Of a stretch of 51,411 bases of DNA, positions 1 through 51,411 are shown piece after piece. The notes beneath the pieces are model-generated. The model made no database searches. It saw only the letters and a list, made by a program, of their open reading frames with translations, and was not told where the DNA came from. Origin of the DNA: an uncultured Gammaproteobacteria bacterium (GTDB lineage Bacteria > Patescibacteriota > Microgenomatia > UBA12405 > JAHJSD01); the NCBI GenBank assembly GCA_964498425.1, contig CAZCGQ010000005.1, positions 1-51,411 of the forward strand, in the 5' to 3' direction. The position numbers and the translations under genes were made by a program. The number at the start of each line of letters is the position of its first letter. Positions within the stretch are counted from its first letter, which is position 1.

Positions 1-47
1 TATCAATCTTAACGGAGAAAAACCAACTGATGAATTAAAAAAAGAGC

Positions 48-1031
48 TTAGTACTTTTTTGACAAAAAACCCAGTATAAACCTAAGGCCATAAACTAGAT
101 GGGTTAAAAATATGGTTGGGATACTAAGGACCGCAATTAGCAGGTTTCTCGAACAAAAAAAAACCTTTATAAATGCATTGATTAATAATAAGAAATAAAC
201 TAATAAAGCACCGTAATAAATATAAAACAGTGGCCAACAAAGAGCAGACACAACTGGACCAAACACAAGTCCTAGAACAAATAAGCTTGGTATCCAATAA
301 CCTAAACGATTTGATGTTTCAGGAAGAACCTTTGCAAACAACCCCCTTTGAAAGCCATACCGAGCAATTTGCTTTAAATGGGGAATAAAAATTTTCCTCC
401 GGTGATGATAAACAATCACCTCAGGATGGTAAATTATTTCTTTTCCAAGTTTAAAAACTAAATCTTTGCTTAATTTTGTGTCCTCTCCTGGCCAGTAATC
501 AGAATCAAATCCTCCGACATTATTAAAGTCATCTTTGCGAATTACGAAATTAAAAGTCGGATAATCGTCAACTGTTCGACATTTCTCTGTTTGACAGCGG
601 TAAGTACCCGCCCCCCCAGCTCCTAACCAGGTAGACCAAACCCATCCAGATACCTTAGCCAATAGCGGATCATTTGGTGGAGTCAATCCCGGTCCACAAA
701 CAGCGGCAGCTTCTTTATTATTATTTAAAACATCTAGACTAACTTCAAGCCAATTTTCTGCCGGGTAGGCATCATCATCAATGAAGGCTAAAATCTCTCC
801 CTTAGAATGTCTAACTCCCAAATCTCGTTTATCAGCTGGTCCGGCTTGAGGTCCAGAATAAACTATTTTTACCCACCCAGGTAAATTAAACCCGGGAGTA
901 ACTTCATCTGGAACAATAATTAACTCAAAAGACTGGTAAGTCTGTTTTTTTAAAGCAGGAATAATCTCTTTCAGAATATAATTATTTATTTTCTTAACCG
1001 GAACAACAACTGAAACTAGTTTACTTTTCAT
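48..1031 (-). CDS. GT2-family (GT-A fold) glycosyltransferase with hydrophobic C-terminal tail
   Basis: 327-aa ORF. VSVVVPVKK...FELIIVPDE and FIDDDAYP (DxD-type) motifs are typical of GT2. The last ~90 aa form 2-3 hydrophobic helices. Confidence 0.8.
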   Translation of the reverse strand: MKSKLVSVVVPVKKINNYILKEIIPALKKQTYQSFELIIVPDEVTPGFNLPGWVKIVYSGPQAGPADKRDLGVRHSKGEILAFIDDDAYPAENWLEVSLDVLNNNKEAAAVCGPGLTPPNDPLLAKVSGWVWSTWLGAGGAGTYRCQTEKCRTVDDYPTFNFVIRKDDFNNVGGFDSDYWPGEDTKLSKDLVFKLGKEIIYHPEVIVYHHRRKIFIPHLKQIARYGFQRGLFAKVLPETSNRLGYWIPSLFVLGLVFGPVVSALCWPLFYIYYGALLVYFLLLINAFIKVFFCSRNLLIAVLSIPTIFLTHLVYGLRFILGFLSKKY

Positions 1032-1764
1032 AATAGTGAAGAATATTCAGTCGATAGTAAACAGCCAAAGTATCTCTGAGCATACTCCAAATTGTTACTG
1101 CTCGAATACTAGAATAAGCAATCTTTCTGGCATCCATCTTTACTGGTCCATCGTGAATTTTTTTATAACCTAACCGCATTGCTACAGTAAGCATCTCGAT
1201 ATCAAACGCATAAGCTTTAACTAAAAGTTTTGGCAATACATCTTCCAAGACTTCTCGTTTAAAAATCTTTATGCCTCGCTGACAATCGGTTACTCTCAAA
1301 CCAAAAAGCAACTTTGTTAATGTATGGTAACCCCAACTTAAAATTTTCCTTTTTAACGGATAACCCCTAACTCTAGAGGCTGAATGCCGAACAGAACCAA
1401 CAATTACATCTGAGTTATACCACTCCATATGAGCAAGAAGCAAATTGATTCCAGCGGGGTGAATTTCCATTCCAGCATCAATGAAGGCAATTAAATCTCC
1501 CTTTGCCTTTTTCATCCCATATCTGACCGCATGTCCCTTACCTTTATTATTTTTATAGCCAAAAGTTTTCAATCGCTTTAACCTGACTTTTTTAGCCTTG
1601 GAGTAGGTTTTATCGGGATCAATTCCGTCAACAACACAAATTAATTCGTAATCTAGTTCCGCTGCTTTCAAAACGCTATTTATTCGCCGTAAATCTTCCA
1701 CAATTGTCCTTTCCTGTTTATAGGCAGGGACAATAACCGAAATTTTTTCATCAGTTAAGCTCAT
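1021..1764 (-). CDS. GT2-family glycosyltransferase, polyprenyl-phosphate sugar synthase-like
   Basis: 247-aa ORF with ISVIVPAYKQE...ELICVVDG...AFIDAGME. VTDCQRGIKIFKRE resembles the DTQCGFKLF loop of DPM1/ALG5/GtrB-type enzymes. Overlaps the downstream gene by 11 nt. Confidence 0.75.
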   Translation of the reverse strand: MSLTDEKISVIVPAYKQERTIVEDLRRINSVLKAAELDYELICVVDGIDPDKTYSKAKKVRLKRLKTFGYKNNKGKGHAVRYGMKKAKGDLIAFIDAGMEIHPAGINLLLAHMEWYNSDVIVGSVRHSASRVRGYPLKRKILSWGYHTLTKLLFGLRVTDCQRGIKIFKREVLEDVLPKLLVKAYAFDIEMLTVAMRLGYKKIHDGPVKMDARKIAYSSIRAVTIWSMLRDTLAVYYRLNILHYYEK

Positions 1765-3022
1765 AGACTAATTTTAGCACCAAAAATCCACTTAAAAACA
1801 CACCCAGGCTGACTACAATTAAAGAGTTGTTGATAACCATCATTAAAGTCTGATGCCGAACAATAATCAAGATGATTTGGCATACAGCAATACCAGCAGT
1901 TAAGAAACCAACCAATCGATTCTTAATCGAAAGCAAAAATCTAACTAGTAGATTAAAAACAGCTGTCAAACCTAAAAAGATCGAAATCCGGCTTAAGTAT
2001 TGCTCTGCTTGGAGATATTTTTCCCCATAAAGTAAATTAACAAAAAACTTTGGGAACAGGTTAAACCCAATAACACCTGCTAGAACAAAAAAAAGGCAGA
2101 AAACTAAACTTAAGCTAAGTACTTTGATTAGCTTTTCTTTGTTCGACTTATACTTTACAAATAATGGAAAAGCAACTGCTAAAACAGTTGACGACCCAAA
2201 AAAAATCATTTTACCCAAATTAGAACTGGCAGAATAAATTCCGACCAAATTACTTTCAAAAAAATGTCGAACAAAAATAATGTCAGTTGTATATAGTGAA
2301 ACTAATGACAAATTTACTATTAAACTTAAGCCCGAAAACTTAAAGAAATCACTTTTGGGAGTGATAACTTTATCTTGAAAATTTATCGGCCAAAGCTTAC
2401 TCACTAAACCAAAGGCTAAAATTAGTCCAGTAACCTTCCAGACCAACCAACTGCTTAACCCGCCAAGAACCCCTAGACCCAGGTAAAGAAACAAACCGGC
2501 AGACAACAGCTTAGCTAATGTAGCAGATATTGAAACTATCGTCCCCTCAATAAACTTCAACTGGCCACGTAAAGCGGAGGCATATACAGCAGGTAAAAAG
2601 GTAAATATGCTTTGAATTGAAAAGATCAGAAATATCAAAAAATCATCTAAATGTAGAAATTTTCTTAAAATTGGATAAAGTAACAATATTAAAAACCAAT
2701 AGGCAATAGATAATTTCAGTCCGTTTTTTTCTAATCCCCTAATTACTCCTGATATATTTTTTTTCTTAGTTCTAGCAATTCTCTCTACAACCGAATTAGA
2801 ATAACCTCCCACTAGTATGGACTGAAAGTAGGTTAATGAAATTAAACTTTGCAAAAGGCCATATTCATTCGGGTCTAAAAGTCTCCCCGTTACTAAGTGA
2901 TAAAGGTAATTTAAAAAATTACCAATCATTGTTCCGACAAGCATCACAGTTGTTCCTTGAAAGAGCTTATTCTTACTAAGCTGAGATATCTTCTTGAAAT
3001 ATTTAGGCAATCCAATACCCAC
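1751..3022 (-). CDS. Wzx/MOP-type polysaccharide (lipid-linked sugar) flippase-like membrane protein
   Basis: 423 aa, almost entirely hydrophobic helices (about 12) with no soluble domain. Sits between GT2 and GT-C genes. Assignment rests on architecture and context. Confidence 0.6.
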   Translation of the reverse strand: MGIGLPKYFKKISQLSKNKLFQGTTVMLVGTMIGNFLNYLYHLVTGRLLDPNEYGLLQSLISLTYFQSILVGGYSNSVVERIARTKKKNISGVIRGLEKNGLKLSIAYWFLILLLYPILRKFLHLDDFLIFLIFSIQSIFTFLPAVYASALRGQLKFIEGTIVSISATLAKLLSAGLFLYLGLGVLGGLSSWLVWKVTGLILAFGLVSKLWPINFQDKVITPKSDFFKFSGLSLIVNLSLVSLYTTDIIFVRHFFESNLVGIYSASSNLGKMIFFGSSTVLAVAFPLFVKYKSNKEKLIKVLSLSLVFCLFFVLAGVIGFNLFPKFFVNLLYGEKYLQAEQYLSRISIFLGLTAVFNLLVRFLLSIKNRLVGFLTAGIAVCQIILIIVRHQTLMMVINNSLIVVSLGVFLSGFLVLKLVYELN

Positions 3023-4241
3023 GAAGGAAGAGTGCTGCAGCTATAAATTGTAAAACTAAGGAAATATAGGGGACATACTTTGGCAATTTTAGTTTTGCCA
3101 AACTAATAAAACAAGGAAAACAAATTAAAACATACCGCGGCATTGACGTGAAAGTTCCAGTTAATGTCGGCACAATAAAGGCAAAGGCTGAAAAAATTAA
3201 CCAAGACGGTGGCAAATTAGCTTTCAACCATGAATAAAGTAAAAGAAAGACGAACAACAAAACAATTAATAATTCCACCCAAACAATTAAATAAGTATAG
3301 CTGGTAACATCAACCGTAAAGATCATTTTTAAATAACGCCAAAAAACCTGATAAATCAAAACTATTCGATCAGTTGTTCTTTGGGTTTGAAATTGGGGTT
3401 GAGCAGTTGAAAAATAAAAGAAATCACCGGTAGTTCTTTTTAAATAAAGTGAGTAAGTGATTAATCCCCAAGCCCCAGTTAAAATTGAACCTATCCCCCT
3501 AATATGTGGCAGGCGAGATTTTATCAAGTAAACAATATATTTAAGGCTAAATCGGTTTTTTATTGCTTCTTTGGCCGCCACAAATCTTGTCTTCATATCC
3601 CGCTTAGCTTGGGAATCATAGTATTCATATAACAGCCCGGGTACCAAAAAAATCCCGACTACTTTGGTATAAGAAGCAGCACCAGCAACTAATCCAGCAA
3701 ATAACCATCTCTTTTTTTGGGCAAAGTAAAAACTAAGAACAACTAAAAACATGAATATTGCTTCAGTATATGCCGCACCGAAGTAAAATGCGGTTGGGAA
3801 AAAAGTAATATAAATTAAACTTTGCCTTCTTATAGAATCATCAAATCCCTTTTCTTTCATTAACTTATTAAAGAAATAGAGAAAAAGAAGTAAACTCACT
3901 GCTGAAATAATTACTCCACTAATCACATACCCGCCAAAAATCTTCTCAAAAAATCCAATTAAATTTGGATATAATGGAAAAAATGCCTGCTGGAAATGCT
4001 GATACCCGTCACGGGCAATCTTGGCATAATAGAAACCATCAAAGTTTGCCCTTGACCATAACAGTGGTTGATTCGAAACCTTGCCTCCTAGACCTTTTCC
4101 TAAAAAAGTTTCCGTTCTTATTGGTAAAAATTCCGACCCAGCCAGCCAACCTCCAACTAAAACAAGTTGGATTAGAATAAACAGCTTAATGATCAACCGA
4201 GTCATATTCAACATTATAAACTTGGCCCTCTGAAGTTGCAA
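3003..4241 (-). CDS. GT-C-like membrane mannosyltransferase (PIG-V/Gpi18-like)
   Basis: 412 aa, multi-pass. The N-terminal loop ANFDGFYYAKIARDGYQ matches the W/F-D-G-x-x-Y-x-x-I-A-x-x-G-Y signature of PIG-V-type mannosyltransferases. Paralogue of ORF 41947..43041. Confidence 0.6.
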   Translation of the reverse strand: MQLQRAKFIMLNMTRLIIKLFILIQLVLVGGWLAGSEFLPIRTETFLGKGLGGKVSNQPLLWSRANFDGFYYAKIARDGYQHFQQAFFPLYPNLIGFFEKIFGGYVISGVIISAVSLLLFLYFFNKLMKEKGFDDSIRRQSLIYITFFPTAFYFGAAYTEAIFMFLVVLSFYFAQKKRWLFAGLVAGAASYTKVVGIFLVPGLLYEYYDSQAKRDMKTRFVAAKEAIKNRFSLKYIVYLIKSRLPHIRGIGSILTGAWGLITYSLYLKRTTGDFFYFSTAQPQFQTQRTTDRIVLIYQVFWRYLKMIFTVDVTSYTYLIVWVELLIVLLFVFLLLYSWLKANLPPSWLIFSAFAFIVPTLTGTFTSMPRYVLICFPCFISLAKLKLPKYVPYISLVLQFIAAALFLRGYWIA

Positions 4242-4248
4242 GAACCGT

Positions 4249-7200
4249 CTATTTAAAAACGCCTACCACTGCGTCAATTAACCGTCCAAAGAAGCTTTTC
4301 TTTTTAACTGGAGCTGTAACGGCTTCAGGCTTTTCAACCATCTTTGTTGCTGTTGGGTGCTTAACCTCTTCCGTAATCTCCTTTTTGGGTACAACCTCTT
4401 CTGTTAGCCCAACTTCACTGGAATCCGACTCAACTGTAACTGTCTGATCAATATAGCTGGGCTGGCCCTGATATCCGAAACCGCCAACCAAAGCATATCT
4501 ACCATGTATATGGTCAACCACTGCCGCCACCTCATGCCTGTCCTTAATTAAAACAGAATTAACCGGCCGCCATCTTTCATAAGTCGTATCATAGTAATTC
4601 AGTCTCAGCGAATTTTCTGGAATCAGTCCCAAAGCAGTTGGGTCGTACCGAACAATCATTGTAATTGGTTGATTAAAGACACTAAACTCTGCCCCGTTCC
4701 ACCAGGACTTCATTTTAATATCATACGGACTGCCGACAATCCACAGTGGTGCAGTCGGTTTCTCAAACCCAGTCTGTAATTTATTAAACTCAAAATCAGC
4801 ATCCCACATTACTGCGCCGGAAGGAATCATTAAGAAAACCCGATTATCATGGCTTTCAACTATTGACCCGGTATCTTTTGGTGCCATTGGCTTAGAAACA
4901 TCACCTGAAGAAGTAGTTCCTTCACTAGCTCCCTCGCTAACTGCATCGCCTCCACCTGAAGTAGTCGGATCGCTCCCGCTCAAGATAGAAAAGGTGGTAA
5001 AGTGGCTTACCGTAAACGAAATTGTATTGTTCTCAGTATCAATTGTCGCTCCTGTAATTCCCCGCCAAGCGGAAGTGGAATCATCCCAGTAAGCATTATC
5101 AAGCAAATCCTCATCAACACTGCCTAATATATCACTCAAGTAATCATCAGTATAGGGAATAGTTATAGTTACCGGAGTATTAAATGTCGAAGTTAGAGTT
5201 GCCCCAGAATCATCTATTGCCGTAATATCATAACCAATTCCAACTGGAATCGCCTTATTTTGGGCCGACAACTGGGCGGTTGGACTAACAGTTACCGTTA
5301 TGTTATTTCCGGAAGCATTACTCGATGGAGCGATTGCTCCCGCCGGAATTGATAATACAAAACCATTTGATAAGCTGATTTGCTTAGCATTTTGATAATC
5401 AAAGGTTGCAGAGACAGATGAAGGAACTGTGAATGATGCCTTAGCCATAGCTAAATCCTGACTCTTATTGGTTGCTCCCCCCATAACTACTTTTTGAAGT
5501 GGACTCCGATAAAAATCTTCCCCAGATTCATACGTTGCCCGAACATACCAAGTAGCATCCTTTGTTACATTAAGGGTATAATCTCCATCGCTGGTAGTTG
5601 TTTCATTATAGCCCCCATTTTCAGAATAAGCGGTAATAAATCCTCCTTTAGCACTTCCATCCAAAGTTACTGTTCCGGTTATTGTTGCGTCGGATTGCCC
5701 AAACTGTAAATTAACTGTCGCTGGGTTATCTGGACCAATTGTTACTTCTCGGCCTTCAGGATTAATGTATCCCATTGAAGGCGGTAAAAAAGCCTGAACC
5801 TTATAAGTTCCTTCTGGCATAGTTATTGAGTAATTTCCGTTATCATCGCTAGTTTCACCCATCATAAACATTGGCCCGCCCATATCAAAATTTGAGGCCT
5901 TTCGGTTATCAGTTGAAATCCAGGCTCCGGAAAGAGCATTACCACTTGGATCGGTGATCTTACCGGAAACAGTAGAGTTGGCTTCCCGAAGAACAATATT
6001 TTTCACTGCCGGGTTATCAGCAGTATGTGCTGAAGTAACCGTAATTTTACTGTCCTTAGATAATGGTTCTGACATATAATTATTATCCCCAGGATTCACA
6101 AAATAGCCAATTTCCCATGTTCCCTCACATACATTCAAAGTTGTTGACCCGCTTGACAAATCATCGTCATACAACATTTTAAAAACATGTGCACCGGTAG
6201 AGCTTTCAGCAAAAAGATCCATCATTGACAAATTCGTTACTGCATTGCCATCTTCATCAACTAAATTTATTTTTATTCTCTTGTTGTTTGGTTTAACCGT
6301 TACTGTTACAGTTTTCGTTTCACCGGAAGTCAAAGTTGCTGACTTCATTCCAGCCGAAGTATACCCGGATGTATCTGGCGGGAAATCAACTCCAACATCA
6401 TAAGTACCCGCCGGCACCTTAATTGTAAACGTACTATTGCTTATCGGAGCACCCATTCCAATTCCCATCATCGGCCCAACACCGGAATCGGCAAAGGCAT
6501 AGCCATAAATCCCCGTAACTCCATTCCCGTCTTCATCAACAAGTGCACCATTAATAGTTGCATCTGCTAATTGCACTTCAAAATTTCTATCCGAATAGGT
6601 TTGTCCATTAGTTGAAGTGGTTACATTTACTTGCTCAGGACTGCCAGTATAAATGTAATTAGCTGCATCGGAGTAACCTCCCATCATTGCCGGATCAAGC
6701 ATAACATTAACCATCCACATCCCAGGCGAAACATACAGCGAATATGCTCCATTGGCATCCGTTTCCGCTTCATTGAAGCCACCTCCACCCGGGCCGCCCA
6801 TTCCCGGCCCAGCAAATTCATCAAACTTCCTTGACATTTTAAACCCTTCTACCCTTACCGCACTTCTACCCTCTCCTGAATCGTATTGGCCGTTATCGTT
6901 TTCATCAGACCAAACACGGCCACTTATAACATCCCTTCTCTTAATCATCGAAATTTCTCCGACATTATAGGGAGAGCTCGTCGAGTTTACCGTCACCGTT
7001 TGAGCCTGGGGCGAACCTAATGACTTATCATTGCTCCAATTTTGAACCATTAAACTGTATGTACCAGCTGGAACACGAACATCAAAGCTTCCAGATTCAT
7101 CCAAATTATCCCAACCTCCGCAACCATCCTTCGATCTAATTTCAACCTGTCCATCTGTAAAAGGATTACCGTCAGAATCAACTATAGTCCCATAAATCCT

Positions 7201-8772
7201 ATAATTAGCTTTCTTGACAGTAAAATTAACCGTCTTTGTTTCCTCAACAGTGTCGGCTTCGGCAAAATTAATAAATTTAGGCATTCCGCAGTAAGTCCAA
7301 AAAGAACTTGTATCTTGGTTTATTTGCTGGCGCGGCATCATAAACCAACTACCTCCACCCATAACAAAAGAGTAGGTCCCGTCAGGTTCGATAGTTGCTC
7401 GCTTGTGACCCATTCCCATATCTTTCATCGCCTCAACCTCACCAGAAGTCACTGGATTACCGTCTTCATCCTTAATCGTTCCTAACACAGTTTTATTCGC
7501 TTCTGGGTAGGTAATATTACCTAAGTCGCACGAACTTGAATCAGAACAGGTGTTTTCACTTGTCTGATTCTCTGGAACAGTTACCTTTCCATCAGCATCG
7601 ATAACAATTCCTTCGATAGAATTCGGAACAGTTATTCCACTGCTGTTACTGTCATCCCAAGGCATTTGAAACTCCAATACATAAGCACCCTGGGTTAAAC
7701 CTCCGATATAAAAATCACCACTCGCGTTTGAAATACTTGTTTTTGTCCGACCAGGATCACTGGCAAAATCCATGGGGTGGGCCATAATTTCAGCCCCTGT
7801 AACGATAGCATCGCCGCCAATTGCACCATCAAGAAGATGTCCGGATAACTGTATTGCTGACAAATTTATCGGATCATTAAAATATTTACTAGCTTCATCC
7901 GGCAAAACCACAACTAAGGGGACACTTTCTGCATAGGTACTCCGATCATCCTCATCAGGCATAGCCTCAACATAGAAAGTACCCGTCGGACAGGTATTTA
8001 CATCGGTGTATTGATTAAAATTATTGGGATAAAAACCAGCCACACCATTGTAATCTGTCGCCATATAGGCATTATTTCTCCAATCGGAAGTACGTACATA
8101 TGTTTGAGCAGATTTTACGGCATTCTCGTCATCAGGGTCCATTACTTTAACTTTAACGCAGGGATCACCCAAAAACTCGTAAGAATTATATTCTCCTTGG
8201 GTTATATCTATTGAAAAGTATTCATTAACACTATCATTCGCGTAGAGGTTAAAACCGTAAACCCCTCTCATGTCAGGGCTAGTTACTCCACTGATTTTTA
8301 TCTCAACTTCCTCGCCAGCAGTAATTGTGTCTGTAATATCAGATATTCGATAACTTAACAACCCAGTTACTGGAGACAAAAGCTTTGTAAAATCCCCCTT
8401 AGTAATGTCTACATCATCTCCGGTTGCTTCTGTTCCTTGAGTAAGCTTAAAATGGTCGAGGTTTCCCAACGCTTCATCTAAGTCGTAATAACCGTTTCCA
8501 TTGGTGACTAAAGTAAACTGCATATATGTCCCTACGCCTCCAGAAAAATCAGCTCCCTGAAATTTTAGCTTCAAGGTGTAAGTTGCGTCCGTTTCCCCTA
8601 AACCAGCTTCGTTATTTGGAGTAATATCAAAAGAAGTAATCTCTGCATATGTTTCCTCAGCTCCGTACGAAGATTGTGTAAAAAAGCTTACAGCACTAGC
8701 ACCAAAGGCTATAACACCTATTAATAAGAAAAACCAGTAGTTTTTCCGTAATTTAAATGATTTAAAATGCAT
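4249..8772 (-). CDS. Giant secreted cell-surface repeat protein (carboxypeptidase-regulatory-like / SdrD-B-like beta-sandwich modules)
   Basis: 1507 aa with an N-terminal signal/anchor (KNYWFFLLIGVIAFGASAVSF). At least 7 modules of the type GTIVDSDGNPFTDGQVEI...AGTYSL, GKITDPSGNALSGAWIS...EGTYKV and GRVWSDENDNGQYDSGEG. Two C-terminal modules end in HFTTFSIL and GRYALVG. A Ser/Thr/Gly-rich linker lies near the C-terminus. Confidence 0.85.
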   Translation of the reverse strand: MHFKSFKLRKNYWFFLLIGVIAFGASAVSFFTQSSYGAEETYAEITSFDITPNNEAGLGETDATYTLKLKFQGADFSGGVGTYMQFTLVTNGNGYYDLDEALGNLDHFKLTQGTEATGDDVDITKGDFTKLLSPVTGLLSYRISDITDTITAGEEVEIKISGVTSPDMRGVYGFNLYANDSVNEYFSIDITQGEYNSYEFLGDPCVKVKVMDPDDENAVKSAQTYVRTSDWRNNAYMATDYNGVAGFYPNNFNQYTDVNTCPTGTFYVEAMPDEDDRSTYAESVPLVVVLPDEASKYFNDPINLSAIQLSGHLLDGAIGGDAIVTGAEIMAHPMDFASDPGRTKTSISNASGDFYIGGLTQGAYVLEFQMPWDDSNSSGITVPNSIEGIVIDADGKVTVPENQTSENTCSDSSSCDLGNITYPEANKTVLGTIKDEDGNPVTSGEVEAMKDMGMGHKRATIEPDGTYSFVMGGGSWFMMPRQQINQDTSSFWTYCGMPKFINFAEADTVEETKTVNFTVKKANYRIYGTIVDSDGNPFTDGQVEIRSKDGCGGWDNLDESGSFDVRVPAGTYSLMVQNWSNDKSLGSPQAQTVTVNSTSSPYNVGEISMIKRRDVISGRVWSDENDNGQYDSGEGRSAVRVEGFKMSRKFDEFAGPGMGGPGGGGFNEAETDANGAYSLYVSPGMWMVNVMLDPAMMGGYSDAANYIYTGSPEQVNVTTSTNGQTYSDRNFEVQLADATINGALVDEDGNGVTGIYGYAFADSGVGPMMGIGMGAPISNSTFTIKVPAGTYDVGVDFPPDTSGYTSAGMKSATLTSGETKTVTVTVKPNNKRIKINLVDEDGNAVTNLSMMDLFAESSTGAHVFKMLYDDDLSSGSTTLNVCEGTWEIGYFVNPGDNNYMSEPLSKDSKITVTSAHTADNPAVKNIVLREANSTVSGKITDPSGNALSGAWISTDNRKASNFDMGGPMFMMGETSDDNGNYSITMPEGTYKVQAFLPPSMGYINPEGREVTIGPDNPATVNLQFGQSDATITGTVTLDGSAKGGFITAYSENGGYNETTTSDGDYTLNVTKDATWYVRATYESGEDFYRSPLQKVVMGGATNKSQDLAMAKASFTVPSSVSATFDYQNAKQISLSNGFVLSIPAGAIAPSSNASGNNITVTVSPTAQLSAQNKAIPVGIGYDITAIDDSGATLTSTFNTPVTITIPYTDDYLSDILGSVDEDLLDNAYWDDSTSAWRGITGATIDTENNTISFTVSHFTTFSILSGSDPTTSGGGDAVSEGASEGTTSSGDVSKPMAPKDTGSIVESHDNRVFLMIPSGAVMWDADFEFNKLQTGFEKPTAPLWIVGSPYDIKMKSWWNGAEFSVFNQPITMIVRYDPTALGLIPENSLRLNYYDTTYERWRPVNSVLIKDRHEVAAVVDHIHGRYALVGGFGYQGQPSYIDQTVTVESDSSEVGLTEEVVPKKEITEEVKHPTATKMVEKPEAVTAPVKKKSFFGRLIDAVVGVFK

Positions 8773-8800
8773 TAATTTTGACTAATTGCCTAACTAGTCC

Positions 8801-8830
8801 ATTACACCACTATATGTATATTACTGTCAA
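8801..8830 (-). promoter_or_regulatory. Candidate sigma70-type promoter for the giant surface-protein gene
   Basis: Minus-sense TTGACA (8830-8825), an 18-nt spacer, then TGTAAT (8806-8801), about 30 nt upstream of the ATG at 8772. The -35 box overlaps the stop codon of the GT4 gene. Confidence 0.3.
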
Positions 8831-9915
8831 GAAGCAATTTCCGAAGCCATCCTATAAACATTAATCGTTTCTTCTGCGGTTTTTTTCCAACTAAAACTCT
8901 TTGCCCGCTCCAAGCCCTTTTTAATAAGTTCTTCTCGCCTGGCTTGATCAGTCTTAACTGTTTCAATTGCTTCTGCTAGCTCCTTAACCCTGGTACCAGT
9001 CACTAAACCCGCTTCGCCAACCACTTCTGGTAAACTTCCCTGATTGGAAGAAACCACCGGACAGCCGCAAGCCATTGCTTCCAACACCGGCAGACCAAAC
9101 CCTTCATCAATTGACGGCTGACAATAAACAGTCGCTAGGTTATAAATCTTAACCAAATCCTCGGTAGGCACAAATCCTACTGGAATGACTAATGGCTGAT
9201 GATTAATGTTTAATGTTTTAATTTTTTCTTGAAGCCAAACTAAATCTTTATTCTCAACGTGGTTCTTGTCAAAATCCTTGCTCACTGCTTGTTTGCCAAC
9301 AAGAACCAAGGGCAAATTCACCTGCTTACAAGCCTTAACTAAATTGGGAATATTCTTATTGCGATTAACATCACCAACATATAAAGCAAAACTATCGGGC
9401 AAACCGTACTTTTGCTTAATTTTATGGGCCAGAGGCCCATCAGCCTTTGGCTGAAACTCCTCCCCCGCCGCTAAATAAACCACAAAGGTCTTGTCCAAGG
9501 GATAGCCAGTTAAATCATTAATATCATACTTTGAGGCAAAAGAATCGGTTATAACCAAATCCGCCCGTTTCAAGAGCATTTTTTGGATCTGCCATCGAAC
9601 TTTTGCCTTTATTCCCGGTGGGTATAAGTCGGGGTATTTAACTGGAATTAAATCATGAATCGTTACTACTAACGGCTTCTTTATCTGCCAGGGCCAAGGC
9701 ATGGTCAAAAAATATGGGGAAAAATATGGGATATGAAGCACATCGTAATCCCGTTCTTTAATTTCCTTCTCGCTTTGCAGTTCTTTTATTTGGAACTCTT
9801 GCTCATTGGATTTTTGAACATTTTGTAACGAGGCTAACAATCGCTTAACGTAAAAGCCAATTCCTCTAACCTTGTGTCCAGAATGAAGTGGACTGACATC
9901 AATACCAACAATCAT
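8827..9915 (-). CDS. GT4-family (GT-B fold) glycosyltransferase
   Basis: 362 aa. C-terminal EGFGLPVLEAMACGCPVVSSNQGSLPEVVG is the classical GT4 E-x7-E region. Confidence 0.85.
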   Translation of the reverse strand: MIVGIDVSPLHSGHKVRGIGFYVKRLLASLQNVQKSNEQEFQIKELQSEKEIKERDYDVLHIPYFSPYFLTMPWPWQIKKPLVVTIHDLIPVKYPDLYPPGIKAKVRWQIQKMLLKRADLVITDSFASKYDINDLTGYPLDKTFVVYLAAGEEFQPKADGPLAHKIKQKYGLPDSFALYVGDVNRNKNIPNLVKACKQVNLPLVLVGKQAVSKDFDKNHVENKDLVWLQEKIKTLNINHQPLVIPVGFVPTEDLVKIYNLATVYCQPSIDEGFGLPVLEAMACGCPVVSSNQGSLPEVVGEAGLVTGTRVKELAEAIETVKTDQARREELIKKGLERAKSFSWKKTAEETINVYRMASEIAS

Positions 9916-9950
9916 TAGATCATTTTACCATTACCTTTTTGAAGAAAGGC

Positions 9951-10400
9951 CTATTTAATATGAATAATTTTGCCAGTAACTAAAATGGGATCTCTAGCTC
10001 CTCCCTTACCCACTTCATACGCAAATTTTTCGCCGGCTTCCTTTCCAATTATTGACATGCCAAAGGCAGTCTTATCAGAAACTACTTTGCTACGAAAACC
10101 TAATACATCTACCCTTGTTTCTGAACTGGTTACTAAATAGTCTTCAGTTTCTTCTTCATCGTCAAATAGAACAGACACAAAGGATGGGATTTCAATTTTC
10201 TCCGGAGTTTCTTCTGGAGCTCTGGAGAGAGTTATTTTAAGCTCCTCTAATCGAACTCTCCTTTCTTTTTCAACGCCGCAGGCATTATCAAAAGGGTCAA
10301 ATATACCCGAACTATTATTCCAATTTCTTTCTGACAATTGTCGGCAATCCTCAATGTCCGCCTCGATTAGTTCAATTACCTTAGCAAAACGCTCAGACAT
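9951..10400 (-). CDS. GreA/GreB C-terminal-domain protein (Gre-factor or Rnk-like)
   Basis: 149 aa. The C-terminal half (VSVLFDDEEETEDYLVTSSE...VSDKTAFGMSIIGKEAGEKFAY...ILVTGKIIHI) follows the GreA C-terminal-domain pattern. The N-terminal half is acidic/helical but not a canonical Gre coiled coil. Confidence 0.5.
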   Translation of the reverse strand: MSERFAKVIELIEADIEDCRQLSERNWNNSSGIFDPFDNACGVEKERRVRLEELKITLSRAPEETPEKIEIPSFVSVLFDDEEETEDYLVTSSETRVDVLGFRSKVVSDKTAFGMSIIGKEAGEKFAYEVGKGGARDPILVTGKIIHIK

Positions 10401-10436
10401 ATTTTAATAGTATATAACATTATTTACTGCTATACA

Positions 10437-10489
10437 ATCCCAAGGTTCAAACCTAACCAACCTTCAAGGTTAATTTGTACTTGAACCTT
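10437..10489. repeat. REP-like double-hairpin element, copy 1
   Basis: Sequence atcccAAGGTTcaaacctaaccAACCTTcAAGGTTaatttgtacttgAACCTT. It contains two tandem hairpins with AAGGTT/AACCTT stems. 3 mismatches to copy 3 over 53 nt. Confidence 0.8.
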
Positions 10490-10516
10490 AATAAAATTAT
10501 GTACTATACTTAATTA

Positions 10517-11242
10517 ATGCCGGGGAGAAAAGTTCCTCTTGTAACAAGTTACTTCTACCATGTTTATAATCGAGGCGTTGAGGGACGTCCAACTTACACA
10601 TCAACCCTAGAATACAGAAGATTTTTGGACCTAATTAACTATTATCGATTTGAAAAGCCACCTACCAGTTATTCAAATTACAAGAATTATCCTAAAGAAA
10701 GAAAAATTGAAATTATGAATGAACTAAAAAACCAGCAAAAGACTCAAGTGGAAATTATTAATTATTGTTTAATGCCCAATCATTTTCATTTACTCTTAAA
10801 TCAAACAGCAGAAGATGGAATTTCAAATTTTATGAGCAAACTCCAGAATGGATACACGAAATATTTCAATAAAAGAAACAATCGTTATGGTTCACTTTTC
10901 CAAGGCAGATTTAAGTCAATAATAATTGAGTCCGAAAATCAATTACTTCATGTATTTCGATATATCGTTTTAAACCCATATTCAGCAGCAGTTGTGAAAA
11001 ATATTGAGAAATTATGTGAATATCCTTGGATACCATTAAAGGAATATCTGGAAAATTTTAGGAAAGAAAAATTATTAAATAAAAAAATTATACTGAATTT
11101 ATTTAGCAATGCGAGTAGTTTTAAAGACTTTATATTTGATTATGCCGATTATCAAAAGAAATTGGAAGTAATTAAGCATTTAACCTTAGAAAAATCAATC
11201 CTAACTTCCCAAGGTTCAAACCTAAACAACCTTCAAGGTTAA
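10517..11242 (+). CDS. REP-associated tyrosine transposase (RAYT) / IS200-like Y1 HUH transposase
   Basis: 241 aa. HUH motif in NYCLMPNHFHLLLN and catalytic-Tyr region HVFRYIVLNPYSA. The last 11 codons and the stop lie inside REP-like copy 2. Confidence 0.8.
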   Translation: MPGRKVPLVTSYFYHVYNRGVEGRPTYTSTLEYRRFLDLINYYRFEKPPTSYSNYKNYPKERKIEIMNELKNQQKTQVEIINYCLMPNHFHLLLNQTAEDGISNFMSKLQNGYTKYFNKRNNRYGSLFQGRFKSIIIESENQLLHVFRYIVLNPYSAAVVKNIEKLCEYPWIPLKEYLENFRKEKLLNKKIILNLFSNASSFKDFIFDYADYQKKLEVIKHLTLEKSILTSQGSNLNNLQG

Positions 11243-11258
11243 TCCCTACCTGAACCTT
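11206..11258. repeat. REP-like double-hairpin element, copy 2
   Basis: ttcccaaggttcaaacctaaacaaccttcaaggttaatccctacctgaacctt, in the same orientation as copies 1 and 3. 4 mismatches to copy 3. Confidence 0.8.
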
Positions 11259-11532
11259 CTCTATCTGTTTCAATTATTGACCTTGTTCTGGCGAGCAAAG
11301 CCGTCCGTTTCTGTCCTGGAGTTTCAGCTTTTATTCTTTCTGAGTTATGAAGCCTTGTTGGCAGCCATGTTTCAACAAGCGGATGCATATAGCCATTTGA
11401 AGTTAGTGACTCTCTTGCAGCAACCCCAATTGACTGTTCCTCACCAACTGACCTTCCCCACTGCCTATGACAATTAAGAAGTTTTAGAAAATCCCTATCT
11501 AACTTAGGTGGATTATCAATTCTTTCTAACAC
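11239..11532 (-). CDS. Hypothetical 97-aa ORF in a GC-enriched segment (coding status doubtful)
   Basis: The ORF exists, but its R/G/E/T-rich composition differs from the K/I/L/F-rich neighbours. Its last 6 codons and stop come from REP-like copy 2. No motif recognised. Confidence 0.25.
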   Translation of the reverse strand: MLERIDNPPKLDRDFLKLLNCHRQWGRSVGEEQSIGVAARESLTSNGYMHPLVETWLPTRLHNSERIKAETPGQKRTALLARTRSIIETDREGSGRD

Positions 11533-11585
11533 GTCTTAATTATAAATTCTATGACCACTAAAATCAACAATAAGCCAAAATCATA

Positions 11586-11638
11586 ATCCCAAGGTTCAAA
11601 CCTAATCAACCTTCAAGGTTAATCTGTACCTGAACCTT
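11586..11638. repeat. REP-like double-hairpin element, copy 3
   Basis: atcccaaggttcaaacctaatcaaccttcaaggttaatctgtacctgaacctt. Supplies the last codons (QGSGTD) and the stop of the GT2 ORF 11619..12518. Confidence 0.8.
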
Positions 11639-12518
11639 GTTTAGTATGTAATTCCCAAAATTTAATGTAGGCGGTGAGATGGTGAAGACCGGAATAGGCG
11701 GAGAAAACGAATCCTGGAAAACCGTCTAGAAATCCTTTATGACGAACAAATAATGACCAGAAAGTTTTTTCCGCCTTAAAATAGGCTTTCAAAAATTGCC
11801 AGAAGCTAGGTTTTAATCCTGAATCCAATAATTCCTGGGCAGTCAAACTGGTATAACGATTAGATCGGGATAAATACTTCTTGAAACTAGTATCAGCGTA
11901 ATGCAAAAGATCATTTTCCAACCAAGCCAACTGTCCATCAATTTCTATTTGTTCATGAACTGATTTACAAGGGAAGTTAGCTTTACCTTTTTTTATCAGA
12001 CGGACTACACCATCAGGGTAAGCCGCAGTATGCATCAAAAAACGATCAAGAAAATAATTTTTTCTTGGTACAAAAAAAGCTGAAATTTCCTCGGTATCTT
12101 TTCCATATTTACCATCCCTTTCTTCCAGTAAGTGTTGATGACGATTAAATAACCTTGTTTTTTTAGAATCCAACTTGCGATTTTTAATTTCATCATTCGA
12201 CATGTTTATCACCTCGGAAATTTCTTTAGCCAGCTCAGGGGAAACAACCTCATCTGCGTCAAGTTGAAGAATCCACTCACCTTGACATTTATCTATTGCC
12301 ATTTGTTTGTTGACGTGAAAAATTGGTTTATTCGTCGTCTTTATTACTTCCGCGCCGTGTTCTCGGGCAATTTTACGAGTTTTGTCAGTTGAACTACCGT
12401 CAACAATAATAATTTCATCCGCCAGATGCTTGACTGCATCTAGACATCTACCAATATTCTTTTCCTCATTGTAGGTGGCAATCGCCACAGATAATTTGTA
12501 TTTAGTATTTTGAACCAT
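11619..12518 (-). CDS. GT2-family glycosyltransferase (KdtX/WaaE-like subtype)
   Basis: 299 aa with LSVAIATYNEEKNIGRCLDAVKHLADEIIIVDGSSTDKTRKIAREHGAEV and LQLDADE. Same architecture as ORFs 29925..30722 and 31627..32574. Confidence 0.8.
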   Translation of the reverse strand: MVQNTKYKLSVAIATYNEEKNIGRCLDAVKHLADEIIIVDGSSTDKTRKIAREHGAEVIKTTNKPIFHVNKQMAIDKCQGEWILQLDADEVVSPELAKEISEVINMSNDEIKNRKLDSKKTRLFNRHQHLLEERDGKYGKDTEEISAFFVPRKNYFLDRFLMHTAAYPDGVVRLIKKGKANFPCKSVHEQIEIDGQLAWLENDLLHYADTSFKKYLSRSNRYTSLTAQELLDSGLKPSFWQFLKAYFKAEKTFWSLFVRHKGFLDGFPGFVFSAYSGLHHLTAYIKFWELHTKQGSGTD

Positions 12519-12521
12519 GTA

Positions 12522-12908
12522 CTATGAACTTCGGGATTTTAATCCATTAACACCTTTTAATAAGCCTGAAAGCAACTTTTGAGACGTTACCGTCTGTTCA
12601 GCAATTTTACCAAATTCTACGTTATCAATATACCCAACATCTCTTGCGATCAATAATTGATTTTGAAGCTCGGTAAGTGATGCTTTAGATATCAAATAAA
12701 ATTGAATCTTCTCTTTTTTCCCTCTCCTAGTAAAACCTTCTGCAATATTTGACGTTACCGAAATAGCCGCACGAATGATTTGATCCTCTAATCTGTACCT
12801 CTCTTTTCTGGGAAAATTATCAACCACTTTGTAAATCATCAAAACCAAATTATGTGCTTCTTTCCAAGTATTTAGCTGAGTAAAACTTTGAATTTTCTTT
12901 TTATGCAT
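12522..12908 (-). CDS. Four-helix-bundle protein (23S rRNA intervening-sequence protein / Avd-like family)
   Basis: 128 aa. FPRKERYRLEDQIIRAAISVTSNIAEGFTRRGKKEKIQFYLISKASLTELQNQLLIA is the hallmark of this family. Confidence 0.85.
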   Translation of the reverse strand: MHKKKIQSFTQLNTWKEAHNLVLMIYKVVDNFPRKERYRLEDQIIRAAISVTSNIAEGFTRRGKKEKIQFYLISKASLTELQNQLLIARDVGYIDNVEFGKIAEQTVTSQKLLSGLLKGVNGLKSRSS

Positions 12909-12917
12909 TTTTCCCTC

Positions 12918-12938
12918 TGTTCAATGTTCTATGTTCCA
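12918..12938. repeat. 7-bp tandem array (TGTTCnA x3), intergenic
   Basis: tgttcaa tgttcta tgttcca, located 10 nt upstream of the four-helix-bundle gene start. Its reverse complement belongs to the TAGAAnn family. Confidence 0.6.
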
Positions 12939-12944
12939 AATACA

Positions 12945-14486
12945 TTATTCGTATATTTGTGTCTGCGGAAATTCTTTAACTAGTCTACCATTTTTCGGCG
13001 GTTGATTTGAAAAAGTATACCTGTCAAACTGGCGGACCGTAGAGAAACCAAACTCATCCGGAGGGGTTAGTTCAATTTCTGCCTGCATTTTTTCCGGCGA
13101 ATATTTAGAATAAAAAGCGGTCAAAATGTAGGGCTGATCATGTTTGGTAACAATTGTAAACGCCTGATTAGGCTGTTCAACCATCCACTTTACCGCCTCT
13201 TGATAACCTCGTGGCCAAGCGGTAGGATACCGTTGCAAATAATGTACAAAATAATTGTTCCACCAAAGCATTATCCCCCACAAATAACCACAAATTATCA
13301 ACCCGCAACCTGTAACTCGTAACAATTTCCCCTTTATGCATAATAACTTTTTACACCCGTAAGCGGTAAAAAAGGTTAGTGGAATGACCATCGACAATGA
13401 CCTTAAGGCTGACGGTGCCTGAAAGGTTAATGAGGATGCTACTGGCGTTAAAATAACTAATAAGACAGGCAAGTACTTATCCTTCATCTTGCTTTTAATA
13501 AACTTCCAACCACCAACGACTAGCCACAACCCGCTAATTAAATGCATTTGACCCATTCCTGGAATTTTACTTCTCGGCACTTCATCTCCAGAAATAAACA
13601 AGAAATTACCATTAAAATGTGAAAAATAATTTTCGGTTAATGAGATTACATAACCCAGATATCGATTATGGAAAATTGTTGGTACTAAACTATCCGTATT
13701 TTGATGCTGGGCTCTTAGTTCGTTAATTCGCCATAAAGGTCCGGTATCCGCAAACAATCCTACTCCAGAAAAACGAGAACTTGCTCCCCCACTTAAAAAT
13801 GAAACTGCTAAAGGAACAATTAGAATAAATCCGACAATAATTGGCAAGTACAACTTCTTTTTTAACTGCCATAATTTCTGAAAATTAAAAATAGCTAATC
13901 CCAAAAAAAGTAAAGGAGCGATTAATCGTGCACTGTGATAAACATACATACTCGCAATCAGCGATAGAATTGAAAATTGAAAATTGAAAATTGAAAATTC
14001 ACGACTTTTTTTAATAGCAGCAAAGAAAAAGTATATCCCTAGAGTAATAAAAAAAGTCGCTGTATTACTTTCCCAACCACCGCGTGAAAAATGGAGATGC
14101 CAAGGAGACACTGCTAATAAAAAAGCCCAAGCCAGCCCTAATTTGCGGTCATTCCAAATAAGCATGGACAGTTTATAGACAAGAAAAATAGTTAATAGCG
14201 ATAAAATTACTGCCGGCAGTCGAACAGCAAAGGTATTTAATCCCAAAATCGCTACTGAAGGTAAAACTAAATAAAAGTACCCCCCCGGTTTAAAGTCCCC
14301 AAAAGACTTAAAATCTACCGGCCAAGAAACACCGTGCTCGTCACGGCCTGTCTTCAACAAACTGTATACATTATAACCAATTGCTGCCTCATCAGCATTT
14401 AGCGGCGGATAACTTCCAATCCGATAAAACCTAAGGAAGGATGCCAAAATCAAAATAATAATTAAATAAATAGTTGTTTTCCTCAT
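12945..14486 (-). CDS. GT-C membrane glycosyltransferase, PMT/ArnT-like (GT39/GT83-type), tandem paralogue 1
   Basis: 513 aa. Loop-1 motif YPPLNADEAAIGYNVYSLLKTGRDEHG, then SPWHLHFSRGGWE. About 11 helices plus a C-terminal soluble domain (GYQEAVKWM...PYILTAFYSKY). Confidence 0.75.
   Translation of the reverse strand: MRKTTIYLIIILILASFLRFYRIGSYPPLNADEAAIGYNVYSLLKTGRDEHGVSWPVDFKSFGDFKPGGYFYLVLPSVAILGLNTFAVRLPAVILSLLTIFLVYKLSMLIWNDRKLGLAWAFLLAVSPWHLHFSRGGWESNTATFFITLGIYFFFAAIKKSREFSIFNFQFSILSLIASMYVYHSARLIAPLLFLGLAIFNFQKLWQLKKKLYLPIIVGFILIVPLAVSFLSGGASSRFSGVGLFADTGPLWRINELRAQHQNTDSLVPTIFHNRYLGYVISLTENYFSHFNGNFLFISGDEVPRSKIPGMGQMHLISGLWLVVGGWKFIKSKMKDKYLPVLLVILTPVASSLTFQAPSALRSLSMVIPLTFFTAYGCKKLLCIKGKLLRVTGCGLIICGYLWGIMLWWNNYFVHYLQRYPTAWPRGYQEAVKWMVEQPNQAFTIVTKHDQPYILTAFYSKYSPEKMQAEIELTPPDEFGFSTVRQFDRYTFSNQPPKNGRLVKEFPQTQIYE
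13964..13999. repeat. 7-bp tandem array (TGAAAAT x4 perfect plus 1 degenerate)
   Basis: Four perfect units occupy 13971-13998. Sense strand encodes IFNFQFS inside paralogue 1. Confidence 0.9.
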
Positions 14487-16180
14487 TGACTTCCTCCCTC
14501 ATAACCATAAAACATTGTTTTCCCGCCAATTGTGCCAATTGCCTCCAAATTGTTAAAAACTGGCTTACCTTCCAATTCATTTCTAAACATCTCATCCTCA
14601 GAAATAATCAATAATAAATCTTTATTTTTTGAGTCTTCACCCCAGTTAATTGGCTCAAAACTTATCTTGTCAATTTGCCTAACTCTACCAACGTCAACCT
14701 GATTAGATTCTTCAAAAAACGCTTGATTTTGGAATTTAACTGGTGGGTACTTAGAGTAAAACAAATAAAAAATATGGGGTTGGCCATAAAAATCCGTCAT
14801 TTTAATCTCTTTAAAATTTCCTTTCTTATCATTGATATAGTTCACAGCCTGCTGATGCCCGTAAAGCCACTGTTTAGGATTAAGCTTGACCAAATGGTTG
14901 TAATAAAGGTCTAAATAATAACCCCCGTCCAGCATAACGAAAATGAATAAGATAACTAGTCCGCAACTCGCCCACCTTGCCGCAAGGTAGGTAACACGTA
15001 AGAATTTAATTTTAAATAACTCATTTAATCCATAAGCAATAAAAAAGCTAATTGCAATAATCGTTGGTAAAGCCCGAACCGAAGAAACTGAATCTCGTGT
15101 TAAAACTGAAGGCAGAGGAATTATAACCAACCAATAAAGCCAAAAATTCTCCTGCCAGCGTTTATTTTTACTGACAAAAAATATTAGGCCTAAAATTAGC
15201 AAAATAAATCCTAGATGACCAATTACCCCAAAATAAGGTGCCGAATGTCTGGCATTTTGCCAGTCCCCTTCAAAGGCCAAAAAGCGCGGAGAAAAATGAT
15301 TGAAATAACGAGACAAACCACCTCGCAAAAAATGCAACCACTCACCATGGAATAAATTGTAATGAATACTTTTTTTTTCTATTTGGTCCTCAAATAAAAT
15401 TTGGTTTACTTCTTGGTCTGGCCGGTGATATGAAAATAAGCTGGCTACCTTTAAGCGATTGCTTGCCGGACCAGAAAAGGAAGCAGTGTACCACCAAGCG
15501 GCGAGTATCAGGAATATTGAACTTAGAACATAGAACTTAGGGATAAGAATATTTTTCCACCCCCCCGGTTCTTGGTTCATGGTTCTAACCCACAGATACA
15601 CCAATCCCAGTCCAACCAACGGAACAACCATCTTCGCGCCCTGGTAAGTCACCAAAGCAAAAATAAAGGAAATTAACCCGGCAATGAGCCATTGACATTT
15701 ATCGTTGCTTATCCACTTAACAATTGCATAGGAACCAACCGTTATTAAAAAGGTCATTACGTTCGTCTCCCAAGCACCGCGAGAAAAGTGAATATGCCAA
15801 GGCATCAGTGCCAATACTCCAGCACTGATTAGTGATAGACGGTCACTTTTACTAATTTCTCTAACCAAAAGATATAAAATAAACGGTGTCAAACTACCTA
15901 AAATAATTGAAGGAAGTCGAACAGCTAATTGGTTTAGGCCCAAAATCCCGACAAACGGAATCGATAAATAAATATATAAGCCAGGTTTATAATCACCAAA
16001 AGACTTAAAAATTAACGGCATGAACTGACCGTATTCATCCTTACCAGTTTTTAAAATTGAATAAGCATTGTAACCCAAGCTTGCCTCATCCCAAAGTAAG
16101 GGAGGATATTGGCCGACCCGATAAATCCTTAATCCAAAACTAATAATTAAAATTAGAATTAAAAAATATTTATTTTTCAT
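14483..16180 (-). CDS. GT-C membrane glycosyltransferase, PMT/ArnT-like, tandem paralogue 2
   Basis: 565 aa with YPPLLWDEASLGYNAYSILKTGKDEYG and MPWHIHFSRGAWE. C-terminal domain LYGHQQAVNYI...QPHIFYLFYSKY. Confidence 0.75.
   Translation of the reverse strand: MKNKYFLILILIISFGLRIYRVGQYPPLLWDEASLGYNAYSILKTGKDEYGQFMPLIFKSFGDYKPGLYIYLSIPFVGILGLNQLAVRLPSIILGSLTPFILYLLVREISKSDRLSLISAGVLALMPWHIHFSRGAWETNVMTFLITVGSYAIVKWISNDKCQWLIAGLISFIFALVTYQGAKMVVPLVGLGLVYLWVRTMNQEPGGWKNILIPKFYVLSSIFLILAAWWYTASFSGPASNRLKVASLFSYHRPDQEVNQILFEDQIEKKSIHYNLFHGEWLHFLRGGLSRYFNHFSPRFLAFEGDWQNARHSAPYFGVIGHLGFILLILGLIFFVSKNKRWQENFWLYWLVIIPLPSVLTRDSVSSVRALPTIIAISFFIAYGLNELFKIKFLRVTYLAARWASCGLVILFIFVMLDGGYYLDLYYNHLVKLNPKQWLYGHQQAVNYINDKKGNFKEIKMTDFYGQPHIFYLFYSKYPPVKFQNQAFFEESNQVDVGRVRQIDKISFEPINWGEDSKNKDLLLIISEDEMFRNELEGKPVFNNLEAIGTIGGKTMFYGYEGGSQ
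15512..15553. repeat. 7-bp tandem array (degenerate GAAnnTA/TAGAAnn x6)
   Basis: gaatatt gaactta gaacata gaactta gggataa gaatatt. Sense strand encodes KFYVLSSIF in paralogue 2. Confidence 0.7.
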
Positions 16181-17801
16181 AGCTTATAATTTCAAAAGCT
16201 GTTTCACCATGCAAAAAGTCAATTTCCCTGACCAACTTTCCACCTTCGATATAATTTCCCGGGCTGGTCACTAATAATATCTTCTCTTCCTCGTCACTAA
16301 CTTTTAACTTTTCCTTTATCTCCCAATTATTCCAAAATTGAAACTTATCAAAACCGTCAACCCAATACCAGTGAGTGTGGTAATCCCATTTTTTGTCTGG
16401 ATCGTTTTGATAATAGCTTGGCTTCCACGGCCAGTGAAATAAAATAAATTCATGTGGTTCGCCATATCTTTTAGTGAAAATAATTTTGTCATATTTACCA
16501 TAATTTTCCTTGACGTAGTTAACCGCTTGTTTATAACCGTATTGCCAGGACCAGGAATAATTAGCCCGATATATCTGCCAGTACTGATTCCACCAAGAAC
16601 CAAAACTAACCAGGGTTATTCCAATAAAAGCCGCAATTACTGCCCACCCTCCCAATTTTGACTTACTCTTCCTAAGAAAGTTTTTAACCTCAATGAGACC
16701 GTAGGCCGAAATAATGGCCGGAACAGGCAGGATGAGAATACTCCTTAAAACGTGAGGAGAATCCTTAGTTATTGCTGAAGGGACGAAACTAACTGCCAAC
16801 CAAAACAACCAAAGGTATTTCTTCTCTCTGATCAGCAAATATACCCCGTAAATTAAAAAAGGAGCGGTTATCAAATAGATTAATTCATGTCCGGGAAATG
16901 AAAATTGATAATTCTCTCCACCGCGAAAAAACAGCCATCTTGGCGAAAAATGCTTAAGGTAATTTTTGAAAGCAGTAGTAGCAAAATATGTTGGCCGATT
17001 AAAGAGTAGTTTTTTGAAAATAAACGGTAAAGAAGATGACCCGCGCCTTTCATTAATTTGATTAACTACCCCTTGGTCAACAATATTTACCCAATATAAT
17101 CTAGCTCGCCCAGATTGGCTGAAAAATTGACTGACTACTGGCAAAGCAAAAAGAACAAAAACAACTGCTGTTAATCCCAATTTCTTAAATTTTCTTTGTT
17201 GAAGTAATTTTGTCAGTAATATAACGCCGGCAACTGGAACTAAAACACGGGCTGAATTATAGGAGTAGACAGACAGTGACCAAAAAATACTGGTAGCCAA
17301 ATAATAGTTATTAAAGAACATTAACCAACCTAATGAAAATAAAAAGACGGCTAAATTTGCTTCTACCGCTACTCGGGATAAAAATAATGCCCAGGGCATC
17401 GTTGCCGTAATAAAAGCAGCCAACAGTCCACCTACCCTGCTTTTAGTTAATTTTTTTGCTAAAAAGTAACTGACCACAATTAACCCGGTTCCAGATAAAA
17501 TTGAAATCAATCTCACTCCAAGTGCATTTAAGCCAAACAACCTTATTATCGGTACTGTTAGGTAAATATACAGAGGAAGTTTAAAATCTCCATAGGCTCT
17601 GAAGATTAATGGAAATGATTTTCCCCACTCATCACGACCAGTTTTTAAAATTGAGTAAGCATTATAACCATGCGATACTTCATCCCAATTTAAAGAGGGG
17701 GGATTGCTACCGATACTGTAAATTCGCAAAAAAAAGCCACCTAAAACAATAAAAATGAAAATTAGGTTAAACTTTGATAATATAGATGGCCGGTTCTTCA
17801 T
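16170..17801 (-). CDS. GT-C membrane glycosyltransferase, PMT/ArnT-like, tandem paralogue 3
   Basis: 543 aa with NPPSLNWDEVSHGYNAYSILKTGRDEWG. C-terminal domain QYGYKQAVNYV...EPHEFILFHW. Confidence 0.75.
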   Translation of the reverse strand: MKNRPSILSKFNLIFIFIVLGGFFLRIYSIGSNPPSLNWDEVSHGYNAYSILKTGRDEWGKSFPLIFRAYGDFKLPLYIYLTVPIIRLFGLNALGVRLISILSGTGLIVVSYFLAKKLTKSRVGGLLAAFITATMPWALFLSRVAVEANLAVFLFSLGWLMFFNNYYLATSIFWSLSVYSYNSARVLVPVAGVILLTKLLQQRKFKKLGLTAVVFVLFALPVVSQFFSQSGRARLYWVNIVDQGVVNQINERRGSSSLPFIFKKLLFNRPTYFATTAFKNYLKHFSPRWLFFRGGENYQFSFPGHELIYLITAPFLIYGVYLLIREKKYLWLFWLAVSFVPSAITKDSPHVLRSILILPVPAIISAYGLIEVKNFLRKSKSKLGGWAVIAAFIGITLVSFGSWWNQYWQIYRANYSWSWQYGYKQAVNYVKENYGKYDKIIFTKRYGEPHEFILFHWPWKPSYYQNDPDKKWDYHTHWYWVDGFDKFQFWNNWEIKEKLKVSDEEEKILLVTSPGNYIEGGKLVREIDFLHGETAFEIISYEK

Positions 17802-19431
17802 TTGGATACCTAATTATTGTATCAGGTTTAACGTTATAGGGAAATTCTTCAGGTTTACCGATAAGAACTGAACCCTTGATTAAGGAATCAGACGCCCAGT
17901 TTATCTCTTTAAAGAGATATTTACCCAGCCGATACTCGCCTAACTGATCAACAAAGCTTAAACCCTCTTCTTCATATCTAAGCCAATCCTCTGTTTCCTT
18001 CTGGGCTTTGGCCGGCGGATATTGACCGCAAAATAAAGCGTAAGCTTGTGGTTCGGAAAGCTTTCTTGACATAATAATTTGTTCAGCTTGTGAATAATTT
18101 TTTTGTACATATTCAACTGCTTCACACCGCCCATAAAGCATTGCCTCCGCCGTCAGCCGCGGAGACTGGACAAAATAAACCTCCAAGAAAGAAATAAAGG
18201 AATAAATAAATAAAGTGATCAAGATTGGAATTATAATTTTTAACTTTTCACTTTTAACTTTTAACTTCCAGCTGCTCCAAGCGATAAGCATCTGGATGAA
18301 TGGCATCATTACTGCTGCCCGATTGCCCATCCTGCTTCCCTTAGTCAACGCCGCCGGAATCGGGGCAACTAATATTACCGCCAGTAAAGATAGTACAGCG
18401 ATCATTGTATTATCTTTACCAATTGACTTGATTAAATGAATTACACCATAAATTAAAACTAGCAATGTCCACCACCACAAAACTCCATAACCAGGCATCA
18501 TCCCGTAAGTACCTTCACCTGGGCCCTCTGTAAACAAAAATTGGGGTGAAAAATAAGTTAAATAATTCTCAAAAAACTTTGAAAAAGTGTATGTAGCCTT
18601 ATTATGAACTATCCGTGCTAATCCACTGGGGATTTGGTGGTTAACTGCCCACCAACGACTGTCTTTAACCACTTGCCACTTATCTGTTGGGCTAAACACA
18701 GCAATATCTAAACCTCGAGATTGGCCACCAGTAATAAAGGAAGAAAAAGCAACTAGAAAGAAGATAGAATATAGAACTAAGAAGCTAGAATTTTGGGAAA
18801 AATATTCTTTTACTGCATTAAGCTTTGAGCCTTTAGCTCTTAGCAATATTTTTGCGACACACAAAAATATTACCACCGGGGTAATTAATTTGGCACTGTG
18901 GTAAGAAAACATATTTAGTCCCAGTAAAACTGCCGACAGAATTTGATAGTTTTTTAATAACGCCCAAACCCCAAATGAGATAAAAAAAACTGTCATGTTA
19001 GCCTCAAAGGCTCCGCGTGATAACGGCCAATGCCACGGTGAAAAAGTAATCAAGCCTGCAGAAATTAAACCTATTTGAGGAGATTTTAACAATTCTCTAG
19101 CTAAAAGATAAACTCCCAAAATTGCTAATGTTCCTAATAATGCATTTGGAAAACGTACAGAGAATTTATTTAATCCAAAAAGTTTTATCGAAGGGATAAT
19201 TAAATAAGTCTGCAGTGGCGGTTTGTAATCACCGTAAGACCTTAGATTTAAAGGCCAAGACTTGCCCCATTCATCCCTGCCCGTTTCTATTAAAGAATAG
19301 GCAGTATAACCCTGCATTGCTTCATCTGGCGTCAACCCAGCTGGATATTTTTCCAATTTCCACAACCGCAAGAATCCCCCCGCAATAACTAAAAAACTTA
19401 AAACTAGAATATGTCTATTTCTATTATTCAT
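17767..19431 (-). CDS. GT-C membrane glycosyltransferase, PMT/ArnT-like, tandem paralogue 4
   Basis: 554 aa with YPAGLTPDEAMQGYTAYSLIETGRDEWG and SPWHWPLSRGAFE. C-terminal domain LYGRCEAVEYV...EPQAYALFCGQY. Confidence 0.75.
   Translation of the reverse strand: MNNRNRHILVLSFLVIAGGFLRLWKLEKYPAGLTPDEAMQGYTAYSLIETGRDEWGKSWPLNLRSYGDYKPPLQTYLIIPSIKLFGLNKFSVRFPNALLGTLAILGVYLLARELLKSPQIGLISAGLITFSPWHWPLSRGAFEANMTVFFISFGVWALLKNYQILSAVLLGLNMFSYHSAKLITPVVIFLCVAKILLRAKGSKLNAVKEYFSQNSSFLVLYSIFFLVAFSSFITGGQSRGLDIAVFSPTDKWQVVKDSRWWAVNHQIPSGLARIVHNKATYTFSKFFENYLTYFSPQFLFTEGPGEGTYGMMPGYGVLWWWTLLVLIYGVIHLIKSIGKDNTMIAVLSLLAVILVAPIPAALTKGSRMGNRAAVMMPFIQMLIAWSSWKLKVKSEKLKIIIPILITLFIYSFISFLEVYFVQSPRLTAEAMLYGRCEAVEYVQKNYSQAEQIIMSRKLSEPQAYALFCGQYPPAKAQKETEDWLRYEEEGLSFVDQLGEYRLGKYLFKEINWASDSLIKGSVLIGKPEEFPYNVKPDTIIRYPNEEPAIYIIKV
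18238..18267. repeat. 7-bp tandem array (TTTTAAC/TTTTCAC x4)
   Basis: ttttaac ttttcac ttttaac ttttaac. Sense strand encodes KLKVKSEKLK in paralogue 4. Confidence 0.85.
18758..18792. repeat. 7-bp tandem array ([t/a]AGAAnn x5)
   Basis: aagaaga tagaata tagaact aagaagc tagaatt. Sense strand encodes SSFLVLYSIFF in paralogue 4. Confidence 0.65.
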
Positions 19432-19436
19432 TACAA

Positions 19437-19464
19437 ACCACTAGCCACTAACACCTAATCGCTA
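19437..19464. repeat. 7-bp tandem array (CCACTAn-type x4, degenerate)
   Basis: accacta gccacta acaccta atcgcta. Spans the TAG stop of paralogue 5 and the 23-nt gap before the paralogue 4 start. Minus-sense TAGGTGT TAGTGGC TAGTGGT. Confidence 0.65.
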
Positions 19465-21086
19465 CTTGTTACCCAATACATTAACGGATTTCCCCATGGA
19501 TCATCCACTGCTTTTTCAATTTTCAATCCCTCCGGGGAACTTAATTCCCAATCCCAATCCCCTGGGACTTCCTTTCCTTGATAAGCTAAATACAAATCAT
19601 TAGAGTTTAAATTTTCCTTTAACCAGTTGATTTTATCTTCCATTGTAATTAGGCCAAAGTAAGTATTATTGATTTCAAAGCCATTAAAATCAGAAAGTAT
19701 ATTTTCATTCAGCTGGTCGTTATCAAAATTTTGATGAAACTCCCTCGGATTAATTTCATTCCAAAACAAATATCGAATAAGTCCTGGCTCTAAAGAATTG
19801 CTGATAATTACGCGTTGATTATCTCTGTTTTTCTTCAACCAAGTCATTGCCTCCCGATAACCGTAGTGCCAATGCCGATATGTTTCTTGCTGATAATGTA
19901 CAAAATAATAATGAAAAAAGAAAAATAAGTTAATAAATAGTAATAAGTAAACGGGAGCAAGTAACAATTTCTTTTTAACAGAATTAAGACCCAAACTAAC
20001 AAGGATAACCAGGGGTGGAAGCATCAAAAATAGACGAGTCGCCTGATTACCGCCGCCAACAGTCAAAGCAGATGGAATTGGCGAAACTAACAGCCAGGAA
20101 GTCATCAAAACTTTAAACTGATTACTATGATTTTTGAACAACTCCAAGACACCTAACATCATAAATGGTGCAAATAACCAATAAAATTGTCCGTAATCGG
20201 GCAAACTATGCCGAGGGTTTGGATCCCCGTTCAAAAATAGAAACTGTGTCGAAAAGGAAGCTAAGTAATTAGAAACAAAATTGCCACCCCACCCAGTTAA
20301 CTTATTATGAAAAACCCTCTCTACCTCCGGATTAATTCCTGTATTTCGCAGATGAATAATCTTTCTAATTGTCACATCATCTCCAAAAATGCTTATCAAG
20401 TTAAACCTCCCAGCAGCTTGGCCCAAAAATATTTGATAAACAATAGGCAAACCTACCACTAAAAGGATAATTCCAGGTAAAATCATCCCTTTTAGACCAC
20501 TAAATATCTTTTTTCTTTTGGAAAAGATGAGTACTAGTCCCAATAAGGGGACAAAAACATTGGCTGTATTGTAGGTATAAAAGCTAAGTCCAAAAAGTAA
20601 AGCAGAAAGGGAAAATTTTTCTTTGTAAAAGAACAACGTTCCGGCCAAAACAAGTCCAAGAAGCAAAGTTGATTCAAATGCCGTTCGTGAATAATGAATG
20701 TGCCAAGGAATTACAGCTAAAACAAACCCGGATAATAAGCCCAGCTGTTTGTTATCAGCTAATTCCGTGACTAAACGGTAAATCAAATATACATTTAACA
20801 CTCCTAACAAAACCACTGGTAGCCTAACTGACCAAGCGGAAAGTCCCAAAATACCAACAAAGGGAGCAGTTACATACATTAGCAGCGGAGCTCGCCATTC
20901 CGAAAAGGACTGAATATAAGTGGGCAGCAACTGCCCACGATAATCCCTGCCTGTCTGCCAAATAGAATAAGCATGATAACCAACATCAAGCTCATCACCA
21001 AATGGTTCTAGATGTCCCAATCTATAAATTCTTAATCCGAAAGCAAGAACCAAAACTAAAATTAAAATAAGTTTATTTTTCATCAA
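19455..21086 (-). CDS. GT-C membrane glycosyltransferase, PMT/ArnT-like, tandem paralogue 5
   Basis: 543 aa with LEPFGDELDVGYHAYSIWQTGRDYRG and IPWHIHYSRTAFE. C-terminal domain HYGYREAMTWL. Confidence 0.75.
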   Translation of the reverse strand: MMKNKLILILVLVLAFGLRIYRLGHLEPFGDELDVGYHAYSIWQTGRDYRGQLLPTYIQSFSEWRAPLLMYVTAPFVGILGLSAWSVRLPVVLLGVLNVYLIYRLVTELADNKQLGLLSGFVLAVIPWHIHYSRTAFESTLLLGLVLAGTLFFYKEKFSLSALLFGLSFYTYNTANVFVPLLGLVLIFSKRKKIFSGLKGMILPGIILLVVGLPIVYQIFLGQAAGRFNLISIFGDDVTIRKIIHLRNTGINPEVERVFHNKLTGWGGNFVSNYLASFSTQFLFLNGDPNPRHSLPDYGQFYWLFAPFMMLGVLELFKNHSNQFKVLMTSWLLVSPIPSALTVGGGNQATRLFLMLPPLVILVSLGLNSVKKKLLLAPVYLLLFINLFFFFHYYFVHYQQETYRHWHYGYREAMTWLKKNRDNQRVIISNSLEPGLIRYLFWNEINPREFHQNFDNDQLNENILSDFNGFEINNTYFGLITMEDKINWLKENLNSNDLYLAYQGKEVPGDWDWELSSPEGLKIEKAVDDPWGNPLMYWVTSSD

Positions 21087-22356
21087 CTAATAAAATAAAT
21101 TTATAAATATAATATCCAAAAGTTAATATTAACCCTAATGACATTAACCTAGCTAAAGCAAAGTTTTGCCATTCTAGGATAGTTCTTAAAAAAGGCAGGG
21201 ACGGGTACCACCAAAGGTTGTAAAGATTTAGCCAATGAATTACTGTCAAGCCGATAAATAATTTTAACGGAATAATTCCAAGGGCAGTTAAAATTGCACT
21301 TGGAGCGAAAACAGGATAAAGGTAACGTTCATGCATATTAGTTAAAAACAAAAAGGCAGTTAATGATAATAGAATTAGATTCAATAAATAAAACTTAAAT
21401 TTTGGTTTCGACTTTAACTGTTTAATAAGCCCAAATCCAGATAAAAACATCATGATTAATCCTGATAAAAAACGGCCAAATCTTCTAGCCGTCGTTCCCA
21501 AAAATGATACCGTTTCTTTTAAACCCAGGTCAACACCGAAAACTAGCGTCCAAAAATTAAAAGCATTTCCGGAAAGCATATTTCCCTGTCTGGGCAGGAC
21601 ACGATTGGTATACATATACCACAACCAAGTAAAAACATTCCCGTGATGAACAAAGGGAAGGGAAATTAGAAAATAGAAACTAGAAGATAGAATAAAGGCT
21701 AATAATATTTTTAACCATTCTTTGTTCCTAAGTAGTATCAGGCCGAAAATTGGAAGCCAGATTATTAATGACAGTTTAAAATACAAACTGCCGATAAAGG
21801 CTAATAAGCCCCAAAGGTATTTCTTATTCCAAATCAACCAAACTCCCATCAAAGCCAGTAAATTAATCAAAGGATCGGTTTGGCCCCAAACAGCAGAGTT
21901 ATAAATTAATGCCGGATTAAACCAAATTAATCCTCCACCAAGTAAAGCCTTTTTTTTATCTGCAGTAAGTTTAAGAACCATCCGGTAAACCAACCATCCC
22001 AAGCCTATTTCAGCTAGAACAAATGGAATTTTAACTAGAATAAAAGAAAGTTTTTTTTCGAGAAATGGCATTATAAACGAAGGAAACGCCCTAATTTCCT
22101 GATTTAAAAAGGTCAAGCCGTTAAACATTAATTCGTCTGCCTTAGTAATTGCCCCAAAAAGATACATTGATCCCGGCGGTTGGTTTGGCCAGGAAATGCC
22201 CCAAAAAATACTTTCGTAAAAATCCCTTGGACCGTATCGCCATAATCTTTGCCCCCAATCAATATGGTTTCTAATATCAGGATGATATTGAGCTCCAACC
22301 GCAATTACTAAACGAATAACTAGTGCTAAAACAACGAGTTTCTTTACCTTTGACAT
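21073..22356 (-). CDS. GT-C-like membrane glycosyltransferase (ALG6/ALG8- or Gpi18-like, COG5542-type)
   Basis: 427 aa, multi-pass. The loop DIRNHIDWGQRLWRYGPRDFYESIFWGISWPNQPPGSMYLF parallels the D-x-x-x-x-x-W...Y...DYPPL loop of ALG6/8-type enzymes. HERYLYP lies near the C-terminus. Confidence 0.55.
   Translation of the reverse strand: MSKVKKLVVLALVIRLVIAVGAQYHPDIRNHIDWGQRLWRYGPRDFYESIFWGISWPNQPPGSMYLFGAITKADELMFNGLTFLNQEIRAFPSFIMPFLEKKLSFILVKIPFVLAEIGLGWLVYRMVLKLTADKKKALLGGGLIWFNPALIYNSAVWGQTDPLINLLALMGVWLIWNKKYLWGLLAFIGSLYFKLSLIIWLPIFGLILLRNKEWLKILLAFILSSSFYFLISLPFVHHGNVFTWLWYMYTNRVLPRQGNMLSGNAFNFWTLVFGVDLGLKETVSFLGTTARRFGRFLSGLIMMFLSGFGLIKQLKSKPKFKFYLLNLILLSLTAFLFLTNMHERYLYPVFAPSAILTALGIIPLKLFIGLTVIHWLNLYNLWWYPSLPFLRTILEWQNFALARLMSLGLILTFGYYIYKFILLVDEK
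21667..21694. repeat. 7-bp tandem array (TAGAAnn x4)
   Basis: tagaaaa tagaaac tagaaga tagaata. Sense strand encodes LSSSFYFLIS. Confidence 0.8.
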
Positions 22357-23153
22357 AATTGGCTTGTTCTTATTATAAGATTAATTAGGTAATGTTCCAA
22401 AAGTCCGTGATACTTTCTACTGCTTTCCACTAACCATTGATTTGGCTTTTCAGCTAAATTTTTGCCGCTGGCTCCGTGTAAGTGGATAACTTTAGCTTCA
22501 GGTAAATAAACAATTCTTAAATCTTCTTGGCATGTCCTTCGGCAGTAATCAATATCCTCATAATACATAAAATACTTCTCATCCAGTAAACCAACTTTTT
22601 TCAATGTTTTCCTCGGCAATAACCAAACTGCTCCAACAACAGCCTCAACTTCTTGCGCCTCATTCCCTTCGGGGGTATATTTGCCAAATGCTTTGGAATT
22701 ACCCAACCAAAACTTTTTAACAGCCCCAACAACCGTCGGCAGTTTCAAACAAGAAGGTTGAACAGATCCATCTAAATTAAGTAACTGTGGAGCAACAATA
22801 CCAAGGTCATCATCTTTATTAGCAAAATCAATCAAGGCCTTGATACTCCCCGATTCTATTTCTGTATCGGTATTCAGCACAAGAAGATATTCTCCTTGTG
22901 CCTTTTCCAACCCCTGATTAACTGCCTTCCCAAACCCCAGATTCTCATTATTTTCTATCAAAATAATTTTGAACTTTGAACTTTGAACTTTGAACTTTCT
23001 GACAAACTCTACCGAGTTGTCAGAACTATTATTATCAACCACAATAACTTCTATCTCGGTCATAGGCAGTTGAAGGTTACAGACTAAACTTTTTAAGCAA
23101 TTTTGAAGCAGTTTTTTGGTATTAAAATTTACAATAATTATCGATAAGGTCAT
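22344..23153 (-). CDS. GT2-family glycosyltransferase
   Basis: 269 aa with LSIIIVNFNTKKLLQNCLKSL...VIVVDNNSSDNS...NENLGFGKAVNQG...LVLNTDT. Confidence 0.85.
   Translation of the reverse strand: MTLSIIIVNFNTKKLLQNCLKSLVCNLQLPMTEIEVIVVDNNSSDNSVEFVRKFKVQSSKFKIILIENNENLGFGKAVNQGLEKAQGEYLLVLNTDTEIESGSIKALIDFANKDDDLGIVAPQLLNLDGSVQPSCLKLPTVVGAVKKFWLGNSKAFGKYTPEGNEAQEVEAVVGAVWLLPRKTLKKVGLLDEKYFMYYEDIDYCRRTCQEDLRIVYLPEAKVIHLHGASGKNLAEKPNQWLVESSRKYHGLLEHYLINLIIRTSQLCQR
22968..22998. repeat. 7-bp tandem array (TTTGAAC x4 perfect)
   Basis: Four perfect units occupy 22968-22995. Sense strand encodes KFKVQSSKFK in the GT2 ORF. Confidence 0.9.
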
Positions 23154-24601
23154 TGCTTAACTTGAAGATAATATTTCGGCAAATTTGCCTTTAATCGCTG
23201 TAATCCCTCTATTTCCTCTCGTTGGGTTAATAAAACTGCCTGTTCAGGCAAAGATTGCCCACTTTGCCATTTCGATACGGGTTGATCAAAATAAGCCGCT
23301 TCATAAAACTTCGCTGATTCGCCATCGGCCTGAAAAATAGTCTCCGAAATAAAAGGCTGATAATTCTTTTCTTTGGCAATTTTCAATAACCCGAGATAGC
23401 TCTCTTCAATTGGCTCAGACAACTGTTGATCAATTTGATTAGGATATTTCCACCAATAATAACCAACAAAATCAATATAGTTAATTGTCATTAATCCCAC
23501 AATAAAGACGATTATTAATCTCTTCCCCATTCCTGACTGCCATAGTTGTTTAAACCCAAAACCGGCGATAATGACAAACATTGGAATTAGAGCCATTAAC
23601 CGGCTGGCTCGGTGTACAGAATTAACTAAACCGTAAAGGAGGGGGCCGGTCAAAAAAACGGCTAAGGCAAACCGTTCTTCTTTTCGTCCTTTAGCTAAAA
23701 CATAGTATATTCCAGCCAAAAACAGGGGTAAGCTTGCCAGCAGGTACATCCCATGCCTTCCAGTCGAGTGGTAAACAGTTTGATCTCCTTGGACAAACAA
23801 AAAGGATAAATCATAACTAGACAAATAGGCATTAAATAGATTATAAACTGATCCAACTTGTGGCGACTGACTGTCAAAAACCGCTCCAGCGTATTTTTGC
23901 TGAAGAAGCGGTATAACGGCAAAAAAAGGTAGGGTTCCCAGACTAAAGTAAAGGCACTTTCTGAAAATCATTTTCAAATCTGGCCAGTTGTTGACCAGTA
24001 AATATCCAGCTGTTAACAACGACCAAACTGGAACAATTGCCCGCATTCCTTTATAAGTATAAAATCCAACTCCCAAACTGGCTCCAGCCAAAACCAAAAA
24101 CAGCCTTTCTTTCCTTTTAGTACTTAAAAACAAGAACATCAGCCAGAGAAGGACAAAGGGTATCGGCATGATATTGTCTAATCCAAGATGGGATTGAATC
24201 ATTATCAGTGGAATGGTCAGATAAACGCCACCTGCTGCTACCGCCCCCAATTTTCCCATCATCATTTTAGCCAGATAATAAACTAGAACTAAGCTGATTA
24301 AAATTATTAAAACACTCGTTAATCTTAGTTTATATTTACTTGCCCCAAAGATTTTAAAAAAGGCCGTCATCATATACTGGGTTACCGGCTGCCGCCAATC
24401 CTGACCATTTATTGATAAAACAAAAAAAGGTAAAAACCGACCATTTTCGTCATAACCAGTTTCGCTTAATAAAACAGCATTATAACCAAAGGCAGCCTCG
24501 TCAACTGTCAAGCCTGAAGGAACTTTATTTAAACGGTAAGAAAAAAATAAACCCAGAGGGATTAAAATTAAAACCCAAATTAAAACCTTTTTAATTATCA
24601 T
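23150..24601 (-). CDS. GT-C membrane glycosyltransferase, PMT/ArnT-like (sixth, more divergent paralogue)
   Basis: 483 aa with VPSGLTVDEAAFGYNAVLLSETGYDENG, multi-pass. Shorter C-terminal domain than the tandem five. Confidence 0.7.
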   Translation of the reverse strand: MIIKKVLIWVLILIPLGLFFSYRLNKVPSGLTVDEAAFGYNAVLLSETGYDENGRFLPFFVLSINGQDWRQPVTQYMMTAFFKIFGASKYKLRLTSVLIILISLVLVYYLAKMMMGKLGAVAAGGVYLTIPLIMIQSHLGLDNIMPIPFVLLWLMFLFLSTKRKERLFLVLAGASLGVGFYTYKGMRAIVPVWSLLTAGYLLVNNWPDLKMIFRKCLYFSLGTLPFFAVIPLLQQKYAGAVFDSQSPQVGSVYNLFNAYLSSYDLSFLFVQGDQTVYHSTGRHGMYLLASLPLFLAGIYYVLAKGRKEERFALAVFLTGPLLYGLVNSVHRASRLMALIPMFVIIAGFGFKQLWQSGMGKRLIIVFIVGLMTINYIDFVGYYWWKYPNQIDQQLSEPIEESYLGLLKIAKEKNYQPFISETIFQADGESAKFYEAAYFDQPVSKWQSGQSLPEQAVLLTQREEIEGLQRLKANLPKYYLQVKQ

Positions 24602-25491
24602 ACTTTGTCAAATAACCTGAAAATCTCCTTATCCGTTCGGCGGTAACCATCAATTTTTGGACAGCCAAATTGTCGGTATCGCTTCTTGGCGTCTCTGATC
24701 ACCTTCAAATAATTCGGTCCGGTGAAAACGCGCTGAATTAATCCTAAATTATGTTTGAATCTTAAATCCTGATCTGTAATATTTTTCCAAATAAACAATA
24801 ATTGATTTCTTTCCTTAACCCGATTGACGAAATTCTTATTAATTTTTGAAATTGTTGATTCATGCTCGTGGACAACCTTAGCTTCAGGCTCCCAAATAAT
24901 TTTCCATCCCATTTTCCAGGCACGATAACTAATGTCAGTGTCCTCCCAGTAAAATGGATCAAACATCGGGTCAAATCCATTTAGCTTGTTCCACATTTTT
25001 TTTCTAAAAACAGCACTTCCTCCCGATGCCCAACCGCTGATATGAGCCTGATCCGTCTTCTCACCTGGTAGATAGTTAAAAAAACCATCTACCCAGAAAA
25101 TATCCGCCCAACCACCTTCTCCGTTTACTTCATTAAAAGAGACCGCAAAAACCTCTTCATCACTAAAATGATCAACTGCTGGTGCCAAAAAATTTTTCTT
25201 CGGAACAACATCATTATTAAGTAAAACAACGTAATCTCCTTTGGCCATTTCCACACCCTGATTACACCCCCCAATAAATCCTAAATTATCGTCATTAAAA
25301 ACTGTTTTTAACTTTTCATTTTTAACCTTTAACTGTTCAAGATACTCCCTTGAACCGTCCTCACTGCCATTTTCAATCACAATAATTTCACTATTCTCAG
25401 GGGCATTTTTTAACACCCCGGGCAGATTTTTTCGCAGAAGTTTCTCACCATTCCAAGTAGGAATGATAATTGAACTAATAACCTTTGACAT
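24598..25491 (-). CDS. GT2-family glycosyltransferase
   Basis: 297 aa with SSIIIPTWNGEKLL...IIVIENGSEDGS...DDNLGFIGGCNQG...VLLNNDV. Confidence 0.85.
   Translation of the reverse strand: MSKVISSIIIPTWNGEKLLRKNLPGVLKNAPENSEIIVIENGSEDGSREYLEQLKVKNEKLKTVFNDDNLGFIGGCNQGVEMAKGDYVVLLNNDVVPKKNFLAPAVDHFSDEEVFAVSFNEVNGEGGWADIFWVDGFFNYLPGEKTDQAHISGWASGGSAVFRKKMWNKLNGFDPMFDPFYWEDTDISYRAWKMGWKIIWEPEAKVVHEHESTISKINKNFVNRVKERNQLLFIWKNITDQDLRFKHNLGLIQRVFTGPNYLKVIRDAKKRYRQFGCPKIDGYRRTDKEIFRLFDKV
25309..25336. repeat. 7-bp tandem array (TAACTTT-type x4, degenerate)
   Basis: taacttt tcatttt taacctt taactgt. Sense strand encodes LKVKNEKLK. Confidence 0.65.
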
Positions 25492-25499
25492 AAATTATT

Positions 25500-27743
25500 C
25501 TATTGTTTTTGCCTAACAATTACAAATAAAAACCATAAAATTGAAGCTAAAGACATCCACACTCCAACTGACAAAAGCGAATTTTGATAATAAAATTCAA
25601 TCTTACTTTCCCCCTCGGGGACATCAACCTGCTTAAATGTACCATCTTCAAGATTAACCTTTACCGGCTGACCGTCAATCTTTGCCTTCCAGCCCGGGAA
25701 GTAATTCTCTTTGACAACTAATGCATTTTCTTCACTGCTCAATGTTTTAAAAAGCCAATAATCATTAGCTTTTTCTACTAATTTCACTTCTCCACTATTA
25801 TTTCTTAAATAATAAGGGGGGTTGTAATCATTATTTTCAAGAATAACTACCGGACCTTCCTCCTTAACGGTCAGCCATTTTTCATTATCCAACCAATAGG
25901 GCAAATTTCCTTGATCGGTAACCTCACCTTGATCATTCCTTTTTAGGACTAAATAGTATTTGACCCCCATTTCATCAAAAAAGTTTTTTGGTCGATCCCA
26001 TTCAACGTATCGGGAATAGTCGTTAATAATTTCTTCCTTCCTCAACCACTTGGCGTAAGAAAGAGGATAGACCGGCTGATAACCGGCTGTTGAATTTAAA
26101 CCGTAAGCCATCCACATATTTGGAGGCAGCAGTTCTGCTTGCTGGCGTTCAATTCTATAGAACTCTTCATTATTGTTTTGCTGAGTTAGGTAATCAATAA
26201 CCTCTGTTTTTGGGAAATAATAATCTCTTTTTGTAAAGGGAGTATACTTCCAGCCAAAATATAATCCTTCGGCCGCAGCCAACAAAATTAAACCTGCCCC
26301 AATTAAAAATCTGATTTTTTTAAATGGCAAAATCTTAGCAATAACTATCCCTCCCAAAACAACTAACGTACTAAATATCGGAATTATTAAATTTCTAGCA
26401 CCAACTTTAACGTTGACAATTAATTGACTTAAAACGAACCTATCGACAGCAGCTGCCTGATAATTAACAACGTACCAAACATAACCCAGGCCAACAAACA
26501 AGCCTACGATAATACCGATTGAAACAGCTAAAATTCGCCTTATCTCCTTCCAGTTAATTTTTCTATCCATCAAAAGTTTTAACCCTCCTCCAGCTAAAAT
26601 TGAGCCTCCAAAGGTAGACAATATTAACGCCCGTCCCGCTGAAGCTGAAGAAAGAAAGGGAAGCTTTAATTTATAAATTAAGATTCCAAAAGGATACTTT
26701 GTTCCTAAAATAATTCCCAGAAGAAAAATATAAATAAAGGGTTTAAGCTTAGGGATTTTTTTGGAACTAGATAAATAAAATAAGCAAAGAATAAGCCCGC
26801 CTGTTCCAAACCAGACTAAGCTCTCCTGAAAATTGAAGCCCTTCCCCCAATAATTCAAAGTAGCCGGATTACCAAAAACATTTGGAGCAAATCCTAGGAT
26901 AATTAATTTCGGCCATGACAATAAGCCGTAATTAACTCCCCGCAAATAATCTTCCTTGCCTCTAATCGAATGCATAAGTATCTGTACGCTTGGTAATACT
27001 GCTAGACTTACTGCCCCAAGAGAAAAGACTATTGTTCGAATCTGGGACCAAAAATTATTAATAATCAGATAAATCCCGGTAATAATCAAAACATATAGAA
27101 AGGTTTGAGGATGCCCGCCTAAAAAAGAAAGAATTAAACTGATAAAAACACCTAAATCTTGATTTCCTTCCAAAAAATATAATATCCAAGGCAAAAAGGC
27201 CAAAGTCCAACTAACCGTCCCCCAAGTCAACCAGCCGATAAAAAAGCTGGAAAATACAAAAAGTATTGAACTTAAGACAGCTGAAAATTGATTACCAATA
27301 ATTTTTTTTGTCATTAAGTACATTCCAATTAAGCCGACAAATAACTGCGACACCACAACAATTGCCATCGACATAGGTTCACTAAAAACAAAATAAACAA
27401 GATTAATTGGCGAAAAAATCATCGTGTGAAACCATGGAGAAAGCGGGTACCCGGCTAATGAGTGAGGATTCCAAATTCCAATCTTACCCTGCTTCAATAA
27501 GTTCACCGCCCAGTTTCGCCAAATCCAAAATTGAGAAACAGAATCTGAAATAAAGTGATTTTTAACGGCAACTCCAACCGCATTACCCCACTTATGATTA
27601 AGCCAAGGGTAGTACATCCCGGTAATTATATCTAAGGGTAAGGGAAGTAAACCTTTAAGTATAAATTTGTATAAAAAGACTAAACACACACCAATCAAGA
27701 AGATAATTGGTATTATTTTAGTGAGCAATTTATTTAGTTTCAT
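25500..27743 (-). CDS. YfhO-family GT-C membrane glycosyltransferase
   Basis: 747 aa with about 13 N-terminal helices and a large C-terminal extracytoplasmic domain. ENYFPGWKAKIDGQPVKV and a final TM helix fit the typical YfhO layout. Confidence 0.7.
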   Translation of the reverse strand: MKLNKLLTKIIPIIFLIGVCLVFLYKFILKGLLPLPLDIITGMYYPWLNHKWGNAVGVAVKNHFISDSVSQFWIWRNWAVNLLKQGKIGIWNPHSLAGYPLSPWFHTMIFSPINLVYFVFSEPMSMAIVVVSQLFVGLIGMYLMTKKIIGNQFSAVLSSILFVFSSFFIGWLTWGTVSWTLAFLPWILYFLEGNQDLGVFISLILSFLGGHPQTFLYVLIITGIYLIINNFWSQIRTIVFSLGAVSLAVLPSVQILMHSIRGKEDYLRGVNYGLLSWPKLIILGFAPNVFGNPATLNYWGKGFNFQESLVWFGTGGLILCLFYLSSSKKIPKLKPFIYIFLLGIILGTKYPFGILIYKLKLPFLSSASAGRALILSTFGGSILAGGGLKLLMDRKINWKEIRRILAVSIGIIVGLFVGLGYVWYVVNYQAAAVDRFVLSQLIVNVKVGARNLIIPIFSTLVVLGGIVIAKILPFKKIRFLIGAGLILLAAAEGLYFGWKYTPFTKRDYYFPKTEVIDYLTQQNNNEEFYRIERQQAELLPPNMWMAYGLNSTAGYQPVYPLSYAKWLRKEEIINDYSRYVEWDRPKNFFDEMGVKYYLVLKRNDQGEVTDQGNLPYWLDNEKWLTVKEEGPVVILENNDYNPPYYLRNNSGEVKLVEKANDYWLFKTLSSEENALVVKENYFPGWKAKIDGQPVKVNLEDGTFKQVDVPEGESKIEFYYQNSLLSVGVWMSLASILWFLFVIVRQKQ

Positions 27744-27746
27744 ACA

Positions 27747-28904
27747 TTAAATGAATGGTAACTTTAAAACACTAACTAAATTAAAATAATGATATGAAGT
27801 TATCCCAATATAAATTAATAGTTGTTTCTTCAGCCTAATTTCAGTAATTAGTATTAAGGGGAGAGCATAAGCTAAATGCCTTTCATGAACTCGGGTTTGA
27901 AAGAAAAAAGCAACTAAAGCAACTAATAACAAATGTTTAGCCAAATATTTAAATTGGTTTTTCCTCAAATAGTTCAAGCAAATTGCTAAGTATAAACTGC
28001 CTAAAATTATTACTGACCAAATTCTAACTGTCAACGGGCCAAGAAAAAGAGAGTCTGGAAATCTGCTCGGTAAAATTATCCCCCATAAATTCCATGCCCC
28101 GTCGGCAGCAAATCTAGATGAGCCAGATAAGGTATTAATAAACCAAAAAATTGGCTTTAAACTAAACCCCGTAATCGGTATATAACTAATCCCAAAAAAC
28201 AATAATTGGAGAAATAGACCATAGATTAACTTTCTTAAGGAGGATATTTTATACCAAGTGATTAAAAGTATCGGTAAAAACCACAGAGCTGTTTGTTTAA
28301 ATAAAACAGCCAAAATAAAGGTTAAATGAGAAAGAAAGAAATGTTTTTTCTTCGACGATAACTTGTAGTTATTTAAGAAATATATGGTGAAAAGTAGAAA
28401 AAAAATTGTTACTGATTCAATCTGACCCCAAACAGAACTAACGTAAATTACCGCCGGGTTAAATAGATACAAACTCATTATTAACAACGATTTACCAGTT
28501 AAAAAATAAATCAAATAAGACGCACCGATATCCCCCAAAATTGCTGGCATTTTCATTAACGCTGCCTGCATATTCTGGCTTTCAATCAAGTAAACCAACT
28601 GTGACGGAAAAACTTTCACAGTACAATTAACCTGCCAAGTAAACGCTTTAATCAACTGGTATAGCCATCTCCAGAAACCAAAAAAGTAAACCGCTAAAGG
28701 TGGATAATTAGGGGGAGTAATATCAGTAAATTTCTTTTCATAGAAGTTGTCTGAAGAAGACAAAAAAGAATCTGCCCAACCAATGAAATTATTTATATCA
28801 CCTGAATACTGAAAATAACATAATCCAAGTCTAATCACTAGCCCAACCGCTAAAATTAACAAGAATATTTTCCTATTGACCTCAATCCTTTTCAACAAGT
28901 TCAT
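27747..28904 (-). CDS. GT-C-like membrane glycosyltransferase (ALG6/ALG8- or Gpi18-like, COG5542-type)
   Basis: 385 aa with GDINNFIGWADSFLSSSDNFYEKKFTDITPPNYPPLAVYFF and VHERHLAYALP. Same motif pair as ORF 21073..22356. Confidence 0.55.
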   Translation of the reverse strand: MNLLKRIEVNRKIFLLILAVGLVIRLGLCYFQYSGDINNFIGWADSFLSSSDNFYEKKFTDITPPNYPPLAVYFFGFWRWLYQLIKAFTWQVNCTVKVFPSQLVYLIESQNMQAALMKMPAILGDIGASYLIYFLTGKSLLIMSLYLFNPAVIYVSSVWGQIESVTIFFLLFTIYFLNNYKLSSKKKHFFLSHLTFILAVLFKQTALWFLPILLITWYKISSLRKLIYGLFLQLLFFGISYIPITGFSLKPIFWFINTLSGSSRFAADGAWNLWGIILPSRFPDSLFLGPLTVRIWSVIILGSLYLAICLNYLRKNQFKYLAKHLLLVALVAFFFQTRVHERHLAYALPLILITEIRLKKQLLIYIGITSYHYFNLVSVLKLPFI

Positions 28905-29952
28905 TTATTTTTTGGCAAAATTTTGTTTTTGAAAAATCGCGAGAGCGTTGAATTGCTTTTTTCTGATAACGCTGATATTTTTGAAGATCGTTAATCAATT
29001 CATAAGTTTTATTTTTTAATTCCTCAATTGTCTTCCACTTCTCCCCTTCCCCACGTCGCACAATATCTTTAAGACCACCTTTATCAACAACCAAAGGAAC
29101 GCAACCCGCAGACATTGCTTCTACCGGTGTAATACCAAAATGCTCCATTTCTTTAGGTTTGTCTGAAGCCACCCGGTACCCTTTCGCGTGCCAAAAAAAC
29201 ATTGCCTTTGAATAGAATTCCTTCAAAACAGAAAAGTCAGCATTAACATAAAATTTTATTGGCAAATTTTCAGCTTCTTTTCTTAATTTAGCCAGATAAT
29301 TATTTTCATCCGGATCTTCCAAAGAACCTCCAATAATAACCATTTGCCAATCTTCTATTCCTTCTTCCAAAAGTAGTTTAAAGGCTTTAATTAACGCTTC
29401 ATGTTTCTTGGTTGGCTCATAACGGCCAACTGCTAAAATAATTTTTTCTTTTTCGGTTGGACTGAATTGGTCAACTTCCACTGGAGGATAAACAACGTCA
29501 GAATTAACGCCAAACTCCTTATCGATGAAACCCTTAGTAAATTTAGAATTGCAGATGATATCGTTTATTAACCCCAGCTTAAATTGATTGCTGATTTTAC
29601 CTCCCCCAACCTGTTTAAATGGGCTTTGAAAATGAATAATATTTTTCTTAGCAAATATTGCCGGTATGCTTCCATTGGACAACCAAAATACTGCCTGATA
29701 AGCCCTGGTCAGCTTCATCCTTTGCCAAAAATTGATGTCTGAAGCTTGGTAGCCTAAAACATTAATTCCATCAATATTTAAATTTAACTTTTGGCCAATC
29801 TCCTTTATTTGATCAGCCTTGTCCCAAAGCAAATCTACCCGCCATTGATTATTCAACAAACATTCAGCTATGGTTAACATATAGCGCTCACCCCCACCAA
29901 TTCCCTTAAAATAAGGGGAATAAATTAGCGCTCTTTTTTCTGCATTTGCCAT
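28882..29952 (-). CDS. GT4-family (GT-B fold) glycosyltransferase
   Basis: 356 aa with EHFGITPVEAMSAGCVPLVVDKGGLKDIV (GT4 E-x7-E region). Confidence 0.8.
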   Translation of the reverse strand: MANAEKRALIYSPYFKGIGGGERYMLTIAECLLNNQWRVDLLWDKADQIKEIGQKLNLNIDGINVLGYQASDINFWQRMKLTRAYQAVFWLSNGSIPAIFAKKNIIHFQSPFKQVGGGKISNQFKLGLINDIICNSKFTKGFIDKEFGVNSDVVYPPVEVDQFSPTEKEKIILAVGRYEPTKKHEALIKAFKLLLEEGIEDWQMVIIGGSLEDPDENNYLAKLRKEAENLPIKFYVNADFSVLKEFYSKAMFFWHAKGYRVASDKPKEMEHFGITPVEAMSAGCVPLVVDKGGLKDIVRRGEGEKWKTIEELKNKTYELINDLQKYQRYQKKAIQRSRDFSKTKFCQKINELVEKD

Positions 29953-30722
29953 AAACGAGAGTATATAATAAACGTATTAAAAACCTCAAATAACGCATTG
30001 ATCCAACCGACTGTGCCATCTTTCCAAGCACCCTGCTTAACAACTCTTTCCCAAAACTTGGAAAACATCATTCTTAATATTCGCCACCATACAACTGGTG
30101 GGTGATTAGCATCATATAATAACTTAGCCTCTGATTTTGTCCATTTAGTCGATTTTTCCAGCATAGATGTTAAGTCCCGGTGGGTATGATGCTCCAAGGG
30201 CACTTTCAAATGCTTTAGTTTTCCCTCAAACTTCGGCTGCTCGTGAAGTTTTCCTTCCCACTTGACAAATTTCGGCTTATAAAACAAACGAATAACATAA
30301 TCCGGCCAAGAGCCGCCGTGTTTAACTCGATGGCCAAGATAGAAGTTTTGCCTCGGCAGAGCAAAAGCAACAGCCCCGTTCCAGGAGCGTGAATTTCCCT
30401 CGCTCCTACAGCCTTGGGCATTAAGCATTCTGCCTTCAGCCAGGTATTCTTTAAGTTCTTCAGTTATCCGCTCATCACTATCTAAATAGAGAACCCAATC
30501 ATGTTGAGCATGCTTAATTGCTTTATTTCGCCAATCCGAAAAATCTATTTCTGTCTGGTTAATTGCAACAACTTCTGCCCCATGCTTTTTGGCTACCTCC
30601 ACCGTCTTATCAATTGATCCCCCATCAGCAACAATTACTTGGTCAGCAAAATCTGCCGACTCAATTGCACCCCCAATCATTTCTTGTTCATTTAAAGCAA
30701 TGATTATTACGGTTAATTTCAT
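29925..30722 (-). CDS. GT2-family glycosyltransferase (KdtX/WaaE-like subtype)
   Basis: 265 aa with LTVIIIALNEQEMIGGAIESADFADQVIVADGGSIDKTVEVAKKHGAEV and YLDSDE. Confidence 0.8.
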   Translation of the reverse strand: MKLTVIIIALNEQEMIGGAIESADFADQVIVADGGSIDKTVEVAKKHGAEVVAINQTEIDFSDWRNKAIKHAQHDWVLYLDSDERITEELKEYLAEGRMLNAQGCRSEGNSRSWNGAVAFALPRQNFYLGHRVKHGGSWPDYVIRLFYKPKFVKWEGKLHEQPKFEGKLKHLKVPLEHHTHRDLTSMLEKSTKWTKSEAKLLYDANHPPVVWWRILRMMFSKFWERVVKQGAWKDGTVGWINALFEVFNTFIIYSRLWQMQKKER

Positions 30723-31633
30723 TCCCAGCTTCCTCTGCCAAAACGGCCTAAATAATAATCTCTAATTCCGATTTTCTGCCACTTTCTCCCCTTAAATAAC
30801 AATCCAAAACTTTCGCGAACTAAAGCTAACTTGGATTTCAGCGGTGCCCAGCGCATGCCAAAAAGCATTCTGTTCCGGGCATTATAATAATCCTGAAGTT
30901 CACCTCCAGATTGAGAGGAACCAGCATTCATGTGCCATATTACCGCTTGCGGCAGGTAGACTGTCCTTAGCCCCATCTGTTTAACTTTTAAACTGAAATC
31001 AACATCCTCGTAGTAAAGATAATATTTGTTATCCAAGCCGCCAATTTTTTCCCATACTTCTTTTCTGGCTAACAAACAGCATCCTGTAACAAATTCTGTT
31101 TCCTCAATCTCATCATATTGTCCGCTATCTACTTGATCGACTCCACGATGACTGGGGTAAACATTATTCCAATCAATTTGTCCACCAGCATACCAAATTA
31201 CCTTACCCCGCTCATTTTCAGAATATCGGTCGCGGTGAAATTCATATCCAGGAGCAAAATATATTTTAGGTCCAAGAACCCCTACTTTAGGATTTTTAGC
31301 CAAATAATCAACCATTGGACGCCAAAAAGAATCTTTGACTAAAACGTCATTATTGAGAAGCATAATATAATCAAAGCCTTTATCCAAGGCGTAATTGATC
31401 CCAATGTTATTCCCACCAGTAAACCCAAGATTATGCTTGTTGTAAATAACTTTTAACTTTGCACTTTTAACTTTTAACTGTTCAAGGTATTGCCTTGAAC
31501 CGTCAGAACTGCCATTATCAACGACTATCAGCTCAACGCTCTTGTCAATATTTGGGAAAAGCGAAGTCAAGGATTGCTTAAGCAAATCAACCTTATTGTA
31601 GTTGAGGATGATTATCGCCAGCTTGTTTACCAC
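30719..31633 (-). CDS. GT2-family glycosyltransferase
   Basis: 304 aa with LAIIILNYNKVDLLKQSL...LIVVDNGSSDGS...HNLGFTGGNNIG...MLLNNDV. Confidence 0.85.
   Translation of the reverse strand: MVNKLAIIILNYNKVDLLKQSLTSLFPNIDKSVELIVVDNGSSDGSRQYLEQLKVKSAKLKVIYNKHNLGFTGGNNIGINYALDKGFDYIMLLNNDVLVKDSFWRPMVDYLAKNPKVGVLGPKIYFAPGYEFHRDRYSENERGKVIWYAGGQIDWNNVYPSHRGVDQVDSGQYDEIEETEFVTGCCLLARKEVWEKIGGLDNKYYLYYEDVDFSLKVKQMGLRTVYLPQAVIWHMNAGSSQSGGELQDYYNARNRMLFGMRWAPLKSKLALVRESFGLLFKGRKWQKIGIRDYYLGRFGRGSWE
31451..31485. repeat. 7-bp tandem array (TTTTAAC/TTTGCAC x5)
   Basis: ttttaac tttgcac ttttaac ttttaac tgttcaa. Sense strand encodes LKVKSAKLK. Confidence 0.85.
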
Positions 31634-32574
31634 TTGATAATATTTTGTCGAATTTTCAAAAAAAGGTTCTGTAAAGGCTTAAGTTTAGATTCACTTGTTT
31701 TGATGACAAAGTCGTCCCGCCAATATTCCATTTGATAGATGGCTTCAGCTAGAATATCCTTCGCCCATCTCGGCTCAAGCGACTTTTGCTCGTAGTTTTG
31801 ATGCTCCCAAACCTTAAGATATGTTAAGAGGTTTACCCAAGCCTGAAGTAAGGACAAGGCCAACCCGTGCGTTCCATCTTTATAAGCTTCTCCAGCAAAA
31901 AACCGGCTTAAAAACTCGTTTAAAGGAGAAATTATTAAATCTTTATGGCTCAGCTGATAATTTTTATCCTTAATTAGTTCCAAAGCTTGAATCTTGGCAT
32001 AACGCTGATTTCGTTCTAAAAATTGGTTCAAGCTTTCGTAATTATAGTGAATAATCGCCATTTTCTCGGTATCAGGGAGTGTATAAATCTTTTTTCCACT
32101 TAAACTTGGCTGTTGATGAATCTGTTCAGGCCAATCAATCTTCCCTCGCTTGAAGAATCTTGGTAAATAATCTGGCCACCAACGCGAATTCTTCATCCAT
32201 TTGCCTAAAATAATGTTTTGACGAGGAATTAAAACACAATCTGGGTCCTTAGAAGTTTCACCCTTGGCAATTGCTGTTAATTTTTTGGCTAAGCTCTTAG
32301 GCAGTTCTTCATCAGCGTCAAGGACAAGTATCCACTTCCCCTCCGCTTTGCCAATAGCGAAGTTCCTCGCCGGTTCAACATAGCCGGTTCGCTCATGCTC
32401 ATATACCTTGGCGCCAAAGTCCTTAGCTATCTTTACCGTCTTATCTTCGGAATGCATATCAACAACAATTACTTCATCAGCAAAATTCGTAACTGACTTT
32501 AAGCACCGCTTAATATTCTTTTCCTCATTAAGGGTATTGATTACAACTGAAACGAGTACTTTCTTTTTAGGCAT
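31627..32574 (-). CDS. GT2-family glycosyltransferase (KdtX/WaaE-like subtype)
   Basis: 315 aa with VSVVINTLNEEKNIKRCLKSVTNFADEVIVVDMHSEDKTVKIAKDFGAKV and LVLDADE. Confidence 0.8.
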   Translation of the reverse strand: MPKKKVLVSVVINTLNEEKNIKRCLKSVTNFADEVIVVDMHSEDKTVKIAKDFGAKVYEHERTGYVEPARNFAIGKAEGKWILVLDADEELPKSLAKKLTAIAKGETSKDPDCVLIPRQNIILGKWMKNSRWWPDYLPRFFKRGKIDWPEQIHQQPSLSGKKIYTLPDTEKMAIIHYNYESLNQFLERNQRYAKIQALELIKDKNYQLSHKDLIISPLNEFLSRFFAGEAYKDGTHGLALSLLQAWVNLLTYLKVWEHQNYEQKSLEPRWAKDILAEAIYQMEYWRDDFVIKTSESKLKPLQNLFLKIRQNIIKW

Positions 32575-32575
32575 A

Positions 32576-34228
32576 TTAGTTTAATACTTCATATATTCTA
32601 ACGTTTTCTTGGTCAAAAATCATCTTTAGTCCTAAATCACTAGTTGAGAGCTTAAATTCCTGATCTTCCAATAAATAAACATAATCAATTTGATTATTAA
32701 GTAAAAAACCTCTAGCCCAAATGACATCGGTAGAATCAAAAAACTTTTCCTTTTCCTTTATTCTTTCTTCCCAGTCAAAACCAGTAATGTCCAGGTTCAT
32801 TCGATCACTAGCATATTCCTGCTTTCCGCTAAAAGCGGATACGTAGGCTGTTGATTCATAGATATTAAGCGGGTAAGGCGGAGAAGATTTGTTTTTTAAA
32901 TTTGGGTTATAGGGATAAGCCAAAACAACTTCACCCTCCAAGGCTTCTAACTCTTCCAAGCCAATTAGTTCTTGCTTAGAGATATAAGCGGCTGGCTTTT
33001 TAGTTAAATAGGTTTTAAATACTTCCAAACTACCCAAAGTAATAATTAAAATAACCGGAATAATTAAATAAATTTTAGTTTGACTAAACTTTGATATAAA
33101 CTTCGCCATAAAATAATTAGAAAATATTAATCCGTAGTAAAGAAATTGAATCGTATTCCAGGTGGTTCCCGTTTGAACAAACAAAAGAGGTAAAGTCAGG
33201 CCGATTAAAATAATTACCAAAAAATTAATTTCCAGAAACTTCTTCCCCAACTCTTTTAAACCTAAAAGCCTCAGGTTAAAATTGCCGATAATAAAGGCCG
33301 CCGTCCCACCACCAGCTAATACCCAAAAGCGCGGGCTGGTCAACCAGCCTTGGCGTAAAGTCCACCACATATGACCCAGCCTCGGGACATAAAGTCTATC
33401 CTTGGCTTCAAACATTGTTCTCACAAACCACAGCGGTTTTAAAATAAAGGGAAAACTGCCCTGGCGATGCCACCAAAACCAAGTAATTAAATAAATTAAC
33501 CCGGCTGACCCAACGACAACAATATTTTTCAAGTTAAACCGGTCCCTCTTGATTAAAAGTGAAATTCCAACACTTAGACCAAATAATATCCCGGCGTAGG
33601 CTTTAATATTTAGAAGCAACCCAAAAATAATCCCAAGAAATATCGCCCGTTTCCAATCCAACCGGCCAGACCATTTCTGCCACAAAAAATAACCAAAAAG
33701 CAAAATTAAAACAGATAAGCCAAATGGGGGGTTAAGAAGAAATGACGACATCTGCATTGACCAAAACATTGATTCTCCCCCTATTTGTCCATTTCTAATT
33801 AAATTAACCAACCAGCCAAGGGAATTGCTGAAATAATTAAGAAAGGCAAACCAAAACCCAACCCAAAAACTGCCAGTAATTGCTTTGGCTAACTTATAGC
33901 TTAAAAAGCCTAACAATAAACTAAAGATAATTGGTAAAACCTGAAAATGTACTCTGGCAATTGAAAACGGCAAAGAGTTCCAAGCCCAGCCAAGAACTAA
34001 ATTATAACCCCAGTGATAATTTTTTAATGATTCCCCACTGTAAACAGGATTGGCCGGAGGAATCCTTTTAACTGCTTGTCTGCCTAAAGCCAAGTGCCAA
34101 ATACCATCATGTCCATTCGGCCCCCAAAAACACCGTCCGTAACTGCATTTCTGGCCACTCCTAAAAACTGTTAACAATTGAAAAATACTTCCAACTAAGA
34201 TCAAAATTATAATTAATTTTTTTTTCAT
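32576..34228 (-). CDS. Large multi-pass membrane protein of unrecognised family (GT-C-like architecture)
   Basis: 550 aa. N-terminal loop WGPNGHDGIWHLALGRQ, then about 12 helices and a ~130-aa C-terminal soluble domain. No family motif that I can name. Confidence 0.45.
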   Translation of the reverse strand: MKKKLIIILILVGSIFQLLTVFRSGQKCSYGRCFWGPNGHDGIWHLALGRQAVKRIPPANPVYSGESLKNYHWGYNLVLGWAWNSLPFSIARVHFQVLPIIFSLLLGFLSYKLAKAITGSFWVGFWFAFLNYFSNSLGWLVNLIRNGQIGGESMFWSMQMSSFLLNPPFGLSVLILLFGYFLWQKWSGRLDWKRAIFLGIIFGLLLNIKAYAGILFGLSVGISLLIKRDRFNLKNIVVVGSAGLIYLITWFWWHRQGSFPFILKPLWFVRTMFEAKDRLYVPRLGHMWWTLRQGWLTSPRFWVLAGGGTAAFIIGNFNLRLLGLKELGKKFLEINFLVIILIGLTLPLLFVQTGTTWNTIQFLYYGLIFSNYFMAKFISKFSQTKIYLIIPVILIITLGSLEVFKTYLTKKPAAYISKQELIGLEELEALEGEVVLAYPYNPNLKNKSSPPYPLNIYESTAYVSAFSGKQEYASDRMNLDITGFDWEERIKEKEKFFDSTDVIWARGFLLNNQIDYVYLLEDQEFKLSTSDLGLKMIFDQENVRIYEVLN

Positions 34229-35670
34229 TTCTTTATAACCTTTTTCAAAGAGCTAAAAAACCAAATCAATTCTTTCTTTGTCGTAAAATAAGTTAAACCT
34301 AAGTAAACACTTCCACCTAAACCGACTAATCCAATCAGTCCAGCAATTGTATTGGGCAAAACCACCTCACTGATAATTAGAAATAGCAGCATAATTAAGG
34401 TTAAACCCAGCGGTAAACCAATAGTTTTAATTAAATTAAGTTTAAATTCTTTCTTGACTAACCACCAGGCAACTACTGAACTGGCTGAAACTATAAGTAA
34501 ACCCCCAGCTGCCCCATTTACGCCCCAAAATTTAGCCATCACCGGTACAATCATCCAAGTAAGAACTGTCCACATTGCCATCAATTTCAAATTCACCTTA
34601 ACCTTACCAACAGCATTAAAGGCATTAACCAGAGGTGTTGTCGCCGCTCCAAAGGCAAAATTAGCCAAGTAAAGCCAAAGTGGAATTACAGCAACAGACC
34701 ATTTTTGGTATTGAGGAAAAATTTTAATCACTTTGGGAATGGTTACTGCTAAACCAGCCAAAGCAGGAAAAATCAGCAGATTAACGAAGAAACCTGCCCT
34801 CTCCAAAGCTCGCTTCATCCTTTCTTTGTTTTTTTGAATTCTAGAATAAGCTGGGAAACTAACCCTAATCACCGAATCCATCAAAAATCTTAACGGCAGT
34901 TGGCTCCACTTTTGAGCCCAGCCCAAAATCCCCATACCAGTACTGCCAACAATTCCCCACAAGAATATGTTTACCAGCCGATCCTTGACTACTGCTAATA
35001 AAGAATTAGCCTGATAAGGAATTCCAAATCCGAATAAATCCTTAACTGATTCCCACTGAAAATTAAATCCAATTGGCCAAGGGCTAAAAATGTAAATTAA
35101 GATTAATCCCGCTACTGCCCGACCTAAAACAGCAGCAATCCAGCTGAGTGTTCCAAACCCACTCCAGGCAAGGAAAACAGCTAACCCACTAAAAACGATC
35201 TGCTCAACCAAATCAACTATGGCTAATTTCCTAAATTGTAGTTTCCTTTCTAAATAGACAGTCGGAATTGTCTGCAAAGAAGAAGTGATAAAGCCAAAAA
35301 GCAGAGCGTAGAGCAAATATTTTCCCTGTTCACCAAAATCAAATTGCCGTTGTAGCATCGGGGTCAACAGCAAAGTAACTCCAACTAAAATGACTACAAT
35401 TATTTGCTGCAAAGTAAAGGTAGTCCTTATTTCTTCAATTTTAGGAGATTTTTTTTTCTGTATTAAAGCCGCCGCTAAACCAATATCCGAAAAATAGCCT
35501 AAAAAAGCAGTTATTTCAGAAACTGCCCAAAATATTCCCAATTCAGCCGGAGCCAAAAAAACCGATAAAGCAAAAAAACTAATGAAAGATATTGGTTGTC
35601 TTAAGAAGTTTCTTAGTACCAGCGCTCCAATTCCCGAAAAAGTTTTTTCCTTTATTTTATCGGCAGCCAT
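34225..35670 (-). CDS. Wzx/MOP-type oligosaccharide flippase-like protein
   Basis: 481 aa, about 12-14 helices. The pattern (SGIGALVLRNF...GIFWAVSEI...GLAAALIQKK) is typical of polysaccharide biosynthesis/export (PST) family proteins. Confidence 0.7.
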   Translation of the reverse strand: MAADKIKEKTFSGIGALVLRNFLRQPISFISFFALSVFLAPAELGIFWAVSEITAFLGYFSDIGLAAALIQKKKSPKIEEIRTTFTLQQIIVVILVGVTLLLTPMLQRQFDFGEQGKYLLYALLFGFITSSLQTIPTVYLERKLQFRKLAIVDLVEQIVFSGLAVFLAWSGFGTLSWIAAVLGRAVAGLILIYIFSPWPIGFNFQWESVKDLFGFGIPYQANSLLAVVKDRLVNIFLWGIVGSTGMGILGWAQKWSQLPLRFLMDSVIRVSFPAYSRIQKNKERMKRALERAGFFVNLLIFPALAGLAVTIPKVIKIFPQYQKWSVAVIPLWLYLANFAFGAATTPLVNAFNAVGKVKVNLKLMAMWTVLTWMIVPVMAKFWGVNGAAGGLLIVSASSVVAWWLVKKEFKLNLIKTIGLPLGLTLIMLLFLIISEVVLPNTIAGLIGLVGLGGSVYLGLTYFTTKKELIWFFSSLKKVIKK

Positions 35671-37382
35671 TTAAACTTTCTCTGGGTAATGATTATTAAC
35701 AGTGAAAACCAGGAGAGCAGTGATATTAGGTTACTCCATTTTCGTATTGGGGTATCAGTAAACTGAAAATAAACCTCATGTTCTCCTTCTGTTAAATAAA
35801 CTTGATTACGTCCCAACTCATCTTCCTCCCGATAAAACACTTCAGCTGGTTGGTCATCAATCCAGGCTTTCCAGCCGGGAAAATTAAAAATATTAATCCT
35901 CAGCCTGCCTTCTTCTTTAACAGTACCCTGCCAGTAATACCAATTACTACCTTTAGCAGTATTAACATCGCTAACTTCTCCTTCAAAAAATTCATACTCT
36001 ACTTCCGGAGCAGAAATCGGTGCCCATTTTGCTGCTTTCGGCAAATAATCATTAATTCCTGATGTTTGCTGCATTTCCCAAGCAATCCCGGAAAGCTTTT
36101 CCTCATCTGTCAGCGGTCCGACATTATCCGGCCGGAAAAAGGTCCAATTCCAAGCAATAACCCCAACAATCAACAACCAAACCAGCCATTTTTTTGGCCA
36201 AATTTTGTAAACTGCTCCGGCAATAATTGAGGTAAATAAAACAACCCCAGCCAACAACCGCCAAGGAAATTGGGCTAATTGTAAAAATGTCACTTTCAGC
36301 CAAATAAAGGTGGATTTTTCATGCATTAAAAAAGCATATACTAATCCAAAACCAAACAACCCCAACAGCATTAATGGATATTTAACCTTAATCTTTGCCT
36401 TCTCATTACCAAGTCTTCTCACAAGCCAGGTTATCAATATGTAACCGGTGACAATTAAAGCGATAAGCCAATGAACATGTCCAATTGGAAAGGCCATTCC
36501 ATCTGCTTGCTTCCAAACCGACGGTCCCCAACCCCAAAATCGGGAAATAAACAACTGGTGCAAAGAGACAAAGTGAGCTCGCCAATTAAAATAGCCTGAA
36601 AACATCGATTGAATATGGGTAAATCGTTTTTCCAAAAACATTGGTAAGGTAAAAAAAGCGGCTAAACCAAGTGCCCAAAGAGCGGCCAAAACATATTGAC
36701 CAAACAGTTTTGGCTTATTCCAGGGGAAACTATCGTATTTATACCACCAATAAACTACCCAGGCTAATAAGACCGGAACAAAAATCAAGACCATAATATT
36801 GTGGGTTAAAAGAAGCATCGAGAAGCTAAATGCCAACCATATCAAATAGCCGCTCCAGGAGCGGGAATTTCTACGCTCCTGGACCGAAGATTCCACCAAC
36901 TTTTTTGCCGACCATAAAATTAAAGGGAACCAGATAAAGGCCCAAGCTTCGTTCAAAGCACCTCTTACAAAAACATCGGTAGAATGATAAGGAGCCCAAA
37001 TATAGAAAATTGAGCTGAGCAGTCCTCCCCATACTCCCCACAAGCTGTTCGCTAAAACAAACATCGTGATTCCAGAAAGAAAAAACTGCAGCCCGAAAAG
37101 AACCTTAGCGGTATTAATGAAACTTAAACCCAAAGCCCGGAAGGCTTGTCCAACATAAAACGGCAGTGGCGGATAAAAATTAAATAGTGGGTAACCAAAA
37201 CCAAATCCCATATCCGGAACCCAACGACAGGGCAATTGCCCATCCTGCCAACATTTCTCCATTTGAAGCTGGCGCATTACTTGCAAATCATCATGCATAT
37301 TAAAATACCCCGGCTTAAACAACCATCGACTGGCTAACCCAGCCGCAATTAAAACCAAAATAACTGCTACTTTCTTATTCAT
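35652..37382 (-). CDS. Large multi-pass membrane protein, YfhO-related/PTPS-related-type GT-C candidate
   Basis: 576 aa. N-terminal loop YFNMHDDLQVMRQLQ. The C-terminal domain carries FNFPGWKAWIDDQPAEV, which parallels NYFPGWKAKIDGQPVKV of the YfhO-like ORF. Confidence 0.5.
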   Translation of the reverse strand: MNKKVAVILVLIAAGLASRWLFKPGYFNMHDDLQVMRQLQMEKCWQDGQLPCRWVPDMGFGFGYPLFNFYPPLPFYVGQAFRALGLSFINTAKVLFGLQFFLSGITMFVLANSLWGVWGGLLSSIFYIWAPYHSTDVFVRGALNEAWAFIWFPLILWSAKKLVESSVQERRNSRSWSGYLIWLAFSFSMLLLTHNIMVLIFVPVLLAWVVYWWYKYDSFPWNKPKLFGQYVLAALWALGLAAFFTLPMFLEKRFTHIQSMFSGYFNWRAHFVSLHQLFISRFWGWGPSVWKQADGMAFPIGHVHWLIALIVTGYILITWLVRRLGNEKAKIKVKYPLMLLGLFGFGLVYAFLMHEKSTFIWLKVTFLQLAQFPWRLLAGVVLFTSIIAGAVYKIWPKKWLVWLLIVGVIAWNWTFFRPDNVGPLTDEEKLSGIAWEMQQTSGINDYLPKAAKWAPISAPEVEYEFFEGEVSDVNTAKGSNWYYWQGTVKEEGRLRINIFNFPGWKAWIDDQPAEVFYREEDELGRNQVYLTEGEHEVYFQFTDTPIRKWSNLISLLSWFSLLIIITQRKFKWLPIK

Positions 37383-37387
37383 TAAGG

Positions 37388-38950
37388 TTAATTAGAAATT
37401 TTAAAGAATAATAACTTATCTTCTCCCGCCTTATCATAGGCTTGAATTAATTCCAGCCCCTCCGCGGCACGTCCTTCTATTTTATAACGACTTTGGTTAA
37501 CTACCAAATAAGTTTTGTTCCCTGCCTCCTTAGATTCGATCAACGGGTCTGGGATCGATTTTATCGGATAGCCAAGACCAATAACAGTGATATTTTTAAC
37601 TCCCTCAACATAAATTTGCAACCCGTTCGGCAATGTTCCGAAATGTCCTTCCGTCCCAACGACGATATTATCATCCTCGGCACGACCTTTTAAGTAATCA
37701 GCAATTGACCTTATTCCCTGACCGGCCGTCCAATTTTCTAAATAACCGGCCCGATCATCTGCCGGCAAATTAGCCTTAACCGGAGAAAACCATAAATGGT
37801 AGTTAAATATAAATGCGGGAAAGAACAATATTAAAAACGTTAAAACAGTTATTGCGTTACGAGTTCGCGGGTTACGGGTTAATTTAATTATTTCTAAACT
37901 GGCAACTCGTAGTCCATAACTAACAAACACAATAAACACTGGGACAGTAAACAAAATATAACGGGCAGTAAAATCTTTAGCAATTAACGCCTGAACCAAC
38001 ATCGGCCCAACTATCCAAATCATTAATAACAACCATTTTTTACTAAATCTCTTAATTCCCTTGATCGCACCTATAATTCCTAGTAGAAGTAATGGTGATG
38101 TCAAATAATGCCAGTAATACCTAGTCATATCCCCTAATCGTGCCAAGGTTGGCCGAATTGGATCAGCGACAATTTCCTGAACAGACCGAACATAATCCTT
38201 ATTTCTTAGTCCAAGCATATGAAAATTCGGGCCTAAACGAAGAATGTTATACATCATGTAAGCAATACCTAAAGAAACGCCAATTAATGCAATAGTAGGG
38301 ACAATCCTAGGATTGTCCTTACAAATAGACAGTAGACCTACCGTCATCACCACTAACCCGACAAAAAATACCGCTGGACTTTTGGTGAGTAATCCACCCC
38401 CTAAAACCATTCCTAAAATCATCGCTATATCCAAACGCTTAGTCTCGGCCAATAAAATAGATAAATTCAATGACCAAATCCCAAATCCGGCTAATAAGCT
38501 GTCCACCAAAGCCATCCGATCAAAAAACAAAGTAAACGGTGCAATTACATAAATCAACCCCGCTATTAACCCAATTACAATGGATTGGTTCATTATAATT
38601 GGCAGGATTATTACTCCCAGTAAAGTCATTAAGCCCGAGAAAACCGAAACTAAACGACCAGCTAACAAAGGATCATTAATTACCTTTAAAAAAGGTATTG
38701 TCAACCACATAAATAACGGCTGTTTACCATCTTGAAGAGGAACAAATCTCAGACTGGGAACATTTCGCATTATTTGGGACCAACGAACGTAAATTGCTTC
38801 ATCAGCAAAGATTGGCAGTTTTCTTAAATGAAAAACCCGCGTTAAAAAATATAAACAAATAATTAAAAATATATACAAAATCTGTTTTTTTGAAAATTGA
38901 AAATTGAAAATTGGAGTTTTTATTTCAATCATACTTTCCTCGAAGGTCAT
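37388..38950 (-). CDS. GT-C membrane glycosyltransferase, ArnT-like
   Basis: 520 aa with LPIFADEAIYVRWSQ (Asp-Glu loop-1 motif), multi-pass, and a C-terminal soluble domain. Its start overlaps the preceding polyprenyl-P sugar synthase gene by 26 nt. Confidence 0.7.
   Translation of the reverse strand: MTFEESMIEIKTPIFNFQFSKKQILYIFLIICLYFLTRVFHLRKLPIFADEAIYVRWSQIMRNVPSLRFVPLQDGKQPLFMWLTIPFLKVINDPLLAGRLVSVFSGLMTLLGVIILPIIMNQSIVIGLIAGLIYVIAPFTLFFDRMALVDSLLAGFGIWSLNLSILLAETKRLDIAMILGMVLGGGLLTKSPAVFFVGLVVMTVGLLSICKDNPRIVPTIALIGVSLGIAYMMYNILRLGPNFHMLGLRNKDYVRSVQEIVADPIRPTLARLGDMTRYYWHYLTSPLLLLGIIGAIKGIKRFSKKWLLLMIWIVGPMLVQALIAKDFTARYILFTVPVFIVFVSYGLRVASLEIIKLTRNPRTRNAITVLTFLILFFPAFIFNYHLWFSPVKANLPADDRAGYLENWTAGQGIRSIADYLKGRAEDDNIVVGTEGHFGTLPNGLQIYVEGVKNITVIGLGYPIKSIPDPLIESKEAGNKTYLVVNQSRYKIEGRAAEGLELIQAYDKAGEDKLLFFKISN
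37856..37884. repeat. 7-bp periodic tract, GC-richer flavour (GTTACGn-type, about 4 units with one 1-nt slip)
   Basis: gttacga gttcgcg ggttacg ggttaat. Sense strand encodes TRNPRTRNA in the ArnT-like ORF. Confidence 0.5.
38295..38320. repeat. 26-nt element with perfect 20-bp palindrome, copy A (intragenic)
   Basis: gtagGGACAATCCTAGGATTGTCCtt, with the palindrome at 38299-38318. Encodes KDNPRIVPT in the ArnT-like ORF. 26/26 identical to copy B. Confidence 0.95.
38891..38911. repeat. 7-bp tandem array (TGAAAAT x3 perfect)
   Basis: Lies within codons 14-20 of ORF 37388..38950. Sense strand encodes IFNFQFS, the same peptide as the array at 13971. Confidence 0.9.
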
Positions 38951-39674
38951 TAAGTTTAACCCGAAGAATCTGCTCAGCCATCTGCTTCGATTCCTTAAAA
39001 TACCGGGCGAAGTAATTCTCGCCCTTGGTTATGCTCTCATCTCTATCTTCCCAGTCAACCATCACCTCTCTTATTTTGATACCTCGCTGGTTAATCATAT
39101 GCAAAAGTTCAACGTCATATGAGGTTACCGTCCACCCTTTTGCCTCTTTACTTAAAACATCCAACTTTGGAAATATCTTTAAAATTAATTCCCGTTCAAA
39201 CAATTTAAAGCCACATTGAGTATCATCTATTCTAGGTAACAAAAATATCTTCCTTAGGGTTAAAAAGGCTATTGCACCCAATTTTCGAAAAAGTGGATAA
39301 TTCTTTCTAACTCCGCCGCGAGAACCAATGACTGCTTTATAGTCCTTTGTCCAGGGTAGAAGTTTGTCCAGCTGGTCAATTGGAGTAGACTGGTCCATAT
39401 CGGTAAACAAAACCCACTCCCCACTAGCCGCCTCAATACCCTTCCAAACCGCCCAAGGCTTGCCCCCATGTTTGTTAGCTAATACTCTGACCCTTTCATG
39501 TTTATCTCCAAAATCTTGACAAATTTTTAGACTATTATCAGTTGACCCATCATCGGAAATGATCATTTCCCAGTGTAAATCCTGTTTTTGGAGGTAGTCA
39601 AACATTTCACCAAGCACACCCCGCTTTAAATTTTCTTCTTCGTTATAGCAAGGGATAATAACGCTTAAAAACAT
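38925..39674 (-). CDS. GT2 polyprenyl-phosphate glycosyltransferase, ALG5-like (Dol-P-Glc synthase type)
   Basis: 249 aa with LSVIIPCYNEEENL...MIISDDGSTDNS...FTDMDQS...DTQCGFKLFERE. Confidence 0.8.
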   Translation of the reverse strand: MFLSVIIPCYNEEENLKRGVLGEMFDYLQKQDLHWEMIISDDGSTDNSLKICQDFGDKHERVRVLANKHGGKPWAVWKGIEAASGEWVLFTDMDQSTPIDQLDKLLPWTKDYKAVIGSRGGVRKNYPLFRKLGAIAFLTLRKIFLLPRIDDTQCGFKLFERELILKIFPKLDVLSKEAKGWTVTSYDVELLHMINQRGIKIREVMVDWEDRDESITKGENYFARYFKESKQMAEQILRVKLNDLRGKYD

Positions 39675-39691
39675 AAATTATTCTACCAAAA

Positions 39692-41149
39692 TTAATTTGT
39701 GTGGACTAATTTGTAAACTTGAACTTTTTCAATCTGCCATTCATTGGCAATTTTTGCCCAGCCAAAGGCGGCAATTTGCCATTTTTCATGACCAATCGGG
39801 TTGCAATCAACCTTCCCCCAAGGTTCACAAATTACAAATAATTGCTCCGTCATCTTATTATGCAAATCAACCAAATTATTTTCTTTCTTCCGCGTTAGAA
39901 AGTAGCGGTAGGGATCATCATAATTCTGTTCAGCAATTAAACCCAGAGCAAACTCCTCATTATTGCTCTTTTCCTCAATAAACTTAGCAACGTTTCTTGC
40001 CCGTCGAAGTTGATAAACCGGTTCTGTCCAGCCATGCCAATTTCCAAGCATAATTCCGGCAATTACCAGACCAACCAACGGCCCAAAAAGTTTGATCTTA
40101 ACCAAACCTAAGCTAATTAATAAAATTAAACTCGGGTATAAAAAAAGATAGTAATGAGCATAGACGTGCTGTTTATAGTTCCCCAAACCAACCAAACCAA
40201 TCACCAGCCAAAATCCTATTAACCAGCCCGCTTGTTTTTTCTTTGTTTTTACAAGTCCTAAAGCTAAAACCGGCAAAAGAAGTAGGGCATATTTCCAACT
40301 ATCTTGGTAGAGAATTGTCTGAGCAGTTAATTGATTAAACAGTTTTGGTAAATCCGTAAAGCCCTTATAAACTTTTAAATTCACCGTTGTTTGGCGAACT
40401 GTAAAAAATTCTTTAAATGCGTTGAAGTTTGCAAAATTATGCTTTAAATCAAAAATCAGCAGGGGCGACATCAGAAGAAGAAAAATACCAATACTCAAAA
40501 TTCCAAATTTCAAAAGGTGTCTCGTTTCCTTTTTCTTTGACTGTCGAACCAGCCTAATCAGTTTTACCAGCACTGCCGTTCCTACAATCGGAAAAAGCAG
40601 TAGGCCTAAATAATGAGAATTCAAGACCAAGGCCAAGCAAACCCCCAACCAAATTAAACTCTTATAGTCATCTTTTTTCCATACCCTCCAGGTAAACCAG
40701 GCGGTAAGTAAGCTTAGCAAGGGCATAACATTAGGATTCCAAGAAAAAGTTGAATATTTAATCATCACTGGCGAAAAACCAGCCAATAAGGCTGAAATTA
40801 AACCAACCTTATTCCTAAATAATTTTTTACCAATTAGCCAAATAAAATAAACACTAGCTACACCCACAAAGGCATTAAAAACTGCTGGGCCAATTGGGTT
40901 AAAATTAGCAAGCAGTAAAGAAGGAGCAATTAAATAATAATACCAAGGCCCAAGATACATATTGCCAATTGAAGTTTGCGGACCAATAAACATTAGATCG
41001 CCTTGTTTTAAAAACCGGCGAACAATCAAAACATCCCGGCCTTGATCGCCTAAAAACTCCATATAAGCAGGAAGGCGATAAAGTCGGAGAAAAACAGACG
41101 CAGCCAAAATTAAACTTAATACCCAGTGTTTTCTAACAAACTTAATCAC
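39692..41149 (-). CDS. GT-C membrane glycosyltransferase, ArnT-like
   Basis: 485 aa, multi-pass. N-terminal loop PAYMEFLGDQGRDVLIVRRFL, with a C-terminal soluble domain. Overlaps the upstream synthase gene by 4 nt. Confidence 0.6.
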   Translation of the reverse strand: MIKFVRKHWVLSLILAASVFLRLYRLPAYMEFLGDQGRDVLIVRRFLKQGDLMFIGPQTSIGNMYLGPWYYYLIAPSLLLANFNPIGPAVFNAFVGVASVYFIWLIGKKLFRNKVGLISALLAGFSPVMIKYSTFSWNPNVMPLLSLLTAWFTWRVWKKDDYKSLIWLGVCLALVLNSHYLGLLLFPIVGTAVLVKLIRLVRQSKKKETRHLLKFGILSIGIFLLLMSPLLIFDLKHNFANFNAFKEFFTVRQTTVNLKVYKGFTDLPKLFNQLTAQTILYQDSWKYALLLLPVLALGLVKTKKKQAGWLIGFWLVIGLVGLGNYKQHVYAHYYLFLYPSLILLISLGLVKIKLFGPLVGLVIAGIMLGNWHGWTEPVYQLRRARNVAKFIEEKSNNEEFALGLIAEQNYDDPYRYFLTRKKENNLVDLHNKMTEQLFVICEPWGKVDCNPIGHEKWQIAAFGWAKIANEWQIEKVQVYKLVHTN

Positions 41150-41871
41150 TTTTTAATCTTCAGTTTAAACCAAAGCCTAACTAAATCCTTCAGCCCAGAA
41201 GCAATAACATCAAAATCTGCTCCGGTTGCCGCCCCATGTTCTCGAGCAAAATGGCTGACCCCAACCTCTTCAATTTTAAAACCAGCGTCCTTAGCTTTAA
41301 TCAGAAACTCCGAGGTAATAAATGGACCCCGCTCAGCCTCCAATTGCGGAATAGTTTCAACCACTTCCTTTTTAAACAGTTTAAAACCACAGTCAATATC
41401 CTTTACCCACAAACCAAAAAGTAAAAACACTGCTATCTCCCATACCTTAGAACCCCATTTTCGATAAAAAGGAACCTTTCGGTCCAGATAATAACCAATG
41501 ACTAAGTCTGCCTTGGTATCTTTCTGCTTAATAATAAATCTGTCAAGTTCAGAGAAATCAAACTGACCGTCAGAATCGGTAAAGGCAATCCATTTAAATT
41601 TGGAGTTATACATTCCCGACTTTAAAGCCGCTCCGTAACCCCGGTTAGGGTTGTGAGTAATCAGCCGAACCTGGTCGGGATAATCCTTAATGATTTCTTT
41701 GGCAATTTTTCCAGTCTTATCCTTACTGCCGTCGTCAACAATAATAACTTCCCACTGGTCAGCAGTATCTTCCAAAACATCAATTGCCTTCAAAACCGTA
41801 TTTTTAAGGTTTTTTTCTTCGTTGTAGGCTGGAAAGAAAACCGACAATTCAGATATTAGCTTCTTAGGCAT
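41146..41871 (-). CDS. GT2 polyprenyl-phosphate glycosyltransferase (GtrB/ArnC/DPM1-like)
   Basis: 241 aa with LSVFFPAYNEEKNL...VIIVDDGSKDKT...FTDSDGQ...DIDCGFKLFKKE. Confidence 0.8.
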   Translation of the reverse strand: MPKKLISELSVFFPAYNEEKNLKNTVLKAIDVLEDTADQWEVIIVDDGSKDKTGKIAKEIIKDYPDQVRLITHNPNRGYGAALKSGMYNSKFKWIAFTDSDGQFDFSELDRFIIKQKDTKADLVIGYYLDRKVPFYRKWGSKVWEIAVFLLFGLWVKDIDCGFKLFKKEVVETIPQLEAERGPFITSEFLIKAKDAGFKIEEVGVSHFAREHGAATGADFDVIASGLKDLVRLWFKLKIKK

Positions 41872-41876
41872 AAGAA

Positions 41877-41888
41877 TATGATATCATA
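41877..41888. promoter_or_regulatory. 12-bp perfect palindrome TATGATATCATA in a divergent intergenic region (possible back-to-back -10 boxes or operator)
   Basis: Reads TATGAT on both strands. Lies 6 nt from the minus-strand start codon at 41871 and 59 nt from the plus-strand start at 41947. Confidence 0.3.
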
Positions 41889-41912
41889 AAGTACAAAATT
41901 ACTAAATTATAT

Positions 41913-41938
41913 GTAGGGACAATCCTAGGATTGTCCTT
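41913..41938. repeat. 26-nt element with perfect 20-bp palindrome, copy B (intergenic, 5' of ORF 41947..43041)
   Basis: gtagGGACAATCCTAGGATTGTCCtt, with the palindrome at 41917-41936. Ends 8 nt before the ATG. Confidence 0.95.
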
Positions 41939-41946
41939 GTGAAAAG

Positions 41947-43041
41947 ATGAATAGAAACACAAAAAATATTTTATTTTTATCGGTAATAACAGTAATTACC
42001 ACACTAGCAGTTTGGCTTCCTTTTTCACTACGCAACCAAATGCCAAAGGTTTTTGCTAATTTTGATGGTCCCAATTACCTTGTCATCGCTAAATGCGGCT
42101 ATGACCCGCAGTGCATCCGCACAACCTTTTCCTTGCCCCAACCAGTTGAATACTACCCCGCTCACTTTCCCGGTTATCCCTTACTAATTTCAGCCTTCGA
42201 TCAAATACTTCCCGGTTGGTGGGCAATGCTCATTGCTAATCTTTTCACCACTTTAACTATGGTAACAATCATATATTTATTGCTTAAACAACTAGAAGTA
42301 AAATCTGCTTTCTGGCTGTCTCTTCTCAGCTTGTTTTTACCAGCTCGTATGCTCGTTTTAAGAACAGTGGGGGCACCGGAAACACTCTTTATCACCCTTC
42401 TTCTTGCCTCAATCTACTTTTACCGCCAAAAAAAGTATTGGCCGGCCGGAATTTTTCTAGCTTTTGCTCAACTAACCAAAACTCCGGCAATTTTGTTATT
42501 TATAGCCTACTTTATTGACACTTTTTTAAGTGTTAAATGGTCAATGAAAAAATGGCTAAATAAAACTCCGCTTTTATTAGGCCCTGCCGTCATTCTCCCC
42601 CTCTTTCTTGTTTTTCAAAACCAAACCGGCAATTTTCTCGCCTATTTCAACTCTGGCGATAACTTTCATCTTGTCCCAATTCCTTTTCAAACCTTTGTTT
42701 CATCACGTTCATGGCTGGGCGACTTCTGGCTAGAAGATATCGTTTACGTCTACCTAATTGGAGGTTTAGCCATCACTCAGCTTTGGAAAAAATATCACGG
42801 AAAAATTATTGCCATTTTTCCAACTATCTTCTATATGGCAACACTCTTTGTCGCTCACCGCGATATTTCCCGCTATTCTGCCCCACTCTACTTTTTCTAT
42901 TTACTTGCCTTTAAGAATTTTTTGAAGAAGAAGGAATTTAGAATTGTCTTCTTTATTTTGTTACCGGCAGTTTATTTCTTTGCCATTAACTTCATCAACT
43001 ACAATGTCGCCCCAATCGCCGACTGGACACCGTATAAATAG
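41947..43041 (+). CDS. GT-C-like membrane mannosyltransferase (PIG-V/Gpi18-like)
   Basis: 364 aa, multi-pass. FANFDGPNYLVIAKCGYDP matches the same loop motif as ORF 3003..4241. One of only two plus-strand genes in the island; the other is the RAYT transposase gene (10517..11242). Confidence 0.55.
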   Translation: MNRNTKNILFLSVITVITTLAVWLPFSLRNQMPKVFANFDGPNYLVIAKCGYDPQCIRTTFSLPQPVEYYPAHFPGYPLLISAFDQILPGWWAMLIANLFTTLTMVTIIYLLLKQLEVKSAFWLSLLSLFLPARMLVLRTVGAPETLFITLLLASIYFYRQKKYWPAGIFLAFAQLTKTPAILLFIAYFIDTFLSVKWSMKKWLNKTPLLLGPAVILPLFLVFQNQTGNFLAYFNSGDNFHLVPIPFQTFVSSRSWLGDFWLEDIVYVYLIGGLAITQLWKKYHGKIIAIFPTIFYMATLFVAHRDISRYSAPLYFFYLLAFKNFLKKKEFRIVFFILLPAVYFFAINFINYNVAPIADWTPYK

Positions 43042-43076
43042 CCACAACTCACTAATCACTAGCCACTAGCCGCTAT
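43042..43076. repeat. 7-bp tandem array (CCACTAG-type x5) between convergent genes
   Basis: ccacaac tcactaa tcactag ccactag ccgctat. Fills the 31-nt gap between the two stop codons and places stop triplets at 7-nt spacing on both strands. Confidence 0.8.
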
Positions 43077-44215
43077 TTATTTTTCCAAATAACCTTGTTG
43101 TACATCAACCAGTTGTAAGGGAGAACCAGAAAGACAATAATAAACGGCAAATATACCTGCCGGTACTGCGGCCCAAAAGCAAAGGTCAATAAAGAACCGG
43201 CAACAGTCTGGATTACTAAGGCCCCGGCTGAAGTAAAGTTAAACTGTAAAAATTTGCTGATGACCTTACTAATTGTTTTAAATTGCGTATCCTTGAAAGT
43301 CCAAAGATTATTTAGGATAAAATTTGAAATAATTGCCAACTCAGTTGCTAAGCCCCACACTGCCCACTCTGGAAAACCGGCATTAGCAAAAACAGCTACT
43401 CCGGTAGCATTAACTACATATCCAATGGTCCCAACCGTCCCAAATTTGAAAAATTTCTGAGTAACTTTATCGTGCCACCTAAGGAGAAAAACCGTCCGAA
43501 ATATATCCTTGGCTGTCTGGCCGGTAATTTTCGATTCTCCCGCCTTCCTCAGCTGAAACTCCAAAGGAATCTCCTTTACTTTCGCTCCCAACTGAACCAT
43601 TTTATATAAAAATTCCAATTTATATCCAAACTGCCTTGAGTAGAGATCATCCATCTCCATTTTGTCAACAAACCCTTTCACCCGAGAAGCCTTTAACCCA
43701 GTGGTCGGATCAGTAATCTTAAAAAATTGTTTAAATGGGAAAAACAAGACAAATCTAGCAACCAAGCCACCGACTTCCGAAAAGAAAACGCGCTTGAATC
43801 CCCAACCCCTGGGGTTAGACCCGCCCTTAATCTTCCTTGACCCTAAAACATAATCATAGCCATTGTCAATTTCCTTTAATAAAATAGGAATTCGATCGGG
43901 TGGATGTTGAAAATCACCATCAAACTCAATCAAAACATCGGCGTTCATCTTATCCATTGCATAACGAAAACCCTTAACGTAAGCCGCACCTATTCCCTCT
44001 TTTTTCTTCTCGACGAAAACTTCCAAGTTGTCAAATTTTTTCTGTTTTTCTTTAACAATATCCGCTGTCCCATCAGGAGATTGGGCATCTACAACAAGAA
44101 GTTTACATTCCCAGCCAATTGCTTTTGGAAAGGTTTTGTTGAATAGGTGTTCAACCATCTCTCCGATTGTTTCCGCTTCATTGTAAGTGGGAATAACAAC
44201 TACAGCAGTTTTCAT
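43073..44215 (-). CDS. GT2 polyprenyl-phosphate mannosyl/glycosyltransferase fused to a GtrA-like membrane domain
   Basis: 380 aa. N-terminal VVVIPTYNEAETI...VVDAQSPDGT...EFDGDFQHP is DPM1/Ppm1-like. C-terminal FFKFGTVGTIGYVVN...ELAIISNFILNNLWTF is the GtrA-family signature. Confidence 0.85.
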   Translation of the reverse strand: MKTAVVVIPTYNEAETIGEMVEHLFNKTFPKAIGWECKLLVVDAQSPDGTADIVKEKQKKFDNLEVFVEKKKEGIGAAYVKGFRYAMDKMNADVLIEFDGDFQHPPDRIPILLKEIDNGYDYVLGSRKIKGGSNPRGWGFKRVFFSEVGGLVARFVLFFPFKQFFKITDPTTGLKASRVKGFVDKMEMDDLYSRQFGYKLEFLYKMVQLGAKVKEIPLEFQLRKAGESKITGQTAKDIFRTVFLLRWHDKVTQKFFKFGTVGTIGYVVNATGVAVFANAGFPEWAVWGLATELAIISNFILNNLWTFKDTQFKTISKVISKFLQFNFTSAGALVIQTVAGSLLTFAFGPQYRQVYLPFIIVFLVLPYNWLMYNKVIWKNK

Positions 44216-44223
44216 TAGATTAT

Positions 44224-44268
44224 CTTTTCACTTTTCACTTTTCACTTTGCACTTTGAATTTTTAACTT
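44224..44268. repeat. 7-bp tandem array (CTTTTCA x3, then CTTTGCA, CTTTGAA, TTTTTAA)
   Basis: Spans the last 8 codons and TGA stop of the DUF192 gene and reaches to 9 nt upstream of the GT2-GtrA start codon. Minus-sense TGAAAAG x3. Confidence 0.85.
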
Positions 44269-44766
44269 ATCTCCTTCCGTGATTCCTTTTCTCTTAACTG
44301 ACCCCGCCCCTATTTCTAAAATATACTTGCTGGGTTTATCTATTGTCAAGGGCTTGGTGCTTTCCGGAGTTGTATTTTCAATTATTCCAACTATTTCCCA
44401 ATTCTCGTCAGCAAAAACTATATCCAAACCAACCTTTGTATTTTTCATCCAGAAACTGTGATTCCTTTGACGAGGAAAAATAAAAAGCATACCTTGATCA
44501 GCCTCTAGCTTCTCGCGATACATTAACCCCCTAGCCCTCTCGGCTGGAGTATCAGCAATGTCAACTACATATTCAGCAATCATCTCTTCACCTCGAATAA
44601 TTTGAAGAACCCTGTCACTCCTTTCCCTCCTATCACCCAAAAATAACCTATAAGCAGCTACAATAAACCCCAAGATAAAAAATACTACTAATACCCACTT
44701 CATAGTTAAAGTATACCCCATGATAAAATAAATTGATGAAAATATTAAAAACAACTGATAGTTCAA
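44242..44766 (-). CDS. DUF192 (COG1430) domain protein with N-terminal membrane anchor
   Basis: 174 aa with ADTPAERARGLMYREKLEADQGMLFIFP...HSFWMKNTKVGLDIVFAD. The true start may be the internal MKWVLVV (about 44703), which would remove the overlap with the divergent tsaC-tsaE start. Confidence 0.7.
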   Translation of the reverse strand: MNYQLFLIFSSIYFIMGYTLTMKWVLVVFFILGFIVAAYRLFLGDRRERSDRVLQIIRGEEMIAEYVVDIADTPAERARGLMYREKLEADQGMLFIFPRQRNHSFWMKNTKVGLDIVFADENWEIVGIIENTTPESTKPLTIDKPSKYILEIGAGSVKRKGITEGDKLKIQSAK

Positions 44767-45806
44767 AGTCAGAGATAATTAATCAAGCTGTTAATACGCT
44801 TCTTAAGGGTGGTTTGGTTGTTTATCCAACTGAAACCTGTTACGGGCTTGGTGCGGATGCAACTAACCCTGAAGCAGTTAAAAAAGTATTTCAATACAAA
44901 GGTTTTCGACATAATAAACCTATCTCCATAGCCGTTGCTGGAGTTAAGATGGCTGAAAAATACGTTGACATTAATGCCACCGCCGAAAACATCTATCAGA
45001 ATCTTCTCCCCGGACCAATTACGGTAGTTTCTAAAAGCAAAGGTAAAGTCGCTAAAGCTTTGGAAGCAAAAACTGATACATTAGGCATAAGAGTCCCCAA
45101 CTACCCATTAATTTTGAACTTGTTAAAAAAATTAGAACATCCAATAACTGCTACCTCCGCCAATATATCCAACGGAAAAACACCATACACCATTAACGAT
45201 ATACTTTCACAACTATCCTCAAAAAAGAAAGATTTACTCGGCCTAATTATTGATGCCGGGAAACTAAAAAAACGTCCTCCGTCTTCAGTTGTAGACACCA
45301 CTCTTAATGAGATTAAAGTCTTAAGACAAGGGGAAATTGATTTCAGCCAGCTGCAAACAAAATCTGTAATAACTAAATCCGCGCAGGAAACAATTAAGCT
45401 AGGAAAAAAAATTACGGCTAAAAACTTAAGGAAAATTAATAATAATACCTTAGTCTTTGCCTTACAAGGGGAACTAGGCGCCGGAAAAACACAATTTGCT
45501 AAGGGTATCGCCCAAGCCTTAGGAATTAGCCAAACAATTACTTCTCCTACTTTCACAATGATCAAGGAATATGACCACGACAAAGGTGTTTTTTATCACA
45601 TTGACGCCTGGAGAGTTAATCAAGAAAATTTCAAACAATTAGACATAGACCATTACTTTGTTCCTGGCAACGTTATCGCCGTCGAATGGATCCAAAAAGG
45701 CAAGGAGTTAATAAAGGAGTGGAAGCAAAACCCTAAAATAAAAGTAATTCTAGTTGAAATCTCCTATTCTGGTAAGACCAGCCGCAAAATTAAATACACA
45801 CTCTAA
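44733..45806 (+). CDS. tsaC-tsaE: Fusion protein: TsaC/YrdC (threonylcarbamoyl-AMP synthase) N-terminal domain plus TsaE (YjeE P-loop ATPase) C-terminal domain
   Basis: 357 aa. Residues ~10-203 (VVYPTETCYGLGADA...GIRVPNYPL...ITATSANISN...SSVVDTT) are YrdC/Sua5-like. Residues ~212-357 (LQGELGAGKTQFAKGIAQALGI...SPTFTMIKEY...YHIDAWRV) are TsaE-like. Confidence 0.8.
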   Translation: MMKILKTTDSSKSEIINQAVNTLLKGGLVVYPTETCYGLGADATNPEAVKKVFQYKGFRHNKPISIAVAGVKMAEKYVDINATAENIYQNLLPGPITVVSKSKGKVAKALEAKTDTLGIRVPNYPLILNLLKKLEHPITATSANISNGKTPYTINDILSQLSSKKKDLLGLIIDAGKLKKRPPSSVVDTTLNEIKVLRQGEIDFSQLQTKSVITKSAQETIKLGKKITAKNLRKINNNTLVFALQGELGAGKTQFAKGIAQALGISQTITSPTFTMIKEYDHDKGVFYHIDAWRVNQENFKQLDIDHYFVPGNVIAVEWIQKGKELIKEWKQNPKIKVILVEISYSGKTSRKIKYTL

Positions 45807-45810
45807 TTAC

Positions 45811-45826
45811 GATACATCGATGTATC
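45811..45826. terminator. 16-bp perfect palindrome between convergent genes (weak bidirectional terminator candidate)
   Basis: GATACATCGATGTATC fills most of the 24-nt gap between the tsaC-tsaE stop (45806) and the HIT stop (45831). AT-rich stem with no clear U-tract. Confidence 0.25.
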
Positions 45827-45830
45827 AGTA

Positions 45831-46217
45831 TCAGGTAGTAATTGCTAATTTTTTGCCCAATTGCTTGGCTTTTTCCTCATTAAACTCTACTTTTTCCTTT
45901 GGAAAGAAGCTTACTTTACCCCGGGCATCAGGCATAAGGTGAATGTGAGCATGAGCAACATCATACCCGTAAACCCAACTCATCACAAACTCTGTCTCCA
46001 TCTTCTTCTTTAAATGATTTGCAACTTTAGTGGCTACTCGAAAGTAATCACCGGAATTGGGTACATCCCAAACCCAGCGGTAGTGGTCTTTTGGAATTAC
46101 TAAGGTATGACCTTCTACCCAAGGGTTGATATCTAAAAAAGCCATAAAGCTATCGTCTTCATAAATTTTATAGCTTGACATTTCCCCGGAACCAATTTTA
46201 CAGAAAATACAATTCAT
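45831..46217 (-). CDS. HIT-family (histidine triad) nucleotide hydrolase/transferase
   Basis: 128 aa with CIFCKI...GHTLVIPK...HAHIHLMP (HxHxHxx histidine triad). Confidence 0.85.
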   Translation of the reverse strand: MNCIFCKIGSGEMSSYKIYEDDSFMAFLDINPWVEGHTLVIPKDHYRWVWDVPNSGDYFRVATKVANHLKKKMETEFVMSWVYGYDVAHAHIHLMPDARGKVSFFPKEKVEFNEEKAKQLGKKLAITT

Positions 46218-46309
46218 TTAAAAAACTTCAAAGTTCTAATGTCCAAATATTCAAATAAAATAACTATACTGTGATATTTGTCTTCGTGTTAAAGAATTTA
46301 TTGGAACTT

Positions 46310-46339
46310 TTGAATATTTGAATATTAATTCAGTATAAT
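46310..46339 (+). promoter_or_regulatory. Candidate promoter giving a near-leaderless tsaD transcript
   Basis: TTGAAT (46310-15), an 18-nt spacer, then TATAAT (46334-39), only 10 nt before the ATG at 46350. No purine-rich SD in between. Confidence 0.3.
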
Positions 46340-46349
46340 ATGACTGTCT

Positions 46350-47441
46350 ATGAAAATCAAAGATGATTATCTAATACTTAGTATCGAAACCAGTTGTGAT
46401 GAAACTTCTGCCGCTATAACTGCCGGGCGGCGAGTTTTAAGCAATATTATTTCGTCACAAATTGAAGTTCATCAACCCTGGGGCGGGGTCGTCCCAAATC
46501 TTGCCCGTGAGGCACACCAAGAAAGAATCGATAATGTTATCAGTAAAGCAATTAAGACGGCAGAGACAAATAGGAAAAGATTTGGTTTGGACTTACCTGA
46601 AATTAACCTGGAAAATATCAACGCTGTTGCTGTTACTCATGGCCCGGGCTTAGCCATTGCTCTTGAAGTAGGCATAGCTAAAGCAAAAATCTTAGCTCAG
46701 AAATACGACAAGCCCTTGTTAGCTGTTGACCATATGGAGGGCCACTTATTATCATCTTTTGGATTAAACATTAAGGGTAATGGACCATTTTCAAAAATAA
46801 GTCCAAGCTTTCCTCTTCTTGGTTTATTAATTTCCGGAGGGCACACCCAGCTGGTTTTAATGAAAAACTTTGGCAGTTATCAAATAGTTGGTCAAACCCT
46901 AGATGATGCAGCTGGAGAAGCCTTTGATAAGGTTGCAAAAATGCTTAATCTCGGCTATCCCGGCGGACCAATTATAGAAGAGCTGGCTAGAAATGGAAAT
47001 CCAACCAAATTTGACTTGCCTATACCTATGGCCCGACATAAATCCTTGAATTTCAGCTTTTCCGGCTTAAAGACAGCTTGTTTATATAAAATCCGGGAAA
47101 TCCCAAAAGAGAGAAAAGACAGCCAATTCCTCAAGGATTTTTCAGCTTCATTTCAGATGGCCCTGATCAAATCAATACAAATTAAGTTAAGAAAGGCAAT
47201 TAAACGTACTCACCCCAATCAAATTATTCTTGGGGGTGGAGTAATTAACAACCTTCAGGTCAGACGTTGTATTCGAAATACTGCCCGCAATAACAATCTT
47301 CCTGTCTTTATCCCTTATACCGACAAACTTTTTTCAGATAATGCCGGGATGATCGGTATTGCCGGTTTTTATTCAGCCAAACAAAACCGGTTTGTCAAAA
47401 ATATTAAAACCCTCGATCGAAAGCCAAACCTAAGTCTATAA
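46350..47441 (+). CDS. tsaD: tRNA N6-adenosine threonylcarbamoyltransferase TsaD (Kae1/Qri7/YgjD family)
   Basis: 363 aa with ILSIETSCDETSAAI...VAVTHGPGLAIALEVG...VDHMEGHL...LISGGHTQL...GEAFDKVAKMLNLGYPGGP. Confidence 0.9.
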   Translation: MKIKDDYLILSIETSCDETSAAITAGRRVLSNIISSQIEVHQPWGGVVPNLAREAHQERIDNVISKAIKTAETNRKRFGLDLPEINLENINAVAVTHGPGLAIALEVGIAKAKILAQKYDKPLLAVDHMEGHLLSSFGLNIKGNGPFSKISPSFPLLGLLISGGHTQLVLMKNFGSYQIVGQTLDDAAGEAFDKVAKMLNLGYPGGPIIEELARNGNPTKFDLPIPMARHKSLNFSFSGLKTACLYKIREIPKERKDSQFLKDFSASFQMALIKSIQIKLRKAIKRTHPNQIILGGGVINNLQVRRCIRNTARNNNLPVFIPYTDKLFSDNAGMIGIAGFYSAKQNRFVKNIKTLDRKPNLSL

Positions 47442-49583
47442 TTATTCGTAGCGTAAAGCGTTCAAAGCCGAAATACTTGTAGCTCTCCGAGCCGGGTAAA
47501 ATCCAGTAATAAACCCAACTAGAAGTGATAAAAAGATAATAATAAAGATAAAGAACATTGGAATAAAGGAAATGTCCATCGCCCCAGCCCCCTTAAAAAC
47601 CGCAAACACGGTCAGCAAGAAACTTAATCCCTTACCTGCAACCCAACCAAAAATAATTCCCAAAACTCCGCCTAAAACTCCCATAATCATTGATTCAGTC
47701 AAAAATAAATCCTTAACTTCATTCGATTTGACCCCCATCGCCTTCATTACTCCTACCTCCCTCGTTCTTTCCAATAGTGAAACAGTTAAAGTATTAAACA
47801 TGCCCAGGGCAGCAACTACCAAGGCAATCATTCCCAAGGATAATAATAAAACTCGGACCGTCGAAAACAAACTATTAATCTTCGCTACAGTGTCAGCTAC
47901 CGAACTTGTTTTATACCCCATTGCTTCTACTTGCTTTCTAGCATCCGGCAGGTCTCTTTCATTATTGACAACCAACTTTGCCTGTGAATAGCGCTCAACC
48001 CCTAAACCCCTCAAATCAATAAAAGGAACCCAGACAACTGGATTTTGCTGACCTGAGATAATTCCGGCAATGGTATATTCTTTAAATTCTGTTTCCAGCT
48101 TTTTTCCAGCTTTCTCCGGAACAAGATTGCCAACAACAACAAATTTAAGCTTAAACTTGCTTCCAATTGCCTCATCCGGATCCAAACTTAAAATTTGAAG
48201 CATTGACCGATTAATTAAGGCTTGCATCTCCGCCTTATCGCCTAACTGAATAATCTCTTTTTCTACCTCAGCCGCCTGAGTTGCATCCTTAAGAAATTCA
48301 AATATTTCCAGTTCAGCCGAGTCGGTGGAATCAGTTGAGGCTAAAACTTGAATCCTGTCCAATGGAGTTGAACTCACATTAGAATCATTATCCCCAAGAA
48401 CCATCCCGCTGGTTATTCCGTTTTCTACAGCAATATTAATTTCGGCAAAAAAACCGGTTTTCCAAACTTGATTAGCCTCCTCATCAACAACTTTCAAAAA
48501 TGATCCATCTTCACAATTCAGATTTTCAACATCACATTTAGTTTGTTCCCATAGTGGAAACTCTCCCCCAATCCATTTTCCTAAATTTTGCCCACTGCCG
48601 TCTGTTCCCGCCTTACCATTTCCTTCCTGGTCATAATAACTGCTTCCCCAAACCTCAAGCCCCTCCCTTGTCCCAACCATTCTCTTGGTATAGCCTAAAA
48701 CCTTACTGTCTGTATCCGGAGATTCCCGAACCCGGATCCATTCATTAGGATTAATCTTAAAATTAACACTTCTTATTTCTTTCCCATATTCGGCCGCTTG
48801 AACAGTCTCTCCGGCAACCTCCCCTTGACGACCTTGACTAAAATCAGCATCAGCTAATCTGGAATCAATCTCCCTAGGAATCTTTCTAGCCAAAATCCGG
48901 CTGTCGTAAAAATTACCTTTGACTGGATTAATGGCTGATTCCTCGAGATAATCTGTCGTCGCGCCATGAACAACAACATCAGTAATCGAATTTTTAAAGC
49001 TGACTCGACCAACTAATGAAATCAAGGGATGAGCCGCCTTGATGCCGTTTATTTGTTTAAACTTGGCCAGGGTTTCATCAGTTAAGTGAAGATTACTTGC
49101 CTGGGCCGGCATAGCATCAGCTTGCTTCATTTCCTTAAGCTCGGCAACTCTTGAAACAACTAATTCCTGCAAACCATAACCAATAGAGACCAAGAAAACA
49201 ATCGCCGCTACTCCAATACTCATCCCACCAATCGTAATCATACTTCTGGATTTTTTGGCCAACATGTTCCGAATTGATAATCGAATAATGCTCTGTTGAG
49301 GTATACTTCCTTTTTCCCCGGCATCAAGAGTATTAGTTATTCCCTGAGTAATCTTTGCCAAATTGCTAATAAAACTTTTTAAAAAAGCCGGTAAAATTTT
49401 ACGTTGGCTGACAAAGATTAGAAATTGATTAAGAAAATAAAAGAAAAGTAAAAAGAAGAACCGCCAAACCCGAACAAAGTTCCTAGCTAGTTTTGAAATT
49501 AAACTCGACAAATATTTAAGAAATTTTACTGCTTTAGGCACCATCGTGATTATTATTGTGATTATTCCCCTTCTTGCCCTCAA
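47442..49583 (-). CDS. MacB/FtsX-type ABC transporter permease with enlarged extracytoplasmic domain (SH3b-like insert)
   Basis: 713 aa. TM1 at ~aa 113-135, a ~450-aa extracytoplasmic region, then a C-terminal FtsX domain (LLERTREVGVMKAMGVKSNEV...ARRATSISALNALRYE). The insert WIRVRESPDTDSKVLGYT resembles bacterial SH3 domains. The true start may be Met14 (about 49544). Confidence 0.8.
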   Translation of the reverse strand: MRARRGIITIIITMVPKAVKFLKYLSSLISKLARNFVRVWRFFFLLFFYFLNQFLIFVSQRKILPAFLKSFISNLAKITQGITNTLDAGEKGSIPQQSIIRLSIRNMLAKKSRSMITIGGMSIGVAAIVFLVSIGYGLQELVVSRVAELKEMKQADAMPAQASNLHLTDETLAKFKQINGIKAAHPLISLVGRVSFKNSITDVVVHGATTDYLEESAINPVKGNFYDSRILARKIPREIDSRLADADFSQGRQGEVAGETVQAAEYGKEIRSVNFKINPNEWIRVRESPDTDSKVLGYTKRMVGTREGLEVWGSSYYDQEGNGKAGTDGSGQNLGKWIGGEFPLWEQTKCDVENLNCEDGSFLKVVDEEANQVWKTGFFAEINIAVENGITSGMVLGDNDSNVSSTPLDRIQVLASTDSTDSAELEIFEFLKDATQAAEVEKEIIQLGDKAEMQALINRSMLQILSLDPDEAIGSKFKLKFVVVGNLVPEKAGKKLETEFKEYTIAGIISGQQNPVVWVPFIDLRGLGVERYSQAKLVVNNERDLPDARKQVEAMGYKTSSVADTVAKINSLFSTVRVLLLSLGMIALVVAALGMFNTLTVSLLERTREVGVMKAMGVKSNEVKDLFLTESMIMGVLGGVLGIIFGWVAGKGLSFLLTVFAVFKGAGAMDISFIPMFFIFIIIFLSLLVGFITGFYPARRATSISALNALRYE

Positions 49584-50304
49584 AGGTTAACTTAGTAATT
49601 TCATCTTTATCTATACCACCAGTATATTCCTTATCGATCTTTCCATCAACCATATGTAAAATCCGAGAAGCAAATGTTAGATATTCCAAGTCGTGAGTAA
49701 CCATAACAATTGTTTTTGACTCATCATTTAAATCTTTAATTAACTGCATTAATTCCTCACCAGATTTAGTATCTAAATTTCCAGTCGGCTCATCGGTAAC
49801 AATTACTTCCGGATTATTTACCATGGCTCTTGCTAATGAAACTTTTTGCTGCTGACCAGAAGACAATTCTGTCGGGTAATAATTCCGCCAATCCTGCATC
49901 CCAACTAATTCTAATTTTTTTTCGGCTTCCTTTACTGAATCATTATGATTTTGGCCCAAAATGGTTAAGGGAAAGGCAACATTTTCAATTACACTCAATG
50001 CCTTTATCCAATAAGGCTGCTGGTAGACCATACCTACCTTCTTTTTCCTTATTTCGGCTCTACCGTCTTGGTCATGTTTATAGAAATCTTCTCCCAAGAA
50101 CAGTACTTGTCCCTTGGTCGGAGGTTCAAGCCCAAGCATAGTATGTAACAACGTACTCTTACCACAACCAGACGGCCCAAAAAGAATCAAAAACTCCGCC
50201 TTATCCAGTTCACAGTTTATACCTTTCAGCACTTCAACATGCTGACTTCCAACCTCAAAGGATTTGTATATATCCTCTAATGAAAAAATTTTATTTGGTT
50301 TCAT
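49534..50304 (-). CDS. ABC transporter ATP-binding protein (MacB/LolD-type)
   Basis: 256 aa. Walker A GPSGCGKST, signature LSSGQQQKVSLARA, Walker B VIVTDEPTGNLD, H-loop VTHD. Confidence 0.9.
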   Translation of the reverse strand: MKPNKIFSLEDIYKSFEVGSQHVEVLKGINCELDKAEFLILFGPSGCGKSTLLHTMLGLEPPTKGQVLFLGEDFYKHDQDGRAEIRKKKVGMVYQQPYWIKALSVIENVAFPLTILGQNHNDSVKEAEKKLELVGMQDWRNYYPTELSSGQQQKVSLARAMVNNPEVIVTDEPTGNLDTKSGEELMQLIKDLNDESKTIVMVTHDLEYLTFASRILHMVDGKIDKEYTGGIDKDEITKLTFEGKKGNNHNNNHDGA

Positions 50305-50352
50305 CTACTTCTCTTACTAATAATATACAATATTTTCCCAAGACTCAAGTCT

Positions 50353-51411
50353 TTATTGAGACAGGAATCCAAATACTTCAGACAAATTAGTAATGACCAG
50401 ATTTAAAGCTGATTCCGTCGCCTTCGGCGTAATAGATACCGTATCCACCGATTTGGTTTCATTACCGGCTTTATCCTTGGCAATTGCCCGCAAGTGGTAA
50501 ACCTTGGACGGTGATAAATTGGGGACAATAACCAAGTGGTTGTTGGTTAAATCCGCGTCCTCCTGGGTCTTTTGAGAATAGGTCGTTCCTGTTCCCTCGC
50601 CAAACTCAACTTGGCTGGTTGCCGGTTCATCAGTGTTAAACGAAACCAACAGCTGGGCTTTGGCTTCTTCACCGGTTCCCTGAATTGTTCCTTCCACTTT
50701 CAAATTGCCGATAACCGGCGGCCGGGTGTCCGTCGCCGTTGTAAATGTCTGCTGATCCGATTCCGCTTCGTTGCCAACTTTATCTCTGCCCTTAACCACC
50801 AAAACATAGGTCTTGTCCGGCAATAAGTCTTTTAATAGCATCCGGTGTTCTCCCTGTTTCAACTGAATATTGACCTTGTCTTTGGCTTGGCCGGGATTAT
50901 CTGTCGGATAATAGGTTAGAATACTGCTGATTGAGGTATTTGTCTGCCAGGAAACCAAGACTGCCGGCTGGGCTGACCCGGTAATCTCTTCCAATCGTAC
51001 CTGGCTGATCCTCGGCCGGGGTAAGGTTTCAAAGGAATAAACATCACCCTCATATTCTTCGTCTTCACTGTCAAACGCATTCATTTTATAATAGTACTTT
51101 GTTCCATCTGCTAACCCCGTTAGCTGAACAGCGTACGTTGATTCGGTAGTTGAGGTTGTCACCTCAGACAGTCCTCCATAAGAAGTTGTTTCGCCGTAAT
51201 AAATTTTCACCTGAGCGGCGTTAGCAACGGTAAAATTAACCAGGGCCGTTGTTAAACCGATATTGGTTACTTCGACTTCCTTAACCGTCGGGGACGGGTC
51301 AGTTGTAAATGATTTTTCCTCGCTCATTCCGGTATTGCCGTCTTCATCTGTCCATTTCGCCCGGTAGTAGTAAGTCTGACCGGCCGATAAATTCGTCAAA
51401 GTTATTGAATG
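50353..51411 (-). CDS. Secreted fibronectin-type-III-like repeat protein (5' end outside the window)
   Basis: At least 4 Fn3-like modules of ~95 aa, each ending in G-x-x-Y-Y-Y/Y-x-L motifs (GQTYYYRAKWTDEDGNTG, DGTKYYYKMNAF, DKTYVLVVKGRDKVGN, SKVYHLRAIAKDKAGN). The frame stays open to the window edge, and the listed start is a TTG inside the frame. Confidence 0.7.
   Translation of the reverse strand, partial: HSITLTNLSAGQTYYYRAKWTDEDGNTGMSEEKSFTTDPSPTVKEVEVTNIGLTTALVNFTVANAAQVKIYYGETTSYGGLSEVTTSTTESTYAVQLTGLADGTKYYYKMNAFDSEDEEYEGDVYSFETLPRPRISQVRLEEITGSAQPAVLVSWQTNTSISSILTYYPTDNPGQAKDKVNIQLKQGEHRMLLKDLLPDKTYVLVVKGRDKVGNEAESDQQTFTTATDTRPPVIGNLKVEGTIQGTGEEAKAQLLVSFNTDEPATSQVEFGEGTGTTYSQKTQEDADLTNNHLVIVPNLSPSKVYHLRAIAKDKAGNETKSVDTVSITPKATESALNLVITNLSEVFGFLSQ

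What the first reader, a model, noticed from the sequence alone, without database searches (positions are those of the whole stretch)
48..44215. 44-kb single-strand glycosylation super-island dominated by GT-C membrane transferases
Between 48 and 44215 I count the following.
- 11 GT2 ORFs, four of which carry the DPM1/ALG5/GtrB-type polyprenyl-phosphate sugar synthase loop.
- 2 GT4 ORFs.
- 2 Wzx/MOP-like flippases.
- About 15 large multi-pass membrane ORFs with GT-C-like architecture: 6 PMT-like, 2 ArnT-like, 2 ALG6/8- or Gpi18-like, 2 PIG-V-like, 1 YfhO, 1 YfhO-related and 1 unassigned.
- One 1507-aa secreted repeat protein.

All but two genes are on the minus strand, and many overlap by 4-35 nt. 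I could not recognise nucleotide-sugar synthesis genes, an initiating phosphoglycosyltransferase (WecA/WbaP type), Wzz/Wza or an O-antigen ligase, so this does not read like a classical O-antigen or capsule locus. The content argues for extracytoplasmic glycosylation of a protein or wall polymer using lipid-linked monosaccharides. The diversity of transferases, roughly one GT-C per 3 kb, is unusual.
Basis: partly seen in the sequence, partly recalled or inferred. Interest (0 to 1): 0.8.

Follow-up and report, generated by a model that had tools for sequence, protein, structure and literature searches.

The report
Conserved CPR membrane-glycosyltransferase gene supercluster
A tiny-genome bacterium of the Microgenomates group (candidate phyla radiation) devotes 44 kb to one sugar-attaching gene cluster with 15 membrane glycosyltransferases, and because relatives keep the same cluster it is probably the assembly line for an unknown cell-surface glycan.

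Summary
Pfam reproduces the counts for 48-44215: 11 GT2, 2 GT4, 2 Wzx/MOP flippases, 15 multi-pass membrane ORFs and a 1507-aa secreted repeat protein. All but two genes are on the minus strand.

- Eight membrane ORFs pass Pfam PMT/PMT_2 thresholds.
- Two are YfhO/PTPS-related.
- Two are Gpi18-like.
- One passes GT87 marginally.
- One (41947-43041) stays unassigned.
- One (32576-34228) has no Pfam family; its confident model is closest to STT3/PglB/AglB oligosaccharyltransferases but lacks WWDYG.

Four GT2s resemble DPMS/ArnC/GtrB. One matches Pyrococcus DPMS over its full length (E 8e-46).

The window holds no initiating phosphoglycosyltransferase, Wzy/ligase, Wzz/Wza or sugar-nucleotide gene.

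It is not a foreign island. GC is flat, the organism is a Shapirobacteria-like Microgenomate, and relatives at about 55% identity keep the gene order, 15 GT-C-like genes and collinear orthologues of at least four of the five tandem PMT paralogues.

Best reading: a two-phase lipid-linked glycan line. Cytoplasmic GT2/GT4 enzymes build it, Wzx flips it, and many GT-C enzymes extend it outside using polyprenyl-phosphate sugars. The acceptor is unknown.

This is a new variant of known systems, of moderate to high interest.

The parts
48..1031 (-). GT2 glycosyltransferase with about 3 C-terminal TM segments (327 aa)
   Evidence: Pfam Glycos_transf_2 E 1.2e-12. Crude hydropathy count gives 3 TM at 243-297. 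NCBIfam best hits are MftF/EpsD-like, below cut-off.
1021..1764 (-). Soluble DPMS/ArnC/GtrB-like GT2 (247 aa), putative polyprenyl-phosphate sugar synthase
   Evidence: Pfam GT2 covers 1-167/168. 27-28% identical to 41146-41871 and 38925-39674. NCBIfam PgfS/ArnC/PpgS/AglJ hits are long but below cut-off.
1751..3022 (-). Wzx/MOP-family flippase 1 (423 aa)
   Evidence: Pfam Polysacc_synt_3 E 1.3e-15 and Polysacc_synt E 4e-13. About 10 TM.
3003..4241 (-). GT87-like membrane protein (412 aa), weak GT-C assignment
   Evidence: Pfam GT87 at 25.6 bits against a cut-off of 25. NCBIfam AZOBR_p60025 and LA_3751 hits are weak. No PDB sequence match. hhalign against the PMT profile is not significant.
4249..8772 (-). 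1507-aa secreted or anchored repeat protein, a lineage-specific surface protein and possible but unsupported acceptor
   Evidence: CarboxypepD_reg E 7.8e-28, 3 stretches. N-terminal hydrophobic segment; Ser+Thr 18.6%. N-x-S/T sequons 21 against 16.1 +/- 3.5 in shuffles. Only one relative (90% identity) in the metagenome scan.
8827..9915 (-). GT4 glycosyltransferase (362 aa)
   Evidence: Pfam Glycos_transf_1 E 3.9e-32 and Glyco_transf_4.
9951..10400 (-). Small ORF with a weak GreA/GreB C-terminal match (not glycosylation)
   Evidence: Pfam GreA_GreB E 9.5e-5, below cut-off.
10517..11242 (+). IS200-type Y1 transposase that interrupts the minus-strand run
   Evidence: Pfam Y1_Tnp E 1.4e-10. A 36% identical homologue lies in L005.
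11619..12518 (-). GT2 (299 aa), SunS/TIGR04283-like subgroup
   Evidence: Pfam GT2 E 3.7e-23. Paralogue of 31627-32574 and 29925-30722 at 28-30%.
12522..12908 (-). 23S-rRNA-IVS four-helix-bundle protein
   Evidence: Pfam 23S_rRNA_IVP E 6.9e-34.
12945..21086 (-). Array of five tandem PMT/PMT_2-type GT-C genes: 12945-14486, 14483-16180, 16170-17801, 17767-19431, 19455-21086
   Evidence: All pass Pfam PMT or PMT_2 cut-offs. They are 29-34% identical to each other. An Asp in the first loop is invariant and Glu32 after it is nearly invariant. Four have collinear orthologues at 54-56% identity in L083; 16170-17801 was not tested directly.
21073..22356 (-). Gpi18-like (COG5542-type) GT-C membrane protein (427 aa)
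   Evidence: No Pfam hit itself. Relatives at 45-59% identity are named Gpi18-like mannosyltransferase, and some hit ALG3, GT87, PIG-U or PF26314. hhalign to the PMT profile gives 93% probability. It is fused to its upstream GT2 in P0267.
22344..23153 (-). GT2 (269 aa) paired with the Gpi18-like gene
   Evidence: Pfam GT2 E 2.4e-27. In P0267 (697 aa) a GT2 47% identical to this ORF is fused to a GT-C 52% identical to 21073-22356.
23150..24601 (-). PMT_2-type GT-C (483 aa)
   Evidence: Pfam PMT_2 E 1.1e-14. About 9 TM.
24598..25491 (-). GT2 (297 aa) overlapping the downstream PMT_2 gene by 4 nt
   Evidence: Pfam GT2 E 1.8e-26. Overlap.
25500..27743 (-). YfhO-family GT-C (747 aa)
   Evidence: Pfam YfhO C-terminal hit at 43.8 bits against a cut-off of 28.5. 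29% identical over its full length to a YfhO-annotated protein in L082.
27747..28904 (-). Gpi18-like paralogue (385 aa)
   Evidence: 28% identical, E 1.3e-25, to 21073-22356. No Pfam or NCBIfam hit. Not homologous to the gene in the same slot in L082.
28882..32574 (-). Cytoplasmic glycosyltransferase block: GT4 28882-29952, then GT2 29925-30722, GT2 30719-31633, GT2 31627-32574
   Evidence: Pfam. No TM segments. The same block follows the 550-family gene in L082, L084 and L085.
32576..34228 (-). Orphan GT-C (550 aa) with an oligosaccharyltransferase-like fold and a small C-terminal globular domain
   Evidence: No Pfam or NCBIfam hit for the ORF, no STT3 hit in any of 41 relatives, and no PDB sequence match. 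AF2 pLDDT 89.8, pTM 0.91. Foldseek top hits are STT3/PglB/AglB at E 2.5e-9 to 1e-6, TMq about 0.5, and the AglB C-terminal domain 3vu0. Invariant H40, D41, W44, H45 and E152, and nearly invariant E274 and D277; no WWDYG. 1703 clusters in the 50% representative library.
34225..35670 (-). Wzx/MOP-family flippase 2 (481 aa), overlapping the orphan GT-C by 4 nt
   Evidence: Pfam Polysacc_synt_3 E 2.5e-44. Adjacency is conserved in L082, L084, L085 and L086. Wzx and a 550-like domain lie in one 1639-aa ORF, P0401.
35652..37382 (-). YfhO/PTPS-related GT-C (576 aa), highly conserved in Microgenomates
   Evidence: No Pfam hit itself. Relatives at 45-88% identity hit PF10131 and PF09586. AF2 pLDDT 86.2, pTM 0.90. 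Foldseek finds OST, ArnT, AftA, AftD and DPY19 at E about 1e-4 to 1e-2.
37388..38950 (-). PMT-type GT-C (520 aa)
   Evidence: Pfam PMT at 25.1 bits against a cut-off of 22.7.
38925..39674 (-). Soluble DPMS/ArnC/GtrB-like GT2 (249 aa), overlapping the downstream PMT gene
   Evidence: Pfam GT2 covers 1-167/168, E 1.6e-27. NCBIfam PgfS, ArnC and DolP-hexose transferase hits are below cut-off. 34% identical to 41146-41871.
39692..41149 (-). PMT_2-type GT-C (485 aa)
   Evidence: Pfam PMT_2 E 1.3e-13. A 69% identical orthologue lies in L002.
41146..41871 (-). Soluble DPMS/ArnC/GtrB-like GT2 (241 aa), first gene of the 29-kb run, overlapping the PMT_2 gene by 4 nt
   Evidence: PDB sequence matches: ArnC E 4.4e-16 over 6-215, PfDPMS 4e-11, GtrB (5EKP) 4e-10. 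NCBIfam ArnC and DolP-hexose transferase hits are below cut-off.
41947..43041 (+). Unassigned multi-pass membrane protein (364 aa), possibly GT-C- or EpsG-like
   Evidence: PMT_2 at 24.9 bits against a cut-off of 26.1, and EpsG E 2.9e-4, both below cut-off. NCBIfam AZOBR_p60025 E 5e-13, below cut-off. No PDB match. hhalign not significant. A 76% identical orthologue lies in L002.
43073..44215 (-). Membrane-embedded DPMS-type polyprenyl-phosphate hexose synthase: GT2 plus GtrA/DPMS TM domain (380 aa)
   Evidence: Pfam GT2 plus GtrA_DPMS_TM. Full-length match to Pyrococcus furiosus DPMS 5MLZ, E 8e-46, residues 5-356 against 26-353, with DGDFQHPP aligned to DADLQHPP.

Best explanation
**What it is.** This is the main cell-surface glycan assembly locus of a Shapirobacteria-like Microgenomate, a CPR/Patescibacteria bacterium with a monoderm-type envelope. 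It is inherited vertically, not acquired. I read it as a two-phase, lipid-carrier-based assembly line.

**Phase 1, cytoplasmic (inferred).** The soluble block of three GT2s and one GT4 (32574 to 28882) builds an oligosaccharide on a polyprenyl phosphate carrier. The window holds no WecA/WbaP-type initiator. The first sugar is therefore added either by an enzyme encoded elsewhere or, as in haloarchaeal Agl pathways, by a DPMS/AglJ-like GT2 acting directly on polyprenyl monophosphate.

**Flipping (inferred).** The Wzx/MOP protein 34225-35670 moves the intermediate across the membrane.

**Phase 2, extracytoplasmic (inferred from family membership and gene pairing).**
- Four DPMS/ArnC/GtrB-like GT2s (43073-44215, 41146-41871, 38925-39674, 1021-1764) charge polyprenyl phosphate with single sugars.
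- About 13-15 GT-C enzymes then use those donors outside the membrane to transfer, extend and branch the glycan.
- The orphan OST-fold GT-C (32576-34228) overlaps Wzx by 4 nt, and the highly conserved YfhO-like 35652-37382 lies directly upstream of Wzx. They are the best candidates for the step that takes the flipped oligosaccharide and transfers or polymerises it.
- The five ancient PMT-type paralogues and the Gpi18-, YfhO- and GT87-like enzymes each add a specific residue or linkage.

**Product.** I think a wall- or membrane-anchored heteroglycan is the most likely product, built with mycobacterial LM/LAM/AG-like logic. Glycosylation of surface proteins is the main alternative.

**Shown versus inferred.** Shown: family and fold membership, gene pairing and fusions, and conservation. 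Inferred: donors, order of steps, acceptor and product.
For: **Family and fold.**
- Pfam counts for all classes.
- 43073-44215 matches PfDPMS over its full length, E 8e-46, with the DxDxQHPP motif conserved.
- 41146-41871 matches ArnC, DPMS and GtrB structures by sequence.
- The eight PMT-type proteins share an invariant first-loop Asp.
- Confident models of two no-Pfam ORFs hit only GT-C structures at significant E-values.
- Relatives of 21073-22356 are Gpi18/ALG3/GT87-type.

**Coupling.**
- GT2 and GT-C genes overlap by 4-26 nt.
- Natural fusions exist: GT2 with a Gpi18-like GT-C (P0267), GT2 with PMT (L086, 731 aa), and Wzx with a 550-family domain (P0401).
- Wzx is followed by a 550-family gene in five loci.

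**Conservation.**
- The closest TsaD relatives whose records are labelled consistently are Microgenomates and Shapirobacteria.
- L002 keeps the right end of the locus syntenic.
- L082 and L083 keep the order with 15 GT-C-like genes in 37 kb.
- L084 and L085 keep the core.
- L086 and L087 keep the GT2-PMT_2-GT2-PMT-576-like module.
- Four of the five tandem PMT paralogues have collinear orthologues at 54-56% identity, against 27-35% between paralogues. Each copy therefore appears to be kept for a distinct role.
- GC is flat at 0.34-0.43 across the locus and its flanks.

**Known mechanisms of this kind.**
- CsbB/YfhO teichoic acid glycosylation (PMC5836110).
- GtrB/PgtC2 and Pgf protein glycosylation (PMC12041528).
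- The Haloferax Agl pathway: AglJ initiates on Dol-P, and AglD, AglR and AglS handle the final mannose (PMC3871713).
Against: - No experiment and no glycan chemistry is available.
- No initiating enzyme, sugar-nucleotide genes, LCP-type ligase or clear polymerase lies in the window, so a full pathway cannot be drawn.
- Only four monosaccharide-lipid synthase candidates serve about 15 GT-Cs. Three of them lack TM helices, and none reaches an NCBIfam equivalog cut-off.
- Two GT-C assignments are weak.
- Wzx might flip a monosaccharide-lipid, as proposed for AglR, rather than an oligosaccharide.
- Operon structure is inferred only from spacing. The promoter and terminator scans were uninformative.
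Confidence: 0.6

Rival explanations
1. General protein O-glycosylation system. The PMT-type GT-Cs, fed by DPMS-like GT2s, O-glycosylate Ser/Thr of secreted and surface proteins such as pilins, S-layer proteins or the 1507-aa repeat protein. This would resemble actinobacterial Pmt/Ppm1 or streptococcal GtrB/PgtC2 and Pgf systems.
For: - Eight ORFs pass Pfam PMT/PMT_2 thresholds, with a conserved first-loop Asp followed in most by Glu.
- GT2 and GT-C genes are paired.
- A Ser/Thr-rich (18.6%) secreted 1507-aa protein lies inside the locus.
- A known precedent is PMC12041528.
Against: - Known protein O-glycosylation systems of this type use one or two GT-Cs (my own knowledge), not 15 separately conserved ones.
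- The 1507-aa protein is absent from the relatives' loci and has only one near-identical relative.
- PMT_2 also covers ArnT-type lipid and polymer glycosyltransferases, so the family name does not specify a protein acceptor.
Confidence: 0.2
2. LLO-type en bloc glycosylation. An oligosaccharide is built on the lipid carrier, perhaps initiated AglJ-style on the monophosphate. Wzx flips it, GT-Cs extend it outside, and the orphan OST-fold enzyme 32576-34228 transfers it en bloc to protein or wall. That enzyme would be a new class of bacterial oligosaccharyltransferase, with logic parallel to the archaeal Agl and eukaryotic ER pathways.
For: - The Foldseek top 20 hits are STT3, PglB, AglB and the C-mannosyltransferase DPY19, with E from 2.5e-9 to 1e-6.
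- The C-terminal domain matches AglB 3vu0.
- The OST match is about 5 logs stronger than for the control GT-C 35652-37382.
- There is a 4-nt overlap with Wzx, the adjacency is conserved, and a Wzx fusion exists.
- A four-GT cytoplasmic block lies directly downstream.
- No phosphoglycosyltransferase is needed if initiation is AglJ-like (PMC3871713). An AglJ NCBIfam hit exists for 43073-44215, but far below cut-off.
Against: - There is no WWDYG motif in the conserved C-terminal domain.
- None of 41 family members hits Pfam STT3, and there is no PDB sequence match.
- TM-scores of about 0.5 with high rmsd indicate only general GT-C similarity.
- The control shows that orphan GT-Cs tend to hit OSTs first anyway.
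- N-sequons are not enriched in the neighbouring 1507-aa protein.
Confidence: 0.15
3. Ordinary Wzx/Wzy-dependent exopolysaccharide or capsule locus whose initiator, polymerase and ligase are encoded elsewhere or hidden among the unassigned membrane ORFs. The GT-Cs would serve only as side-chain decorators, as with the streptococcal GacI/GacL side-chain enzymes (my own knowledge).
For: - There are two Wzx genes, soluble GT2s and GT4s.
- 41947-43041 has a weak EpsG (Wzy-like) hit and an AZOBR_p60025 'glycopolymer formation' hit.
Against: - No phosphoglycosyltransferase, Wzy_C, Wzz, Wza or LCP lies in 51 kb or among the genes listed for about 100 kb of relatives' loci.
- GT-Cs make up 52% of the locus length and are each conserved, which is not what accessory decorators look like.
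Confidence: 0.1
4. Many of the membrane ORFs are not glycosyltransferases at all, for example transporters or structural membrane proteins, and the cluster is a looser collection of envelope genes.
For: - Four ORFs had no Pfam hit, and two others only marginal or below-threshold hits.
- hhalign of single sequences to the PMT profile was often insignificant.
Against: - Eight ORFs pass PMT/PMT_2 thresholds and one passes YfhO.
- Both modelled no-Pfam ORFs hit only GT-C structures at significant E-values, with transporters appearing only at probability 0.15 or less.
- Relatives of the others carry GT-C Pfam domains.
- Fusions to GT2 domains exist.
Confidence: 0.03

Closest known systems
Three-component Gtr-type glycosylation (GtrB-like GT2, small flippase and a GT-C), e.g. 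B. subtilis CsbB/YfhO and Listeria GtlA/GtlB teichoic acid glycosylation (PMC5836110)
   Same: - A GT2 polyprenyl-phosphate sugar synthase sits next to a GT-C such as YfhO or a PMT_2-type enzyme.
- Transfer takes place outside the membrane.
- The window has YfhO-family genes and four such GT2s.
   Different: - Here there are about 15 GT-Cs of at least five families in one conserved locus.
- There is no free-standing GtrA; a GtrA-like TM domain occurs only fused to 43073-44215.
- Three synthase candidates lack TM helices.
- A Wzx plus multi-GT oligosaccharide module is embedded in the locus.
- The acceptor is unknown.
Streptococcal GtrB/PgtC2 and Pgf protein O-glycosylation of Ser/Thr-rich regions (PMC12041528); actinobacterial Pmt/Ppm1 O-mannosylation (own knowledge)
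   Same: A DPMS/GtrB-type donor synthase works with a PMT-like GT-C acting on extracytoplasmic acceptors.
   Different: - Those systems use one or two GT-Cs.
- No conserved acceptor protein lies in this locus.
- None of the window's GT2s reaches the PgfS equivalog cut-off.
Mycobacterial LM/LAM and arabinogalactan assembly (Ppm1, PimE, MptA-C, EmbA-C, AftA-D; own knowledge; AftA, AftB, AftD, EmbB and PimE structures appear among the fold hits)
   Same: - Many distinct GT-Cs extend a glycan outside the membrane from polyprenyl-phosphate monosaccharides, after a cytoplasmic phase and flipping.
- This is the only well-known bacterial case with a comparable number of GT-Cs.
   Different: - There is no sequence-level orthology.
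- In mycobacteria the genes are scattered over a 4.4-Mb genome, whereas here they sit in a single cluster of 37-44 kb.
- No decaprenyl-arabinose pathway genes were seen.
- The organism is a reduced-genome CPR bacterium.
Haloferax volcanii Agl N-glycosylation cluster (AglJ, G, I, E, AglB, AglD, AglR, AglS; PMC3871713)
   Same: - No phosphoglycosyltransferase is needed, because a DPMS-like GT2 starts the glycan on the lipid monophosphate.
- Several soluble GTs extend it.
- A Wzx-like flippase (AglR) is present.
- A separate Dol-P-Man synthase plus a membrane mannosyltransferase add the last sugar outside.
- The genes are clustered.
   Different: - The OST-fold protein here lacks WWDYG and does not match Pfam STT3.
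- AglJ and DolP-hexose transferase equivalog cut-offs are not reached.
- There are far more GT-Cs.
- The organism is a bacterium with peptidoglycan (own knowledge of CPR; PMC6744442 argues for a Gram-positive-like envelope).
Eukaryotic ER lipid-linked oligosaccharide pathway (ALG1/2/11, Rft1, DPM1/ALG5, ALG3/9/12/6/8/10, STT3; own knowledge; ALG3, ALG9, ALG12 and STT3 structures appear among the fold hits)
   Same: The overall logic matches: cytoplasmic GTs, a MOP-type flippase candidate, Dol-P-sugar synthases, a series of GT-Cs of both structural classes, and an OST-fold enzyme.
   Different: This is an analogy only. There is no orthology evidence, no WWDYG, and the acceptor is unknown.

Membership tests
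GT-C superfamily, PMT/PMT_2 (GT39/GT83-type), for 8 ORFs | Sequence match to the PMT or PMT_2 profile above the curated cut-off | tested here: met
   12945-14486, 14483-16180, 16170-17801, 17767-19431, 19455-21086, 23150-24601, 37388-38950 and 39692-41149 all exceed the PMT or PMT_2 gathering scores.
GT-C superfamily, PMT/PMT_2 (GT39/GT83-type), for 8 ORFs | Multi-pass topology with a conserved acidic residue (Asp, usually Asp-Glu) in the first extracytoplasmic loop | tested here: met
   A crude hydropathy count gives 4-9 TM segments. D31 is invariant in all 8 paralogues and in 11 sequences including orthologues, with E32 nearly invariant.
GT-C superfamily, PMT/PMT_2 (GT39/GT83-type), for 8 ORFs | Use of a polyprenyl-phosphate sugar donor and the identity of the acceptor | not testable with these tools
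   This needs biochemistry.
Oligosaccharyltransferase STT3/PglB/AglB, for ORF 32576-34228 | GT-C fold with a C-terminal extracytoplasmic globular domain resembling solved OSTs | tested here: met
   The AF2 model has pLDDT 89.8. Foldseek gives STT3, PglB and AglB at E 2.5e-9 to 1e-6, TMq 0.45-0.55, and the AglB C-terminal domain 3vu0 at TMt 0.50.
Oligosaccharyltransferase STT3/PglB/AglB, for ORF 32576-34228 | Sequence membership in the STT3 family (Pfam PF02516) | tested here: not met
   None of 41 family members hits STT3 at E <= 1. The family profile has no PDB sequence match at E <= 10.
Oligosaccharyltransferase STT3/PglB/AglB, for ORF 32576-34228 | WWDYG motif at the start of the C-terminal domain | tested here: not met
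   No WWD-type motif appears in the conservation map of residues 400-550. The conserved stretches are YPY(N/D), YE(S/T)TAYVSAFSG and MNLDITG.
Oligosaccharyltransferase STT3/PglB/AglB, for ORF 32576-34228 | Conserved acidic residues in EL1, EL2 and EL5 forming the metal site | tested here: inconclusive
   D41 and E152 are invariant, and E274 and D277 nearly invariant. All lie in predicted loops. No 3-D superposition could be run.
Polyprenyl-phosphate glycosyltransferase (DPMS/GtrB/ArnC type), for 43073-44215 | Full-length homology to a characterised enzyme, including the DxD catalytic motif and the C-terminal TM domain | tested here: met
   PfDPMS 5MLZ, E 8e-46, residues 5-356 against 26-353. 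DGDFQHPP aligns to DADLQHPP. Pfam finds GtrA_DPMS_TM.
Polyprenyl-phosphate glycosyltransferase (DPMS/GtrB/ArnC type), for 41146-41871, 38925-39674 and 1021-1764 | Catalytic-domain homology to ArnC, DPMS or GtrB over the whole domain, plus membrane association | tested here: inconclusive
   41146-41871 matches ArnC at E 4.4e-16 over 6-215, DPMS at 4e-11 and GtrB at 4e-10. NCBIfam hits are long but far below equivalog cut-offs. No TM helices are predicted. They sit next to GT-C genes.
YfhO family, for 25500-27743 and 35652-37382 | Match to the YfhO or PTPS_related profiles and a GT-C fold | tested here: met
   25500-27743 hits YfhO at 43.8 bits against a cut-off of 28.5 and is homologous over its full length to a YfhO-annotated protein. 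35652-37382 has relatives that hit PF10131 and PF09586, and its model hits only GT-C structures at significant E-values.
Classical Wzx/Wzy-dependent O-antigen or capsule locus | Initiating phosphoglycosyltransferase (WecA/MraY-type or WbaP-type) in the locus | tested here: not met
   No Glycos_transf_4 or Bac_transf hit in any ORF of 150 aa or more in the 51-kb window, nor among the genes listed for the relatives' loci.
Classical Wzx/Wzy-dependent O-antigen or capsule locus | Wzy polymerase or WaaL-type ligase, plus Wzz/Wza | tested here: not met
   No Wzy_C, Wzz or Poly_export hits. Only a below-threshold EpsG hit for 41947-43041.
Classical Wzx/Wzy-dependent O-antigen or capsule locus | Wzx flippase and soluble GTs | tested here: met
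   Two Polysacc_synt_3 proteins, two GT4s and seven non-DPMS GT2s.
Horizontally acquired genomic island | Deviant composition, mobility genes at the borders, and patchy presence in relatives | tested here: not met
   GC is 0.34-0.43 with no step at the borders. There is no tRNA. The only mobility gene is an internal IS200 transposase. The order is conserved in L002, L082-L085 and partly in L086 and L087.

The most novel reading that the evidence does not exclude
Microgenomates (CPR bacteria) carry a eukaryote/archaea-like lipid-linked oligosaccharide pathway.
- A DPMS/AglJ-type GT2 initiates it in place of a phosphoglycosyltransferase.
- GT2/GT4 enzymes extend it in the cytoplasm.
- A MOP-family protein flips it.
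- A series of GT-C enzymes, fed by polyprenyl-P-sugars, extends it outside the membrane.
- A previously undescribed OST-fold GT-C family lacking WWDYG transfers it en bloc. This is the 32576-34228 family, with at least 1,700 clusters at 50% identity; one member is fused to Wzx and many carry a secreted N-terminal domain.

That would be a new class of bacterial oligosaccharyltransferase and a bacterial counterpart of the ER-lumen phase of N-glycan assembly.
Probability: 0.15. Interest if true: 0.85.

Novelty: new variant of a known kind. Interest (0 to 1): 0.6.

Why it matters
CPR/Patescibacteria have small genomes, of the order of 1 Mb, and sparse metabolism, and those cultivated so far live attached to other cells (general knowledge). 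Their surface chemistry is essentially unknown.

This locus shows that a Shapirobacteria-like lineage spends 44 kb on extracytoplasmic glycosylation. The lineage keeps 15 separate GT-C enzymes with collinear orthologues. That implies a complex, specific surface glycan likely to matter for envelope integrity and for host or phage recognition.

The finding gives concrete targets:
- four candidate lipid-sugar synthases;
- an ancient five-gene PMT array;
- two highly conserved GT-C families without Pfam coverage.

One of those families has an oligosaccharyltransferase-like fold and is genetically welded to a Wzx flippase. If that enzyme transfers glycans en bloc, it would add a new branch to OST evolution and a possible glycoengineering tool.

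In my limited literature searches I found no paper describing this locus. The closest statement found is that many Microgenomates-enriched families are uncharacterised membrane proteins (PMC6744442).

Tried and rejected
- hhalign of single unassigned ORFs against a profile of the eight PMT paralogues. Only 21073-22356 gave a useful score (93%). 32576-34228, 35652-37382, 25500-27743, 41947-43041 and 3003-4241 were insignificant. A2 against A1 was also weak. I replaced this with homologue annotation and structure prediction.
- PDB sequence searches for the 550 and 576 family profiles, 3003-4241, 41947-43041 and the N-terminal domain of the long 550-family forms. All found nothing.
- The idea that the 1507-aa protein is the dedicated acceptor. 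It is absent from the relatives' loci, only one 90% identical relative was found, and sequons are not enriched. I downgraded it.
- The idea that this is a horizontally acquired island. I rejected it.
- The idea that the 550-aa ORF is a bona fide OST. It fails the WWDYG and STT3-profile tests. A control GT-C also hits OSTs first, although about 5 logs more weakly.
- Promoter and terminator consensus scans, run to support a single operon. Counts were close to shuffled expectation or only modestly above it, and the terminator-like sites lay inside genes.
- tRNA and Rfam scans. Both found nothing.
- Literature searches for a prior description of GT-C clusters in CPR. No direct hit.
- A full orthology table by script. 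It was lost when the Python machine failed, so I replaced it with pairwise comparisons. The slot holding 27747-28904 is not orthologous in L082.

Full report
**1. What is there**

The window has a uniformly low GC content of 0.34-0.43 and negative GC skew throughout. It is densely packed with ORFs, almost all on the minus strand.

- eleven GT2;
- two GT4;
- two Polysacc_synt/MOP (Wzx-type) flippases;
- fifteen multi-pass membrane proteins, by a crude hydropathy count;
- a 1507-aa protein with an N-terminal hydrophobic segment and CarboxypepD_reg repeats.

Three small non-glycosylation ORFs also lie inside:
- an IS200-type Y1 transposase at 10517-11242 (+);
- a weak GreA-like ORF;
- a 23S-rRNA-IVS four-helix-bundle protein.

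The membrane ORFs add up to 7,667 residues, about 52% of the 44 kb. That is one per 2.9 kb. From 41871 down to 12945, 22 genes follow one another with overlaps of 4-35 nt or gaps of at most 23 nt.

No ORF hits WecA/MraY-type or WbaP-type initiators, Wzy_C/O-antigen ligase, Wzz, Wza, LCP or sugar-nucleotide enzymes.

**2. Classifying the transferases**

*GT2 groups.* All-against-all BLAST splits the GT2s into three groups.
- Group 1: 1021-1764, 38925-39674, 41146-41871 and 43073-44215.
- Group 2: 11619-12518, 29925-30722 and 31627-32574.
- Group 3: 22344-23153, 24598-25491 and 30719-31633, with 48-1031 loosely attached.

- 43073-44215 carries a GtrA/DPMS TM domain.
- It aligns over its whole length with Pyrococcus furiosus dolichol-phosphate mannose synthase (5MLZ, E 8e-46). 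DGDFQHPP aligns to DADLQHPP.
- 41146-41871 matches ArnC (E 4.4e-16 over residues 6-215), PfDPMS and GtrB.
- The three short members have no TM helix.
- None of the four reaches an NCBIfam equivalog cut-off. The sugar specificity is therefore unknown.

*Membrane ORFs.*
- Eight pass the PMT or PMT_2 gathering scores. They share an invariant Asp, usually followed by Glu, in the first loop.
- 25500-27743 is a YfhO-family protein.
- 3003-4241 passes GT87 only marginally.
- 41947-43041 is below threshold for PMT_2 and EpsG. Both of these stay weak after further tests.

*The four ORFs with no Pfam hit.*
- 21073-22356 and its paralogue 27747-28904 (28% identity) belong to a family spread through Microgenomates. 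JGI names its members Gpi18-like mannosyltransferase. Some members hit ALG3, GT87 or PIG-U.
- 35652-37382 belongs to a family conserved at 45-88% identity. Its members hit PTPS_related and YfhO. Its AF2 model (pLDDT 86.2, pTM 0.90) matches only GT-C structures at significant E-values.
- 32576-34228 has no Pfam, NCBIfam or PDB sequence match. Among 41 relatives only scattered weak Pfam hits occur, none to STT3.
- Its model is confident (pLDDT 89.8, pTM 0.91).
- The model's best PDB matches are the catalytic subunits of oligosaccharyltransferases: yeast and human STT3, PglB and AglB, at E 2.5e-9 to 1e-6 and TMq about 0.5. It also matches the isolated AglB C-terminal domain.
- DPY19, AftA, ALG12 and ArnT follow further down the list.

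**3. Is the 550-aa protein an oligosaccharyltransferase?**

Its fold says 'closest to OST', but two defining features fail.
- No member of the family matches the STT3 profile.
- The conserved C-terminal domain has no WWDYG motif.

Conserved acidic residues do sit in the predicted loops. D41 lies in an invariant HD..WH motif and E152 is also invariant; E274 and D277 are nearly invariant. I could not superpose the structures.

The control model of 35652-37382 also hits OSTs first. Its hits are about five orders of magnitude weaker and sit on a par with ArnT and AftA. So part of the OST signal is generic to orphan GT-Cs. I therefore do not file the 550-aa protein as an OST. It is an uncharacterised GT-C family with an OST-like architecture.

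The family is large: 1,703 clusters at E <= 1e-3 in the 50% representative library. Many members are 1,000-1,160 aa, with a signal peptide and a soluble N-terminal domain of about 450 aa and unknown family.

**4. Genetic coupling**

- The Wzx gene 34225-35670 overlaps the 550-aa gene by 4 nt.
- The same adjacency is seen in L082, L084, L085 and, at 36% identity, in the distant L086.
- One database protein (P0401, 1639 aa) joins a Wzx 46% identical to the window's with a 550-family domain.
- P0267 (697 aa) fuses orthologues of the GT2 22344-23153 and the Gpi18-like 21073-22356.
- L086 has a 731-aa GT2+PMT fusion.
- DPMS-like GT2 genes overlap the PMT-type genes that follow them: 41146-41871 with 39692-41149, and 38925-39674 with 37388-38950.

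**5. Organism and conservation**

The flanking housekeeping genes are a Sua5-TsaE fusion, TsaD and a MacB/FtsX ABC pair. The closest TsaD relatives that carry a consistent taxonomic label are Microgenomates and Shapirobacteria MAGs, at 56-60% identity. A genus-level relative (L002, 75%) is labelled 'uncultured Gammaproteobacteria', as are L003 and L008. NCBI places Shapirobacteria in the Microgenomates group of Patescibacteria.

| Locus | What is kept |
|---|---|
| L002 | Right end of the locus syntenic up to its contig end |
| L082 + L083 (one 110-kb JGI contig, orthologues at about 55% identity) | Same order over 37 kb, with 15 GT-C-like genes |
| L084, L085 | The core |
| L086 (Microgenomates), L087 (Blackburnbacteria) | The GT2-PMT_2-GT2-PMT-576-like module, followed by inserted defence genes |

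Four of the five tandem PMT paralogues have collinear orthologues at 54-56% identity, while paralogues are only 27-35% identical. 16170-17801 was not compared directly. The duplications are therefore old and each copy is maintained.

This is a vertically inherited core locus, not an island. By contrast, the 1507-aa protein has a single 90% identical relative and no counterpart in the relatives' loci. Its N-x-S/T sequons are not enriched.

**6. Mechanism**

The best-supported reading is a lipid-carrier assembly line with two phases.

- *Cytoplasmic phase.* The conserved block of three GT2s and a GT4, directly downstream of the 550-aa gene, fits cytoplasmic assembly of an oligosaccharide. Wzx would flip it. 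The flanking 550-aa and 576-aa GT-Cs would take the flipped intermediate.
- *Extracytoplasmic phase.* The four DPMS/ArnC/GtrB-like GT2s would supply polyprenyl-phosphate monosaccharides to the many GT-Cs, which extend and branch the glycan outside the membrane.

This is the logic of several known systems:
- CsbB/YfhO teichoic acid glycosylation (PMC5836110);
- streptococcal GtrB/PgtC2 and Pgf systems (PMC12041528);
- the AglD/AglR/AglS step of Haloferax N-glycosylation (PMC3871713);
- mycobacterial LM/LAM/AG assembly, which matches in the sheer number of GT-Cs (own knowledge).

The missing initiator could be encoded elsewhere. Alternatively it could be unnecessary, if the glycan starts on the lipid monophosphate as with AglJ (PMC3871713).

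The number of separately conserved GT-Cs argues for a defined, complex glycan rather than simple protein O-mannosylation. I favour a wall- or membrane-anchored heteroglycan, but a protein acceptor cannot be excluded. Everything beyond family membership, pairing and conservation is inference.

**7. Comparison, novelty and verdict**

All component types are known. Four things are new:
- the scale, with 15 GT-Cs of at least five families in one apparent operon-like run;
- its conservation in a reduced-genome CPR lineage;
- the embedding of a Wzx and multi-GT module;
- two conserved GT-C families without Pfam coverage, one OST-like and welded to Wzx.

My literature searches found no description of this locus. 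Meheust et al. note only that many Microgenomates-enriched families are uncharacterised membrane proteins and that the CPR envelope looks Gram-positive-like (PMC6744442).

I rate it a new variant of a known kind, with interest about 0.6. The most novel reading that remains open is an LLO-type pathway with a new class of en bloc transferase. I give that a probability of about 0.15.

Noticed in passing
window 10517-11242 (+), with a 376-nt gap to 11619: An IS200-type Y1 transposase ORF is inserted in the only sizeable break of the minus-strand glycosylation run. A 36% identical homologue lies near TsaD in L005.
   Followed up: partly
window 44733-45806 (+): A single ORF fuses Sua5/TsaC (residues 22-200) with TsaE (215-343), two t6A tRNA-modification proteins. 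The fusion is matched over its full length in L002-L005, so it is a lineage trait.
   Followed up: partly
window 12522-12908 (-): A 23S-rRNA-intervening-sequence-type four-helix-bundle protein (Pfam E 6.9e-34) sits inside the glycosyltransferase run, between a GT2 and the PMT array.
   Followed up: no
P0361, P0367, P0379, P0385 and similar proteins (relatives of window 32576-34228): Many members of the 550-aa GT-C family are 1,000-1,160 aa long. They carry a signal peptide and a soluble N-terminal domain of about 450 aa (motifs NPVRG, WLLR.D, DQFSTD.YQ.WG) with no Pfam or PDB sequence match. This could be a glycan-processing domain.
   Followed up: partly
L086 13204-18495; L087 11972-21797: In two distant Microgenomates, defence genes (type I R-M, SIR2_2, SduA_C, PDDEXK_1, DUF3800, N6_N4 methylase) are inserted at the same point of the locus, right after the 576-like GT-C gene. 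This suggests an insertion hot spot.
   Followed up: no
L002, L003, L008 (records CAYSLZ010000011.1, CAYIUX010000004.1, CAYXSV010000038.1): These MAG records are titled 'uncultured Gammaproteobacteria'. They share 59-85% protein identity, and in L002 and L008 gene order, with this Microgenomates-type window. The taxonomic labels are probably wrong.
   Followed up: partly
window 44242-44766 (-): A DUF192 (COG1430) protein with one TM/signal segment directly follows the DPMS-type gene on the same strand, and is kept there in L002. A possible accessory role was not examined.
   Followed up: no
L086 1-3576: The locus of a distant Microgenomate contains a 731-aa GT2+PMT fusion protein and a 767-aa protein with a spermine-synthase-like domain.
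   Followed up: no
window 50353-51399 (-): An ORF with fn3, purple-acid-phosphatase-N and bacterial Ig-like repeats next to a MacB/FtsX ABC pair, 85% identical in L008. It is likely another surface protein. The reading frame may continue beyond the window end.
   Followed up: no

Follow-up and report, generated by a model that had tools for sequence, protein, structure and literature searches.

Short tandem arrays of seven-nucleotide units are scattered through a glycosylation cluster of a Microgenomates-like member of the Patescibacteria, mostly within intact ORFs, where they encode the same peptides in unrelated proteins. This raises the question of what process generates them, and of what they do to the genes in which they lie. 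The contig stretch analyzed here (the window) comprises 51,411 nt, 97.9% of which is coding and 2.1% spacer. Its closest homologues are found in Patescibacteria, and the contig is unique in the protein collection searched. The PMT/PMT_2 GT-C proteins, the GT2 proteins and DUF192 were confirmed by Pfam, and the shared peptides quoted in a first-pass annotation, together with their host proteins, proved to be correct.

Period-7 arrays in the window and in related loci

Period 7 accounts for 17 of the 53 TRF rows in the window, corresponding to 16 loci, and the head-to-tail arrangement of the 7-nt units is apparent both from TRF and from direct reading of the sequences. Relative to 100 dinucleotide shuffles of the window, exact lag-7 runs of at least 9 matches are strongly over-represented (7 observed versus 0.45 expected), as are runs of at least 14 (4 versus 0.01). 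A scan of periods 2-15 in the window showed none strongly enriched beyond 7 and its harmonic 14, the others being at most mildly elevated, and no diffuse lag-7 autocorrelation was seen in the window outside the discrete arrays. The excess survives both shuffling of codons within ORFs (6 lag-7 runs versus 0.37 expected; 3 versus 0.00 for runs of at least 12) and synonymous codon resampling with the proteins kept (6 versus 0.92; 3 versus 0.11), and is therefore set at the DNA level. The earlier proposal of a DNA-level rather than protein-level phenomenon is thus upheld: the periodicity persists at synonymous sites, and distant orthologues retain it, so that the finding named at first pass as grounds for rejection, peptide segments conserved in distant orthologues without periodic DNA, does not arise.

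The same signal extends beyond the window. Across 39 related CPR loci (636 kb), lag-7 runs of at least 12 number 9 versus 0.2 expected, with 7 such runs at the harmonic period 14 and no more than 2 at any of the remaining periods, and a contrast set of 607 kb from other phyla contains 4 versus 0.6 expected. A single cyanobacterial locus harbors 10 arrays in 20 kb. The units are diverse among the CPR loci, and what is constant is therefore the period and not the motif. Of the origins suggested at first pass, a mutational signature fits these data best, although its supposed restriction to one lineage does not hold, given the 39 related CPR loci and the heptamer excess known in other bacteria.

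The arrays recognized in the window are as follows:

12918..12936, minus strand: (TGTTCWA)x2.7 (plus-strand unit), from TRF, filling the 36-nt spacer 12909-12944 upstream of ORF 12522..12908 (lag-7 identity of the spacer 0.59 versus 0.2-0.35 in other spacers)
13968..13999, minus strand: perfect (AATTTTC)x4.6, encoding EFSIFNFQFSI, aa 163-173 of the GT-C (PMT_2) ORF 12945..14486
15512..15545, minus strand: degenerate (AAGTTCT) array, encoding LIPKFYVLSSIF in the GT-C ORF 14483..16180; the would-be in-frame TAA is TAT
15567..15585, minus strand: short (GGTTCWT)x2.7 (plus-strand unit) in the GT-C ORF 14483..16180
16294..16316, minus strand: (AAAAGTT)x2.1, encoding KEKLKVS in the GT-C ORF 16170..17801
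18234..18271, minus strand: (AAAAGTT)x~5, encoding WKLKVKSEKLKII in the GT-C ORF 17767..19431; the in-frame TAA is patched to GAA
18755..18776, minus strand: (TTCTATN)x3.1 in a transmembrane segment of the GT-C ORF 17767..19431
19437..19460, minus strand: degenerate (CTAGTGG)-type array filling the spacer 19432-19454 and including the TAG stop of ORF 19455..21086 (lag-7 identity 0.62)
19513..19527, minus strand: TTGAAAA x2 (coding sense), encoding GLKIEK in the GT-C ORF 19455..21086; a third unit would give an in-frame TGA
21662..21692, minus strand: (TTCTANT)x4.4, encoding ILSSSFYFLIS in the membrane-protein ORF 21073..22356, which has no Pfam hit
22968..22998, minus strand: perfect (AAAGTTC)x4.4, encoding RKFKVQSSKFK, aa 52-62 of the GT2 ORF 22344..23153
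25305..25338, minus strand: degenerate (AAAAGTT) array, encoding QLKVKNEKLKT in the GT2 ORF 24598..25491; TAA is patched to GAA
31447..31479, minus strand: (AAAAGTT)x4.7, encoding QLKVKSAKLKVI in the GT2 ORF 30719..31633; TAA is patched to GCA
38474..38488, minus strand: weak CCAAATC x2 (plus-strand unit) in the GT-C ORF 37388..38950
38890..38913, minus strand: perfect (AATTTTC)x3.4, encoding PIFNFQFSK, codons 13-21 of the GT-C ORF 37388..38950
43039..43075, no strand: degenerate (TAGCCAC)x5.3 between the convergent ORFs 41947..43041 and 43073..44215 (lag-7 identity 0.75)
44220..44268, minus strand: (AAAGTGA/AAAGTTA) array comprising the C-terminus KLKIQSAK and TGA stop of the DUF192 ORF 44242..44766 and a 26-nt spacer

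The first-pass annotation had counted at least 14 tracts of 3-6 units. Eleven of these are solid (those beginning at or near 12918, 13968, 15512, 18234, 18755, 21662, 22968, 31447, 38890, 43039 and 44220) and two more, at 25305-25338 and 19437-19460, are degenerate and real by context, whereas a GTTACGn-type tract at 37856 is unsupported. Arrays at 15567, 16298, 19513 and 38474 are additional to that list, and the measured copy numbers span 2.1-5.3.

Apparent reading-frame filtering and turnover at homologous sites

The long perfect arrays within ORFs all use units that are free of stop codons. Where the unit contains a stop, the array bears a point substitution at precisely the codon that would stop the frame, or ends an ORF, or fills a short spacer. 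In GTTAAAA arrays the deviant unit falls exactly at the would-be in-frame TAA, and the (GAAAATT)n-type peptides of CPR FolD homologues, whose DNA is back-inferred from the peptides, have W, C or S where TGA would fall. Four ORFs end inside arrays; at 43039..43075 the CTAG of the units is a stop on both strands, and both convergent ORFs terminate within the array. Most arrays are intragenic because the window is so largely coding; per nucleotide, spacers are about 10-fold enriched, 4 of the 14 being arrays.

Array lengths are likewise quantized. The lengths of the GT2 loop peak at 22 and 29 aa and those of FolD at 13/20 and 18/25/32 aa, in steps of 7 aa, that is 21 nt or three units, and a 21-nt difference separates P0041 from P0138. 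ORF 16170..17801 has an orthologue (L304_2791) whose array, of the same AAAAGTT family, is longer by exactly 7 codons (21 nt, three units). Perfect arrays comprise 4 units and a core of k nt, which equals a seed (one unit plus microhomology) and three units.

Comparisons of orthologues reveal replacement at some sites and strong conservation at others. The arrays at 15512..15545 and 15567..15585 are both missing in the orthologue from L303, and those at 18755..18776 and 19513..19527 are each missing in an orthologue, in every case with the ORF left undisrupted. The arrays of TpiA and FolD align to solved homologues without a gap, and therefore not every array is a net insertion. Homologous sites in related genomes may be occupied by different arrays: in L304_1140 the site of 18234..18271 carries an AATTTTC-type array with a 21-nt GC-rich insert. 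This insert occurs twice in L304, each time nested in an AATTTTC-type array. On the other hand, the 13968..13999 array is present at the same site and in the same frame in the orthologues from L302, L303 and L304, with a nucleotide identity to the last of 0.97 in the array versus 0.67 in the rest of the gene. The third-codon positions of the 31447..31479 array are identical to those of the L084 orthologue at 12/12 sites, as against 0.46 in the rest of the gene. The 25305 and 31447 arrays occupy the same loop of paralogous GT2s (33% amino-acid identity), with nucleotide identities of 0.83 in the array and 0.48 elsewhere. Generally, third-position identity of arrays between orthologues is 0.82-1.00, while in amino-acid identity the arrays do not surpass the remainder of the gene.

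At short distances the arrays appear stable. A search for frameshift-split genes at 262 arrays found none, every candidate being a gene junction, and 68 array-strand combinations are read through with at least 60 open codons on either side. Within clusters formed at 90% identity the array peptides do not vary, and no unit-number change was seen among assemblies of 99.99-100% identity carrying 12 arrays.

Heptamer-biased slippage as the probable origin, and the alternatives

We favor, with moderate confidence, the interpretation that the tracts are heptanucleotide simple-sequence repeats generated by heptamer-biased slippage and filtered by reading-frame selection, entailing a rapid in-frame turnover of low-complexity 7-aa modules with no gene switching. 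The most probable source of the arrays is slippage during replication, or tandem duplication mediated by microhomology, in which steps of 7 nt are preferred, and we infer that slippage is the generating event and its step size the reason for the number seven. As the host has almost no non-coding DNA, such repeats would mostly land in ORFs, with selection then deciding which remain. Net changes would have to be multiples of 3 nt, so that three units (21 nt, 7 aa) would be gained or lost per step; units that are stop-free in every phase could stay perfect, and those with stops would survive if patched, as a gene end, or in a spacer. Arrays would be kept only in permissive segments, such as the GT2 alpha2-beta3 loop (31447..31479 is placed where helix alpha2 meets strand beta3), N-terminal extensions (38890..38913 precedes the first transmembrane helix), GT-C transmembrane segments or loops, and C-terminal tails. 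Each unit position would be read in three codon phases and a variant would spread only if acceptable in all three frames. This constraint may be why the consensus is slow to change although entire arrays come, go or give way to others quickly, and may also underlie the conservation at synonymous sites.

Several observations weigh against slippage. A seed of 1.x units cannot gain three units in one simple slip and the +1 and +2 intermediates are frameshifts; the model therefore has to suppose several slips in a burst, or intermediates that are tolerated. The units that expand are not those predicted from the abundance of seeds: AAAAGTT, a family found 4-5 times within 51 kb, is only 133rd among 493 proto-repeat classes, and for AAAGTTC there are no proto-repeats at all. 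Some arrays are far more conserved than their genes at synonymous sites, and, as the ungapped TpiA and FolD arrays show, not every array is a net insertion. Furthermore, the same 30-32-nt (AATTTTC)n array is found in many unrelated genes, including those for TsaD, FolD, TpiA, Fmt, MurG and ValS, in contigs with a GC content of 0.24-0.68. It begins at one preferred phase in 73 of 128 cases, whatever the reading frame, and has sharp ends even where the contig is 57-68% GC and seeds nearby are unlikely.

The recurrence of unit families, the very high synonymous conservation of some arrays and the identical (AATTTTC)n in GC-rich bacteria are not accounted for by this reading, and keep alive the idea that the arrays are copies of a few ready-made cassettes, each about 30 nt long (AATTTTC, AAAGTTA/C, AATTTCC), that a dedicated process writes or moves, be it through a mobile mini-element, by templated synthesis during repair or by targeted insertion, and that are tolerated in frame. 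The array in the GT2 loop of L097, which is identical to the GT-C array of the window, the recurrence of (AATTTTC)n with a preferred start phase in unrelated genes, the 83% identity of the array shared by the GT2 paralogues, the much better conservation of arrays than of their flanks, the presence of different cassettes at homologous sites and the nested 21-nt inserts all fit this proposal. However, we regard it as rather unlikely: inspection of the arrays revealed neither terminal inverted repeats nor target-site duplications nor any conservation of the flanks, the units are very diverse across CPR loci, and array lengths range from 2 to 12 units, their mode shifting to three units + k in viral contigs. 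The 7-aa quantization and the three-unit difference between orthologues, in turn, fit unit-wise dynamics. No candidate enzyme is linked to the arrays, and the sole transposase of the window, a Y1/IS200-like gene, has its own flanking repeats unrelated to the heptamers. A dedicated mechanism operating across phyla, placing cassettes of about four units in frame in CPR genes and inverted-arm hairpins in GC-rich bacteria, with 21-nt GC-rich inserts targeting them, is a still more doubtful extension of this idea; if true, the arrays would represent very small DNA elements, mobile or templated, of a new class.

The arrays might also be functional elements under selection at the DNA or RNA level, such as series of protein-binding sites in which each heptamer takes up one protein, or signals of a structural or regulatory kind. 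Synonymous-site conservation far above that of the host genes, the several short spacers upstream of start codons that consist of arrays, and the intergenic hairpins with 31-bp stems that the same arrays form in GC-rich bacteria are compatible with this notion, as is the literature, in which the cold-shock-domain protein CspB is noted to bind heptamer repeats, one protein per heptamer, and regulatory roles are proposed for TAACTGA repeats. We nevertheless consider it improbable, since the many different units occur in either orientation and at no particular place within genes for cytoplasmic housekeeping and membrane proteins, with no positional rule relative to genes seen, several window arrays are missing in orthologues, and unrelated arrays replace one another at the same site.

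The first-pass suggestion of slippage-prone contingency tracts, by which gain or loss of one unit would shift the frame and switch single glycosyltransferases, is very improbable. Its appeal stems from a unit length not divisible by three, from four perfect arrays, one of them at codons 13-21 of a GT-C, and from the location of 13 of the 14 arrays with a score of at least 8 in the glycosylation cluster (binomial p ~0.014, with the cluster estimated from the ORF map at ~63% of the window). The model for such a locus is neuO of the E. coli K1 phage CUS-3, which like the present genes has a heptamer repeat (AAGACTC) in the coding region of a surface-glycan-modifying enzyme. There, 3-53 units are found, translation requires a unit number divisible by three, and 66% of genomes are OFF, a true switch with two thirds out of frame. 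In contrast, the arrays of the window do not exceed 5.3 units, they invariably keep the frame and close relatives show no change in them, with 0 of 262 arrays at a split gene, and similar arrays are found in essential cytoplasmic enzymes.

Selection for short amphipathic peptides (KLKVKSxKLK, IFNFQFS), with the DNA periodicity as a by-product of codon bias, is scarcely credible and largely refuted by the synonymous resampling and third-position identities given above: array peptides do recur in many homologues at the same loops, but one DNA unit is found in both orientations, yielding unrelated peptides.

Relationship to known repeats and biological implications

The arrays are best read as a coding-region variant of the known bacterial excess of heptanucleotide repeats. 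As related in PMC4692102 and PMC4679880, Mrazek and colleagues (2007) found these to be the most abundant class of long SSRs in most genomes and proposed polymerase slippage. The resemblance lies in the selective over-representation of 7-nt tandem units, the short arrays and the proposed cause; unlike the present case, with its intact ORFs, 21-nt quantization, stop patches and CPR host, these accounts stress intergenic repeats and coding regions favoring multiples of three. We found no report for CPR bacteria. Dispersed short arrays of a 7-nt unit are also typical of the STRR of heterocystous cyanobacteria, of GGGAATC in Xanthomonas, where most arrays have four units, and of TAACTGA in Beggiatoaceae, present in 2-6 copies and overlapping gene ends only as far as stop codons allow. 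In these systems, however, one or a few units dominate each genome and the repeats lie mainly between genes, as opposed to the many, mostly coding families seen here. Membership in any of the three families was rejected, the defining unit sequences not being present; none of the array units of the window is G- or C-rich in the manner of the STRR units.

Rickettsia palindromic elements are likewise small DNA-level insertions tolerated in frame in unrelated ORFs, resulting in the same peptides in unrelated proteins. As a description, the comparison made at first pass stands, for the arrays occupy permissive loops, termini and spacers and some are missing in orthologues, but it fails in substance: those elements are palindromic, of fixed sequence and ~100-150 bp long, whereas the arrays are tandem, non-palindromic, 15-37 nt long and of many families. 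Borg tandem repeats are fast-evolving, arise at the DNA level inside ORFs and yield low-complexity protein segments, as do the present arrays, and flanking partial repeats suggest seeds (PMC9879509). They differ in that all in-ORF unit lengths of Borgs are divisible by three (PMC9879509), while a 7-nt unit passes through three phases and only unit triples are frame-neutral.

If the slippage interpretation is correct, a simple mutational bias would steadily supply CPR proteins, including essential enzymes, with inserted, deleted and replaced segments of 7 residues in their loops, termini and membrane segments. This would bear on the alignment and annotation of CPR genomes, on odd peptides such as KFKVQSSKFK and FSIFNFQFS in unrelated CPR proteins, and on the exploration of protein sequence space by reduced genomes. 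With each DNA position read in three phases, the arrays offer a clean natural system in which slippage, concerted evolution and frame selection are measurable. The unit recurrence, synonymous conservation and identical arrays in GC-rich genomes, in addition, make the long-standing question of the bacterial preference for heptamers directly testable.

Period-7 arrays in the window

The window has a G+C content of 37%, is 97.9% coding, with genes nearly throughout on the minus strand, and carries a cluster of PMT/PMT_2 GT-C proteins, GT2 and GT4 glycosyltransferases, flippases and YfhO-like proteins; t6A genes flank the cluster. The nearest homologues of its proteins belong to Patescibacteria (Shapiro-, Woese-, Levy- and Daviesbacteria), and protein identity to its syntenic relatives, loci L302-L305, reaches up to 81% and 66%. 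An exact-protein look-up of the window GT2 returned no match, and the contig is unique in the protein collection. Features of this setting are as follows:

10401-11618: ORF 10517..11242 (+), a Y1/IS200-like transposase (Pfam Y1_Tnp) with the hairpin-forming repeat CCCAAGGTTCAAACCTAAYCAACCTTCAAGG on both sides, looking like a RAYT with REP-like repeats; L304 has a Y1_Tnp gene at the equivalent place. A link between it and the arrays is unsupported, its flanking repeats being unrelated hairpins.
12522-12908: small ORF within the glycosyltransferase cluster, with a match to the 23S rRNA intervening-sequence protein family and a weak one to bAvd-like four-helix bundles; the window showed no reverse transcriptase.
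44733-47441: fused Sua5/YrdC-TsaE gene beside TsaD with a HIT-like gene between, a compact t6A set adjoining the glycosylation cluster.

The presence of period-7 arrays in this stretch is confirmed. Seventeen of the 53 tandem-repeat rows obtained with TRF have a period of 7. Exact runs in which a base equals the base p positions further on were counted for p from 2 to 15 and compared with 100 dinucleotide-preserving shuffles. At period 7 there were 7 runs with at least 9 matches (0.45 expected) and 4 with at least 14 (0.01 expected), far above the shuffled controls proposed by the first-pass annotation, and no other period was strongly enriched except 14, a harmonic of 7. Shuffling codons inside each ORF gave an expectation of 0.37 against 6 runs observed, and redrawing synonymous codons from window usage with the proteins fixed gave 0.92 against 6 (0.11 against 3 for at least 12 matches). 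As all three nulls are exceeded, the signal is genuine, is specific to period 7 and shows at synonymous sites; its persistence through synonymous resampling supports the earlier view of a DNA-level phenomenon rather than protein-level conservation. Once the arrays are masked no excess of lag-7 identity is left in the window, which points to discrete arrays and not to a diffuse periodicity.

Among the 14 tracts originally listed, 11 are solid, two (25305 and 19437) are degenerate yet genuine given their context, and that at 37856 is unsupported; four further short arrays were found. The peptides quoted for these tracts and their host proteins are correct.

Reading frame, length and turnover of the arrays

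Translation of the consensus unit across each window array gives three cases, in line with an origin at the DNA level followed by reading-frame selection. The units of the perfect ORF arrays, (AATTTTC)4.6, (AAAGTTC)4.4 and (AATTTTC)3.4, are stop-free in every phase. The AAAAGTT unit contains TAA, and the three long coding arrays of this unit deviate exactly at the would-be in-frame TAA codon, which reads GAA, GAA and GCA instead; in two of the three, the preceding would-be stop also marks the 5' end of the array. The TGA-containing unit TTGAAAA is found in the sense orientation only as two units. Outside these cases, stop-containing arrays end genes: the DUF192 ORF terminates at the TGA of its own array, and three further ORFs terminate at TAG within CTAG-type arrays. 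Intergenic spacers account for 2.1% of the window, yet four of the 14 are themselves arrays (lag-7 identity 0.59-0.75).

Loop lengths step by 7 residues, with peaks at 22 and 29 aa in GT2 and at 13/20 and 18/25/32 aa in FolD. Two GT2 genes of one 90% cluster (93% DNA identity) differ in length by exactly 21 nt, with the loop sequence wholly replaced, and in the same genome pair the N-terminus of the next gene carries (AGTTCAA)4.6 versus (AAAATGA/AAAATTA)5 plus 36 nt between nearly identical flanks. The window arrays compare with those of relatives as follows:

13968..13999: same site and frame in all four genomes (window, L302, L303 and L304); perfect in the window, altered by 2-3 substitutions in L302 and L303, interrupted by a 21-nt insert in L304.
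16294..16316: exactly 7 codons shorter than the same-family array of the orthologue.
18234..18271: site occupied in the orthologue by an array of AATTTTC type together with a 21-nt GC-rich insert.
15512, 15567, 18755 and 19513 (starts): lineage-specific.

A rule that every array is a net insertion was dropped, since TpiA and FolD align to solved structures without a gap.

In 778 kb of CPR DNA, perfect arrays comprise four complete units and a 1-6-nt partial core (29-34 nt), with a trough at 21-28 nt and none above 34 nt. These lengths fit an origin in which one unit with microhomology served as the seed and three units were gained. A universal, mechanism-set length of four units plus k, seen in the CPR loci and the metagenome scan, was abandoned because viral contigs have their mode at three units plus k.

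Several individual loci add further detail. A 21-nt GC-rich sequence, CTG(C/A)CTCGC(T/G)(G/T)CAA(G/A)GCGGGT, occurs in two copies in L304 (5636-5656 and 2317-2337; also in L305), both in frame (LPRCKAG, PDSRQSG) and nested in AATTTTC-type arrays of different GT-C genes; it may be a tiny insert targeting arrays. Similar peptides (LPCRQAG, PACPAGR) occur in array-rich loops of CPR FolD homologues. At L087 6527-6576 an (AAAGTTC) array lies in blocks of 30 and 18 nt separated by a 2-nt insertion (GC), which shifts the heptamer register and leaves the ORF open, and may represent a compensated unit change. The GT2 loop of L083 (~700-760) contains the period-8 repeat (AAAGATAT)x2.6 where the 93%-identical L081 gene has a degenerate heptamer array, so that this loop accepts other tandem periods too.

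Distribution across CPR and other genomes

The heptamer arrays are a trait of the CPR group and not peculiar to the window. Across 39 related CPR loci (636 kb) there are 9 exact lag-7 runs of at least 12 (0.2 expected), with at most 2 runs at other periods, the harmonic period 14 excepted (7 runs); in 38 loci from other phyla there are 4 such lag-7 runs (0.6 expected). Array density in the window is about 7 times the CPR average, and unit sequences vary widely from locus to locus. The locus L044 (labelled Saccharibacteria, 34% G+C; 2500-19450) is extremely array-rich: its 20 kb contain 11 exact arrays of period 7, several of them inside one 1060-codon ORF, with units including AAAAGTC, AAAAACC, GAATTAC and AATTTTC.

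In GT2 homologues from many lineages, the loop that joins the DxDGS helix to the NLGF strand contains heptamer-type peptides (KFKIQNSKFKIK, KFKVQSCSSKFKV, NFQFSIFNFQF, KLKVKNEKLKV), while other homologues retain a short canonical loop. The annotation had raised the case of peptides conserved in distant orthologues that lack DNA periodicity; the distant orthologues checked are still periodic. In an AlphaFold model (pLDDT 93) the array covers the end of helix 46-56, the next loop and the first part of strand 60-64, the block with the lowest confidence of the N-terminal half. The public record of L001 (~1290-1400) shows a masking run of N in place of the GT2 loop that bears arrays in other loci.

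A metagenome scan for (AATTTTC)3 recovered at least 120 stretches of DNA. Among the matches listed, 79 of 80 arrays in ORFs of at least 100 codons have the stop-free orientation; the listed matches lie inside TsaD, FolD, ValS, IleS, TpiA, Fmt, MurG and one GT2 loop, and directly upstream of PlsY and UppS. One loop of CPR FolD homologues reads FSIFNFQFS, or peptides such as KIENWELKIL, RIANCELRIL and EIRNSKLEIL. With the DNA deduced from the peptides, the KIENWELKIL type would correspond to the reverse-complement unit GAAAATT with TGA changed to TGG, TGC or TCA.

Origin of the arrays

Certain features go beyond a simple slippage model. Some arrays show much stronger conservation than their host genes: the window GT2 array agrees with its L084 orthologue at 12 of 12 third positions (0.46 in the rest of the gene), the window GT-C array has a nucleotide identity of 0.97 to L304 (0.67 in the rest), and two window paralogues with 33% protein identity have arrays 83% identical. 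Amino-acid identity is no higher in arrays than in the remainder of the genes, so the peptide is not what is constrained. Proto-repeat abundance does not predict the units, leaving seed abundance unsupported as the basis of unit choice, and (AATTTTC)n arrays have one preferred start phase independent of reading frame. Furthermore, contigs of 57-68% G+C carry the same 30-31-nt arrays, paired in inverted orientation about a GC-rich loop and forming intergenic hairpins with 31-bp stems (predicted DNA fold -33.7 kcal/mol, z = -10). These observations on conservation, unit choice, start phase and hairpins keep alive two readings: that a written or mobile cassette produces the arrays, the main rival, and that the arrays are functional elements. 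For the conservation, a three-frame constraint is proposed: each position of a unit is translated in every codon phase, and a variant would spread through an array only if acceptable in three frames.

The hairpins have (GAAAATT)~4.4 and (AATTTTC)~4.4 as inverted arms and GC-rich loops of 18-40 nt, often beginning ATCGGAC (L116 5565-5665; L192 2225-2313; L195 8671-8750 and 10760-10840; L147; L165; L177). Those of L195 sit in gaps between genes, either co-directional or convergent. An Rfam scan of these loci gave only sub-threshold microRNA-like matches, taken as spurious matches to long hairpins.

The proposal of slippage-prone contingency tracts, in which unit gain or loss switches genes, was not borne out. 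The true heptamer switch neuO has 3 to 53 units and is out of frame in 66% of genomes, whereas the arrays have at most 5.3 units; a frameshift-broken gene was found at 0 of 262, all candidates being gene junctions, and array peptides are constant within 90% clusters. Three sets of near-identical assemblies with 12 arrays, which may not be independent samples, show no unit changes, and indels among L087-group strains (88-99.8% identity), a set skewed by a look-up that demanded an identical GT2 protein, fall outside the heptamer arrays. An assembly artefact is rejected because the arrays are shorter than a read, in frame, stop-patched and common to orthologues from independent samples.

According to PMC4692102 and PMC4679880, heptanucleotide repeats are over-represented among long SSRs, for which polymerase slippage has been proposed, and genome-specific heptamer families are known (STRR, GGGAATC, TAACTGA; PMC4692102, PMC4679880). 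These families are mainly intergenic with one dominant unit, whereas the window arrays lie mostly in ORFs and comprise several unit families. Inside ORFs, repeats are expected to have unit lengths that are multiples of three, as Borg repeats do (PMC9879509); the window arrays, in contrast, have 7-nt units, three-unit steps and stop patches. Neither the array sequences nor their peptides gave anything relevant in a full-text literature search, and we found no description of such an ORF-borne variant, with several unit families, three-unit steps and stop patches, in a CPR genome. On balance, slippage combined with frame selection is the best explanation of the arrays, one that we hold with slightly better than even confidence.

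Follow-up and report, generated by a model that had tools for sequence, protein, structure and literature searches.

Five paralogous genes in tandem

What use does a bacterium have for five related membrane glycosyltransferase genes standing head-to-tail: are they recent copies that still diversify and exchange sequence, or an old set of enzymes with divided tasks? The question is raised by a stretch of 51,411 nucleotides (hereafter the window), in which a glycosylation island extends over at least 44 kb; the five genes, here called paralogues A to E after the orthogroups to which they belong, account for 8 kb of it. The ORF listing places all five on the minus strand: A at 12945..14486 (513 aa, a GT-C enzyme whose C-terminal domain is shortened), B at 14483..16180 (565 aa, the member chosen for the structure model), C at 16170..17801 (543 aa), D at 17767..19431 (554 aa, an accessory member) and E at 19455..21086 (543 aa), in agreement with the five consecutive ORFs of 513–565 aa described by a first-pass annotation. 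The junctions are as tight as that annotation had them (overlapping or at most 23 nt apart), with overlaps of 4 nt between A and B, 11 nt between B and C and 35 nt between C and D, followed by a gap of 23 nt between D and E. Paralogue E begins with a TTG that has an ATG directly after it, and its true start is probably this ATG at 21083; E and the gene upstream of it (21073..22356) overlap by 14 nt. Promoter- and terminator-like sites occur at background frequency, which together with the overlapping junctions fits one transcript. The five proteins align along their whole length, as claimed, with 29–35% identity to A and 28–35% over all pairs.

In a tree that takes in 82 related loci of Shapiro-, Woese- and Amesbacteria, with 363 members of the family, the copies form five separate orthogroups and cluster by position, not by genome, each window paralogue falling into its own clade with nearly always one member per locus. 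Clades A (75 sequences, support 100) and C (72 sequences, support 83) have one member per locus and clade D (42 sequences, support 99) at most one, and clades B (84 sequences) and E (47 sequences), both with support 98, have at most two. C is the sister of D (support 92), and E is the earliest-branching of the five. The commonest gene order is E-D-C-B-A, then a GT2 and a GT4 gene; A comes after B in 73 of 73 loci and C before B in 70 of 73, and among the 53 loci with enough flank (10-kb flanks) D is found in 32 and E in 36. The array of one locus, L001, is syntenic with that of the window. Nearly all members of the subfamily in the sample searched come from CPR bacteria of the Microgenomates type. 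Each of the paralogues A to E represents, as a single copy, one of five ancient orthogroups, whose order has been kept across Shapiro-, Woese- and Amesbacteria, and the five should not be handled as redundant copies in genome annotation.

Family assignment and fold

All five proteins pass the gathering score of Pfam PMT_2, with E-values of 1.1e-07 for A, 1.8e-06 for C, 7e-10 for D and 6e-11 for E, and with B matching as well. Against PF02366 (PMT, cutoff 22.7 bits), B (57.7 bits, E-value 1.7e-15), D (32.9 bits, 6e-08) and E (24.9 bits) lie above the cutoff, and A (20.6 bits) and C (16.9 bits) below it. The PMT_4TMC module is absent from every copy at E ≤ 0.01, and the array proteins have no MIR domains and no match to the STT3 domain in Pfam. 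The NCBIfam equivalog for protein O-mannosyltransferases (NF058602) is matched by D alone, whose 24.9 bits compare with a cutoff of 800, and that for lipid IVA Ara4N transferases (NF009784) gives 21.5 bits for A and 24.5 bits for the more distant paralogue F against a cutoff of 567. With the E. coli operon as reference, the arn context (arnB, arnC, arnA, arnD, arnE/F) is not encountered in the window, which has generic GT2/GT4 enzymes, flippases and further GT-C genes instead.

The AlphaFold (AF2) model of B, a protein with more than 4320 full-length homologues, has a pLDDT of 92.9 and a pTM of 0.93, and from it about 11 transmembrane (TM) helices per protein can be read. Foldseek matches the model with a probability of 1.00 to STT3, PglB, AglB, ArnT, Pmt4, ALG9, EmbC and DPY19 (TM 0.45–0.53; 28 matches at E ≤ 1e-3, ALG12 also among them); the best E-values are those to STT3, PglB and AglB (5e-08 to 3e-06), and ArnT follows with an E-value of 2.4e-06 and TM 0.50/0.52. 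The likeness to solved GT-C structures is at the level of the fold only (TM ~0.5; sequence E-values 0.01–0.8), with no close solved structure in the Foldseek search. Pfam, the modelled fold and the Foldseek matches together support the placing of A to E among the GT-C enzymes, in the structural class of PMT, ArnT and STT3; the predicted fold is that of class A of the GT-C superfamily (Pfam clan CL0111). That they belong to PMT (GT39) or ArnT (GT83) proper, as the earlier description as PMT/ArnT-like may suggest, finds no support, given equivalog scores far below their cutoffs, the missing PMT_4TMC module and the missing arn context; annotation labels such as “GT39 family” or “ArnT-like” claim more than is known for these genes.

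A sixth paralogue had been proposed at 23150..24601 (F, minus strand, 483 aa). It is a PMT_2 member (1.1e-14 in Pfam), but a distant one, with 22% identity and a family HMM score of 120 versus at least 500 for each of A to E, and it is without the family's C-terminal domain, to the profile of which it has no match at all.

Catalytic loop and conserved residues

The motifs on which the first-pass annotation built are present in A to E, namely the loop-1 motifs NADEAA, LWDEAS, NWDEVS, TPDEAM and FGDELD, and the common motifs PW..(S)R..E and YG(Y/H/R)..A(V/M). D31 and E32 are 100% conserved in the 320 family members that make up clades A to E. In the B model the pair stands in the first outer loop, at the start of helix 30–45 and directly after TM1, and its counterpart in an alignment with E. 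coli ArnT is D31-E32, so that model position, alignment and conservation all bear out its reading as the catalytic first-loop motif; the motifs do map onto the catalytic loop. A DE/DxD motif upstream of the first helix of EL1 is a feature of the GT-C/PMT clan (PMC12331936, PMC7801869), common to most GT-C enzymes and not specific to PMTs (PMC12331936).

Beyond this pair, R88, S133, R134, Y179, R242 and R369 are universal, and K65 (arginine in clade E), E138, K/R183 and again R369 are conserved per clade. In the model, D31-E32 and K65 come before the first and the second EL1 helix, E138 is at the N-terminus of TM4, K/R183 follows TM5, and R369 lies in EL5 just before TM10, positions which are those of the published GT-C/PMT-clan map (PMC7801869; PMC12331936). 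In a weak HMMER alignment (E 0.83), and on the assumption of a three-residue tag offset in the chain numbering of 5ezm, K65 and E138 correspond to K85 and D158 of C. metallidurans ArnT; R88 aligns with the V-R of ArnT TM2. Clade-specific signature residues adjoin the active-site motifs.

Neighbouring genes

Directly downstream of A lies a conserved gene for a GT2 glycosyltransferase (11619..12518, minus strand, 299 aa; Glycos_transf_2, 3.7e-23), with a homologue in 72 loci, always on the same strand and at a median of +3267 nt from the start of B. The second conserved downstream gene encodes a GT4 glycosyltransferase (8827..9915, minus strand, 362 aa; Glycos_transf_1, 3.9e-32) and has homologues in 63–67 loci (median +4151 nt). 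A conserved operon tail (48..4241, minus strand, Pfam) is formed by a GT2 gene (48–1031; homologues in 31 loci), a short GT2 resembling polyprenyl-phosphate-sugar synthases (1021–1764; 52 loci), a Wzx-type flippase (1751–3022; 21 loci) and a GT87-like GT-C gene (3003–4241; 25 loci), their homologues lying 5–6.5 kb downstream of B on the same strand. The likeness of these tail genes to PpgS, ArnC and Wzx is sub-threshold in NCBIfam; more generally, GT2 genes of the island resemble ArnC/PpgS/Dol-P-hexose synthases, and Wzx/GtrA-type genes are also found in it. Upstream of E, a frequent array neighbour on the minus strand (21073..22356) encodes a 427-aa multi-pass membrane protein with homologues in 35–36 loci, mostly upstream on the same strand, and in L001, too, a gene for 427 aa comes before E; the protein has only a weak Pfam match to Mannosyl_trans4 (0.012) and is probably another GT-C enzyme. 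Among the genes of the window, none was recognised as an initiating phosphoglycosyltransferase, a polymerase or a ligase.

The conserved block carries lineage-specific insertions, identified with Pfam: a GreA-like gene (9951–10400), an IS200/Y1 transposase gene on the plus strand (10517–11242) and a gene for a 23S-rRNA-IVS/bAvd-like protein (12522–12908), of which homologues are absent or found in at most six loci. The conserved GT2 gene at 11619–12518 lies within the bounds of this insertion region (9951..12908). A gene for a surface protein of 1507 aa with CarboxypepD_reg repeats (4249..8772, minus strand, Pfam) is inserted in the block as well; its homologue occurs in only 1 of the 82 loci (L001), and the protein is thus not a conserved partner of the cassette.

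The giant surface protein in the island is one argument for a reading of A to E as PMT-like protein O-glycosyltransferases, each serving a distinct set of secreted or surface proteins or joined in obligate hetero-oligomers like yeast Pmt1–Pmt2. With the GT39 enzymes (yeast Pmt1–Pmt2, 6p25; Pmt4; M. tuberculosis PMT) they share PMT/PMT_2 matches, above the PMT cutoff for B, D and E, the DE motif that is a PMT hallmark (PMC12331936, PMC7801869), about 11 TM helices in the model and the arginine in the loop before TM10; Foldseek also matches the model to Pmt4, and fungal genomes, yeast included, also have several PMT paralogues, some of them heterodimeric. The same DE/DxD motif, however, marks most GT-C enzymes (PMC12331936), A to E have neither PMT_4TMC nor MIR domains and end in a different C-terminal domain, the best Pmt equivalog score is far below its cutoff, and the one surface protein is confined to a single other locus. 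The operon partners that are conserved, GT2, GT4 and a Wzx-type flippase, are typical of lipid-carrier glycan assembly rather than of secretion, and we regard protein O-glycosylation as an unlikely task for these enzymes.

The C-terminal domain and regional divergence

A C-terminal alpha/beta domain of about 130 aa is common to A to E. To avoid circularity, a profile was made solely from orthologues of B in other genomes; it matches C (2e-16), D (2e-14), A (9e-13) and E (9e-11), and so bears out the shared domain of the first-pass annotation; the match of A covers positions 2–77 of 130 only, from which we conclude that its domain is shortened. The domain is modelled with confidence (AF2 pLDDT 92.3), and in isolation it has no significant match in the PDB (best E 0.88), the periplasmic domains of oligosaccharyltransferases (OSTs) and the domain of ArnT included. 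It occurs in 2611 representative clusters, always at the extreme C-terminus in the 150 listed, and is specific to the subfamily. It would lie outside the membrane.

In B the domain starts with W438-x-Y440-G441, directly after the last TM helix, where OSTs have WWDYG. A to E might in principle be OST-like enzymes, which transfer preassembled glycans from undecaprenyl pyrophosphate to proteins or wall polymers with W-x-Y-G in the role of WWDYG, and the best Foldseek E-values to STT3, PglB and AglB, the universal arginine before TM10 as in OSTs (PMC7801869) and the Wzx-type flippase of the operon would agree with this. We nevertheless give it little chance: the Asp of WWDYG is absent, clade D has M-L-Y-G, Pfam finds no STT3 match, the isolated domain does not resemble OST periplasmic domains, the Foldseek matches to ArnT, Pmt4 and ALG9 are nearly as good as those to the OSTs, and five OST paralogues in a probably small genome would be unprecedented.

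The domain also stands out in how the five proteins differ from each other. Paralogue identity is 47% in TM1 and EL1 versus 23–27% in the long outer loop 236–320 and the C-terminal domain, and the ratio of orthologue to paralogue identity peaks in the latter two regions (2.0 and 1.7, respectively); the paralogues are, in other words, most alike near the catalytic loop and most different in the outer loop and C-terminal domain, where orthologues are conserved. The proposal that the array reflects diversification of acceptor or donor specificity is thus upheld in part. The pattern fits different acceptors with a common chemistry, but separate orthogroups with about one member per locus, in an order kept across Shapiro-, Woese- and Amesbacteria, make this diversification ancient and fixed, not ongoing.

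Recombination among the copies, also suggested earlier, finds no support. The longest nucleotide stretch common to paralogues is 71 nt at 76% identity, with no repeats among them beyond it, and the grouping of the tree by position leaves no sign of concerted evolution. Contigs of one public run tile 12000–23000 at an even depth of 5–8.7, with no joints, indels or read-level rearrangement in them, and the same array has been independently assembled in dozens of other genomes; we have therefore rejected an assembly artefact, and with the motifs placed on the catalytic loop as well, the first-pass description holds at its core. A recently expanded array that still diversifies, its copies exchanging sequence by recombination or gene conversion, is suggested by the head-to-tail arrangement of homologous genes, but is scarcely credible with paralogues of 28–35% identity that share so little nucleotide sequence, each grouping with orthologues of other genomes and not with its neighbours, in an order kept across candidate phyla and without structural variation at read level.

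A proposed extracytoplasmic pathway

We consider it fairly probable that A to E are an ancient set of polyprenyl-phosphate-sugar-dependent transferases with different acceptors, forming part of a conserved envelope-glycan operon. Each enzyme would take a sugar from a polyprenyl-phosphate-linked donor at the outer face of the membrane and pass it to its acceptor, the candidate donor synthases being the short GT2 genes of the island and the candidate flippases its Wzx/GtrA-type genes. D31 is the putative catalytic base, K65 and R369 may hold the donor phosphate, and E138 and K/R183 may line the sugar/acceptor pocket. This chemistry would be common to the five, whereas the acceptor-facing parts, the outer loop 236–320 and the C-terminal domain, differ, which argues that the enzymes are non-redundant. 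Most likely they work on a single envelope glycoconjugate, each at a position or stage of its own, as an assembly line outside the membrane that would be co-transcribed with cytoplasmic GT2/GT4 enzymes and a flippase. Since a third of the loci lack D and E (10-kb flanks), a strict five-step line is not universal; fixed order alone is no proof of sequential action, and enzymes that work in parallel on separate polymers or proteins, or that form hetero-oligomers, would leave the same genomic picture.

Several known systems resemble such a set in part. ArnT (GT83; undecaprenyl-phosphate-L-Ara4N:lipid A transferase; PDB 5ezm/5f15) shares the class A fold, the Asp-Glu after TM1, the weakly aligned K65 and E138 of B and its R88; a further likeness is the C-terminal domain, extracytoplasmic in ArnT and predicted to be so here, along with a nearby gene for a GT2 like polyprenyl-phosphate-sugar synthases. 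ArnT differs in having 13 TM helices versus about 11 in our model, in a C-terminal domain that the array domain does not match, in the equivalog score (21–24 versus 567), and in being one gene, as against five fixed paralogues without arnA/B/D in the window. The mycobacterial embC-embA-embB genes are likewise tandem, anciently diverged GT-C paralogues in fixed order, whose products use a polyprenyl-phosphate-sugar donor, serve distinct acceptors (arabinogalactan or lipoarabinomannan) and have C-terminal extracytoplasmic acceptor-binding domains, EmbA and EmbB forming a heterodimer. The Emb proteins, with 15 TM helices, carbohydrate-binding modules and about 1,050–1,100 aa (chain lengths of 1035–1078 among the Foldseek matches of B), have no detectable sequence relation to A to E beyond the fold, and the present loci have three to five or more genes for about 550 aa each.

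In the Gram-positive CsbB/GtlA, GtcA and YfhO/GtlB systems and in GacI-L, the C55-P-sugar comes from a GT-A/GT2 enzyme and is moved by a flippase of GtrA or Wzx type; the transfer of the sugar to a wall polymer outside the cell falls to a GT-C enzyme that has a (modified) DxD (PMC8035078). All three component types are also encoded in this island; the Gram-positive systems, however, have one GT-C enzyme and one synthase that decorate a polymer made elsewhere, whereas a fixed cassette of five or more GT-C enzymes of one subfamily suggests that here even the backbone is made or lengthened on the outer side of the membrane. The ER-lumenal ALG3/9/12 and ALG6/8/10 enzymes are a series of GT-C enzymes that act on one flipped lipid-linked glycan with Dol-P-sugars in strict sequence. 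They come from other GT families, are without a soluble domain at the C-terminus and have dispersed genes, and their sequential action is proven, whereas for A to E we infer it.

A wider reading, which is possible but which we hold only tentatively and think more doubtful than not, is that CPR bacteria of the Microgenomates class assemble their main envelope glycoconjugate for the most part outside the membrane, with an ancient, fixed-order GT-C line made of a C-B-A core triad with D, E and further orthogroups, the C-terminal W-x-Y-G domain reading the growing acceptor. If true, this would be a bacterial counterpart of the ER-lumenal ALG series or of the mycobacterial Emb/Aft system. To our knowledge, almost nothing is known experimentally of the cell envelope of CPR/Patescibacteria, which mediates life attached to host cells. 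In genomes of typically about 1 Mb, five or more large GT-C paralogues in a fixed order throughout the class imply a strongly selected, multi-step extracytoplasmic glycan pathway, of which we know no characterised counterpart, and the C-terminal alpha/beta domain would be previously undescribed. The orthogroup definitions, the signature residues and this unmatched domain provide handles for expression, structure and donor/acceptor work.

Array layout and assembly integrity

The window is AT-rich (GC ≈ 0.37), and an almost unbroken minus-strand glycosylation island fills its first 44 kb or so. In this island lie the five consecutive minus-strand ORFs highlighted by the first-pass annotation: in the ORF listing, paralogue A (12945–14486, 513 aa), B (14483–16180, 565 aa), C (16170–17801, 543 aa), D (17767–19431, 554 aa) and E (19455–21086, 543 aa), of which A–D each overlap the next by 4, 11, and 35 nt in turn, with 23 nt between D and E. 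As that annotation had it, they align over their whole length, at 28–35% pairwise identity, and contain the motifs it quoted. All five pass the gathering score of Pfam PMT_2, and B, D, and E that of Pfam PMT too. The longest ORF of E opens with TTG, directly followed by ATG (21083–21086). Translation probably begins at this ATG (21083), in which case E would overlap its upstream neighbour by 11 nt. The sixth gene, F (23150–24601), also encodes a PMT_2 protein, but a distant one, at just 22% identity to the array paralogues and with no match to their C-terminal profile.

An assembly artefact can be dismissed: in a public metagenome run, contigs cover positions 12000–23000 at even depth (5–8.7), with no joints or indels and thus no sign of structural variation across the array. 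This best-covering run, assessed as contigs, may be the array's sample of origin; stronger evidence comes from dozens of other assemblies that contain this array too. Three heptamer arrays of 4.4–4.9 copies each, two perfect and one 88% matching, lie in this region: AATTGAA (13968–13999) within the coding sequence of A, TAACTTT (18234–18267) within that of D, and TTTGAAC (22968–22998) within the GT2 gene at 22344–23153. In 4/4 metagenome runs contigs break or have loose ends precisely at these arrays, and the letters flanking them vary in related samples, pointing to tracts that are multi-copy or variable in length. In another study's sediment metagenome (run X4), short contigs are 95–99% identical to the array over 19640–22330, with many differences, mostly transitions; close strains or species therefore also live in another habitat.

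Fold and family

The AlphaFold2 model of B, with 61 sequences as input, reached a pLDDT of 92.9 and a pTM of 0.93. Against the PDB, Foldseek matched it at probability 1.00 and TM-scores of ≈ 0.45–0.53 to the oligosaccharyltransferase catalytic subunits STT3, PglB, and AglB, and to ArnT, Pmt4, ALG9/ALG12, EmbA/B/C, and DPY19. The predicted fold is GT-C class A, and a close solved relative is absent from the PDB matches. At the sequence level, PDB searches with family profiles were marginal (STT3 0.01–0.017, ArnT 0.83), and hhalign paired the family with E. coli ArnT over a short stretch at low probability (13%). None of the NCBIfam models came near its cutoff for the array proteins (ArnT equivalog 21–24 vs. 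567; Pmt equivalog 25 vs. 800), and the Pfam search found neither PMT_4TMC nor STT3 domains in them. Because the equivalogs score so far under cutoff and these domains go undetected, the paralogues are superfamily members outside GT39 and GT83 proper: the first-pass description “PMT/ArnT-like GT-C” is right about the structural class and wrong if read as membership of either family. We regard PMT-like protein O-glycosylation, or the formation of hetero-oligomers, as unlikely for A–E, with the Pmt4 and Pfam PMT matches on one side and the Pmt equivalog score and missing PMT_4TMC domain on the other.

Predicted topology and catalytic residues

Read from helix order in the model, B would have 11 transmembrane helices and a C-terminal domain outside the membrane: TM1 (residues 2–19), an outer loop 1 with two helices (30–45 and 68–80), TM2–TM7 (84–235), a long helical outer loop (236–320), TM8–TM9 (321–353), a short outer loop (354–372), TM10–TM11 (373–433), and the C-terminal domain (434–565). 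Five ligand-site positions are published for the GT-C/PMT clan: the DE/DD motif ahead of the first loop-1 helix (ArnT D55/E56, Pmt1 D77/E78), a basic residue ahead of the second (ArnT K85), an acidic loop-2 residue where TM4 begins (ArnT D158), a lysine after TM5 (K203), and a loop-5 arginine just ahead of TM10 (PMC7801869; PMC12331936). In the model layout the array family matches all five, with D31–E32, K65, E138, K/R183, and R369 (numbering of B). D31 and E32 are invariant (100%) across 320 sequences from the five orthogroups, and R369, R88, S133, R134, and Y179 are universal in the family.

More informative than the hhalign match is a MAFFT alignment of the N-terminus with E. coli MG1655 ArnT, which places the family DE on LLWQPDE, its K-P on E-K-P, and its V-R on V-R, so that the Asp-Glu motif does sit on the catalytic loop, as first proposed. 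In HMMER, a weak alignment with 5ezm pairs K65 with K85 and E138 with D158, presuming a 3-residue offset in chain numbering. With the ligand-site residues in place and conserved, A–E look catalytically competent by prediction.

Divergence of the copies and the C-terminal domain

Since synonymous sites are saturated at 28–35% amino-acid identity, dN/dS between paralogues is unsuitable, and orthologue and paralogue identities were compared domain by domain instead. Identity among the window paralogues is 47% in TM1 and loop 1, 35% in TM2–TM7, 27% in loop 236–320, and 23% in both the later TMs and the C-terminal domain; the corresponding orthologue/paralogue ratios are 1.40, 1.25, 2.0, 1.37, and 1.7, peaking in loop 236–320 and, next to it, in the C-terminal domain. 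The active-site motifs are flanked by conserved, clade-specific signatures: N-A, L-W, N-W, T-P, or F-G ahead of DE, R/R/Q/Y/R at position 311, and likewise the residues ahead of R369. Equivalent loop and C-terminal parts choose the acceptor in MtPMT (PMC12331936) and in wall-polymer GT-C enzymes (PMC8035078). By analogy with these characterised enzymes, we infer that the copies may share donor chemistry and differ in acceptor.

The C-terminal domain common to A–E was confirmed with a non-circular profile, built from B-orthologues of other genomes alone, which matches C (2e-16), D (2e-14), A (9e-13), and E (9e-11); the match in A is confined to the first 77 of the profile's 130 positions, so its domain is shortened. 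Modelled alone, the domain has a confident alpha/beta fold (pLDDT 92.3), with nothing significant in a Foldseek search of the PDB (best E 0.88) and no Pfam model; equating it with the periplasmic domains of ArnT, PglB, or AglB is thereby rejected. The profile hits 2611 representative clusters among 1.84 billion, and the domain occupies the extreme C-terminus in each of the 150 matches listed. Full-length hosts among these measure 514–634 aa, and shorter matches look like N-terminally truncated fragments. Right after the last TM helix the domain opens with W-x-Y-G, which recalls the WWDYG of oligosaccharyltransferases but lacks its Asp, and clade D has M for W. En-bloc transfer of the oligosaccharyltransferase kind, to which the STT3, PglB, and AglB fold matches would point, thus seems improbable, given this missing Asp and the lack of an STT3 domain.

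An old cassette in fixed order

B has >4320 full-length homologues which, where named, are “GT39 family” or “phospholipid carrier-dependent glycosyltransferase” proteins from Patescibacteria or Shapirobacteria. A one-genome-per-species scan gave 80 loci, those labelled being mostly Shapirobacteria, Woesebacteria, Amesbacteria, or “Microgenomates”; by the family HMM, most loci whose flank is long enough have 3–7 members, and short contigs 1–3. Many cassette-bearing MAGs are labelled “uncultured Gammaproteobacteria bacterium” (binchicken co-assemblies; loci L004, L007, L008, L013, L016, and others), evidently a mislabelled placeholder.

In a FastTree phylogeny of 363 family members each window paralogue falls in its own clade: A (75 sequences, support 100), B (84, 98), C (72, 83), D (42, 99), and E (47, 98), related as (E,(..,((D,C),(A,B)))), with a single member per locus bar two loci each in B and E. 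Three further orthogroups of the family are absent from the window. The commonest order is E-D-C-B-A; where flank suffices, A follows B in 73/73 loci and C precedes B in 70/73, while 32/53 have D and 36/53 have E. GCA_964428655.1 is syntenic with the window (a 427-aa gene, E, D, C, a 4.8-kb insert, B, A, GT2, GT4), with a 1524-aa surface protein further downstream. A 576-aa ORF (35652–37382) has no Pfam matches and shares a C-terminal “FPGWKA.IDxQP” motif with a YfhO-type 747-aa ORF (25500–27743); 37 related loci (e.g., L006, L009, L015) have a homologue of the 576-aa ORF ≈ 3.3 kb upstream of B, and in Shapirobacteria-type loci it fills the slot taken elsewhere by orthogroup D.

The separate clades and fixed order place the duplications before the split of these candidate phyla, with the copies not homogenised since. 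The longest nucleotide repeat between paralogues is 71 nt at 76% identity, encoding the N-terminal helix of B and E, and, given the tree grouping and the absence of shared nucleotide tracts, recombination or gene conversion among the copies is rejected. Of the earlier idea of diversifying specificity, the part about acceptors may hold, while a young, recombining array is scarcely credible, contradicted as it is by ancient orthogroups, fixed order, and unhomogenised copies.

Genomic setting

Downstream of A, on the same strand, related loci carry a GT2 (72 loci), a GT4 (63–67), a short GT2 resembling polyprenyl-phosphate-sugar synthases (52), another GT2 (31), a GT87-like GT-C (25), and a Wzx-type flippase (21). 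In the window this conserved block is interrupted by lineage-specific inserts: a 23S-rRNA-intervening-sequence/bAvd-like four-helix-bundle gene (12522–12908) between A and the conserved GT2 gene, with a nearby homologue in 2/82 related loci; an IS200/Y1-type transposase (10517–11242), the sole plus-strand gene in this stretch, which breaks the A-GT2-GT4 block; a GreA-like gene; and a surface protein. The last, of 1507 aa, accompanies the array in 1/82 loci, which excludes it as a conserved or general acceptor. Promoter and terminator scans of the array region gave background level, and no RNA run contains the region.

Probable GT-C-type membrane enzymes number at least 15 in the island as a whole, 48–44215 (A–F; 37388–38950; 39692–41149; 41947–43041; 21073–22356; 27747–28904; 3003–4241; 25500–27743; 35652–37382; possibly also 32576–34228). 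Alongside them are about 10 GT2 genes, a pair of GT4 genes, and a pair of Wzx-type flippases; none of the island's genes was recognised as an initiating phosphoglycosyltransferase.

Interpretation

From the multi-component transmembrane glycosylation systems of Gram-positive bacteria (PMC8035078) the island is set apart by its entire battery of GT-C enzymes. The closest analogies are the mycobacterial embC-embA-embB genes, which stand in tandem, and the ALG enzymes, which act sequentially in the ER lumen; both families are among the Foldseek matches of B. A full-text literature search found no paper describing the cassette or its C-terminal domain, and the database names of the family are generic. 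The enzymes are of a known kind; what is new is the fixed multi-paralogue cassette and a C-terminal domain without a PDB match. On balance we favour a reading, inferred as to donor, acceptor, topology, and order of steps, in which A–E would work in line outside the membrane to assemble or decorate an envelope glycoconjugate, each orthogroup probably serving a distinct acceptor step.
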